A DNA stretch of 34,312 bases from contig JAYWDM010000244.1 in NCBI GenBank assembly GCA_043779885.1, forward strand, positions 1-34,312, given 5' to 3'. A program made the translations under genes and the position numbers. This document shows positions 1-34,312 of this stretch, piece by piece. The stretch is from Betaproteobacteria bacterium. Its GTDB lineage: Bacteria; Pseudomonadota; Gammaproteobacteria; Burkholderiales; SG8-41. Below the pieces are notes generated by a model. The model was given only the letters and a program-made list of their open reading frames with translations. It had not been told where the DNA came from and made no database searches. How positions within the stretch are numbered: position 1 is the first letter of the stretch; each line of letters starts with the position of its first letter.

Positions 1-172
1 TGGAGTGACTGGGTGGGGTGTATGCCGTGATTATATTCAATGCGGCGCTGCGTGGTGAAAACGCACCAGCCTATATAATGGCCGGGCAATCTCCATGGCA
101 CGATGGCGGACGGCGCGGCCGCGTTGTCGCGCAGTGAACGGGCGGTTGCCGCTAACATCATTCGGGGGAGTT

Positions 173-1147
173 ATGCCTGCAAGCAGTGGATTACGTTCGA
201 TCTTGTGCGTGCTCGCGGGTTTTTTTGCGGCCAGCCCGGTGTGCGGACAAGGTTATCCTGCCAAGCCGATCCGCATGATCGTGCCGTTCGCGCCGGGCGG
301 CAACACCGACATCATCGCGCGCGTATTTACGCCGAAGATGTCGGAAAACCTCGGCCAGCAGATCGTGGTGGAAAACCGCGGCGGCGCCGGCAGCGTGATC
401 GGCACCGAAATCGTCGCCAGGGCCGCGCCCGACGGCTATATGCTGCTGGTGGTTTCCGCGGCGCATACCATCAATCCCGCCATGATCAAAAAGCTGCCGT
501 ACGACTCGGTCAGGGATTTCACGCCAATTTCGCTGCTGGCCGACGTGCCGACCGCGTTCGTCGTGCATCCGTCGCTGCCGGCGAAGACCGTCAGGGAATT
601 CATCGCTCTTGCGCGCGCGCGGCCCGGTGCAATCAATTATTCGACTGCCGGCAGCGGCACCGTCGGCCATCTCGCGGCGGAACTCCTGAGTTCGATGGCT
701 AAAATCAAGCTCGTGCACGTGCCCTACAAGGGTAGCGGTCCCTCGATGGTCGATCTGGTCGCCGGTCACGTGCAAATGCAGTTATCGAGCATGCCGGCGG
801 CGATCCAGCATGTGCGCACGGGTCGGCTGCGCATGATCGCGCAGACCGGCAAGCAGCGTTCTTCCGCGGCGCCCGACACCCCGACGATGGTGGAGTCCGG
901 ATTGCCTGACTTCGTGGTTTCGAGCGGCTTCGGCATGTTCGCGCCGGCGCAGACGCCGCGCGCCATCATCGAGCGCATCCACGCCGCACTGGTAAAGGCA
1001 CTGAACGACCCGGCGGTCAGGGAGAATCTGAGCAAGCAGGGCGCCGAAGTGGTGGCCAGTACGCCTGACGAATACGATCAGTTCAACCGCGCCGAGATCG
1101 CGAAATGGATCAAGGTTGTGGCGCAGGCAGGCATCGCTCCCGAATAA
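173..1147 (+). CDS. Bug/TctC-family periplasmic substrate-binding protein (orphan; tripartite tricarboxylate transporter family)
   Basis: ORF 95..1147. ATG 173 gives a signal-peptide-like N-terminus (MPASSGLRSILCVLAGFFAASPVCGQ) and a family-typical length of 324 aa. Family motifs present: PIRMIVPFAPGGNTD, VENRGGAG, VPYKGSGP. No tctA/tctB next to it. Start uncertain (95, 103 or 173). Confidence 0.85.
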   Translation: MPASSGLRSILCVLAGFFAASPVCGQGYPAKPIRMIVPFAPGGNTDIIARVFTPKMSENLGQQIVVENRGGAGSVIGTEIVARAAPDGYMLLVVSAAHTINPAMIKKLPYDSVRDFTPISLLADVPTAFVVHPSLPAKTVREFIALARARPGAINYSTAGSGTVGHLAAELLSSMAKIKLVHVPYKGSGPSMVDLVAGHVQMQLSSMPAAIQHVRTGRLRMIAQTGKQRSSAAPDTPTMVESGLPDFVVSSGFGMFAPAQTPRAIIERIHAALVKALNDPAVRENLSKQGAEVVASTPDEYDQFNRAEIAKWIKVVAQAGIAPE

Positions 1148-1161
1148 AAAGGGAGGATCGC

Positions 1162-1602
1162 ATGTTCAAACATATCCTGATCCCGACGGACGGAACCCGC
1201 TTGTCACGGAAGGCTATACGCACCGGCGTTGAACTGGCCAGGTTTCACGGCGCCAGGGTTACCGCGGTGCATGCGGTTCCCGACTATCACCTGATGATCG
1301 CTTATGAAGGCGCCTTCGATTCCGTCACGGAAGAACGCTTCGCCAAGGAAGCGCGCGTGCGCGCCGAAGGCTACCTGAAAATCGTGCGCAAAGCGTGTCG
1401 CGATGCAGGCGTGTCATGTGAGACGGTTTGCGCAACCAGTGATCATCCGTATGACGCCATCCTGAAGACGGCTGCCGCAAAACGCTGCGACCTGATAGTG
1501 CTGCACTCGCACGGTCGCCAGGGATTGGCGGCGGTGCTGCTCGGCAGCGAAACGCGCAAAGTGCTGACCTACGCCAGGATTCCGGTCATGGTGGTGCGCT
1601 GA
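1162..1602 (+). CDS. Universal stress protein (UspA family)
   Basis: ORF 1105..1602. ATG 1162 is preceded by GGGAGG (1151-1156). N-terminus MFKHILIPTDGT and C-terminus DLIVLHSHGRQGLAAVLLGSETRKVL...PVMVV match the Usp ATP-binding fold. Confidence 0.85.
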   Translation: MFKHILIPTDGTRLSRKAIRTGVELARFHGARVTAVHAVPDYHLMIAYEGAFDSVTEERFAKEARVRAEGYLKIVRKACRDAGVSCETVCATSDHPYDAILKTAAAKRCDLIVLHSHGRQGLAAVLLGSETRKVLTYARIPVMVVR

Positions 1603-1705
1603 CCCGCATGGCGCAAATCCGCCGCGGTGGGCGTTCGGTGGTTGGGAGGCGTCGTCAGCGCAACAGGTAGAGAGTTTATCGCGTTGATTTAAAACATATA
1701 ATGAA

Positions 1706-1735
1706 TTGATTTATGCGGGCATAGATAAATATATT
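1706..1735 (+). promoter_or_regulatory. Sigma-70-type promoter (TTGATT - 18 nt - TATATT) for the candidate sRNA
   Basis: TTGATT at 1706-1711 and TATATT at 1730-1735, in a locally AT-rich stretch. Predicted TSS near 1742. Confidence 0.45.
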
Positions 1736-1741
1736 GCAAAG

Positions 1742-1883
1742 CAGCAGAAAACGCTTGCAAAAGGCTTTTCTCTCAGCCATACTTTGCTTGCGTTGGGCAT
1801 CTTTTCAGGTGTCGGCGCACATCCTCCAAAACCTCCTCCTTTGGTGGAATCTTAGCGCAGCCCCTCGGGGCTGCGTCTTTTTT
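1742..1883 (+). ncRNA. Candidate small RNA (about 140 nt) with CCUCC / CCUCCUCC anti-Shine-Dalgarno-like motifs
   Basis: Bounded by the promoter above and an intrinsic terminator (1855-1883). No credible ORF inside. CCTCC at 1823-1827. CCTCCTCC at 1832-1839 sits in the loop of a CCAAA/TTTGG hairpin (1826-1845). The next gene, sucC, is 450 nt away and has its own promoter. Confidence 0.45.
1855..1883 (+). terminator. Rho-independent terminator
   Basis: GCGCAGCC-CCTCGG-GGCTGCG(T)C stem-loop followed by TTTTTT (1878-1883). Confidence 0.7.
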
Positions 1884-2228
1884 CAAGATTCGAACAAAAT
1901 CGGGCACGTCTGCGCATCACTCAGGTACTCCGCAGGCAGGCCGTTGTTGCGTCGCAAGATATTCATCTTTGCCGACCACGAACTGATTTGCCCATTTCCG
2001 GTCGCGCGCACCGTTGCGAGGCCGTCGCTCTGCCGCACGCGGCGCGCTGGCGGTCGCGGCGATGCGCGGCAAGCGATCCATCGAATCGGCTATACTTGCG
2101 CGGCCTGTTCGCGGGCGGTTGATTCGAACCGCGCATTTGAGCGGCATGCGCACCGCAGTGCGGGATGGCGAACAGCGCGCATTACCGGCGCCCGCAGTCA
2201 CACGTAGTGCATAGCCCGATCCGCAATA

Positions 2229-2270
2229 TTGACTGCGGTCAAGGCTATATGGCGTGCCCGCAGTTAATTT
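2229..2270 (+). promoter_or_regulatory. Crp/Fnr-type box TTGACTGCGGTCAA plus -10 TAATTT (class II geometry) upstream of sucC
   Basis: Palindrome at 2229-2242, exactly 22 nt spacer, TAATTT at 2265-2270. Predicted TSS near 2277. Same architecture as the sites at 10065, 13248 and 19119. Confidence 0.55.
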
Positions 2271-2338
2271 ATGCTTGGCTCATGCGCGCGCCGGCCCATG
2301 GTGGCTGGTCGCGCGTCAAAATCAAGTAAAGGACGTTA

Positions 2339-3511
2339 ATGAAAATCCACGAATACCAGGCGAAAGAAGTCCTGCGCAAATACGGCGTGATCACACCGCG
2401 CGGTATCGCGTGCTTCAGCGTCGCCGAAGCGGTCGCGGCCGCCGGGAAACTGGGCGGCAAGGTGTGGGTAGTCAAGGCGCAAATCCACGCGGGCGGGCGC
2501 GGCAAGGGCGGCGGCGTGAAACTCGCGCGTTCCGTCGATGAAGTCAAAGCGCATGCAAGCCAGATCCTCGGCATGCAGCTGATAACGCATCAGACCGGTC
2601 GCGAAGGACAAAAAGTCCGCCGTCTGCTGGTCGAAGAGGGCGCCGACATCAGGAAGGAACTATACGCAGGGATGGTTGTTGATCGCGGCACCCAGCGCGT
2701 TTGTCTGATGGCGAGCAGCGAAGGCGGCATGGACATCGAGGAAGTCGCGGCCAAAACGCCGGAGAAAATCCACAAGGTTTTCATCGACCCGATGCGCGGC
2801 TTGCAGGACAGCGAGTGCGATGACGTTGCGCGCAGGATAGGCATACCCGAAGCGTCGTTCGCGAAAGCGCGTACCGCGCTGCAGGGGCTGTATAAGGCAT
2901 TCGACGAGACTGACGCGTCGCTCGCCGAAATCAATCCGCTGATCCTTACCAACGGCGGCGATGTGATTGCGCTCGACGCGAAAATGACTTTCGACGATAA
3001 CGCGCTCTTTCGCCATCCCGATATCGTCGCCATGCGCGATCTGGACGAGGAAGACCCGGCCGAGATCGAAGCGTCCAAATTCGACCTCTCGTACATCTCG
3101 CTCGACGGCAACATCGGCTGCCTCGTCAACGGCGCGGGCCTTGCGATGGCGACCATGGACATCACCAAGCTGTACGGCGGCAGTCCCGCCAATTTTCTCG
3201 ACGTCGGCGGCGGCGCGTCGGCGGAGAAAGTGACCGAGGCATTCAAGATCATGCTCAAGAATCCCGCGGTCAAGGCGATTCTGGTCAATATATTCGGCGG
3301 CATCATGAAATGCGACGTCATTGCGCAGGGCGTAGTCACGGCCGCCAAAGAGGTGCATCTGAACGTGCCGCTCGTCGTGCGGCTCGAAGGCACCAACGTC
3401 GATCTCGGCAAGCGGATACTTGCCGAATCGGGATTGCCTATCATATCGGGCGACAACATGGCGGATGCTGCCGCCAAGGTGGTCAAAGCGGCACAAGGAG
3501 CGGCGGCATGA
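2339..3511 (+). CDS. sucC: Succinyl-CoA ligase (ADP-forming) beta subunit
   Basis: 390 aa. [35 protein letters not shown] and [11 protein letters not shown]...[11 protein letters not shown] align end to end with betaproteobacterial SucC as I recall it. Confidence 0.95.
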
Positions 3512-4386
3512 GTATTCTGATCGACAGGAACACCCGCGTGATGACGCAGGGCATTACCGGCAAGACCGGTCAGTTCCACACCAAAATGGGCAAGGAATAT
3601 GCGAACGGCGCCAACTGCTATGTGGCGGGCGTCAATCCGAAAAAGCCCGGTGAATCGTACGAGGGCATACCGATTTTCGCGACTGTGAAGGAAGCCAAGG
3701 AGCAGACCGGCGCGAATGTGTCGGTAATCTACGTGCCGCCGCCGTTTGCGGCGGCCGCCATCGATGAGGCGGTCGATGCCGACCTTGATCTCGTGATCTG
3801 CATCACCGAAGGCATACCGGTGCGCGACATGATCCGCACCAAGTACAGGCTGCAGGGCAAACGCACCCGGCTGATCGGCCCGAACTGTCCGGGCGTCATC
3901 ACGCCCGGGGAGATCAAGATCGGCATCATGCCGGGACACATCCACAAACGGGGCCCGGTCGGCGTCGTGTCGCGTTCGGGCACGCTCACTTACGAAGCTG
4001 TCGGGCAACTGATGGAGCAGGGGCTCGGCCAGTCGTCATGCGTCGGCATCGGCGGCGACCCGGTCAACGGCTTGAAACACATCGATATCATGAAGATGTT
4101 CAACGCCGACGATGCAACCGAGGCGGTCGTCATGGTCGGCGAGATCGGCGGCGCCGACGAAGAGGAGTGCGCGCGCTGGATCAAGGCCAACATGAAAAAG
4201 CCGGTCGTCGGGTTCATCGCCGGCGTTACCGCGCCCCCGGGCAAGCGTATGGGGCACGCGGGCGCCATCATCTCAGGCGGCAAAGGTACCGCGGCCGAGA
4301 AGCTGGCGGTAATGGAGGAATGCGGCATCAAGGTAACGCGCAATCCCGCCGAAATGGGCAAGCTGATGAAGTCCGTATTGAAGTAG
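3508..4386 (+). CDS. sucD: Succinyl-CoA ligase alpha subunit
   Basis: ATG 3508 overlaps the sucC stop (ATGA). [35 protein letters not shown] and the catalytic-His motif [18 protein letters not shown] are present. Confidence 0.95.
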
Positions 4387-4497
4387 TGCGCGGCATGTTC
4401 CGGGTCAAATGACCGGCGCGTGCAGTGGCAGGCGCAACGTGATTCGACGGCGCGTCGCAGCAAATTGTTGGTATGTATTTGAACGGAGGAGCGAGAC

Positions 4498-6165
4498 GTG
4501 GACGCGGCAGGCAACAGGAGTAGACGCGGCAAGCCGAAAGGCCGCGCAGTCGACGCCACGGCGCTCGTCGAAGTGCAGGCACTGCTCGGCAACGCGCCGC
4601 GCCGGCGCGATTTGCTGATCGAGCATTTGCACAAGATACAGGATCGCTACGGCCGGCTCGCGGCCGCGCATATCGTGGCGCTCGCGCGCGAGATGCAGCT
4701 CGCGACCACCGAAGTCTACGAGGTCGCGACGTTCTACCACCATTTCGACGTGGTCAGGGAAGGCGATGCGACGCCGCCTGCACTGACCGTGCGCGTATGC
4801 GATTCGCTGTCGTGCGAACTTGCCGGCGCGCAGCCCCTGCTGGAAAAACTGAAGGTGACGCTCGGACCCGGCGTACGCGTGATCCCGGCGCCATGCATCG
4901 GGCGTTGCGAGCAGGCGCCGGCGGCTGTCGTCGGTCAGAACCCGATCGCGCATGCCACGGTCGCAAAAGTAAAAGCGCAGGTGATGGCGAAAAACACCCG
5001 CTGCGCGGCGGCCAAGTACATCGACTTTGACGAATACCGCAGGAGCGGCGGCTATAAGGTGGCGGCCGAGTGCCTTGCCGGCAAGCGCGATGCCGAGGAT
5101 ATTTTGAAGGCGATGGAGAACTCAGGCCTGCGCGGTCTTGGCGGCGCGGGTTTTCCGGCCGGGCGCAAGTGGCGCATCCTGCGCGGCGAGCGCGCGCCCC
5201 GCCTGATGGCGATCAACATCGACGAGGGCGAACCGGGCACGTTCAAAGACCGCTATTACCTCGAACGCGATCCGCACCGCTTTCTTGAGGGCATGATCGT
5301 CGCCGCGTGGACGGCGCAAATCTCTGAAGTCTATATTTATCTGCGTGACGAGTACGCCGGTTGCCGCGCGATACTCGAACGCGAACTCGCGGCAATGCAG
5401 AAAAATCCGCCGTGCCCGCTGCCGCCGATTCATTTGCGGCGCGGCGCCGGCGCATACATCTGCGGCGAGGAGTCGGCGATGATCGAGTCCATTGAAGGCA
5501 AGCGCGGCATGCCGCGCTTGAGGCCGCCGTACGTCGCGCAGGTGGGGCTCTTCGGCTACCCGACGCTTGAGCACAACATGGAAACGCTTTACTGGGTGCG
5601 CGATATCCTGGAAAAAGGCGCCGACTGGTTCGCCGGGCAGGGACGCCATGGACGCAAAGGCCTGCGCTCGTTTTCGGTGTCTGGCCGCGTCAACACGCCC
5701 GGAGTGCACCTTGCGCCGGCCGGCATTACGGTCAGGGAACTCATCGCGGAATACTGCGGCGGCATGCTGCCCGGACAGAAGTTTTACGCCTATCTGCCCG
5801 GCGGCGCTTCAGGCGGCATACTGCCGGCGGGCATGGGTGATATTCCGCTCGACTTCGACACGCTGCAGCCGCACGGCTGCTTCATCGGCTCGGCGGCGGT
5901 GATCATCCTGTCTGATCGGGATAAAGCGAGCGCGGCAGCGCGCAACCTGATGAAGTTTTTCGCGGATGAATCGTGCGGTCAGTGCACGCCGTGCCGTGTC
6001 GGCACGGCCAAAGCGCTGAATCTGATGCAGGCCGCGAAGTGGGACCAGCCATTGCTCGAGGAACTGTCGGGCGCGATGGCGGACGCATCCATATGCGGTC
6101 TCGGCCAGGCGGCGCCCAATCCCGTGCGCTGCGTGGTCAAGCATTTTGCGCATGAGATCGAATGA
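4498..6165 (+). CDS. fdsB: NAD-dependent formate dehydrogenase diaphorase subunit (fused NuoE/FdsG-like 2Fe-2S domain plus NuoF/FdsB-like FMN/NAD/4Fe-4S domain)
   Basis: GTG 4498 is preceded by GGAGGA. The N-terminal domain has a C-x4-C...C-x3-C pattern (VCDSLSCE...PCIGRCE). NuoF-like motifs: GLRGLGGAGFPAGRKW, YICGEESAMIESIEG, ESCGQCTPCR. Confidence 0.85.
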   Translation: MDAAGNRSRRGKPKGRAVDATALVEVQALLGNAPRRRDLLIEHLHKIQDRYGRLAAAHIVALAREMQLATTEVYEVATFYHHFDVVREGDATPPALTVRVCDSLSCELAGAQPLLEKLKVTLGPGVRVIPAPCIGRCEQAPAAVVGQNPIAHATVAKVKAQVMAKNTRCAAAKYIDFDEYRRSGGYKVAAECLAGKRDAEDILKAMENSGLRGLGGAGFPAGRKWRILRGERAPRLMAINIDEGEPGTFKDRYYLERDPHRFLEGMIVAAWTAQISEVYIYLRDEYAGCRAILERELAAMQKNPPCPLPPIHLRRGAGAYICGEESAMIESIEGKRGMPRLRPPYVAQVGLFGYPTLEHNMETLYWVRDILEKGADWFAGQGRHGRKGLRSFSVSGRVNTPGVHLAPAGITVRELIAEYCGGMLPGQKFYAYLPGGASGGILPAGMGDIPLDFDTLQPHGCFIGSAAVIILSDRDKASAAARNLMKFFADESCGQCTPCRVGTAKALNLMQAAKWDQPLLEELSGAMADASICGLGQAAPNPVRCVVKHFAHEIE

Positions 6166-6178
6166 GGCGAGGTAAACG

Positions 6179-9001
6179 ATGACGGCGATGAGCAAACCGG
6201 AATTCGAAGCGATGCCGGTCGAATTCAAACTGAACGGCAAGGACGTGGTCGGCTACGGCCACGAGACGATAATCCAGACGGCCAAACGCCTGGGCGTTGA
6301 AATACCGCACCTGTGCTACAAGGAAGGCCTGCGGCCTGACGGCAACTGCCGCGCGTGCATGGTCGAGATCAAGGGCGAGCGCGTGCTGGCGCCGTCGTGC
6401 TGCCGCCAGCCCACCGCCGGCATGGAAGTTACGAGCGACAGCGCGCGCGCCGTCGCGTCGCAGAAGATGGTGTTGGAGTTGCTGCTCGCCGACATGCCGA
6501 GGGAACGCCACACGCTCAATTCCGAACTCGACCACTGGGCAGCGCGGCTTAGAGTCGGCAAGCCGCGTTTTGCGGCGCGCCACCAGCCCAAGGCCGATCT
6601 GTCGCACTTCGGCATGGCGGTCAATCTCGATTCGTGCATCCAGTGCACGCGCTGCGTGCGCGCATGCCGCGAGGAGCAGGTCAATGACGTGATCGGCTAC
6701 GCGTTTCGCGGCGAGCATTCGAAGATCGTGTTCGACCTTGACGATCCCATGGGCGACTCGACGTGCGTCGCGTGCGGCGAATGCGTGCAGGCGTGCCCGA
6801 CCGGCGCGTTGATGCCGGCGCGCAATGCCGGCATGGTGAAGCCCGACAAACAGGTCCACTCGGTTTGCCCCTACTGCGGCGTCGGTTGCCAGCTGACTTA
6901 CAACATCAAGGACAACCGGATCCTGTCGGTCGATGGCCGCGACGGACCATCGAACCACGGCCGCCTGTGCGTCAAAGGCCGTTACGGTTTCGATTACGTC
7001 AATCACAAGCAGCGCCTGACCCAGCCGTTGATCCGCAAAACCGGCGTGCCCAAACGGGTGGACCTGGAGATGGATCCGGCCAATCCGCTCGAATTTTTCC
7101 GCGAGGCGACGTGGGACGAAGCGCTCGACCTCGTCGCGGCCAAGCTGAAGCAAATCCGCGACCGCGGCGGGGAAAGAGCCGGCAGAAATGCGCTGTGCGG
7201 ATTCGGTTCGGCTAAAGGCAGCAACGAAGAGGCGTATCTTTTCCAGAAACTCGTGCGCACCGGATTCGGCAGCAACAACGTCGATCACTGCACGCGCCTG
7301 TGCCACGCGTCGAGCGTCGCCGCGCTGATGGAGGGAGTGAATTCAGGCGCCGTGTCAAACCAGGTCAACGATGTCGCGAATGCCGAAGTGGTGTTCGTGA
7401 TCGGCGCCAACCCGACGTCGAACCATCCGGTGGCCGCAACGTGGATCAAGAACGCGGTGAAACGCGGCACTACGCTGATCGTGGCGGACCCGCGGCGCGG
7501 CGATCTCGCGCGTCACGCGGCGCATTATCTGCAGTTCAAGCCGGATACGGACGTGGCGCTCCTGAACGCGATGATGCACACGATAGTGCACGAGGGGCTC
7601 GTCGACGAGGACTTCATCCGCAGCCGCACCATCGGTTATGACGAGTTGAAGCGCAACGTTGCCAACTACAGTCCGGAAGCGATGGCGCCAGTGTGCGGCA
7701 TTGCCGCGCCGACGATCCGGGAAGTGGCGCGGCTCTACGCGAAATCCAAAGGCTCGATGATCCTGTGGGGCATGGGCATCTCCCAGCATGTCCACGGCAC
7801 CGACAACGCGCGCTGTCTGATCGCATTGTGCATGATGACCGGCCAGATCGGTCGCCCCGGAACCGGCCTGCATCCGCTGCGCGGCCAGAACAACGTGCAG
7901 GGCGCATCCGACTCGGGACTGATCCCGATGTTCTATCCGGATTACCAGCGCGTGGGCGATGACGAAGCGCGCGCCCGTTTTGAAAAACTGTGGGGCGCCA
8001 CACTCGATCCCAAGCCGGGGCTCACGGTGGTCGAGATCATGGACGCGGTGCACCATGGCACGATACACGGCATGTACATCATGGGTGAGAACCCGGCAAT
8101 GTCGGATCCTGACGCGCATCACGCGCGCGAAGCGCTCGCGAATCTCGAGCATCTGGTGGTGCAGGAAATTTTCATGACGGAAACGTGCTACTACGCCGAC
8201 GTGATATTGCCCGCCACCGCGTGGCCGGAAAAGACCGGTACCGTGACCAATACGGACCGTATGGTGCAATTGGGCCGCCAGGCGCTCGTCGCGCCGGGCG
8301 ACGCGAGGTCCGACCTCTGGATCATTCAGGAAATCGCGCGCCGCATGGGCCTCGACTGGAACTACGATGGCGCGCGCGACGTGTTCAACGAAATGCGCAA
8401 GGCCATGAACTCGATTGCCGGCATCACGTGGGAGCGCCTCGAAGCCGAATCCTGCGTCACCTATCCGTGCGAGCAGGAGGGCGATCCGGGCGAGCCAGTC
8501 GTGTTCGTCGATAGATTTCCGACGCCTACCGGACGCGCCAATCTGGTGCCGGCCGACATCATTCCCGCGGCGGAACAGCCGGACTGCGATTTTCCGTTCG
8601 TGCTGATCACGGGACGCCAGCTCGAACATTGGCATACCGGCGCGATCACGCGCCGCGCCACCGTGCTCGATGCCATCGAACCGGAACCGGTCGCATCGAT
8701 GCACCCGCTCGACCTCGATGCAATCGGCGCCAGACCCGGCGATGTGATCACGGTCGAATCGCGGCGCGGCATCATCTCGTTGTATGCGCGCGTTGACGAC
8801 GGCACCCCCAGGGGGGCCGTGTTCATCCCGTTCTGTTTCTACGAAGCCGCGGCCAACCTGCTGACGAATCCGGCACTCGATCCGTTCGGCAAGATTCCGG
8901 AATTCAAGTACTGCGCGGTCAAAGTCATGCGCGGCGGCGAATTGACGCCGCGTTCAAGCTACGGCGGCGGGCAGGCGATGCAAGCGCTGGTAACGGCATA
9001 A
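6179..9001 (+). CDS. fdsA: Formate dehydrogenase catalytic alpha subunit (molybdopterin, NAD-linked type, Cys active site)
   Basis: 940 aa. N-terminal 2Fe-2S and 4Fe-4S cysteine clusters (CYKEGLRPDGNCRACMVE, CIQCTRCVRAC, CVACGECVQACP, CPYCGVGC). Molybdopterin oxidoreductase body with HCTRLCHASSV: Cys rather than Sec, and no in-frame TGA. Confidence 0.9.
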   Translation: MTAMSKPEFEAMPVEFKLNGKDVVGYGHETIIQTAKRLGVEIPHLCYKEGLRPDGNCRACMVEIKGERVLAPSCCRQPTAGMEVTSDSARAVASQKMVLELLLADMPRERHTLNSELDHWAARLRVGKPRFAARHQPKADLSHFGMAVNLDSCIQCTRCVRACREEQVNDVIGYAFRGEHSKIVFDLDDPMGDSTCVACGECVQACPTGALMPARNAGMVKPDKQVHSVCPYCGVGCQLTYNIKDNRILSVDGRDGPSNHGRLCVKGRYGFDYVNHKQRLTQPLIRKTGVPKRVDLEMDPANPLEFFREATWDEALDLVAAKLKQIRDRGGERAGRNALCGFGSAKGSNEEAYLFQKLVRTGFGSNNVDHCTRLCHASSVAALMEGVNSGAVSNQVNDVANAEVVFVIGANPTSNHPVAATWIKNAVKRGTTLIVADPRRGDLARHAAHYLQFKPDTDVALLNAMMHTIVHEGLVDEDFIRSRTIGYDELKRNVANYSPEAMAPVCGIAAPTIREVARLYAKSKGSMILWGMGISQHVHGTDNARCLIALCMMTGQIGRPGTGLHPLRGQNNVQGASDSGLIPMFYPDYQRVGDDEARARFEKLWGATLDPKPGLTVVEIMDAVHHGTIHGMYIMGENPAMSDPDAHHAREALANLEHLVVQEIFMTETCYYADVILPATAWPEKTGTVTNTDRMVQLGRQALVAPGDARSDLWIIQEIARRMGLDWNYDGARDVFNEMRKAMNSIAGITWERLEAESCVTYPCEQEGDPGEPVVFVDRFPTPTGRANLVPADIIPAAEQPDCDFPFVLITGRQLEHWHTGAITRRATVLDAIEPEPVASMHPLDLDAIGARPGDVITVESRRGIISLYARVDDGTPRGAVFIPFCFYEAAANLLTNPALDPFGKIPEFKYCAVKVMRGGELTPRSSYGGGQAMQALVTA

Positions 9002-9023
9002 CGTCATTTGACGAGGGTTGGCG

Positions 9024-9938
9024 ATGGACCAAACGAGCGCGGCGATTGTCGGACAGGCGCACTGGGCGCACAAGCGGGACATCAGGCTTTTCCTGTGGGA
9101 AAAGCGGGCGCTCATGCAACCGAGCCGCGGCACGCTGGTGTTCGTGCACGGCTCGTCGATGGCCTCGACGCCCGGGTTCGATTTTCAAATGCCGGGCAGG
9201 CCCGATGCTTCGATGATGGACTGGTTTGCGCGCCGCGGTTTCGATACGTGGTGCCTGGACATGGAAGGCTACGGGCGTTCTTCCAAGCATCGCGACATCA
9301 ACTGTGACGTCGCCAACGGCGCGGATGATCTGGAGGCCGCGATCGATTACATTGCAGACGCGCGCGGCACCGAAAAATTCGTGTTCTACGGCAGTTCGTC
9401 GGGCGCTTTGCGCGCGGCGCTTTACGCGCAACGTCATCCGCAACGTGTCGCGCGGCTCGTTCTGAGCGCATTCGTATGGACCGGCAAGGGCAGCCCGACG
9501 CTCGCCGAGCGCACGAAGAAGCTGCCTGAATATCGCGCCAACAACCGCCGCAAAATCGACCGCGCGTTCGTAAACACCATGTTTACGCGCGACCACGACG
9601 GCGGCGCCGACAAGGCGGTGATCGACGCCTTTGCCGAACAGATACTGGCGCTCGACGATTCGGTGCCGACCGGCACGTACGTCGACATGTGCGCGAATCT
9701 GCCGCTGGTGGATCCGGCGAAAATCACCGCGCCGACGCTGATCATGCGCGGTCAGTACGACGGCATCGCGTCGATGGACGACCTGCTCGATTTCTTTGCT
9801 CGCCTGCCGAACCCGGACAAGCAGTTCGCCGTGATGCCCGGCATCGCCCACAACAGCACCAAGGCCGCGAATTACGCGATTGCCTACCACATACTGTTGT
9901 CTTTCCTCACTCAGCCCGCGCCGGTTTATCGCGGCTGA
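9024..9938 (+). CDS. Alpha/beta-fold hydrolase of unknown substrate
   Basis: ORF 9018..9938; ATG 9024 follows GAGGG. Oxyanion VFVHGSS, nucleophile elbow GSSSG, later RGQYDGI and GIAHNS (Ser-Asp-His candidates). Lies 16-22 nt after the fdsA stop. Confidence 0.75.
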   Translation: MDQTSAAIVGQAHWAHKRDIRLFLWEKRALMQPSRGTLVFVHGSSMASTPGFDFQMPGRPDASMMDWFARRGFDTWCLDMEGYGRSSKHRDINCDVANGADDLEAAIDYIADARGTEKFVFYGSSSGALRAALYAQRHPQRVARLVLSAFVWTGKGSPTLAERTKKLPEYRANNRRKIDRAFVNTMFTRDHDGGADKAVIDAFAEQILALDDSVPTGTYVDMCANLPLVDPAKITAPTLIMRGQYDGIASMDDLLDFFARLPNPDKQFAVMPGIAHNSTKAANYAIAYHILLSFLTQPAPVYRG

Positions 9939-10064
9939 CGCGGCCCCTGCGCACATAAGCCTGCCCGGCGGCGGAGCGCGTAAAATGAGCGAAGGCGATC
10001 AGGGCCGGCAACGTCATGCCGGAATACGGGGCGCGGGGACGATGGAGTGCACCGGCGCCGAAAA

Positions 10065-10106
10065 TTGACTGCGGTCAAGGCCGAAGCGTGCGGTGCGGCC
10101 TATATT
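10065..10106 (+). promoter_or_regulatory. Crp/Fnr-type box TTGACTGCGGTCAA plus -10 TATATT upstream of fhs
   Basis: Palindrome at 10065-10078, 22 nt spacer, TATATT at 10101-10106. Predicted TSS near 10113, which puts the box centre at -41.5. Confidence 0.6.
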
Positions 10107-10177
10107 GCCCAGTCCGCGGGCTCATTGCGGCAAAAACGGATTGCTGTCTAAATAAATTCTGTCGAGGATGAACCACC

Positions 10178-11854
10178 ATGGCGTTATCGGACATTGAAAT
10201 CGCGCAAGCCGCGAAGATGCAGCGCATTACCAAGGTTGCCGCGAAGATCGGCATTCCGGACGATCATCTCGTTCCGTACGGCCACTATAAAGCCAAGGTG
10301 TCGCTCGAATACGTCGACAGCCTGGCCGGCAAGAAAGACGGCAAGCTCATCCTGGTAACCGCGATCAGTCCGACGCCCGCGGGCGAGGGCAAGACCACCA
10401 CCACCGTCGGTCTGGGCGATGCGCTGAACAAGATCGGCAAGCAGACGGTGATCTGCCTGCGCGAGCCGAGCCTGGGTCCGGTGTTCGGCGTCAAGGGCGG
10501 GGCCGCCGGCGGCGGTTATGCGCAGGTCGTGCCGATGGAGGACATCAATCTGCACTTTACCGGCGACTTCAACGCGATCGCCCTTGCCAACAACCTGCTT
10601 GCGGCGGCGCTCGACAATCATATTCACCATGGCAACGCGCTCGGCATCGATGTGCGGCGCATTGCATGGAAGCGCGTAATGGACATGAACGACCGCGCAT
10701 TGCGCGACATCACGGTCGGCCTCGGCGGACCCGGCAACGGCTTTCCGCGCCAGGACGGCTTCGATATCGTGGTCGCCTCCGAAGTGATGGCGATATTCTG
10801 CCTGTCGAATTCTCTCAAGGACCTGAAGACGCGCCTGGGCAATATCGTCGTCGCCTATACGCGCGAGCAGAAGCCGGTGCTGGCCAAAGACCTGAAGGTG
10901 CACGGCGCGATGACTGTGCTCCTGAAGGACGCGCTGCAGCCGAACCTCGTGCAGACGCTTGAAAATAACCCCGCGTTCATCCACGGCGGACCGTTTGCCA
11001 ATATCGCGCACGGCTGCAACTCGGTGATCGCGACCAAGACCGCGTTGAAACTCGCCGACTACGTCGTGACCGAGGCCGGCTTCGGCGCCGATCTGGGCGC
11101 GGAAAAGTTCGTAGACATCAAATGCCGCAAGTCCGGCCTGCGGCCGTCGGCGGTGGTGATCGTGGCGACCGTGCGCGCGCTCAAGTACCATGGCGGCGTC
11201 GATCTGAAGGAGCTCAACAAGGAAAATCTTCCCGCGCTGGAAAAAGGCGTGGCCAACCTTGAACGCCACGTCAATAACATCCGCAACCATTACGGCCTGC
11301 CGTGCGTGGTCTCGATCAACCATTTCACGTTCGACACGGAGGCGGAAATCGAGCTGCTGAAGAGGAAAATGGCGCACCACGAAGCGCCGGTGATCCTTGC
11401 CAGGCATTGGGCGGAGGGCGGTGCGGGCGCGGCTGACGTCGCGCGCGCAGTGGTCGATCTGATAGAAAAAGTGCCCACCAACTTCAAGTTCGTCTACGAC
11501 GACGCGCTGCCGCTGTGGGACAAGATCAGGGCCATCGCCACCAACATCTACGGCGCGGCCGACGTCACCGCGGACAGCAAGGTGCGCGGCCAGATCAAGA
11601 AACTGCAGGACGACGGTTACGGCCATTACCCGGTGTGCGTCGCCAAGACGCAATATTCGTTTTCGACCGATCCGCAACTGCGCGGCGCGCCGTCCGGCCA
11701 CATGATCAACATTCGCGAAGTGCGGCTCGCGGCCGGCGCGGAATTCGTCGTCATGGTGTGCGGCGACGTGATGACCATGCCAGGCCTGCCGAAAGTTCCG
11801 TCGGCGGAGAAAATCGATCTCACCGACGATGGCAAGGTCGTCGGGCTGTTCTAG
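10178..11854 (+). CDS. fhs: Formate--tetrahydrofolate ligase
   Basis: 558 aa, [20 protein letters not shown]..., [15 protein letters not shown] and full-length family resemblance. Confidence 0.95.
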
Positions 11855-12012
11855 GCGAAGATTGCGGTGTGTGCCGCGTGGCGGGATGGTTTTCGTCCCG
11901 TCGCCGCCCAAAGGCCCGTGACGCGTTCGCCTGCTCCGTGTATAGTTTTGGCCTTCGCGTGGAGCGCCGCGCGGCTTATAACGTATAACCGGCAATTCGA
12001 GGAGCTACGCGC

Positions 12013-12774
12013 ATGATCGAATATCTATCTAACCCGGTGTTCTGGGTTGGTCTCGGCCAGATCATCATCGTCAACATCGTGCTGTCGGGTGACAACGCGG
12101 TGGTGATCGCGCTCGCGGCGCGCTCGCTGCCGCCCCATCAGCAGAAGCAGGCAATAATCTGGGGATCGGTCGCCGCGATCATCATGCGCGTGATCCTGAC
12201 GATCCTCGCGGTCGAGATGCTGAAGCTGCCGTATCTGAAACTTGTTGGCGCGTTGCTGCTGTTCTGGATTGCCGTGCAATTGCTGGTGCCCGAGGATCAC
12301 GACGAAGACGGCGTCAAGAGCAGCGGCAACCTGATGGCGGCGATCCGCACCATACTGATCGCCGACCTGGTGATGAGCCTCGACAACGTGATCGGCGTGG
12401 CGGCGGCAGCCAAGGGCGACGACATACTTCTGATACTCGGTCTCGCGATCAGCATTCCGCTGATCATTTTCGGCAGCACCATTATCCTGAAGCTGATGGA
12501 CCGTTATCCGGTGATCATTACCGGTGGTGCGGCCCTGCTCGGTTGGGTGGCCGGTGAAATGCTGGTCACCGATCCGGTATTGATAGGCTGGATCGCGGCC
12601 AACATGCCGTGGATGCACATTCATCTGCCCTTGGTCGGCGAAATCAGCTGGGCGCAGATTCTGGGCGCGGCATTGGTGATCGGCGCGGGCAAATTCATGG
12701 CGGCACGTGCTGCGCATGGGGAAGTAAAAGCAGTCGATCTGGCCGCCGATGAGCAACAGACAAAGTCGGGTTGA
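12013..12774 (+). CDS. TerC/YjbE-family integral membrane protein
   Basis: 253 aa, multi-TM. Duplicated family motifs LSGDNAVVIALA and MSLDNVIGVAAAA. Confidence 0.85.
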   Translation: MIEYLSNPVFWVGLGQIIIVNIVLSGDNAVVIALAARSLPPHQQKQAIIWGSVAAIIMRVILTILAVEMLKLPYLKLVGALLLFWIAVQLLVPEDHDEDGVKSSGNLMAAIRTILIADLVMSLDNVIGVAAAAKGDDILLILGLAISIPLIIFGSTIILKLMDRYPVIITGGAALLGWVAGEMLVTDPVLIGWIAANMPWMHIHLPLVGEISWAQILGAALVIGAGKFMAARAAHGEVKAVDLAADEQQTKSG

Positions 12775-12801
12775 TCGCGGCGACTAATGGGGAGTCAGGC
12801 G

Positions 12802-13221
12802 ATGTTGAAAGTATTGATACCGGTGGATGGTTCGGACAGCTCTTTGCGCACGGTTCAGTATGTGATTCAGAAAGCGGCGCTTTACAAGGAGCCGCTTGAA
12901 CTGCACCTGCTGAATGTTCAGCGGCCGTTTCCCGGTACTATCCGCGGCGTGCACGAACAGGCGGAACAGTACCATCATGATGAAGGCATCAAGGCGCTCG
13001 CCGGCGCGCGCAAGCTACTCGACGATGCCGGGCTCAAAAACACCTATCACATCATCGTCGGCGAGGCGGGCGAGGTGATCGCCCATTTCTGCAGGGACAA
13101 GCAGATTCAGCAGGTCGTGATGGGCACGCGCGGCGCAAGTTCGGTTGCCAACATGCTGCTCGGGTCGGTCGCGACCAAAGTGCTGCATCTGGTGGAGGTG
13201 CCGGTAACGCTGGTGAAGTGA
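12802..13221 (+). CDS. Universal stress protein (UspA family)
   Basis: ORF 12787..13221. ATG 12802 lies 7 nt after GGGGAG. MLKVLIPVDGSDSS ... VVMGTRGASSVANMLLGSVATKVL. Confidence 0.85.
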   Translation: MLKVLIPVDGSDSSLRTVQYVIQKAALYKEPLELHLLNVQRPFPGTIRGVHEQAEQYHHDEGIKALAGARKLLDDAGLKNTYHIIVGEAGEVIAHFCRDKQIQQVVMGTRGASSVANMLLGSVATKVLHLVEVPVTLVK

Positions 13222-13247
13222 GCGGGCGCGGCGGAAGTTCGCAATAC

Positions 13248-13289
13248 TTGATGGCGGTCAAGTAAATTTGCTTTTGCTTTAAGTACCAT
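13248..13289 (+). promoter_or_regulatory. Crp/Fnr-type box TTGATGGCGGTCAA plus -10 TACCAT upstream of tctC
   Basis: Box at 13248-13261, 22 nt spacer, TACCAT at 13284-13289. Predicted TSS near 13296, giving a 5' UTR of about 155 nt. Confidence 0.5.
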
Positions 13290-13449
13290 GGGCGTTGGGC
13301 TGGCGACAAAGATCTGCAGGAAAGCGGACCAAGGGAGTTTTGGAGCGTGGGGGCGTCACAAAATGAGCGGATACATACCCTCACGCTCCCCAGGCGTGGC
13401 CAGTTTCGGATCAATCTGAAACAGGTTCTTACTCAGTTAGGAGGATAGG

Positions 13450-14466
13450 ATGGATAAGTCTCTGGTGTTGCGGCGCACGGTTGGGCTGGTGCTGGCAGCG
13501 GTAGTGGCAGGGGCCGCCATCCCGGCAGTCGGTGCGGGATGGGAACCTTCCAAACCAGTTGAATTCGTGGTGCCGGCCGGCACGGGCGGCGGCGCGGATC
13601 AGATGGCGCGACTGCTGCAGGGCGTGATTTCCAAGAACAACCTGATGAAGCAGCCGCTGATCGTGGTCAACAAGTCGGGCGGCGCGGGTGCGGAGGGTTT
13701 TCTCGCCGTCAAGGAATCGAAAGGTGAACCGCACAAGATCATCATCACGCTTTCCAACCTGTTCACGACTCCGCTCGCAACCGGCGTGCCTTTCAACTGG
13801 AAGGACTTGACGCCGGTAGCAATGCTGGCCCTCGACCAGTTCGTGCTGTGGGTCAACGCGGACACGCCGTACAAGACCGCGAAAGAGTATCTCGACGCGG
13901 TGAGGGCGGCCGGGCCGAGCAAGTTCAAGATGGGCGGCACCGGGTCGAAGCAGGAAGACCAGATCATCACGGTCGCGATCGAAAAGGCCGCCGGCGTCAA
14001 ATTCATCTACATACCGTTCAAGGGCGGCGGTGACGTTGCGGTGCAACTGGTCGGCAAGCACACGGATTCCAGCGTTAACAATCCGATCGAGGCGGTCGCG
14101 CAGTGGCGTGCCGGCAAGCTGCGGCCGCTGTGCGTCTTCGACGATACGCGCATGCCGTACAAGGGCAAGGTAACAGACACCATGTCGTGGAACGACATCC
14201 CGACCTGCAAGGAAGCGGGTGTGCCGACCGACTATGTCATGCTGCGCGGCATCTTCATGCCGGGCGGCGCGACCAGGGAACAGGTCGATTATTTCGTCAA
14301 TCTCTTCAAGCGCGTGCGTGAAACGCCGGAATGGAAAAAATTCATGGAAGACGGCGCCTTCAATACGACGTTCATGAGCGGTGCGGAATATGCAAAGTGG
14401 ATCGAAAAGGCGGAGAATACCCATCGCGAATTGATGCGGGAGGCGGGTTTCCTGGCCAAACCTTAA
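13450..14466 (+). CDS. tctC: Tripartite tricarboxylate transporter substrate-binding protein
   Basis: 338 aa, AGGAGG RBS and signal peptide. KPVEFVVPAGTGGGADQMAR, VNKSGGAG, IPFKGGGD. Followed by tctB and tctA. Confidence 0.9.
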   Translation: MDKSLVLRRTVGLVLAAVVAGAAIPAVGAGWEPSKPVEFVVPAGTGGGADQMARLLQGVISKNNLMKQPLIVVNKSGGAGAEGFLAVKESKGEPHKIIITLSNLFTTPLATGVPFNWKDLTPVAMLALDQFVLWVNADTPYKTAKEYLDAVRAAGPSKFKMGGTGSKQEDQIITVAIEKAAGVKFIYIPFKGGGDVAVQLVGKHTDSSVNNPIEAVAQWRAGKLRPLCVFDDTRMPYKGKVTDTMSWNDIPTCKEAGVPTDYVMLRGIFMPGGATREQVDYFVNLFKRVRETPEWKKFMEDGAFNTTFMSGAEYAKWIEKAENTHRELMREAGFLAKP

Positions 14467-14557
14467 GGGGCGCCCCTCACGACTTCGCGTGGCGCCCGCG
14501 TGCGCGGCCGCCCGCGCAGCCGCGCACAGGCCGTGAAAGCCGGGTTCCAGTACAGCC

Positions 14558-15079
14558 ATGAATGACAAAAAGCAATCTGCAACGGACGGGCGCGCCGGCA
14601 TTTCGATGCGTGCCATGGAGGTCGCGACCGCCGTTCTGCTGTTCGTGGTCGGCGCAGTCGTCGTATACGACAGCTATCGGCTGGGCTCGAAATGGGGCAG
14701 CGATGGGCCGCAGTCAGGATATTTCCCGTTCTATGTCGGGCTCCTGATCTGCGTCGCGAGCGCGGTCAATCTGGCGCAGGCTTTTTTCACCCGGTCCGCA
14801 GACAGCGAAATGTTTGTGACCTGGGGGCCGCTCAAACTGGTGTTGACGGTGCTGATTCCGGCCACGGTCTACGTGCTCGGCGTGAAATACATCGGCATAT
14901 ACGTGGCATCCGCGATCTATATCGCCGTGTTCATGGCGTATCTGGGCAAGTACTCGTGGTTGAAGAGCATTACGGTCGGTCTTGCGGTCAATACCAGTTT
15001 TTTCCTGATGTTCGAAGTGTGGTTCAAGGTGCCGCTGTTCAAGGGCAGCCTGGATCCGTTGCGCTTCCTGGGGTATTGA
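14558..15079 (+). CDS. tctB: Tripartite tricarboxylate transporter small membrane subunit
   Basis: 173 aa, 4 predicted TM segments. The position between tctC and tctA and the GYFPFYVG motif are typical of TctB. Start uncertain (14558, 14606 or 14615). Confidence 0.75.
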   Translation: MNDKKQSATDGRAGISMRAMEVATAVLLFVVGAVVVYDSYRLGSKWGSDGPQSGYFPFYVGLLICVASAVNLAQAFFTRSADSEMFVTWGPLKLVLTVLIPATVYVLGVKYIGIYVASAIYIAVFMAYLGKYSWLKSITVGLAVNTSFFLMFEVWFKVPLFKGSLDPLRFLGY

Positions 15080-15122
15080 TCATGGATAGTGCGCTCCGCT
15101 TGTCGTCGCCGGTGAACGCAGG

Positions 15123-16616
15123 ATGTTAGAACTTGGCGCGTTGTTTCACGGCTTCGCGGTCGTGCTGACCCCGTTCAATCTGCTGCTGATGATGATCGGC
15201 ATCGTGCTCGGCGTCATTATCGGCGTGCTGCCGGGCCTGGGCGGCGCCAACGGCGTCGCCATACTGCTGCCGCTCACGTTCACGATGCCGCCAACTTCCG
15301 CGATCATCATGCTGTCGTGCATTTACTGGGGCGCGCTTTTCGGCGGCGCGATTACCTCGATATTATTCAACATTCCCGGCGAGCCGTGGTCGGTCGCGAC
15401 GACGTTCGACGGCTATCCAATGGCGCAGCAGGGGCGCGCCGGCGAGGCGCTGACCGCCGCGTTCACGTCGTCGTTCGTCGGCGCGCTGGTGGCCGTGGTG
15501 ATGATCACTTTTCTGGCGCCCCTGGTTGCGCAGTTCGCGCTGCAGTTCGGCCCGCCCGAGTTCTTCGCCGTCTATTTGCTGACGTTCTGCAGTTTCATCG
15601 GCATGGGCAAGGGTTCGCCGTTCAAGACTTTGGCCGCGATGATGCTGGGTTTCGCGCTGGCGGCGGTCGGCATGGATACCGTCACCGGTCAATTGCGGCT
15701 GATTTTCGGTTTCACCGACCTCATGCGCGGCTTTGATTTTCTGATTGCGGTGATCGGGCTGTTCGGCATCGGCGAGATCCTGCTGTCGATGGAGGAGGGT
15801 TTGTCGTTCACCGGCAAAAGCGCAAAAATCGATCCCAAAGTGGTGCTCGAAACGTGGAAAAAGCTGCCGCGCTACTGGCTGACCTCGGTGAGGAGCTGCC
15901 TGATCGGCTGCTGGATGGGAATTACGCCCGGCGGCGCGACGCCCGCTTCGTTCATGAGTTACGGCGTGGCCAAGCGCATGTCGCGCAATGGCGACAAGTT
16001 CGGCACCGGCGAGATCGAAGGCGTGATCGCGCCCGAGACGGCGGCGCACGCCGCGGGCACCAGCGCGCTGCTGCCGATGCTGGCGCTCGGCATTCCCGGT
16101 TCGCCGACCGCCGCGGTGCTGCTCGGAGGCTTGCTGATCTGGGGGCTGCAGCCGGGGCCGCTGTTGTTCGTCGAGCAAAAGGATTTCGTGTGGGGCCTGA
16201 TCGCGAGCATGTATCTCGGCAATCTCGCCGGCCTGATCATCGTGCTGACCTGCGTGCCGCTGTTCGCGGCAATCCTGCGCATTCCGTTTTCGATCATCGC
16301 GCCGGTGATCATCGTCATCTGCGCGATCGGCGCCTACACGGTGCACAACGCGATGCTCGATATCTGGTTCATGCTGCTGTTCGGTGTGCTCGGCTACATA
16401 TTCAAGAAGCTCGACTATCCGCTCGCACCCTTGGTGCTGGCGCTGGTGCTCGGCGACCGCGCCGAAGATTCATTCCGCCAGTCGATGTTGATGTCGCAAG
16501 GCGAAATGGGCATTTTCTTTTCGAACTGGCTGGTCGGCGGCATCACGGCGCTGTCTTTAGTCATGCTGTTTTGGCCGTTGCTGTCCAGGCTGCTCCAGCG
16601 ACTGCGCGGGGACTGA
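15123..16616 (+). CDS. tctA: Tripartite tricarboxylate transporter large permease subunit
   Basis: 497 aa polytopic protein. GVLPGLGGANGVAILLPLTF, MLALGIPGSPTAAVLLGG. Confidence 0.9.
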   Translation: MLELGALFHGFAVVLTPFNLLLMMIGIVLGVIIGVLPGLGGANGVAILLPLTFTMPPTSAIIMLSCIYWGALFGGAITSILFNIPGEPWSVATTFDGYPMAQQGRAGEALTAAFTSSFVGALVAVVMITFLAPLVAQFALQFGPPEFFAVYLLTFCSFIGMGKGSPFKTLAAMMLGFALAAVGMDTVTGQLRLIFGFTDLMRGFDFLIAVIGLFGIGEILLSMEEGLSFTGKSAKIDPKVVLETWKKLPRYWLTSVRSCLIGCWMGITPGGATPASFMSYGVAKRMSRNGDKFGTGEIEGVIAPETAAHAAGTSALLPMLALGIPGSPTAAVLLGGLLIWGLQPGPLLFVEQKDFVWGLIASMYLGNLAGLIIVLTCVPLFAAILRIPFSIIAPVIIVICAIGAYTVHNAMLDIWFMLLFGVLGYIFKKLDYPLAPLVLALVLGDRAEDSFRQSMLMSQGEMGIFFSNWLVGGITALSLVMLFWPLLSRLLQRLRGD

Positions 16617-16631
16617 CCGCGGGAGTCGGGG

Positions 16632-17927
16632 ATGGCGCACCGTGCGCGAGGACGCCAGCATGGCCCCGGCTATCGCTGGCCGCAACTTATCCTTTGCATC
16701 ATCTGCATGGCGATGGTGGCCAACCTGCAATACGGTTGGACGTTGTTCGTCAACCCGATCGATGCCCGCTTCGGCTGGGGGCGTGCCGCGATCCAGGTAG
16801 CGTTCACGATTTTTATCCTCACCGAGACCTGGCTGATGCCGATCGACGGCTATCTCGCCGACCGTTTCGGCGCGCAGCGGGTGACCATGGCCGGCGGGGC
16901 GCTGGTTGGCATTGCGTGGGTGATGAACGCGTATGCCGGCTCGTTGATGACTCTGTACTTTTCCGCGGCGCTCGGTGGCGCGGGCGCCGGTGCTGTTTAC
17001 GGCGCTTGCATAGGCGCGGCGCTCAAGTGGTTTCCCGACCAACGCGGGCTTGCCGCAGGGCTCACCGCGGCCGGCTTCGGCACTGTCTCAGCGCTTACCC
17101 TGCTGCCAATCCAGGCCATGATCAAGTCGAGCGGTTATGAGACTGCCTTCCTGTATTTCGGCATCGGCCAGGGGCTGATCGTTTGTCTGGCCTCGTTCGG
17201 TCTTGCGCCGCCGCGGGAAGCGGGGTCGCGTCCAGTAACGACCGCAGCGCAGTATGCGACGCGCAACTACCGGCCGCTGCAGGTCGTGCAAACACCGGTG
17301 TTCTGGGTGATGTACCTGATTTTTGCGTTGATGGCGGCGGGCGGCTTGATCGCAGCCGCGCAGCTCGCGCCGATTGCCAAGGATTTCAGGATCGCCGACA
17401 TGCCGGTATCGATACTCGGTCTGACGCTTCCCGCGCTGTCGTTTGCACTGGCTATCGACCGGGTGTTCAACGGTCTCTCGCGGCCGTTTTTCGGCTGGGT
17501 ATCCGACCGCATCGGGCGCGAAAACACCATGTTCATTGCATTTGGCATAGAGGCGGTCTGTATCCTCGCGCTGGCCCGGTTCGGCGGGGATCCTGTCATG
17601 TTCGTGTTGCTCGCCGGCGTGGCATTCTTCGCGTGGGGCGAAATCTACAGTCTGTTGCCGGCGACCTGCGCCGACTCCTTCGGTTCGCAATACGCCGCGG
17701 CCAACGCGGGTTTGCTCTACACCGCAAAAGGCGCCGCGTCGCTGCTGGTGCCGGTGTCCAGCCTGCTGACCGATGCGACGGGGAATTGGCATGCCGTGTG
17801 TTACGTCGCGGCGGGATTGAACGCCGTGGCCGCGGTTACCGCGCTCGCGGTGCTCAAACCGATGCGCGCGCGGCAGCTCGCCGCGGACAGATCGCGGGAG
17901 CCGCAGCACGCGCCGAAGGCGGGGTAA
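16632..17927 (+). CDS. oxlT: MFS oxalate:formate antiporter (OxlT family)
   Basis: 431 aa. Aligns along its length with Oxalobacter OxlT as I recall it (QYGWTLF, KWFPDQRGLAAGLTAAGFG, FNGLSRPFFGWVSDRIGR, FFAWGEIYSLLPAT). Starts only 15 nt after the tctA stop. Confidence 0.85.
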   Translation: MAHRARGRQHGPGYRWPQLILCIICMAMVANLQYGWTLFVNPIDARFGWGRAAIQVAFTIFILTETWLMPIDGYLADRFGAQRVTMAGGALVGIAWVMNAYAGSLMTLYFSAALGGAGAGAVYGACIGAALKWFPDQRGLAAGLTAAGFGTVSALTLLPIQAMIKSSGYETAFLYFGIGQGLIVCLASFGLAPPREAGSRPVTTAAQYATRNYRPLQVVQTPVFWVMYLIFALMAAGGLIAAAQLAPIAKDFRIADMPVSILGLTLPALSFALAIDRVFNGLSRPFFGWVSDRIGRENTMFIAFGIEAVCILALARFGGDPVMFVLLAGVAFFAWGEIYSLLPATCADSFGSQYAAANAGLLYTAKGAASLLVPVSSLLTDATGNWHAVCYVAAGLNAVAAVTALAVLKPMRARQLAADRSREPQHAPKAG

Positions 17928-17960
17928 GAGCGCTGGTTGTGCATTCCGCGGCGCTCTGCG

Positions 17961-18155
17961 CTAGCGCGGATACGGGGCGGTAATTTGCTCCGTTTTCGCA
18001 AGCTCGACCTCCGCCGCAATCAGTCCGTAGGTCACCAGGAGCACCGCCAGCGTTGCCAGCACGCGTTTGGTCGTGTGCCAGAACAAATTTGACACCGTCA
18101 TTACCTGGATCAGCAGGATCGATTCGTGCAGGGCATATTGGATAGTGCGTTGCAT
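17961..18155 (-). CDS. Hypothetical small membrane protein (64 aa)
   Basis: Internal ATG of ORF 17961..18425(-), preceded by GAGGAG at good spacing. MQRTIQYALHESILLIQVMTVSNLFWHTTKRVLATLAVLLVTYGLIAAEVELAKTEQITAPYPR, with one clear TM segment. No family recognised. Confidence 0.35.
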   Translation of the reverse strand: MQRTIQYALHESILLIQVMTVSNLFWHTTKRVLATLAVLLVTYGLIAAEVELAKTEQITAPYPR

Positions 18156-18279
18156 GGCGTCTCCTCGTTGGGCTGGTTTGGGGTAAGAATCTGCCGCGGC
18201 TGCCGGAAGTTGCGCCAGTGACCGCGTGAGACCATTGTCAGCGCAGGTGCCGGTGAAGAAAATCAGCTTGAGGTAATAA

Positions 18280-18297
18280 GCCGCCCGTATGGGCGGC
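18280..18297 (-). terminator. Possible terminator hairpin downstream of the Crp/Fnr gene
   Basis: GCCGCCC-ATAC-GGGCGGC on the minus strand, followed by TTATTA. The T-tract is weak. Confidence 0.3.
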
Positions 18298-18398
18298 GGC
18301 CGGCCGGCAGGCCCGGCGCAATGCGCGAAGCCGCCGCCAGCGCGGAACTGCGGGGAGTGGCGTGCGCGCGGTGGCGTGGCGGCCGGTTGCGAAGTGGT

Positions 18399-18418
18399 GC
18401 TATGACCTAGGTCATAGC
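18399..18418. repeat. Perfect 20-bp palindrome GCTATGACCTAGGTCATAGC
   Basis: Read directly from the sequence. Lies 14 nt beyond the stop of the Crp/Fnr gene. Confidence 0.9.
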
Positions 18419-18431
18419 GGGTCACGCCTGC

Positions 18432-19040
18432 TCAGATTTTGCCGCGTTTTTTCAGCCGGGATAGAGTTTCGGGCGACAAATTCAGATAGGACGCGAGTTC
18501 TTTTTTTGGCAGCCGTTCAACCAGCGCCGCGTGCTTGCGCGTAAAGCGCGCGACGCGCCCCGGGGCGTCGAGCAAATGCAGCGTAATGGTGTGCGCCATC
18601 ACTTCGCTCATCAGTTTCATCACCTCGAATTCGAAGCCGTTCTTGACCGCCGGATGCCGATCGATAAACGCGACCCATTCCTCCATGGGCAGCCGTGCCG
18701 TGCGCGCACGCGTGACCGCGCGTATCGAGTAAGGGATCGGGGTTTTCAGCCGCCATGCCGCATAGCTGGTATCGATTTCGGTTTCGGCCGCAAAACGCAG
18801 GATCATTTCCTTGCCGGCCCGCGTTGACACGACGCGCTTCAGGATGCCGTCGAGGATGAAATACTGTTGCATCGACGAGGCCCCCTGGTTTTCGAGCGGC
18901 GCGCCTTTGGCGTAGTCCGTTATGTCGACCAGCGGTTCGAACTCGTCCCATTGCTGGCGGTTGAGCGATTTCAACACCAGATTCTGACGCAGTTGCAGCC
19001 GCACTATCGTAGCTTCCGGGTGGCGGGCGAGCGAAGTCAT
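18432..19040 (-). CDS. Crp/Fnr-family transcriptional regulator (cNMP-binding-like effector domain plus C-terminal HTH), cysteine-free
   Basis: 202 aa. HTH KKELASYLNLSPETLSRLKK has the FNR-type E--SR recognition helix. The protein has no Cys at all, so no FNR-like Fe-S cluster. Divergent from oxc. Confidence 0.85.
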   Translation of the reverse strand: MTSLARHPEATIVRLQLRQNLVLKSLNRQQWDEFEPLVDITDYAKGAPLENQGASSMQQYFILDGILKRVVSTRAGKEMILRFAAETEIDTSYAAWRLKTPIPYSIRAVTRARTARLPMEEWVAFIDRHPAVKNGFEFEVMKLMSEVMAHTITLHLLDAPGRVARFTRKHAALVERLPKKELASYLNLSPETLSRLKKRGKI

Positions 19041-19118
19041 GAGTTGGGAAAGGGCGCTGTTGGAGTCGTTACGTCAGAGGGAATGCAGTGCCCGTTGAGT
19101 ATACCAAAACATGAAAAA

Positions 19119-19160
19119 TTGACCGTGGTCAAGGTGACTGGCCGGCCGACTGCCTATATT
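19119..19160 (+). promoter_or_regulatory. Crp/Fnr-type box TTGACCGTGGTCAA plus -10 TATATT upstream of oxc (and 79 nt upstream of the divergent regulator gene)
   Basis: Palindrome at 19119-19132, 22 nt spacer, TATATT at 19155-19160. Predicted TSS near 19167. Confidence 0.6.
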
Positions 19161-19226
19161 TGAACGCCCTAAGAAAACCGCGGATTTCCGGATTCAAAGT
19201 ACGCGTCATCCCTGAAGGAGGTTGCA

Positions 19227-20987
19227 ATGGATACGGTAAGCGAAAATAAAGGCGCCGCGACTGCCACCAAAGAAGTGACCGACGGCTTTCATCTGGTCAT
19301 CGATGCCCTCAAACTCAATGGGATCGACACGATCTTCGGTCTGCCCGGTATCCCGATCACCGACCTCACCCGCAAGGCACAGGCCGCAGGCCTGCGCGTG
19401 ATTTCGTTCCGCCATGAGCAGAACGCCGGCAACGCCGCCGCAATCGCCGGCTTCATGACGCAAAAGCCCGGCATCTGCCTGACGGTGTCCGCCCCCGGCT
19501 TCCTGAACGGTCTGACCGCACTGACCAACGCGACCACCAACTGCTTCCCGATGATCCTCATCAGCGGCTCCAGCGAGCGCGAGATCGTCGACCTCCAGCA
19601 AGGTGACTACGAGGAAATGGATCAGTTGGCCATCGCCAAGCCGCTGTGCAAGGCCGCTTTTCGCGTGCTGCACGCCGGGGATATCGGCGTGGGCGTCGCG
19701 CGCGCCATTCGCGCCGCCGTCTCCGGCCGCCCGGGCGGCGTCTACCTCGACCTGCCGGCCAAGCTCTTTGCGCAGACGATGGACGCGGAAGCCGGCAGCA
19801 AATCGCTGATCAAGGTGGTCGATCCGGCGCCGCGCCAGATCCCGGCCCAGGACGCCGTGCAGCGCGCGCTTGACTTGCTCAAGAGCGCCAAGCGTCCGCT
19901 CATCGTGCTGGGCAAGGGCGCCGCCTACGCGCAGGCCGACGCGGACATCCGCGCCCTGATCGAAACGACCGGCATCCCCTACCTGCCGATGTCCATGGCC
20001 AAGGGTCTGTTGCCAGATACGCACGAACAGTCTGCTGCTGCCGCCCGCTCCTACGTGCTGCCCGGGGCCGATGTGGTGATGCTGGTCGGCGCCCGCCTGA
20101 ACTGGCTGCTTGCGCATGGCAAAGGCAAGACCTGGGGCGGCGCGGACCACAAGGCGTGGGGCGGCCAGAAGTTCATTCAGATCGACATCTCGCCACAGGA
20201 AATGGACAGCAACGTCCGTATCGACGCACCGCTGGTTGGCGACATCGGTTCCTGCGTGTCAGCGCTGCTCGCTGCGATTGGCTCCACCGCGGGCTCCGGT
20301 TGGGCCAGGCCGCCGGCCGAGTGGACAGGTGCAATCGCCGAGCGCAAGAACAAGAACCTTGCCAAGATGGCCGAGACCCTGGCCCGCGATCCGACGCCGA
20401 TGAATTTTCACAGCGCGCTGAACGTCGTGCGCGACATCATCAAGGCCAACCCGGACGCCATCCTGGTCAACGAAGGCGCCAACGCGCTGGACTTTACGCG
20501 CAGCATCGTCGACATGTACAAGCCGCGCAAGCGTCTGGACGTCGGCACGTGGGGCATCATGGGGATCGGCATGGGCTTTGCCGTCGCGGCCGCCGTGGTC
20601 AGCGGCCAGCCGGTAATCGCGATCGAGGGCGACAGCGCCTTCGGCTTCTCCGGCATGGAAGTCGAGACCATCTGCCGCTACAACCTGCCGGTCTGCGTGG
20701 TGGTTTTCAACAACAACGGCGTCTACCGCGGTACCGACGTCAATCCGACCGGCGGCCCCGATGTCGCGCCCACCGTGTTCGTCAAGGGTGCGCGCTATGA
20801 CAAGCTGATGGAGGCCTTCGGCGGCGCGGGGGTGCATGCGACGACGCCGGCCGGGTTGCGCAAGGCGATGGAAGAAGCCATCCGTTCGAAGAAGCCCACG
20901 CTCATCAATGCCGTCATCGATGAGACCGCCGGCACCGAAAGCGGCCGCATCACGAGCCTGAATCCGCAAAGCGCGAAAAAGACATAG
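19227..20987 (+). CDS. oxc: Oxalyl-CoA decarboxylase (ThDP-dependent)
   Basis: 586 aa, [48 protein letters not shown] and [21 protein letters not shown] are nearly identical to the Oxalobacter Oxc segments I recall. Confidence 0.95.
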
Positions 20988-21090
20988 CGCCTGGAGCGGA
21001 CGCGACAAGCGCGCCGCTCAAGCGGCCGCGAACACGAGCGGACCAGCGTCGCTCATCTCGCGGCGAAAAACGATAACGAGTGAGGATCCA

Positions 21091-22362
21091 ATGGAAGCAT
21101 TGAAGGGTGTTCGAATACTGGATATGACGCACGTGCAGGCGGGGCCGACCTGCTCGCAACTGCTCGCGTGGATGGGCGCGGACGTGATCAAGTTCGAGCC
21201 GCCGCAGGGCGATGCAACGCGCGGCCAGTTGCGCGATGTGCCGAATGCCGACAGCCTTTATTTCACGATGCTGAACTGCAACAAGCGCTCGATTACAGTC
21301 AACATGAAGTCGCCGGAAGGCAAGGTGGTATTCGTGGAATTGCTGAAGAAATGCGACATCATCATGGAAAATTTCGGTCCGGGCGTGCTCGACCGGTTCG
21401 GCTTTACCTGGGAAAAAATTCATGCGATCAATCCGCGCATTGTGATGGGTTCCATCAAGGGATTCGGTTCGTCCGGACCCTACGCCGATTTCAAGGCATA
21501 CGAAAACGTGGCGCAGGCGATGGGCGGCGCGATGAGTACGACCGGCGTTCCCGACGGGCCGCCATTTGTCACCGGCGCGCAGATCGGCGACACGGGCACC
21601 GGGCTGCACCTCGCGATTGGACTGCTCGCGGCGCTGCGTCAGGCGAGCATCACCGGGCAGGGGCAGTATGTCGAAGTGGCAATGATGGACGGCGTGATGA
21701 ACCTGTGCCGGGTCAAGTTTCGCGACCATCAGCGTCTGACCCGCGGCGAGCTTACAGAGTATTCCGTGCCCACGTATAAAGGCATGGGTGAAGTCCCGCG
21801 CGCGGGCAACGACTCCGGCGGCGGGCAACTCGGCAATGCCATCCACTGCAAGCCGCACGGCGCGAACGACTGGCTCTATGTGGTGGTGCAGGAAGCGGTG
21901 TGGGGCGCGCTGGCGAAACGCATTGGACCGGATATCGGCATGCCCGACCTTGCCACCGATGCGCATTTTCAGGCCATCGGGGGGCGGCGCAAGAACCAGC
22001 AACTCATGTGGACGCTGATCAACAAGTTCGCCGAGAAATACACCAAGCGCGAATTCATGGCGATTCTGAACCCGCTCGATGTGCCCTGCGGTCCGATCAT
22101 GTCGACGGAGGACCTCGCCAACGACGAGCATATTCGCGGCCGCGACATGTGGGTCGAACTCGACCATCCGCAGCGCGGCAAATGGTACAACGTCGGCATG
22201 CCGATCAAACTGTCCGCGTCACCGGCGAAAATCGAGCGTTCACCCACCCTCGGCGAGCATACTGACGAAGTCCTGAAAGAGGTGCTCGGCTGGAGCGATG
22301 CCGAGATCGGCGCCAGGAGGCAGGCGGGCGCGTTTTCCGCGCCGCCGAAAAAGTCGGCATGA
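21091..22362 (+). CDS. frc: Formyl-CoA:oxalate CoA-transferase (class III CoA-transferase)
   Basis: 423 aa. THVQAGPTCSQLL, DSLYFTMLNCNKRSI, ENFGPGVLDRFGFTWE, YENVAQAMGGAMSTTG, PTLGEHTDEVLKE. Confidence 0.95.
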   Translation: MEALKGVRILDMTHVQAGPTCSQLLAWMGADVIKFEPPQGDATRGQLRDVPNADSLYFTMLNCNKRSITVNMKSPEGKVVFVELLKKCDIIMENFGPGVLDRFGFTWEKIHAINPRIVMGSIKGFGSSGPYADFKAYENVAQAMGGAMSTTGVPDGPPFVTGAQIGDTGTGLHLAIGLLAALRQASITGQGQYVEVAMMDGVMNLCRVKFRDHQRLTRGELTEYSVPTYKGMGEVPRAGNDSGGGQLGNAIHCKPHGANDWLYVVVQEAVWGALAKRIGPDIGMPDLATDAHFQAIGGRRKNQQLMWTLINKFAEKYTKREFMAILNPLDVPCGPIMSTEDLANDEHIRGRDMWVELDHPQRGKWYNVGMPIKLSASPAKIERSPTLGEHTDEVLKEVLGWSDAEIGARRQAGAFSAPPKKSA

Positions 22363-22408
22363 TCGCAGCAAACAGCAAACGCAAGAGTATTTTGTGATTG
22401 GCACAACG

Positions 22409-22441
22409 ATGAAAATCGCAATTATCGGGCAGCAGGATTTT
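22409..22441 (+). repeat. Direct repeat copy 1: duplicate of the first 11 codons of the downstream formyltransferase gene
   Basis: ATGAAAATCGCAATTATCGGGCAGCAGGATTTT is identical to 22510-22542. It opens a 25-codon mini-ORF (22409-22486, MKIAIIGQQDFSYDITFADANVSLH). Confidence 0.9.
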
Positions 22442-22509
22442 AGTTACGACATAACATTCGCTGACGCGAATGTGAGTCTCCACTGAAATCCCGCCGGGGA
22501 GCAACGAAG

Positions 22510-22542
22510 ATGAAAATCGCAATTATCGGGCAGCAGGATTTT
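22510..22542 (+). repeat. Direct repeat copy 2 (authentic 5' end of the formyltransferase gene)
   Basis: 33/33 identity with 22409-22441. Confidence 0.9.
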
Positions 22543-23442
22543 GGGAAAGCAGTGCTGGATGCATTTCTCGCGCGCGGCGACAGCGTGGCCGCGGTGTTTT
22601 GCGCGCCGGAGAAGGCAGGCGCGCGGCCGGACGTATTGCGTGTCGCGGCGCAGGAGAACGGGATCAAGGTCTTCCAGTTCAAATCATTGCGCGCGCCTGA
22701 AGCGACGCAGGCGATGCGGGACGCCGACGCCGACATCGGGATAATGGCTTTCGTGCTCCAGTTTGCGCCACAGGAATTCGTGAATATTCCGCGGCATGGC
22801 ACGATTCAATATCACCCTTCGCTGCTGCCGAAGTTTCGCGGGCCCAGTTCGATCAATTGGCCGATTATCAAGGGCGAAACCACAACGGGATTGACCATAT
22901 TTCGTCCGACCGATGGACTCGATGAGGGCGCGATTGTCCTGCAGAAAGAAACGCCGATAAGCCCCGACGACACCTTGGGTACCGTCTATTTTGACCGGTT
23001 GTTCCCACTCGGTGTAAGTTCGATGCTGGAGGCGGCTGATTTGGTGGCGGCGGGCAAACATAAGGAAGTAGTGCAGGATGAGTCGCGGGCGAGCTATGAA
23101 GGCTGGTGCCGCGGCGCAGAGGCAAAAATAGACTGGGCGAAGCCCATCGATCATGTGTATAACCTGATTCGCGGTTGCAATCCTGCGCCGGCAGCCTGGA
23201 CAACGCACGGCGGAAAAAAACTTCAGATATTTGATGCGCGCAAGATAGTTTTCCGGCGTTTTGCCGAGGTCACGGGCAAAATCGGTGAAGTTACCGATGT
23301 CACGCCGCAAAGTTTCAAGGTGACTGCGCAAGGGGGCATGATCGAGGTCCTCAAAGCACGTTTCGAGGATGGCAAGAAACTGGCGGGCGGTGAAGTGGCA
23401 AAAACCGGGGGGCTGCAGGCCGGCAGCATGCTTGGCGGCTGA
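22510..23442 (+). CDS. Formyltransferase-family protein resembling the N-terminal hydrolase domain of 10-formyl-THF dehydrogenase
   Basis: 310 aa. MKIAIIGQQDFGKAV, HGTIQYHPSLLPKFRGPSSINW (catalytic His motif), TDGLDEGAIV (catalytic Asp), and a Formyl_trans_C-like tail (ASYEGW...IDW...NLIRGCNPAPAAWT). GGGGAG RBS. Confidence 0.85.
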   Translation: MKIAIIGQQDFGKAVLDAFLARGDSVAAVFCAPEKAGARPDVLRVAAQENGIKVFQFKSLRAPEATQAMRDADADIGIMAFVLQFAPQEFVNIPRHGTIQYHPSLLPKFRGPSSINWPIIKGETTTGLTIFRPTDGLDEGAIVLQKETPISPDDTLGTVYFDRLFPLGVSSMLEAADLVAAGKHKEVVQDESRASYEGWCRGAEAKIDWAKPIDHVYNLIRGCNPAPAAWTTHGGKKLQIFDARKIVFRRFAEVTGKIGEVTDVTPQSFKVTAQGGMIEVLKARFEDGKKLAGGEVAKTGGLQAGSMLGG

Positions 23443-23470
23443 AGTTTTCCGGCTTCCGGCGTCAGAAAAA

Positions 23471-23492
23471 GCCACCCTCAGGGTGGCTTTTT
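23471..23492 (+). terminator. Rho-independent terminator ending the oxc-frc-formyltransferase unit
   Basis: GCCACCC-TCA-GGGTGGC followed by TTTTT, with AAAAA on the 5' side (could work in both directions). Confidence 0.85.
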
Positions 23493-23761
23493 AGCGTTAT
23501 TTGTGCGCTGCCACACCCACTTTCACCGGCGCTTATCGTCAACTTGGCTACAATTTCCAAATCGCGCCGTACATGCGCCGCTTGCATAACTGTGGTTAAG
23601 GCAAGCAAAATGCAATTTGGCGCGTGGGCGCACCACGGGGATTCGATACGGTTTCTGGCGCACTTATGAAAAAAATCATATACTTGTTGGCAAATACCGT
23701 AAAATAATTGAGTCTTCAGCGTTAACCCATTAGAAAAAAAATATAAAAAATAGGTGTTGGG

Positions 23762-26347
23762 ATGAAAAATTTGACTTTTTGGAAGTCGGATTGGTTTCTC
23801 GGGGTCGTCATTGTCCTCGTGATCGCGCTATTCAACCGATTAAACGACCTCATACCCAGTCTGGAGCGCAAAGCGTACGACCTGGGCGTCATCGCCACTG
23901 CGCGTACGCCGTCCGACAAAATCGCGATCATTGCGATTGATGCCGATAGCCTCGACAAGATCGGCCGCTGGCCGTGGTCCCGCGAAGTGCTTGCCAAAAT
24001 GACCGATATGCTTGCCGCCACCAAGGCCAAGGCTATCGCGTATACCGTCCTGTTTTCCGAACCCCAGATTGACCCGGGCTACGTCTACATTGCCAAACTG
24101 CTCGAACTGGCGTCGAAAAATGGTGCGCCCGCCGACGATCCTAACGCGCAAAGCGGCGCCCCTGTTACCGGCCCAATGGGACCATTTGTCACGGTGCTCA
24201 AGGAGGCCGAGGAAACGCTGAACGTAGACCGCAAGCTTGCCGGCAGCTTTGCTCGCGCTGGCAACGTGGTGCCGATCATGCTGTTCGAACTCGGCGAGCC
24301 CCGGGGCAATCCGGATAAGCCGCTACCCGACTACGTTGCCGCGAACGCGCTGCCGAAGGCCGCCAAAGGCGCGGAGGAAAATGTGCTGCTTACGCGAAGG
24401 GTGGATTACCCGATCGAGATCATTGGAAAATCGGCCGCCGCCCTCGGCCATCTCAATGCGACGCCGGACGTGGACGGCGGCACTCGCACCGAACCCCTGG
24501 TGCTCATGTACTTCGACAAGATATTTCCATCGCTGTCCATGATGATCGCGGCCAAGGCATTGAATTTGGGCTTGAACGACATCAAGATCCAACCCGGCGA
24601 AAAGGTGACGCTCGGCAGGTTGAACATCACCACGGATTCGCTGACCCGGATGTACACCTATTTCTACAAGGACCGCGAGGGACGTCCGGCATTTACCATC
24701 GATTCCTTTTACGACGTGATAAACGGCAAGATTCCGGTCAGCAAGTACCAGGACAAGATTGTGCTGATTGGTCCCACGGCCGCGGGTCTCGGCAGCGCAA
24801 CCGTCACCCCGGTGTCGTCGGCGATGCCGCCAGTGCTTGTGCTCGCGCACTCGGTTTCGTCGATACTTTCCGAGCACTTCTTCGTGACACCCGCGTGGGG
24901 CTACTGGGTAGAACTGCTCGTTCTCGTGTTGATTGCCGCCTACCTTATTGCGCTGTTGCCACGCCTCAAAGCGACGCAGGCGCTCGTGATATCGAGCGGC
25001 ATGTTCGTGCTTTTGCTGGTCGCGCATTTCTTGCTGATGACGACGAGCGCGATCTGGATACAGCTCATGTTACCGGCCACTTTGCTGCTCGTCGGGCATC
25101 TGGCCCTCGTGTCCAAGCATTTTATCGTTACCGAAAGCGGCAAGGCGCGCTCGGATGTCGACCTGGCGCAAAGTCACCGCATGCTCGGTCTCGGCTACCA
25201 GGGCCAGGGGCAACTCGACACGGCATTCGACTATTTTCGCAAGCTGCCGCCTGATGACTCAGTGCTCGATCTGATTTACAACCTTGCGCTCGACTACGAA
25301 CGTAAGCGGCAGTTCAATAAGGCGGAAAACGCGTTCCGCTACATTTCCGAGAACAATCCGAAGTTCAAGGATATCGCGGATCGGGTGGGTCGCGCGAAGG
25401 CCATGTCCGAGACGGTCATACTCGGCGGTGGCGGCGGCCATCCCGGCGGGACGGTGATACTGCCCGGCGGCGGCGTCGAGAAACCCATGCTGGGTCGCTA
25501 CCAGGTCGAAAAAGAACTCGGCAAAGGCGCGATGGGCGTTGTGTACCTGGGCAAGGACCCGAAAATCGGCCGCGTGGTCGCGATCAAAACGATGGCGTTG
25601 TCGCAGGAATTCGATGCGGACGAGCTACAGGACGTGAAGGACCGTTTCTTCCGCGAAGCGGAGACCGCGGGCCGCCTGAATCACCCGTATATCGTGACGA
25701 TTTTCGACGCCGGCGAGGAACACGATCTCGCCTACATTGCAATGGAGTTTCTGAAGGGCAAGGACCTGACGCCTTTCATCAAGCCCGAAACCCTGCTGCC
25801 GCTGCCGAAGGTCCTGAGCATCATCGCGCGCGTGGCCGAAGCGTTGTCTTATGCCCACACCAATAGCGTCGTGCACCGGGATATCAAGCCTGCCAACATC
25901 ATGTATGAACTTGAAAGCGATACCGTCAAGGTCACGGACTTCGGCATCGCCCGCATCACCGACTCCTCCAAGACCAAGACCGGCATGGTGCTCGGCACAC
26001 CGAGCTACATGTCGCCCGAACAGCTTGCGGGCAAAAAAATTCAGGGCAGTTCGGACTTGTTCTCACTGGGCGTGACGCTTTACCAGATGGCTTGCGGCCA
26101 TTTGCCGTTTCAGGGCGATTCGATGGCGCAGCTCATGTTCAAGATCGCCAATGAGCCGCATGCAGATATCCTGACCTATAACCCGACACTCTCGCCGAGC
26201 GTGGTTGACATCGTCAATAAGTCGCTCGCCAAACAGCCGGAGGAGCGCTACCAGACCGGGGCCGAGATGGCGGAAGCGATCAAGGCATGCCTGGCGAGCG
26301 GTGGGGACGCCGCGGTCAAATCGGACGTTGTTGACATCGGGATATAG
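23762..26347 (+). CDS. Membrane Ser/Thr protein kinase with an N-terminal CHASE2 sensor, TPR-like linker and C-terminal Hanks-type kinase domain
   Basis: 861 aa. CHASE2 hallmarks (IAIIAIDADSLDKIGRWPWSR, AYTVLFSEP), then 3 TM segments and TPR-like LGLGYQGQGQLDTAFDYF...NLALDYERKRQFNKAENAF. Kinase motifs GKGAMGVVY, VAIK, HRDIKPAN, DFGIA, GTPSYMSPE. Confidence 0.9.
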   Translation: MKNLTFWKSDWFLGVVIVLVIALFNRLNDLIPSLERKAYDLGVIATARTPSDKIAIIAIDADSLDKIGRWPWSREVLAKMTDMLAATKAKAIAYTVLFSEPQIDPGYVYIAKLLELASKNGAPADDPNAQSGAPVTGPMGPFVTVLKEAEETLNVDRKLAGSFARAGNVVPIMLFELGEPRGNPDKPLPDYVAANALPKAAKGAEENVLLTRRVDYPIEIIGKSAAALGHLNATPDVDGGTRTEPLVLMYFDKIFPSLSMMIAAKALNLGLNDIKIQPGEKVTLGRLNITTDSLTRMYTYFYKDREGRPAFTIDSFYDVINGKIPVSKYQDKIVLIGPTAAGLGSATVTPVSSAMPPVLVLAHSVSSILSEHFFVTPAWGYWVELLVLVLIAAYLIALLPRLKATQALVISSGMFVLLLVAHFLLMTTSAIWIQLMLPATLLLVGHLALVSKHFIVTESGKARSDVDLAQSHRMLGLGYQGQGQLDTAFDYFRKLPPDDSVLDLIYNLALDYERKRQFNKAENAFRYISENNPKFKDIADRVGRAKAMSETVILGGGGGHPGGTVILPGGGVEKPMLGRYQVEKELGKGAMGVVYLGKDPKIGRVVAIKTMALSQEFDADELQDVKDRFFREAETAGRLNHPYIVTIFDAGEEHDLAYIAMEFLKGKDLTPFIKPETLLPLPKVLSIIARVAEALSYAHTNSVVHRDIKPANIMYELESDTVKVTDFGIARITDSSKTKTGMVLGTPSYMSPEQLAGKKIQGSSDLFSLGVTLYQMACGHLPFQGDSMAQLMFKIANEPHADILTYNPTLSPSVVDIVNKSLAKQPEERYQTGAEMAEAIKACLASGGDAAVKSDVVDIGI

Positions 26348-26352
26348 CCGCT

Positions 26353-27180
26353 ATGACCGTCAATCTCGGCACTGCCATTGAAATCGCGACCGCCACCGAC
26401 TCCGGGATGGTGCGCTCGCATAACGAAGACAGTATCGCCACCGACGCGGATATCGGTCTGGCGGTGCTCGCCGACGGCATGGGCGGATACAACGCAGGCG
26501 AGGTCGCGAGCGGCATCGCGGTCGCAATGCTCATGAGCGAAATGAAACAGGTGCTCGAGAAAAACAATCCATACGATGTCGACAGTTCCGGGGAAACGCT
26601 CGCGGAAAAGCTGGTGCGGGAGAACTCGGCCAAGGCAAACGGCGCGATTTATCAGACCGCGACGAGCCAGCCGCAGTATTCCGGAATGGGCACCACGCTC
26701 GTTATTGCGTTGTTTTACGATAATCGCATGACGGTCGGGCACATCGGCGACTCGCGGCTTTATCGCCTGCGCGGCGACACGTTTGAGCAGATCACCCGCG
26801 ACCACTCGCTGTTGCAGGAGCAAATTGACAGCGGCATGATTTCCAAGGAGCAGGCGCGCTTCTCGCAGAACAAGAATCTGGTGACGCGCGCTGTCGGCAT
26901 CGACCCGGAAGTGGAAACCGAGATTCACACTTATGCGGTCGCGCCGGGCGACATCTACCTGCTGTGTTCGGATGGATTGAGCGACATGGTGGTTGACGAC
27001 GAGATCCAGTCTACGTTGAGCACCCTGCAATCGAATTTGCAGCTGGCGGCCACGCAACTCGTCCAACTCGCCAATGACAGCGGCGGACGCGACAATATTT
27101 CAGTAATCCTGGTGCGAATCGTAAAGGATTTCGGGGCGCCCACCGGATGGTTTGCCAAATTCAAGGCTTGGTTTAGATAA
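26353..27180 (+). CDS. PP2C-family Ser/Thr protein phosphatase
   Basis: 275 aa, starting 5 nt after the kinase stop. RSHNEDS, LADGMGGYNAGEVAS, GTTLV, LCSDGLSDMV, GGRDNISVILV. Confidence 0.9.
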   Translation: MTVNLGTAIEIATATDSGMVRSHNEDSIATDADIGLAVLADGMGGYNAGEVASGIAVAMLMSEMKQVLEKNNPYDVDSSGETLAEKLVRENSAKANGAIYQTATSQPQYSGMGTTLVIALFYDNRMTVGHIGDSRLYRLRGDTFEQITRDHSLLQEQIDSGMISKEQARFSQNKNLVTRAVGIDPEVETEIHTYAVAPGDIYLLCSDGLSDMVVDDEIQSTLSTLQSNLQLAATQLVQLANDSGGRDNISVILVRIVKDFGAPTGWFAKFKAWFR

Positions 27181-27201
27181 TAAGGTTACAGGGATACTGC
27201 C

Positions 27202-28005
27202 ATGGCGAAGTTGATCATGAGTCTGGACAATGCGGTGATTCGGGAGGTATCGCTTGATAAAGAGCGGTTTACCATCGGCCGCAAGGCGCACAACGACATT
27301 CAGATCGACAATCTGGCGGTTAGCGGTGAGCATGCGTTGATAGTGACCATACTCAAAGATTCCTTTCTTGAGGACCTGGGCAGCACGAACGGCACTTTGG
27401 TCAACGGCAACCCGGTCAAGAAACACATTCTGCAGAACGGCGACGTTATTGAGATCGGCAAGTACAAGCTGAAGTACGTGACGGAAGCGCAGACCGGGCA
27501 AACCTCGGTTGCAGATTTCGAAAAAACCATGGTGCTGCGTGCACCCATCGGCAAGCCGGCTCCGTCAGGCCAGGTAGCGGGCAGCCTGGGTGATACCCAG
27601 ATCAACCCGGCTACCTCACCAAGCGCAGCGCCCCCTCACGCGGCGCCCGCAAATCCGGCGCCCCCCAACCCGGCCGCCACGCAAAGCCAGCCGGCGGTGC
27701 AGGCTGCTGCGACGCCGCCACCGGTCAAGCCGCCAGAAAAAATCGCGTCGATCCAGATCCTGACGGGAGGTGCGGCAGGCAAGGAACTCGAGCTGACCAA
27801 GAACCTGACGACGCTTGGCAAGCCGGGGGTGCAGGTGGCCGTGATCACGCGCCGGCCGCATGGCTATTTTATTACGCATGTCGAAGGCGCCAATTTTCCC
27901 GTGATCAACGGCAAGACGCTTGATGCGCAAGCGCACCAACTCAACGACCATGATGTGATCGAACTGGCAGGCGTAAAAATGGAGTTCTTTTTCAAGGCCG
28001 GCTAG
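27202..28005 (+). CDS. FHA-domain protein (canonical N-terminal FHA, Pro/Ala-rich linker, FHA-like C-terminal domain)
   Basis: 267 aa. N-terminal FTIGRKAHNDIQIDNLAVSGEHALI...GSTNGTLVNGNPV. Linker PSAAPPHAAPANPAPPNPAATQSQPAVQAAATPPPVKPP. C-terminal TTLGKPGVQVAVI...FITHVEGANFPVINGKTL...DVIELAGVKMEFF. Confidence 0.85.
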   Translation: MAKLIMSLDNAVIREVSLDKERFTIGRKAHNDIQIDNLAVSGEHALIVTILKDSFLEDLGSTNGTLVNGNPVKKHILQNGDVIEIGKYKLKYVTEAQTGQTSVADFEKTMVLRAPIGKPAPSGQVAGSLGDTQINPATSPSAAPPHAAPANPAPPNPAATQSQPAVQAAATPPPVKPPEKIASIQILTGGAAGKELELTKNLTTLGKPGVQVAVITRRPHGYFITHVEGANFPVINGKTLDAQAHQLNDHDVIELAGVKMEFFFKAG

Positions 28006-28160
28006 GCCGCAATGCCCGGACGGACGCAGCCAGCCGGCCATCGACCGTGTCACGCGACGTTCTGGACTTGAAAGGGCGGCGCGGAAAGCACGCAGTGGAG
28101 ATGGCAAGGCGGGCGGGCGGGGGCAGCGGATCGCGGGACGGGTGACGATAACGCTGAGTT

Positions 28161-28176
28161 TGGCACAAAACTTGCA
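28161..28176 (+). promoter_or_regulatory. Sigma-54 (RpoN) -24/-12 promoter TGGCAC-N5-TTGCA
   Basis: TGGCACAAAACTTGCA matches the TGGCAC-N5-TTGCW consensus exactly, with the correct GG-to-GC spacing. It sits 60 nt upstream of the cyclase start, in the only long (230 nt) gap of the cassette. Confidence 0.6.
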
Positions 28177-28235
28177 TAGTTGGTGCTGGGCTGCGGCGTT
28201 GGTTGCGTGGCGCGGCCGGCGGCACAGGAGGCGGT

Positions 28236-30467
28236 TTGAAAAAAAACGTGGTTCGCATCGGCTTGGGCGTGCTCTTGCTGCTGGTATTTCTCGGGCACGC
28301 GGCGAAGTATTACAAACTGCCTCTCGTCGAGCGCCTGGAGGCCATCGTTTACGATACGCGGCTGGTGTTGACGATGCCTCGCACAATAGATCCGCGCATT
28401 GTCATTCTCGACATCGATGAAAAAAGCCTCGTCGAGAAGGAGAAAGGCGGCGAAGGCCGCTGGCCATGGCCGCGCGACCGTCTGGCACTCCTGCTCGACA
28501 AACTCTTTGACCATTACAAGATAGCCATTGTCGGCTTCGACGTCGTTTTCGCCGAACGTGACGACAGTTCGGGCCTGCGCGTGCTCCAGCAGCTTGCGCA
28601 AAAGGAACTGAAGGAAATCCCCGGATTTCAGGCGACGCTCAAACAGCTGCAACCGGAACTGGAATATGACGAGCTGTTCGCCGGCCGCATGCGCGACCGC
28701 GCGGTTGTACTCGGGTACACCTTCAATTTCGACAAGGAGACTATCAAAGGGGAGTTGCCGGCGCCCGTGTTGCCTGCAGGAACGTTTGGCGCGAAGAACA
28801 TCGATTTTCACAGTTATGGCGGCCATACCGCCAATCTCGCCGTGCTGCAGAAAGCAGCGGCAACCGCGGGCCATTTCAGCATCGAGCCCGATGTCGACGG
28901 CATATTGCGCCGCGTGCCCATGCTCGCCGAGTCCGGTGGCGCCTATTACGAGCCGTTGTCGCTTGCGATGGTCCGCCTGATTATTGGCAGTCCTAAAATC
29001 ACTCCCGGCTACCCTTCGGACAAGATATGGTCGAGAAATTATTCAGGTCTCGAATGGCTTGAGGTCGGACCATTGAAGATCCCGGTCGACGAGCGGGTGA
29101 CCGCGTTGATTCCGTATCGTGGCGGGCAGCGGAGCTTCAGCTATATTTCCGCGGTCGACGTGATGAGCGAACGCACTGATCTCGCGCAGTTACAGGGCAA
29201 GATCGTTTTGGTCGGCACCACCGCGCCGGGGTTGCTCGACCTGCGGGCCACCCCGGTCGACAACGTCTACCCGGGTGTGGAAATCCACGCCAATATGATC
29301 AGCGGGATGCTGGACCGCAACATCAAGCAGAAGCCGCCTTACGTCATAGGCGCCGAGTTCCTGTCACTTTTGATTGCGGGACTTACAATGGCATTGCTGC
29401 TGCCGCTCCTGAATCCGATGAAATCGTTGCTTGTGACCGTCGCCGTTCTGGTGATGGTGTTATTTTTTAATCTGCTTGTGTTTCATGTGGGCAACCTGGT
29501 GTTGCCGCTCGCGTCGGGGCTTTTGCTGATCTCGCTGCTGTTCGCGCTCAACATGACCTACGGGTATTTCGTTGAAACGCGCGGCAAGCGCCAGATTGTG
29601 GGGCTATTCGGCCAATACGTGCCGCCTGAGCTGGTCGACGAAATGGCGCTCAATCCGGAAAGCTTTTCGATGGAGGGCGCATCGCGCGAAATGACGGTGT
29701 TGTTTACCGACGTGCGTGGCTTTACCACCATATCCGAGGGGCTCGATCCCAAGCAGCTGTCGCAGTTGATGAACGAATTTCTGACCCCGCTTACCGAAGT
29801 CATTTACAAGCATCGCGGTACCGTGGATAAATTCATGGGCGACTGCATCATGGCATTCTGGGGCGCGCCACTCGCCGATCCGGCGCATGCCCGTAACGGC
29901 GTGCTCGCCGGCATGGAGATGCACGAGGCCCTGCAAAAGCTCAAGCCTGAATTTCTGGCGCGCGGCTGGCCTGAAATCCGCATTGGCGTCGGCCTCAACA
30001 CCGGCCGCATGAGTGTCGGGAACATGGGTTCGAAGCTCAGGACTGCCTATACGGTGATGGGCGATGCGGTAAACCTCGCATCGCGGCTCGAAAGCATCAC
30101 GAAAGAGTATGGCGCGGATATCATCGTCGGCGAGGGCACTAAAGATGCGGTGCCCGACGTGGTGTTTCGGGAGCTTGACCGCGTGCGCGTCAAGGGCAAG
30201 GATGTTGCAGTGGCGATTTTTGAGCCGTTTGGCATGCAGGGCCAGGTCAGCAAGCCGAGACTCGAGGAAATCAAGCTTTACACCCAGTTCCTGCGGCTGT
30301 ATCGCGCGCAGGATTGGGACCAGGCGGAGTTACAGTTGTTCAATTTGCAGAAGCAGACTCCCTCGAGCACGCTTTACAGTCATACGTTCGTGGAGCGGAT
30401 ATCTTATTTGCGCGCAAATCCTCCCGGCAAAGGCTGGGATGGCGCGTTTACGTTTACGACCAAATAA
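28236..30467 (+). CDS. Membrane class III adenylate/guanylate cyclase with an N-terminal CHASE2 sensor
   Basis: ORF 28203..30467. TTG 28236 lies 5 nt after AGGAGG, so the start is uncertain (28203, 28236 or 28248). CHASE2 motifs IVILDIDEKSL...GRWPWPRD, GFDVVFAER, followed by TM segments. Cyclase motifs VLFTDVRGFT, VDKFMGDCIMAFWGAP, RIGVGLNTG, YTVMGDAVNLASRLE. The Lys (DKFMGD) and Thr (YTVMGD) pair suggests ATP specificity (class IIIb-like). Confidence 0.9.
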   Translation: MKKNVVRIGLGVLLLLVFLGHAAKYYKLPLVERLEAIVYDTRLVLTMPRTIDPRIVILDIDEKSLVEKEKGGEGRWPWPRDRLALLLDKLFDHYKIAIVGFDVVFAERDDSSGLRVLQQLAQKELKEIPGFQATLKQLQPELEYDELFAGRMRDRAVVLGYTFNFDKETIKGELPAPVLPAGTFGAKNIDFHSYGGHTANLAVLQKAAATAGHFSIEPDVDGILRRVPMLAESGGAYYEPLSLAMVRLIIGSPKITPGYPSDKIWSRNYSGLEWLEVGPLKIPVDERVTALIPYRGGQRSFSYISAVDVMSERTDLAQLQGKIVLVGTTAPGLLDLRATPVDNVYPGVEIHANMISGMLDRNIKQKPPYVIGAEFLSLLIAGLTMALLLPLLNPMKSLLVTVAVLVMVLFFNLLVFHVGNLVLPLASGLLLISLLFALNMTYGYFVETRGKRQIVGLFGQYVPPELVDEMALNPESFSMEGASREMTVLFTDVRGFTTISEGLDPKQLSQLMNEFLTPLTEVIYKHRGTVDKFMGDCIMAFWGAPLADPAHARNGVLAGMEMHEALQKLKPEFLARGWPEIRIGVGLNTGRMSVGNMGSKLRTAYTVMGDAVNLASRLESITKEYGADIIVGEGTKDAVPDVVFRELDRVRVKGKDVAVAIFEPFGMQGQVSKPRLEEIKLYTQFLRLYRAQDWDQAELQLFNLQKQTPSSTLYSHTFVERISYLRANPPGKGWDGAFTFTTK

Positions 30468-30478
30468 AGACGGCATTG

Positions 30479-31243
30479 ATGAAACTCCGGATTCTCGGCT
30501 GCAGCGGCGGCATCAGCGGCGACCTGCGCACCACGTCAATGCTGATCGATCATGACGTGCTGATTGACGCGGGCACCGGTGTCGGGGACCTGAGCATTGC
30601 CGAGCTTGCCCGGATTGATCATGTATTCGTCACGCATTCGCATCTTGATCACGTTACATCAATCCCGTTCATGGTCGATTCGGTGGGTTGGATGCGCGAC
30701 GGACCGATCACCGTGCATGCGATCGAGGCCACTCTCGAAATTCTGCGCCAGCATCTGTTCAACTGGAAAATCTGGCCGGATTTCACGCAGATTCCGGATG
30801 CCCGCAAGCCTTTTCTGCGCTACCAGGCAGTCGTTCTGGGAAAGACGGTCGACATCAATGGCCGCAAACTGACGCCACTGCCGGCCAACCACGTCGTGCC
30901 GGCTGTCGGCTACCGGGTGGATTCCGGCCGCGCCAGTCTTGTGTTCACGGGAGACACCACCACTAACGATCCGTTGTGGGTGGAAGTCAACAGGATCGAC
31001 AATCTGCGTTATCTGATCATCGAGACGGCATTTTGCAATCGTGAACGCGATCTGGCGATTGCATCGAAGCATCTGTGTCCGAGCATGCTGGCGGACGAAC
31101 TGGCGAAACTAAAGCGCAATGCGGAAGTCTATATTACGCACCTCAAGCCTGGCGAAATCGAGCTGACGATGCAGGAAATCACGGAATGCGCCGGCGCTTA
31201 CAACCCGCGCATGCTTGAAAACAACCAGGTTTTCGAATTTTAA
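30479..31243 (+). CDS. Class II-like 3',5'-cyclic-nucleotide phosphodiesterase (metallo-beta-lactamase fold)
   Basis: Internal ATG of ORF 30314..31243, 11 nt after the cyclase stop. MKLRILGCSGG, LIDAGTG, and VTHSHLDHVTSIP (H-x-H-L-D-H core of the class II cAMP PDE signature; later signature positions diverge). Confidence 0.75.
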   Translation: MKLRILGCSGGISGDLRTTSMLIDHDVLIDAGTGVGDLSIAELARIDHVFVTHSHLDHVTSIPFMVDSVGWMRDGPITVHAIEATLEILRQHLFNWKIWPDFTQIPDARKPFLRYQAVVLGKTVDINGRKLTPLPANHVVPAVGYRVDSGRASLVFTGDTTTNDPLWVEVNRIDNLRYLIIETAFCNRERDLAIASKHLCPSMLADELAKLKRNAEVYITHLKPGEIELTMQEITECAGAYNPRMLENNQVFEF

Positions 31244-31316
31244 GTTTCAAGGGTATCTGGCGCGGGGTCGTTACTGTAGATTATGGTATGAGAGCTAGAT
31301 GAAAGGTTAAACCGCC

Positions 31317-33764
31317 ATGAGTACGGTACTCGAAAGCAAGCCGGTCGCGCAGGACAACCTTGCGGAGAAGCTCAATTTCTCCACGGCCCTGCAGGCGGCC
31401 ACGAACAGAATCCATGCGGCCAGCAACATTGACGAAATCATCCTGGAATTGAGCCAGGACATTTGCGGGCTCTTTAACGCCGACCGGCTCACGATATATC
31501 TCGTCAGCGAAGACAAAACCTCGATTATCTCGAAGGTCAAGACCGGGCTTAATTCGTTCAAGGACCTGAAGCTGCCGATTGCGGAGCAAAGTATCGCGGG
31601 CTTTGTCGCGGTGCATAAGAAATTGATCAACATCCGCGACGTCTACGACGAGAAAGAGCTCAAGACCTACAGCCCGCAGCTCAATTTTCTGAAACAGGTG
31701 GACCTCAAGACGGGCTACCGTACCAAGCAGATGCTCGTTGCGCCGGTAGTTGATGCGCAAACCAAGGAATTGATCGGCGTGGTGCAGATCATCAATTCCA
31801 AGAGCGGCCAGCCGTTCCCGCCGGCGATGGAGGAGGGCGCGATCCATGTGGGCGAAACCCTGGCGATCGCGTTTCGCCAGCGCCAGAAATCCGTCACCAC
31901 CGTCAAAGGCAAATACGACCATCTTGTTTCGAACGCGGTAATCTCGGCCGAGGAGCTTGAACTTGCGACGCGCTCGGCGCGGCGCAAGAACCTCGATATC
32001 GAAACCGTGCTGATCGACGAGTTCCAGGTCAAGTTGAATTCCATCGGGGAGGCGCTCGCCGCCTATTTCGATGTGCCCTACGAGCCGCACAAGTCCGACC
32101 GGGTAAAGCCGATGGACCTCATGAAGAACATGAGCCGGGAGTTCGTGGAAAGCAGCCAGTGGGTGCCGGTCGACGAATCGAAGGACGGCATCGTCATATT
32201 GACGACCGACCCGGAAAAAATCCGCGGTTCCAGGGTCGTCACCAACGTCTACCCGAAAGGCAAGCTCCTCTACAGGGTGTGCTGTACGCGTGAATTCGCG
32301 GCGACGCTCGATCTGTTCTTTGGCGGCAGCGGCTCGGCAGGCGTCGGTTCGCTCGACGACGGCACCGAGATCGGGGACTTGCTGTCGGGACTGGAGGACG
32401 GGGAGACGCTGGAGGACGCCAATGAAGATGTCGCGTCGGCCGCATCGGATAATGAGGTCGTCAAGCTCGTCAACAAGATTATCGTCGACGCCTACAAACA
32501 GGGCGCATCCGATATTCATATCGAGCCCTACCCCGGCAAGGGGAAAACCGAGGTTCGTTTCCGCAAGGATGGCTCGCTCATGAACTACATTTCGGTGCCT
32601 GCCGCGTATCGCAACGCGATTGCGGCGCGCCTGAAGATCATGTGCGACCTCGATATTTCGGAGCGCCGCAAACCGCAGGACGGCAAGATCAAATTCAAGA
32701 AATACGGCCCGCTCGATATCGAACTGCGGGTGGCGACGATTCCGTCGCAAGGCGGCGTCGAAGACATTGTGATGCGGATTCTCGCTGCTGGCGAGCCGAT
32801 CCCGCTCGATAAGCTGGGGTTGTCCAAGCACAATCTGCAACAGTGCAAGGCAACGATCGGCAAGCCCTATGGGCTTTTCTTCGTGTGCGGCCCGACCGGC
32901 TCCGGCAAGACGACGACGCTGCACTCGGTGCTCGGCTATCTGAATACGGCGGACACGAAAATCTGGACCGCCGAAGACCCGGTGGAAATTACACAGCGCG
33001 GCCTGCGCCAGGTTCAGATGAATCCGAAGGCAGGGCTGACGTTTGCCGTCGCGATGAAAGCATTTTTGCGCGCCGACCCGGACATCATCATGGTCGGCGA
33101 GATGCGTGACAAGGAAACGGTGGGGACCGGCATCGAAGCGTCGCTCACCGGTCACCTGGTATTTGCCACGCTGCATACCAATTCGGCGCCGGAATCGATC
33201 GTCCGTCTGCTCGATATGGGCATGGACCCGTTCAATTTTGCCGACGCCCTGCTCGGCATCCTGGCGCAGCGCCTGACCAAGCGGCTGTGCGGCAAATGCA
33301 AGAAGCCGCGCGTGGCGAAGCCGGAAGAATTGAGATCGCTGCTCGACGAGTATTCGCTGGAGATGCTGAATACCAGGAAGTGGGGGGCAATCATCGAGGA
33401 TACCGCGACGTCGAAGGAGAATGCCGGAGCTACCGCGAAGAGGAATGAGAAAGTCGAGGAGATGAAGGCGGCCCAGCTTCAGGAATGGGTCAATGAATTC
33501 GGCAAAGATGGCGAGATCACGCTGTATGAAAAGGCCGGGTGCGACTCGTGCGGCGGCACCGGTTATAAAGGCCGTGTGGGCCTGCATGAGTTGTTGATCG
33601 GAACCGACCCGATCAAGAAACACATACAGGAACACTCGCGGGTCGCCGACATGCTTGCCACAGCGCTTGAGGAGGGCATGCGCACCCTGAAGCAGGACGG
33701 TATCGAAAAAGTATTGGCGGGGGTTACCGACATCGCGCAGGTGCGCGCGGTTTGCATCAAGTAA
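31317..33764 (+). CDS. GspE/PilB-family secretion ATPase with an N-terminal GAF domain and a T2SSE_N-like domain
   Basis: 815 aa. GAF-like residues about 25-190 (ILELSQDICGLFNADRLTIYLV...MLVAPVVDAQTKELIGVVQIIN). T2SSE_N-like residues about 200-330. ATPase core ASDIHIEP, RKPQDGKI, Walker A GPTGSGKTT, EDPVEI, Walker B IMVGEMRD, His box ATLHTN. Tetracysteine CGKC...CDSC with an unusually long spacer of about 80 aa. Confidence 0.9.
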   Translation: MSTVLESKPVAQDNLAEKLNFSTALQAATNRIHAASNIDEIILELSQDICGLFNADRLTIYLVSEDKTSIISKVKTGLNSFKDLKLPIAEQSIAGFVAVHKKLINIRDVYDEKELKTYSPQLNFLKQVDLKTGYRTKQMLVAPVVDAQTKELIGVVQIINSKSGQPFPPAMEEGAIHVGETLAIAFRQRQKSVTTVKGKYDHLVSNAVISAEELELATRSARRKNLDIETVLIDEFQVKLNSIGEALAAYFDVPYEPHKSDRVKPMDLMKNMSREFVESSQWVPVDESKDGIVILTTDPEKIRGSRVVTNVYPKGKLLYRVCCTREFAATLDLFFGGSGSAGVGSLDDGTEIGDLLSGLEDGETLEDANEDVASAASDNEVVKLVNKIIVDAYKQGASDIHIEPYPGKGKTEVRFRKDGSLMNYISVPAAYRNAIAARLKIMCDLDISERRKPQDGKIKFKKYGPLDIELRVATIPSQGGVEDIVMRILAAGEPIPLDKLGLSKHNLQQCKATIGKPYGLFFVCGPTGSGKTTTLHSVLGYLNTADTKIWTAEDPVEITQRGLRQVQMNPKAGLTFAVAMKAFLRADPDIIMVGEMRDKETVGTGIEASLTGHLVFATLHTNSAPESIVRLLDMGMDPFNFADALLGILAQRLTKRLCGKCKKPRVAKPEELRSLLDEYSLEMLNTRKWGAIIEDTATSKENAGATAKRNEKVEEMKAAQLQEWVNEFGKDGEITLYEKAGCDSCGGTGYKGRVGLHELLIGTDPIKKHIQEHSRVADMLATALEEGMRTLKQDGIEKVLAGVTDIAQVRAVCIK

Positions 33765-33774
33765 GGCTATTGCA

Positions 33775-34312
33775 ATGAACGAAGCGCTGCGCCCGCCGGA
33801 ACCCGCCAATCTTTTTGAGCGTCTTGAGCAACTCAACCAGGTCGGGGTCGCGCTGTCGAAGGAAACCGATATCAACCGGTTGCTCGAAGCGATCCTTCTC
33901 GCGGCCAAGAAAATAACCCGTGCGGACGGCGGAACGCTGTATCGCGTGACGGACGAAAACACGCTCAAATTCGAAATCATGCGCAATGACACCCTCAACA
34001 TTGCGATGGGCGGCACGACGGGCGTAAGCATCCCGTTTGCGCCGATTCATTTGTTCGACCCGGACGGCAAGCCCGTCAATACCATGGTCGCGGCGTACGC
34101 GTTTCATCACGATACGTCGGTCAATATCGCGGATGCGTATACCCAGGAGGGGTTCGACTTTTCAGGCACCAAGAACTTCGACAAGAATACCGGCTATCGC
34201 TCGCAGTCGTTCCTGACGGTACCGATGAAAAATCACGAGAACGAGATCATCGGCGTGCTGCAACTTCTGAACGCCAGGGACAAGACGAGCGGCGCGGTCA
34301 GCGCGTTTTTGC
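33775..34312 (+). CDS. GAF-domain protein, 3'-truncated by the window end (output domain unseen)
   Basis: ATG 33775 lies 10 nt after the GspE-like stop, and the frame stays open to the window end (not in the ORF track because there is no stop). MNEALRPPEPANLFERLEQLNQVGVALSKETDINRLLEAILLAAKKITRADGGTLYRV...FLTVPMKNHENEIIGVLQLLNA is GAF-like. From memory this N-terminus often precedes HD/HD-GYP domains, but that is not visible here. Confidence 0.75.
   Translation, partial: MNEALRPPEPANLFERLEQLNQVGVALSKETDINRLLEAILLAAKKITRADGGTLYRVTDENTLKFEIMRNDTLNIAMGGTTGVSIPFAPIHLFDPDGKPVNTMVAAYAFHHDTSVNIADAYTQEGFDFSGTKNFDKNTGYRSQSFLTVPMKNHENEIIGVLQLLNARDKTSGAVSAFL

Follow-up and report, generated by a model that had tools for sequence, protein, structure and literature searches.

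Four operons of an oxalate and formate catabolic cluster are each preceded by the same type of palindromic box, set at one fixed distance from a candidate -10 hexamer, and we consider it probable that they make up a local oxalate/formate regulon that is class II-activated, through these four boxes, by a 202-aa regulator encoded beside them. The window (i.e., the whole 34,312-nt stretch of DNA that was analysed) comes from an uncultured soil betaproteobacterium, and its features are listed here in the order in which they occur.

2229..2242, plus strand: box 1, TTGACTGCGGTCAA, upstream of sucCD-fdhBA-hydrolase
2265..2270, plus strand: candidate -10 hexamer of box 1, TAATTT, 22 nt past the box
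2339..9938, plus strand: operon 1, with sucC, sucD, fdhB (NuoEF-like), fdhA and an alpha/beta hydrolase gene
10065..10078, plus strand: box 2, TTGACTGCGGTCAA, upstream of fhs-terC-usp2
10101..10106, plus strand: candidate -10 hexamer of box 2, TATATT, 22 nt past the box
10178..13221, plus strand: operon 2, with fhs, terC (YjbE family) and usp
13248..13261, plus strand: box 3, TTGATGGCGGTCAA, upstream of tctCBA-oxlT
13284..13289, plus strand: candidate -10 hexamer of box 3, TACCAT, 22 nt past the box
13450..17927, plus strand: operon 3, with tctC, tctB, tctA and oxlT (oxalate/formate antiporter)
18432..19040, minus strand: gene of the CRP/FNR-family regulator, 202 aa, cysteine-free, divergent from oxc, with the helix S-P-E-T-L-S-R
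19098..19103, minus strand: candidate -10 hexamer of the regulator's own promoter, TATACT, 15 nt from box 4
19119..19132, plus strand: box 4, TTGACCGTGGTCAA, in the intergenic region shared by the divergent regulator gene and oxc-frc-formyltransferase
19155..19160, plus strand: candidate -10 hexamer of box 4, TATATT, 22 nt past the box
19227..23442, plus strand: operon 4, with oxc, frc and an Fmt-like formyltransferase gene

Within the whole window, TTGAYNNNNGTCAA matches at 2229, 10065, 13248 and 19119 only. The count expected from 100 dinucleotide-preserving shuffles is 0.15 on average (maximum 2), and none of the shuffles reaches four, so that the four TTGAY-N4-GTCAA boxes reported in the initial annotation are real. 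When the pattern is extended to a box followed by 22 nt and TAnnnT, exactly the same sites are recovered, all of them on the plus strand and oriented towards their downstream operons, and the shuffles yield 0.00; the exact 22-nt spacing claimed for all four boxes thus holds. The boxes had also been described as identical, which is correct of the pattern but not of the sequence: only boxes 1 and 2 are the same, and boxes 3 and 4 depart from them at the fifth position and in the four central bases. Relaxing the pattern to TTGA-N6-TCAA adds two sites, one in the regulator gene (18961) and one in a kinase gene (24572), and because both lie within coding regions, the statement that the window contains no other full match stands. 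The flanks are alike, as had been noted, being A-rich on the 5' side and, in three of the four boxes, carrying GG on the 3' side.

A sigma-70 scan of the four box promoters returned no -35/-10 pair at any of them. Assuming that transcription starts 7 nt past the hexamer, the 22 nt between box and TAnnnT (23 nt in some relatives) place the centre of the palindrome at -41.5 or -42.5. The starts predicted for the window are near 2277, 10113, 13296 and 19167, about 48 nt past the first base of each box. We propose that a dimeric CRP/FNR-family transcription factor, most likely the cysteine-free product of the gene at 18432-19040, binds the boxes. At each sigma-70 promoter, which possesses a -10 hexamer and no -35 element, the bound factor would be centred about 41.5 bp before the start site, stand in for the -35 contact and recruit RNA polymerase (i.e., class II activation). 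Such a regulon would join oxalate uptake (tctCBA, oxlT) and oxalyl-CoA decarboxylation (oxc, frc) to the disposal of formate by an NAD-linked formate dehydrogenase, formate-tetrahydrofolate ligase and the Fmt-like formyltransferase, and would also include succinyl-CoA synthetase. On the other side of box 4, the regulator's TATACT hexamer is kept in relatives at a variable spacing from the box (10-16 nt or about 38 nt), and we infer that this box may have a role at the regulator's own promoter.

The genes had been assigned correctly (sucCD, the NAD-type formate dehydrogenase encoded by fdhBA, fhs, tctCBA, oxlT, oxc, frc and the Fmt-like formyltransferase gene), and the synteny of operon 1 is seen in related loci. 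The cluster also holds two universal stress protein genes, one of which is co-transcribed with fhs. Two open reading frames are probably not genes: that at 1734-2207, because it has no family match and spans a terminator-like hairpin, and that at 17961-18425, because it has neither a family match nor a homologue in related loci; a 916-aa open reading frame on the minus strand (31281-34031) is an antisense artefact. Since an Rfam scan of the window produced no match, neither the region before terC nor the long tctC leader appears to contain a riboswitch.

The regulator contains no cysteine in its 202 residues, the alignment of its family has no conserved cysteine column, and a feature test found the FNR-type cysteine cluster for a [4Fe-4S] centre to be absent. 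Residues 42-129 match Pfam PF00027 (cNMP_binding) at 29.5 bits against a cut-off of 27.5, and HTH_Crp_2 gave no match to the window regulator at E <= 0.001. An AlphaFold2 model based on an alignment of 30 sequences, including relatives with 21-48% identity, reached a pLDDT of 96.7 and comprises eight strands (38-117), a helix (129-155) and a helix-turn-helix (178-197); an earlier model, built from 19 near-identical sequences, had a pLDDT of 56 and was discarded. In Foldseek comparisons over about 200 columns, the predicted structure attained a TM score of 0.83 to GlxR and to Mtb CRP and of 0.81 to A. fischeri FNR. [quoted passage not shown]

The protein ends in ...LSPETLSRLKKRGKI, and its helix S-P189-E190-T-L-S193-R194 is invariant in all 19 family members. 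In alignment, its Pro and Glu fall where CRP has R180 and E181, a non-Arg residue followed by Glu that assigns it to the E--SR recognition type of FNR, FixK, Dnr and HcpR1, and fold and sequence agree with the initial description of a cysteine-free Crp/Fnr regulator bearing such a helix. Pro-Glu at these two positions has been linked to TTGACnnnnGTCAA (PMC1274295). The beta-barrel domain is 83-99% identical over hundreds of sequences and bears arginines where the pocket of CRP has V49 and S62, which together suggest that the regulator has a ligand. We consider haem sensing of the DNR kind improbable, since the haem-ligating histidine of DNR, taken to be H187 in the segment G-H-L, aligns to the regulator's invariant Tyr185, although other residues might bind haem.

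To examine the boxes across species, we compared 80 species genomes that encode the regulator at 73-90% identity to the window protein, out of a scan in which 482 species genomes encode a relative of it. The regulator gene has an exact box in its upstream region in 78 of 79 loci; the corresponding counts are 60 of 62 for oxc and 28 of 30 for frc where it is the first gene. The tctC promoter has an exact box in 41 of 57 loci and a box with one mismatch in six more, about 190-220 nt before tctC, and in six additional loci sucC is preceded by a box in every case, about 75-100 nt away. For fhs the box is present in 13 of the 29 loci with a readable upstream region. In 13 box-less loci that could be read, fhs follows an upstream coding region (the 3' end of fdhA, where read) and has no boxed promoter of its own; a separate fhs promoter was found only in loci with genes inserted between fdhA and fhs. 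The proposed set of four promoters is thus borne out with respect to the conservation of its boxes, but a separate fhs promoter belongs only to loci with such insertions. Similarly, in about 35 species oxc has been relocated to a place downstream of the regulator, where the unit has its own box. To judge from gene order, transcription units that arise by rearrangement (oxc, fhs) each gain a box of their own.

The spacing is as regular as the boxes themselves. A TAnnnT hexamer follows at 22 or 23 nt in every unique exact-box promoter of oxc (63/63; 27 at 22 nt and 36 at 23 nt), frc (28/28) and fhs (13/13; nine at 22 nt and four at 23 nt), which, with the missing -35 elements of the window promoters, fits the class II geometry suggested at the outset. 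The sucC hexamers of relatives are TAAGTT, TAACTT, TAAGGT or TAGATT at 22-23 nt, and at tctC the -10 place is taken in relatives by weaker hexamers of the GATGAT or AAGAAT type. Among 145 unique sites, box positions that were not used for site selection are near-invariant (G9 in 99%, G10 in 97%), and the promoter-proximal half-site reads GGTCAA in 97-99%. Spacers, flanks and the surrounding intergenic sequence have diverged between species while the boxes at orthologous promoters were kept. Because spacers and flanks diverged and the unselected box positions are 97-99% invariant, chance or shared ancestry alone can be rejected as the cause of this conservation; read in this way, the comparative data show selection on the boxes.

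The association between box and regulator is also close in genomic terms. The regulator is the sole CRP/FNR gene within 10 kb in the 84 related loci and in the window; searches of the 84 loci with E. coli FNR and CRP and with family members as queries yielded no second one. Across some 1.3 Mb of flanking sequence, all intergenic boxes belong to the oxalate/formate cluster, and the canonical FNR/DNR box TTGAT-N4-ATCAA occurs three times. More remote relatives, at 47% identity, were uninformative, since their 1-2 kb contigs showed neither oxalate genes nor a box, and a plasmid search found only Crp/Fnr genes of 25-32% identity, in Bacteroidota and Clostridium.

Outside the cluster, a metagenome scan for a box followed by a -10 hexamer gave 120 matches, of which 38 are promoters of the oxalate/formate cluster; because the search pattern was tuned to cluster sites, the scan is biased towards these promoters. 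On unrelated contigs, this pattern was also met ahead of hcp, ygbA, usp, U32-peptidase and hemerythrin genes, and among the 120 matches no other target recurs in high-GC contigs. At least seven unrelated matches have a CRP/FNR gene beside the box, so that a local regulator with an adjacent box is a common arrangement. In the literature, TTGAC-N4-GTCAA is also given as the consensus site for local regulators of the HcpR type (PMC1274295). The box type is therefore generic and not special to the oxalate/formate system, and since it serves HcpR- and Dnr-like NO or anaerobic regulators in other bacteria, the architecture of the regulon is already known.

A possible alternative is that the boxes serve a global O2- or NO-responsive regulator of the FNR, Anr or Dnr type encoded elsewhere, in which case the adjoining regulator would be irrelevant or secondary, the cluster would belong to a general anaerobic or hypoxic regulon, and oxalate decarboxylation with oxalate/formate antiport would be a low-oxygen energy strategy. 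FNR-type paralogues share boxes in many bacteria, and E--SR paralogues of FNR, Anr or Dnr elsewhere in this genome are possible competitors for the boxes. Box and geometry correspond to the classic FNR class II layout, the pattern occurs before the hcp, ygbA, usp, U32-peptidase and hemerythrin genes of other organisms, the universal stress genes of the cluster (including the one transcribed with fhs) would suit a hypoxia regulon, and one database source gives the name dissimilatory nitrate respiration regulator to a homologue with 95% identity. We nevertheless regard this explanation as unlikely: the half-site is GGTCAA in nearly all of the 145 sites, where the consensus for FNR and for beta-proteobacterial DNR has ATCAA (PMC1274295), TTGAT-N4-ATCAA is nearly missing from the loci, the box accompanies the regulator gene in all but one of 79 loci, and cluster promoters dominate the high-GC metagenome matches with no recurrent anaerobic target. 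[quoted passage not shown]

Two further alternatives leave the regulator at the boxes and concern what it senses. Downstream of the cluster lie three signalling-related genes:

28203-30467: CHASE2-domain class III cyclase, 9 kb downstream
About 30470-31243: cyclic-nucleotide phosphodiesterase-like metallo-beta-lactamase protein, adjoining the cyclase
31317-33764: GAF-MshEN-T2SSE ATPase, directly after the cyclase and phosphodiesterase

In a cAMP/cGMP-type CRP circuit, the regulator would respond to a cyclic nucleotide made by this cyclase and degraded by the adjoining phosphodiesterase, both of which are syntenic with it wherever the flanks of related loci extend far enough. The match to cNMP_binding and the proximity of the predicted fold to cAMP-bound GlxR and CRP would agree with such a circuit, but the cAMP phosphate cassette of CRP (G71-E72/R82-S83) is replaced by Thr-Ser/Ile-Pro in an HMM alignment, so that the contacts E72, R82 and S83 become Ser, Ile and Pro and the phosphate-binding arginine is absent, R82 being aligned to Ile. 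The ATPase next to the cyclase is a more obvious receptor, and no box was found before the cyclase and phosphodiesterase genes; we consider this circuit very unlikely. It is somewhat less improbable, though still not to be expected, that the regulator is ligand-free and constitutively active like FixK or SdrP, with control exerted through its own expression and possibly by another factor at box 4. The lack of cysteines, of a canonical cNMP pocket and of the DNR-type haem histidine would fit such a protein, as would its modelled active-like conformation and the position of box 4 in its upstream region. Yet a predicted conformation is weak evidence, the regulator-side box is off class II spacing (15 nt to TATACT), and the highly conserved barrel with arginines at the CRP V49 and S62 positions points to a ligand. 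For the local regulon, we infer that the regulator binds the boxes and activates transcription, with a metabolite of the oxalate pathway in the beta-barrel pocket as its signal.

Metabolite-sensing members of the CRP/FNR family provide precedents for this working model: in NtcA (2-oxoglutarate) and CprK (chlorophenolacetate), an organic acid in a cNMP-like barrel leads to class II activation, although their motifs (GTA-N8-TAC and TTAAT-N4-ACTAA, respectively) are both unlike the window boxes. With E. coli FNR the system shares a 14-bp TTGA-N6-TCAA palindrome, predicted here to be centred near -41.5, an E--SR helix and a -10 element without a -35, but FNR is a global regulator with an N-terminal cysteine cluster, a [4Fe-4S] centre and the site TTGAT-N4-ATCAA, whereas the present regulator is cysteine-free with a predicted preference for TTGAC/GGTCAA. 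DNR of Pseudomonas aeruginosa (3dkw), the second-best solved structure by sequence (E 1.4e-6), has P-E-T-F-S-R where the regulator has P-E-T-L-S-R, and both are without Fe-S cysteines. DNR is an activator at FNR-type boxes with a denitrification regulon in place of oxalate and formate genes; the regulator is shorter, stops just after the recognition helix and has Tyr at the haem-ligand position. The beta-proteobacterial DNR box is CTTGATnnnnATCAAG (PMC1274295). The best match among solved structures by sequence (E 5.6e-11), the cyclic nucleotide-binding regulatory protein 3dn7 of Cytophaga hutchinsonii, is likewise a short protein (about 195 aa) that ends shortly after a P-E-x-L-S helix, but this structural-genomics target comes from another phylum, is about 20-25% identical, and is known by structure and not by function.

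The closest parallel in design is HcpR, often a divergently encoded neighbour of its target, which resembles our system in pairing a cysteine-free local CRP/FNR regulator with a small clustered regulon. The HcpR1 group (Geobacter, Desulfuromonas, cyanobacteria) has the predicted consensus wyTTGACnnnnGTCAArw and Ser or Pro in place of CRP R180 with Glu181 retained (PMC1274295), and the window regulator has Pro-Glu at these positions. However, HcpR is a haem-based NO sensor that governs hcp, frdX and nor, whereas the targets here are for oxalate and formate catabolism in a cluster without an NO-related gene, and an HcpR-like regulator whose gene neighbours hcp shares only about 24% identity with the window protein.

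Plants and fungi supply soils with oxalate, a major carbon source there and the driver of the oxalate-carbonate pathway. A 2024 review describes oxc and frc, the marker genes, as understudied with respect to their regulation (PMC13409138), and our literature searches found no CRP/FNR-type regulator of oxc/frc; the content of the regulon and the regulator subfamily appear to be undescribed. With an arrangement conserved in dozens of related species, the regulon is a well-supported, if mechanistically ordinary, prediction. With one regulator, a 14-bp box and four or five promoters, the locus presents a concrete circuit that can be tested, and this circuit is conserved across the 80 species genomes compared here. 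The regulon also marks the accessory genes that accompany oxc and frc (i.e., those for the TctCBA transporter, succinyl-CoA synthetase, NAD-dependent formate dehydrogenase, Fhs and the Fmt-like formyltransferase). [quoted passage not shown] Should the effector be confirmed, regulator and box could be used as an oxalate- or formate-responsive expression module, and a sensor of this kind would provide the first transcriptional handle on environmental oxalotrophy.

Matches to TTGAYNNNNGTCAA occur in the window at 2229, 10065, 13248 and 19119 only, against an average of 0.15 in dinucleotide-preserving shuffles of the window. A longer pattern, with 22 free positions and a TAnnnT hexamer appended, recovers the same four sites, all on the + strand, at a shuffled mean of 0.00. 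These are exactly the boxes, with their 22-nt spacing and -10 hexamers, that the initial annotation had proposed. Its claim that the window holds no other full match also stands, since the looser TTGA-N6-TCAA adds only two sites, both within coding regions; one-mismatch variants contribute a few more, and those that were placed are coding (tctC at 13657, frc at 21289 and 22009, the kinase gene at 24572). Two of the boxes share the sequence TTGACTGCGGTCAA, and the remaining two are TTGATGGCGGTCAA and TTGACCGTGGTCAA; their flanks are similar, as had been noted, being A-rich on the 5' side and carrying GG on the 3' side in three of the four. A sigma-70 scan found a -35/-10 pair at none of the four promoters. 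Because the pattern, spacing, flank and promoter scans agree, the earlier observation is correct in every checkable detail.

Genes were assigned by family scans, which confirmed the earlier annotation of the oxalate and formate operons:

After box 1 (2229): sucC, sucD, NuoEF-like formate dehydrogenase subunit, molybdopterin formate dehydrogenase alpha subunit, alpha/beta hydrolase
After box 2 (10065): formate-tetrahydrofolate ligase (fhs), TerC/YjbE membrane protein, universal stress protein
After box 3 (13248): tctC, tctB, tctA, oxalate/formate antiporter
After box 4 (19119): oxalyl-CoA decarboxylase (oxc), formyl-CoA transferase (frc), Fmt-like formyltransferase
18432-19040, - strand: regulator, divergent from oxc; 202 aa, cNMP-binding domain, without cysteine, C-terminus ...LSPETLSRLKKRGKI
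22510-23442: the formyltransferase, 310 aa, Fmt-like, below the cut-off for a true methionyl-tRNA formyltransferase
23762-26347: CHASE2 Ser/Thr kinase
26353-27180: PP2C phosphatase
27202-28005: FHA protein
28203-30467: CHASE2 class III adenylate/guanylate cyclase
~30470-31243: cyclic-nucleotide phosphodiesterase-like metallo-beta-lactamase protein
31317-33764, + strand: GAF-MshEN-T2SSE ATPase

The Fmt-like formyltransferase follows frc in 60 of the 64 related loci in which frc was found; it and Fhs may together connect formyl-CoA or formate with the 10-formyl-tetrahydrofolate pool. Upstream of box 1, a strong terminator-like hairpin (1855-1876; GCGCAGCCCCTCGGGGCTGCGT followed by a T run) closes a tctC-usp unit; the 157-aa ORF that spans it (1734-2207) matches no family and is unlikely to be a real gene. 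The terC gene (12013-12774) belongs to the YjbE 'riboswitch-associated' family; no riboswitch, yybP-ykoY or other, was detected there, and a sigma-70-like promoter match lies at 11918-11946 within the fhs-terC gap. The tctC promoter (13262-13449 in the window, and the leaders of comparison loci L002-L080) combines a weak -10 with a long leader of ~150-170 nt, which contains lineage-specific hairpins and has no match in Rfam.

Relatives of the regulator number in the hundreds at 83-99% identity in soil and freshwater metagenomes, the named ones being Betaproteobacteria or Burkholderiales. A scan of one genome per species yielded 482 stretches encoding a relative, and the best 80 of these (73-90% identity; nearly all uncultured, plus Pelomicrobium) were taken with 10-kb flanks. 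Gene order near the regulator is conserved in these loci, as is the box. At a chance expectation of ~0.004 matches per 260-nt region, 78 of 79 loci have the exact TTGA-N6-TCAA box ahead of the regulator (a single mismatch in the last), 60 of 62 have it ahead of oxc, 28 of 30 ahead of frc where frc comes first, and 41 of 57 ahead of tctC, six others showing one mismatch there; in the two oxc exceptions the tblastn match to oxc is truncated and a box is present further up. The sucC box lay beyond the first flanks; we added four loci obtained through SucC homologues and two metagenome contigs (SucC 76-80% identical), all six of which have it, followed at 22-23 nt by TAAGTT, TAACTT, TAAGGT or TAGATT.

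Among 145 unique sites the promoter-proximal half is GGTCAA, with G9 in 99% and G10 in 97%, the distal half is TTGAC (73%) or TTGAT (26%), the 5' flank is A-rich, and the 22-nt spacer is almost without information. G9 and G10 are among the positions outside the pattern by which sites were selected, and thus box positions beyond that pattern are constrained too. Every unique oxc (63), frc (28) and fhs (13) promoter with an exact box has a TAnnnT hexamer 22 or 23 nt after it; the tctC promoters of relatives have weaker GATGAT- or AAGAAT-type hexamers at the equivalent place. In the closest relatives a second palindrome, TTGAAACCCCTCAA, overlaps the oxc -10/+1 region 27 nt past the main box (L001 9865, L003 7877, L006 1940, L008 446, L011 9865); it is degenerate in the window (19160-19173, TTGAACGCCCTAAG) and may be a repressive second site.

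We read REARRANGEMENTS as natural experiments on box placement. In ~35 species oxc has relocated to the far side of the regulator, preceded there by a box of its own with the usual spacing, and the divergent box stays with frc. An fhs box of its own occurs in 13 of 29 loci, and a separate boxed fhs promoter is found where fdhA and fhs are separated by other genes, which is the case in the window. Of the box-less loci, 13 were examined in which fhs was read; in these the gene trails an upstream coding region without a boxed promoter of its own (98-361 nt from fdhA, where an upstream fdhA match was reported), and it is probably part of the sucCD-fdh operon. Since relocated oxc and separated fhs have their own boxes, the box marks every independent transcription unit of the pathway, as selection for co-regulation predicts. 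In one relative (L082, 18232-20851) an NMT1-type ABC transporter sits as an insertion between the formate dehydrogenase genes and fhs, so the island is flexible in its accessory genes. In Pelomicrobium-type loci (L023, L032, L036, L047; ~8100-9825 or 1621-3270) a thiamine-diphosphate enzyme 26% identical to the Oxc of the window occupies the place of oxc behind the box, and frc and the formyltransferase remain.

The regulator belongs to a fairly isolated family, with only 150 representatives (50% clustering) at E <= 1e-10, of which many are fragments. Its full-length relatives of 21-48% identity are short too, and end soon after a P-E-T-L-S-R helix. Sequence comparison places 3dn7, an uncharacterised cNMP-binding regulator from Cytophaga (E 5.6e-11), nearest among solved structures, ahead of DNR (1.4e-6) and CRP (~1e-5). 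An AlphaFold model from a deeper alignment that included the 21-48% relatives is confident (pLDDT 96.7); its full-length superposition reaches TM 0.83 with cAMP-bound GlxR and M. tuberculosis CRP and 0.81 with A. fischeri FNR, so that the predicted structure is that of a CRP/FNR superfamily protein. The defining features of the known types are, as far as testable for DNR, absent. The protein is free of cysteine, as the initial annotation had stated, which rules out the Fe-S sensor FNR proper; the CRP cAMP contacts E72, R82 and S83 align to Ser, Ile and Pro; and an invariant Tyr stands opposite the histidine of the DNR G-H-L segment, which we take as haem ligand H187. Invariant arginines, kept in relatives as distant as ~35% identity, occupy the pocket positions of CRP V49 and S62; this alignment, rather than coordinates, suggests that the ligand would be anionic. 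The E--SR helix had been thought to suit the box, and the alignment bears this out: Pro189, Glu190 and Arg194 fall at CRP R180, E181 and R185, and in HcpR-type local regulators Ser or Pro at 180 with Glu at 181 corresponds to wyTTGACnnnnGTCAArw (Rodionov et al., PMC1274295), so the recognition helix fits the box. The same authors give CTTGATnnnnATCAAG for beta-proteobacterial DNR and TTGATnnnnATCAA for FNR (PMC1274295).

With the lineage genomes readable to 10 kb around each match, the question of local or global control, raised by the initial annotation, can be answered in part. A paralogue present in the cell could use these sites as well, in that the box precedes unrelated genes elsewhere (intergenic matches listed lie upstream of hcp, ygbA-like, usp, U32-peptidase, hemerythrin, DsrC-like and ferredoxin genes) and thus, with its geometry, represents a general FNR/HcpR/Dnr architecture. 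However, five points speak for the local regulator: no other CRP/FNR gene lies within 10 kb of it in the window or in 84 loci, its own upstream region always carries the box, every intergenic box in ~1.3 Mb of these loci is a cluster box, the canonical FNR/DNR box is found there only three times, and a metagenome-wide scan points the same way. That scan, whose weight is limited by a pattern derived from the cluster sites (TTGAC-N3-GGTCAAG, 21-22 nt, TATAnT), returned at least 120 stretches; among the 120 matches listed, 38 are oxc, frc or fhs promoters of the cluster and 34 of the other 82 lie within ORFs, the intergenic ones being on contigs of 24-70% GC, with no recurrent high-GC target other than the cluster. 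At least seven unrelated matches (L094, L101, L107, L123, L141, L157, L184) have their own CRP/FNR gene beside the box, which shows that a local regulator gene next to a box is commonly seen; at the hcp locus L101, the divergent HcpR-like gene is 24% identical to the regulator of the window. A recurrent box, TTGACTTAGGTCAAGG, at class II spacing on metagenome contigs of GC 0.42-0.48 (L091, L135, L136, L146, L147, L169, L174, L185, L193) is followed in most by an ORF of 121-129 aa (in L091 the box is inside an ORF). The only such ORF scanned, that of L136, matches YgbA_NO, a 'nitrous oxide-stimulated promoter' family, and these sites are probably an NO-responsive CRP/FNR regulon of another lineage.

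The signalling block (23762-33764), which follows the formyltransferase gene, keeps its synteny with the regulator in most related loci, wherever flanks reach, and no box stands ahead of its genes; the cyclase product would more naturally be received by its GAF protein than by the regulator. A 916-aa ORF (31281-34031, - strand) was rejected as a gene, being Arg/Leu/Ala-rich, without a family match and an antisense shadow of the + strand gene at 31317-33764, which also accounts for its apparent homologues in other loci. As the signal, we rank a pathway metabolite ahead of no ligand, and a cyclic nucleotide last.

The best-supported model, as a prediction, is class II activation, in which a regulator dimer at about -41.5 would substitute for the absent -35 contact at the four promoters and would turn on oxalate uptake, CoA-dependent decarboxylation, and formate oxidation and assimilation. 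Towards the regulator gene, a conserved TATACT is only 15 nt away from box 4, which would place the box near -34.5 and suggests that the regulator may repress its own gene through it, but this spacing varies between sub-lineages. Regulation of oxc and frc is understudied according to a 2024 review (PMC13409138), and our literature search found no paper on a CRP/FNR regulator of these genes. The mechanism and motif predicted here are those of FNR/HcpR/Dnr-type regulators, and the case is convincing yet would not surprise a specialist: the regulator is of a known type, and it appears to represent a new subfamily with a new and unusually well delineated predicted regulon.

Follow-up and report, generated by a model that had tools for sequence, protein, structure and literature searches.

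Organization of the Locus

The window, that is, the whole stretch of 34,312 nt that was analyzed, ends in a cassette of seven genes, here numbered g1 to g7 (Table 1). All of them lie on the + strand, the first starting at position 23762, and they are separated by gaps of 5, 21, 230, 11, 73 and 10 nt, as had been listed in a preliminary description made from the sequence. The same description placed the genes behind a strong terminator, and this is confirmed: the terminator closes the upstream formyltransferase gene and forms the 5′ boundary of the cassette. The AT-rich gap of 270 nt noted there measures 269 nt at 45% GC, while the cassette genes have 56–59% GC. The cassette's promoter presumably lies in this leader; a search of its + strand for the sigma-70 consensus gave no match, and thus the promoter is placed there only by presumption. 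A second intergenic stretch, between g3 and g4, separates the phospho-threonine genes from the cyclic-nucleotide genes. Neither a terminator-like site nor an Rfam match was found in it; it may contain an internal promoter or mark the seam of two modules.

Table 1. Features of the cassette and its 5′ flank (positions in the window).
Feature	Position	Strand	Description and basis
Intrinsic terminator	23466..23492	+	12-bp stem (6 GC pairs) with a T-run behind it; sequence read directly
AT-rich leader	23493..23761	+	269 nt, 44.6% GC; last 130 nt 35% GC
g1	23762..26347	+	CHASE2 - TPR - Hanks-type Ser/Thr kinase, membrane sensor, 861 aa; Pfam
g2	26353..27180	+	PP2C Ser/Thr phosphatase, Stp1/IreP type, 275 aa; Pfam, NCBIfam
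g3	27202..28005	+	FHA adaptor, 267 aa; Pfam FHA 5.1e-23, aa 24-86
g3-g4 intergenic gap	28006..28235	+	230 nt, GC-rich, 68% GC
g4	28236..30467	+	CHASE2 - class III adenylate cyclase, membrane sensor, 743 aa; Pfam
g5	30479..31243	+	MBL-fold hydrolase, 254 aa; Pfam
g6	31317..33764	+	GAF - MshEN-like - PilB-type T2SSE ATPase, 815 aa; Pfam, PDB, NCBIfam
g7	33775..34312 (runs past window end)	+	GAF-HD-GYP; first 179 of 552 codons in window

Encoded Proteins

The catalytic motifs are intact for all seven proteins (38–73 orthologues at 50–91% identity). In g1, Pfam finds CHASE2 (2.7e-50), Pkinase (1.1e-57) and TPR, and the kinase motifs GxGxxG, VAIK, HRDxKPAN, DFG and SPE are invariant or nearly so among 44 orthologues. 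The phosphatase g2 exceeds the cutoff of the NCBIfam model Stp1_PP2C_phos (251.8 bits against 230), and its metal-binding motifs DGMGG, GDSR, SDGL and GGRDN are kept across 60 orthologues. The adaptor g3 had been described as a dual-FHA protein, but the N-terminal FHA domain alone is canonical. This domain keeps GR, SxxH and GSTNGT across 38 orthologues and is followed by a variable Pro/Ala-rich linker of 52 to 169 aa. The C-terminal 90 aa stay below the Pfam FHA threshold (E 0.0019 and 0.035); they align with the protein's own N-terminal FHA in hhalign (70% probability, E 4e-5), and this degenerate FHA-like domain is without the Arg/Ser-x-x-His phospho-threonine loop.

The cyclase gene g4 starts with TTG behind an AGGAGG ribosome-binding site. 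Its product matches CHASE2 (1.3e-55) and Guanylate_cyc (1.2e-21), and the best matches of the catalytic domain are Cya2-derived cyclases and CyaB of Pseudomonas aeruginosa (3r5g, 3.7e-35). Lys532 occupies the position of Glu in the guanylate cyclase Cya2, giving the specificity pair Lys/Thr, and D492, K532, D536, T606, N613 and R617 are kept across 66 orthologues. The MBL-fold protein g5 is probably a class-II-like cyclic-nucleotide phosphodiesterase. It matches Lactamase_B_2 (4.4e-17), PDEase_II over a short stretch only (3.2e-13) and, weakly, yeast PDE1 in the PDB (9e-6), so that its tie to the class II phosphodiesterases is weak. Its H(S/A)H(L/M)DH motif is kept across 58 orthologues; the gene is absent from several otherwise complete cassettes. 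With these genes and the GAF domains of g6 and g7, the writer, eraser and reader sets that had been proposed for phospho-threonine and for a cyclic nucleotide are both present.

The seventh gene had been taken for a GAF protein. A GAF domain is indeed present, but the full-length protein of 552 aa, read from a longer metagenome contig with the same cassette (L001; end equivalent to 35433), is a GAF-HD-GYP protein. It matches Pfam GAF, HD and HD_5, its best PDB match is PmGH (4mcw, 4.7e-30), and HD, HHExxDGxGYP and RxxK (DRPYK) are kept across 62 orthologues. RxxK marks c-di-GMP-specific HD-GYP enzymes and RxxQ/N cGAMP-specific ones (bioRxiv 10.1101/600031). With the guanine-reading RxxK signature and not RxxQ/N, g7 is predicted to be a c-di-GMP phosphodiesterase, and this putative third circuit was overlooked in the preliminary description.

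The ATPase g6, the predicted output motor of the cassette, matches T2SSE (1.1e-112), GAF and MshEN in Pfam, and Walker A, Walker B, the His box and two CxxC motifs are kept across 73 orthologues. Its GAF domain is nearest to the cAMP-binding ones of CyaB2 (2.5e-29, best GAF-B), and also resembles PDE2A GAF-B and the PDE10A GAFs. The predicted ligand is cAMP, although GAF specificity is not confidently readable from sequence. The ATPase part had been called an orphan of GspE type, and this designation does not stand. The PilB model of NCBIfam gives 485 bits (cutoff 676) and the GspE model 441 (cutoff 630), both below their equivalog cutoffs; in the PDB the best match is PilB of Myxococcus xanthus (4e-108, the alignment starting at PilB residue 9), ahead of EpsE (1e-90). 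Moreover, pil genes adjoin the ATPase gene in relatives, as described below.

Conservation and Gene Neighborhoods

Co-occurrence of the seven genes in relatives had been suggested as a check, and the outcome is strong. All seven are found in order in 43 of the 70 related loci whose length could accommodate the cassette, the loci with this order being uncultured Burkholderiales metagenome-assembled genomes or metagenome contigs. The order holds down to 62–70% protein identity, and the flanks differ in some loci (L016, L072, L081 and L083). In a group of relatives designated clade B, the genes of the cyclase, the MBL-fold protein, the GAF-ATPase and the GAF-HD-GYP protein are linked, and those of the kinase, PP2C and FHA proteins are absent. 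There the cyclase and HD-GYP genes lie in inverted orientation and yet remain neighbors of the MBL and GAF-ATPase genes. This linkage survives rearrangement, which argues for functional coupling of the four proteins.

The cassette might be two or three independent units lying side by side, in which only the cyclic-nucleotide genes belong to the ATPase and the kinase, PP2C and FHA genes are unrelated to it. The gap of 230 nt is compatible with transcription in two separate units, and clade B does without the phospho-threonine genes. Besides, some loci such as L150 have PP2C and FHA genes with no CHASE2 kinase or cyclase gene within 6.5 kb. However, in all variants of the large clade the PP2C and FHA genes lie immediately 5′ of the ATPase block, even in L134, L150 and L153, which are without the kinase and cyclase genes. 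Full gene order at such divergence, with varied flanks, and a g3-g4 gap without a terminator also speak against independent units, and this explanation is considered unlikely. The earlier idea of a two-channel module gating a motor is thus kept in part: the genes of both channels are present, but clade B shows that their ties to the ATPase are unequal.

No pilin, platform, secretin or T6SS gene had been seen beside the cassette, and this is true for this contig, where no T2SS, T4P or T6SS genes lie within 8.3 kb downstream. Pilus genes were likewise not found within about 8 kb around the cassette on this contig and in its closest relatives (at least 80% identity). Other relatives give another picture. 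In L068 the order is GAF-ATPase, pilC, pilD and coaE, so that the ATPase gene occupies the pilB slot of a canonical pilBCD-coaE locus; its PilC is 52% identical to that of Acinetobacter baumannii (E 9e-126). A gene for a type IVa pilin directly follows g7, within 1.5 kb, in 23 of 81 relatives, and in roughly 20 further loci a pilin gene lies 2–7 kb past g7. The pilin after g7 belongs to a type specified by a stretch of 21 residues and matches Pfam Pilin and N_methyl. A sister clade has the order ATPase, pilin, ankyrin and PilZ, and in Nitrospira the ATPase gene adjoins two PilZ genes and is otherwise isolated. The preliminary description had allowed that a complete known machine immediately downstream would reduce the cassette to its regulatory end; pil genes in this position are found in part of the relatives, and none on this contig.

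These neighborhoods also bear on the possibility that the ATPase drives a non-pilus machine, either T2SS-like or a novel secretion or uptake system, which the cassette gates and whose remaining components lie elsewhere or escape recognition. This is what an orphan GspE motor would mean. The empty surroundings on this contig, the scores under both equivalog cutoffs and the isolated gene of Nitrospira would fit such a machine. It is nevertheless improbable, given the higher scores of PilB models and structures, the pilC-pilD-coaE order of L068 and the major-pilin-type gene after the cassette in relatives and in the sister clade. In addition, no gspC/D/F/G/L/M homologues were seen in about 165 loci, in a search seeded with PilC and PilD only; both seeds match L068 alone.

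A Probable Regulatory Unit for Pilus Extension

It is probable, though with some reserve, that the cassette regulates the extension of type IVa pili, as a unit built around a PilB-type ATPase with a cyclic-mononucleotide-type GAF domain. It can be read as a cAMP-centered regulator to which the phospho-threonine channel was added later. The following steps are drawn from sequence or from characterized relatives. An envelope or periplasmic cue would be sensed by the CHASE2 domain of g4, and the cyclase would make cAMP. Binding of cAMP to the GAF domain of g6 would relieve autoinhibition of the hexameric motor and start pilin polymerization; binding to that of g7 would switch on the HD-GYP domain, lower c-di-GMP and shift the cell to the motile state. 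The MBL-fold enzyme g5 would clear cAMP and reset the system. In the other branch, g1, with the second CHASE2 sensor, would write phospho-threonine, opposed by g2, and g3 would read it; the ATPase or the cyclase may dock on the degenerate second domain of g3. This branch would serve as an AND-type or gain-setting input. A phospho-threonine target was sought in g6, where only residues 69 and 748 are Ser/Thr that track the kinase clade, and they are not convincing. The pilus platform, pilins and secretin would be encoded elsewhere in the genome. Alternatively, if these genomes also hold a conventional pilB, g6 could be a specialized paralogue with another role.

It is also conceivable, at a similarly low probability to that of a non-pilus machine, that c-di-GMP rather than cAMP controls the ATPase through MshEN, the way it does in MshE and in PilB of M. 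xanthus. In that case the GAF domain would be structural or bind something else, and g7 would set local c-di-GMP. The MshEN match is above its Pfam cutoff (34 bits against 23), an RxxK-bearing HD-GYP enzyme is encoded next door, and PilZ genes adjoin the ATPase gene in two outgroup clades. However, the tandem 24-residue motif that binds c-di-GMP (as defined in PMC5013675 and PMC12943098) fails in g6 even when relaxed. Of the 11 positions that it specifies, 6 and 7 agree at the homologous site, with K-Y-D and N-L-D standing at the Arg/Gly positions; M. xanthus PilB, used as a control, matches 11 of 11. This degeneracy runs across the whole GAF-ATPase family. An anti-phage or abortive-infection system with kinase and cyclic-nucleotide signaling is highly improbable: PADLOC matches the kinase to PD-T4-6 and mad6 and the cyclase to PycC, and g5 has a weak Apyc1-like Pfam match, but the PADLOC matches are all generic domain matches, with none for g3, g5 and g7, the cassette has no effector (nuclease, TIR or pore-forming protein), its flanks are stable metabolic genes across many species and not a variable island, and its GC3 is near that of neighboring genes. 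The cassette is probably a so far uncharacterized unit controlling the extension of pili rather than an orphan secretion machine of a new kind.

Comparison with Known Systems

The preliminary description named no characterized system of the same composition, and a literature search likewise found no paper describing the cassette. Its parts have several known counterparts. MshE of Vibrio cholerae, PilB of M. xanthus and PilB2 of Clostridium perfringens are T4P extension ATPases gated by c-di-GMP through an N-terminal MshEN domain. Like them, g6 is a hexameric ATPase of the PilB/GspE family with predicted N-terminal sensing of a nucleotide messenger, and the MshEN-like fold is kept. Unlike them, it has a degenerate c-di-GMP motif and a CyaB2/PDE-type GAF domain fused in front, and cyclase, phosphodiesterase and phospho-threonine genes are encoded beside it.

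PpkA, PppA and Fha1 form the threonine-phosphorylation pathway of the H1-T6SS in P. aeruginosa. As there, the kinase is of Hanks type with an extracytoplasmic sensor, and it is encoded together with a PP2C and an FHA protein beside a nanomachine component. Here, in contrast, the sensor is CHASE2 and the neighboring machine part is a PilB-type ATPase; T6SS genes were found neither within ±10 kb of the L001 cassette nor by tblastn or Pfam checks of other loci. Phospho-dependent FHA signaling by ArnA (FHA) and ArnB with Ser/Thr kinases controls the Sulfolobus archaellum (PMC4307647), and thereby also joins FHA phospho-signaling to a machine related to type IV pili. ArnA and ArnB, however, act on archaellum operon transcription, in archaea and with a different protein architecture.

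The GAF-HD-GYP architecture of g7 is shared with Tlr0485 of Thermosynechococcus and PmGH of Persephonella. Unlike PmGH, g7 carries about 115 additional residues within HD-GYP (residues 294–408), an insertion of a kind known from the REC-GAF-HD-GYP protein LIC_11189 (PMC12943098). Tlr0485 is a phosphodiesterase which is activated by cAMP and lowers c-di-GMP.

In P. aeruginosa, cAMP controls type IV pili through CyaB, CpdA and the Crp-family transcription factor Vfr. The cassette resembles CyaB/CpdA in pairing a membrane class III adenylate cyclase, g4, with a predicted cAMP phosphodiesterase, here together with a PilB-type ATPase. Pilus-dependent motility of Synechocystis also requires cAMP (PMC7690835). 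Unlike CyaB/CpdA/Vfr and the Cya1/Sycrp1 system of Synechocystis, which use a Crp-family factor, the predicted cAMP receptors here are GAF domains on the motor ATPase and on the HD-GYP enzyme. Since these domains are fused to the two enzymes themselves, control would be post-translational.

Gene content and boundaries of the cassette

Seven co-directional open reading frames (g1 to g7) occupy positions 23762-34312, as the preliminary description had listed them, and their Pfam content agrees with it. The gaps between them are indeed 5, 21, 230, 11, 73 and 10 nt, and the terminator reported upstream is present. The 269 nt after the terminator have 44.6% GC versus 56-59% in the cassette genes. 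The g4 gene starts with TTG preceded by AGGAGG, and the same start is called on identical metagenome contigs. Rfam at gathering thresholds gave no RNA element in the whole window, the two long gaps included. The cassette has 58% GC and a GC3 of 0.69-0.78, and the neighbouring genes have 62% GC and a GC3 of 0.78-0.85. This difference is too small to speak for a recent horizontal acquisition of the cassette.

Coordinates of the cassette genes and of features in their surroundings
Feature	Sequence	Position	Content
Terminator	window	23466-23492	12-bp stem
g1	window	23762-26347	CHASE2 + TPR + protein kinase (Pfam)
g2	window	26353-27180	PP2C (Pfam)
g3	window	27202-28005	FHA (Pfam)
g4	window	28236-30467	CHASE2 + class III cyclase (Pfam)
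g5	window	30479-31243	MBL-fold/PDEase_II (Pfam)
g6	window	31317-33764	GAF + MshEN + T2SSE (Pfam)
g7	window	from 33775, cut by window end	GAF (Pfam)
g7, full length	L001	12459-14117	552 aa, GAF-HD-GYP
Tandem repeat	L001	14271-14505	two copies of ~117 nt
104-aa protein	L001	14510-14824 (- strand)	
Glycosyltransferase/TPR region	L001	15632-22448	
Glycosyltransferase/TPR region	L113	14835-20702	
Glycosyltransferase/TPR region	L117	14702-19577	
TpsB-type transporter	L099	3041-4618 (- strand)	ShlB/POTRA
Formate dehydrogenase subunits	window	4498-9001	NAD-linked
Formate-tetrahydrofolate ligase	window	10178-11854	
TctCBA transporter	window	13450-16616	
MFS transporter	window	16632-17927	
Crp-like protein	window	18432-19040 (- strand)	202 aa; cNMP-binding domain, 7e-7
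Oxalyl-CoA-decarboxylase-like enzyme	window	19227-20987	thiamine diphosphate (TPP)
Family III CoA-transferase	window	21091-22362	
Formyltransferase	window	22510-23442	

A PilB-type ATPase with a GAF domain

The g6 protein matches T2SSE at 1.1e-112, and its Walker A, Walker B and His-box motifs (GPTGSGKTT, D(I/V)IMVGEMRD and TGHLVFATLHTN) are kept in 73 orthologues. Both halves of the tetracysteine zinc motif of extension ATPases (2 x CxxC) are present, CGKC (658) and CDSC (742). The latter is found in 73/73 orthologues, and in 11 of them the former shows an alignment gap (C-KC). PilB (TIGR02538), the assembly ATPase of type IVa pili, is the best-scoring NCBIfam model with 485.4 bits, below its equivalog cutoff of 675.65, and GspE (TIGR02533) gives 441 bits, below its equivalog cutoff of 630.25. 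No gsp genes were found among the called neighbours of g6. In the PDB, the ATPase half ranks M. xanthus PilB first (3jc8, 4e-108), followed by Thermus PilF and Geobacter PilB, and then by V. cholerae EpsE (1e-90).

By sequence, the GAF domain of g6 belongs to the PDE/CyaB subgroup. Its best match is Anabaena CyaB2 (1ykd, 2.5e-29, best to GAF-B), the next ones are PDE2A GAF-B (3e-11) and PDE10A (2.5e-8), and the PDE5 GAF is matched as well. The core VDxKTGYRTKQMLxxP is conserved. This domain is closest to the cAMP-binding GAFs of CyaB2, and cAMP is its predicted ligand. The MshEN domain of Pfam (PF05157) is found at aa 252-340 with 34.3 bits versus a cutoff of 23.1, and this MshEN-like segment can be aligned with the N-terminus of M. 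xanthus PilB. The c-di-GMP-binding MshEN motif and its relaxed form are taken from Wang et al. (PMC5013675). g6 fails both forms, with 6 and 7 of the 11 specified positions at the homologous site (aa 198-250), and the M. xanthus PilB control scores 11/11 in the same test. Where the motif has R-h-G, g6 reads K-Y-D and N-L-D. Distant family members fail the motif too.

In some longer members of the family (P0121, P0140, P0158, P0165, P0172 and P0173; 940-1125 aa), the GAF + MshEN-like query finds at least two separate matches; P0121 (1003 aa) has six and P0140 (1125 aa) three. These matches point to tandem GAF units preceding the ATPase. As for a phospho-threonine target in g6, Ser/Thr residues were compared between 117 sequences of the kinase-PP2C-FHA clade (many from contigs too short to show those genes) and 14 of a rearranged clade, clade B. 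Only residues 69 and 748 differ between the clades, and neither is convincing.

Other proteins of the cassette

Orthologues were extracted from the fetched loci and aligned (38-73 per gene, 50-91% identity to the window), and the catalytic signatures of all cassette proteins are conserved across these alignments. The conserved motifs are GxGxxG, VAIK, HRDxKPAN, DFG and SPE in the g1 kinase, DGMGG, GDSR, SDGL and GGRDN in the g2 PP2C, and GR, SxxH and GSTNGT in the FHA domain of g3. The g3 protein had been called a dual-FHA protein. One canonical FHA domain stands, and the C-terminal 90 residues are a degenerate FHA-like part without the phospho-threonine-binding loop. A single-sequence AlphaFold2 model of g3 was unusable (pLDDT 43.6), and the second FHA domain was examined by hhalign instead. 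The TagH model gives g3 49 bits, below its cutoff of 120. The CHASE2 domains of g1 and g4 share 26% identity (E 2e-23) and are paralogues, not near-copies.

Class III cyclases use two metal-binding Asp, a substrate-defining Lys plus Asp/Thr, and a transition-state Asn and Arg. In g4, D492, K532, D536, T606, N613 and R617 are conserved in 66 orthologues. Its catalytic domain is closest to Cya2-derived cyclases and P. aeruginosa CyaB (3r5g, 3.7e-35). In the alignment, the guanylate cyclase Cya2 has Glu at the place of Lys532, and the adenylate-cyclase derivative of Cya2 has Lys. Together with Thr606, Lys532 forms the adenylate-specific Lys/Thr pair of class IIIb cyclases, so that the product, judged from these residues, should be cAMP.

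The assignment of g5 as a class II cyclic-nucleotide phosphodiesterase is the least firm in the cassette. The MBL motif HxHxDH and the class II signature HxHLDH are present and conserved. The PDEase_II match is above cutoff but spans no more than 63 of the 340 positions of the model. For cyclic-nucleotide phosphodiesterases, the NCBIfam model gives 40 bits versus a cutoff of 400, and the match to yeast PDE1 is weak (9e-6).

In g7, LHDCG and DRPYK (RxxK) are each found in 62/62 orthologues and HHERMDGKGYP in 56/62, and the best PDB match is PmGH (4.7e-30). The guanine-reading RxxK signature is reported to separate c-di-GMP-specific from cGAMP-specific HD-GYPs (bioRxiv 10.1101/600031). An insertion of ~115 residues (about 294-408), without counterpart in PmGH, interrupts the HD-GYP domain, and HD and HHE are 155-171 aa apart across 62 orthologues. 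A comparable GAF-associated insertion has been described for a REC-GAF-HD-GYP protein, Leptospira LIC_11189 (PMC12943098).

Distribution and synteny

When one genome per species was scanned with the N-terminal GAF + MshEN-like unit of g6, at least 567 genomes were found to encode a relative. The best 80 of these are MAGs without exception, and almost all bear the label Burkholderiales or Betaproteobacteria. At 50% clustering and E below 1e-30, the unit has 243 representatives. When metagenome contigs were scanned in turn, with seeds from more distant members of the family, 80 further loci were obtained. All carriers found are uncultured MAGs or metagenome contigs; when PLSDB was searched by tblastn for cultured or plasmid carriers, with full-length g6 and with its first 345 aa as queries, only ordinary PilB/GspE or unrelated GAF proteins were matched.

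Synteny was counted in 70 loci with room for the whole cassette. All seven genes occur in order in 43 of them, which bears out the cassette as a conserved unit. Only g5 is missing in 4/70, and 3/70 have PP2C-FHA-MBL-ATPase-HD-GYP without the CHASE2 kinase and cyclase; one of these, L150, has metabolic genes upstream instead. Clade B accounts for 12/70 loci, with g6 at 55-65% identity to the window. Here, MBL and GAF-ATPase are divergent from the genes for the CHASE2 cyclase and GAF-HD-GYP, which are encoded on the other strand, and there is no kinase, PP2C or FHA gene. The ATPase and the cyclic-nucleotide genes around it are therefore the stable core. The phospho-threonine genes were added in a lineage-specific manner and stayed put once acquired. 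Within the seven-gene clade, the flanks differ in loci L016, L072, L081 and L083. In the clade B locus L099, a TpsB-type outer-membrane transporter directly adjoins the CHASE2 cyclase, which hints at a link between two-partner secretion and CHASE2 sensing.

Genomic surroundings

Three metagenome contigs encode a protein identical to g6, and one of them, L001 (39.5 kb), reaches 10 kb beyond the window end. On L001, the protein that the preliminary description could call only a GAF protein is seen at full length; its GAF domain stands, and an HD-GYP domain is added. Three minus-strand genes follow g7, encoding a 104-aa protein, a 265-aa protein and an FkbM-type methyltransferase, and beyond them are TPR, GT8-like and GT2 genes. 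That no pilin, platform, secretin or T6SS gene is visible, as first stated for the window, also holds on L001 for the 10 kb that follow the window end. Prepilin N-termini were sought in the six reading frames of both the window and L001, and none was found; no T6SS family occurs among the called genes within ±10 kb on L001. The 225-aa ORF that follows the L001 TPR gene was considered as a divergent pilin and rejected, being GT8-like.

The 104-aa protein has no Pfam match. Its gene is convergent to g7 and lies some 750 nt past the window-equivalent end of g7. Closer relatives have it at 81-91% identity, and it is found near the cassette, on either strand, in most loci extending that far. It may be an eighth, unrecognised component. 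The space after g7 on L001 is filled by the tandem repeat (…GCGCGGCCTCAGCAAGACCAGCGAGGGTT.AGAGT…CCGCAAAAACCGCGGGGCCCCTGTTCCGCCTCTCAT); in many relatives, a pilin gene occupies this position. Downstream of the cassette, often adjoining the pilin gene, TPR proteins, FkbM-type methyltransferases, GT2, GT1 and GT8-like glycosyltransferases, an epimerase and a 1000-aa spermine-synthase-like protein are recurrent. These genes may form a pilin or surface glycosylation cluster.

On the other side, window positions 1-23442 encode C1 and oxalate-type metabolism, including succinyl-CoA-ligase-like proteins. The family III CoA-transferase and the formyltransferase adjoin the cassette in most close relatives too. 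The Crp-like protein, encoded within this metabolic region 4.7 kb upstream of the cassette, could be a further reader of the cAMP made by g4.

Association with type IV pilus genes

In locus L068, the gene order is kinase-PP2C-FHA-cyclase-GAF-ATPase-pilC-pilD-coaE, where pilC matches A. baumannii PilC at 52% identity (E 9e-126) and pilD shows 43% identity (E 2e-64). This is a canonical pilBCD-coaE locus with g6 in the pilB position. Among 81 loci with complete g7 and enough downstream sequence, 23 have a prepilin gene on the same strand within 1.5 kb after g7, and roughly 20 more loci have one 2-7 kb downstream. The prepilin N-terminus begins MK, and the copy in L113 matches Pfam Pilin and N_methyl. 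In a sister clade (~50% identity), the order is ATPase-pilin-ankyrin-PilZ, and a Nitrospira homologue stands alone after proS, adjoining two PilZ genes. In the window's own sub-clade (80% identity or more), the pilin has been lost or moved, and no pilC, pilD or pilA was found within about 8 kb of the cassette in the window contig.

The preliminary description regarded g6 as an orphan motor, and allowed that a known machine encoded downstream would reduce the cassette to its regulatory end. Such a machine is absent on this contig and partly present across the family, as pilC-pilD-coaE in L068 and as pilins elsewhere. In the light of the relatives, the orphan aspect of g6 appears to dissolve.

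A putative cAMP switch and its relation to known systems

Gene content, motif integrity, linkage and pilus association are direct observations, and the best-supported mechanism would have cAMP at its centre, as the switch of a PilB-type motor. The CHASE2 cyclase g4 would make cAMP, which would be read by the GAF of the motor g6 and by the GAF of the HD-GYP enzyme g7. In Tlr0485, cAMP is read by a GAF domain and c-di-GMP is lowered; by analogy, g7 would then lower c-di-GMP. The MBL enzyme g5 would reset the system, and the CHASE2 kinase g1, PP2C g2 and FHA g3 would provide a second, phospho-threonine input. In this scheme, we infer the ligands, the sign of regulation and the phospho-target.

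A broader proposal is somewhat doubtful. GAF-PilBs may make up a widespread class of type IV pilus motors that has so far gone unstudied. In this class, the direct allosteric switch of extension would be cAMP, read by a PDE/CyaB-type GAF fused to the ATPase, in place of c-di-GMP and MshEN. One large Burkholderiales lineage would have recruited its own CHASE2 cyclase, cAMP phosphodiesterase, cAMP-to-c-di-GMP converter (GAF-HD-GYP) and phospho-threonine/FHA gate, with three signalling systems converging post-translationally on one motor. To our knowledge, second-messenger control of type IV pilus motors has so far been known as c-di-GMP binding to MshEN or PilZ partners, and we know of cAMP control of pili only through Crp/Vfr-type transcription factors. 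If the proposal is true, a PilB with a cAMP-type GAF beside its own cyclase and phosphodiesterases is a direct, fast route from envelope signal to pilus extension, and a concrete case of cross-talk among cAMP, c-di-GMP and phospho-threonine at a single motor. The cassette parts are individually all familiar. Members of this large and environmentally abundant family are found in Nitrospira and in Burkholderiales that are abundant in soil, groundwater and fresh water, and the family may thus shape the surface behaviour of environmentally important uncultured bacteria. The predictions are directly testable, and every protein has soluble domains open to assay.

Membership in Pycsar or other cyclic-nucleotide defence was rejected: PADLOC gave only generic kinase and PycC cyclase domain matches, with none for g3, g5 and g7, and no defence effector was found in the cassette. 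No description of a GAF-PilB fusion or of the cassette was found in the literature, where most subscription journals lay outside coverage, so that this is absence of evidence only. The cassette is real, conserved and apparently undescribed. The T6SS PpkA/PppA/Fha1 pathway has the same triad of Hanks kinase, PP2C and FHA, which the cassette also holds. The machine alongside is different, and the cassette is not embedded in a T6SS core gene cluster, judged from the genes called within ±10 kb on L001. The Sulfolobus ArnA/ArnB network is a case of FHA control of a pilus-like machine. CyaB/Vfr and Cya1/Sycrp1 exert cAMP control of pili, but at the level of transcription. Tlr0485 and PmGH have the same architecture as g7. 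The c-di-GMP receptors MshE and PilB share the motor family with g6 but differ in the sensor. None of these nearest characterised systems combines the parts found here, and the cassette is best filed with the second-messenger-gated type IV pilus motors, as a variant and not as a categorically new machine.
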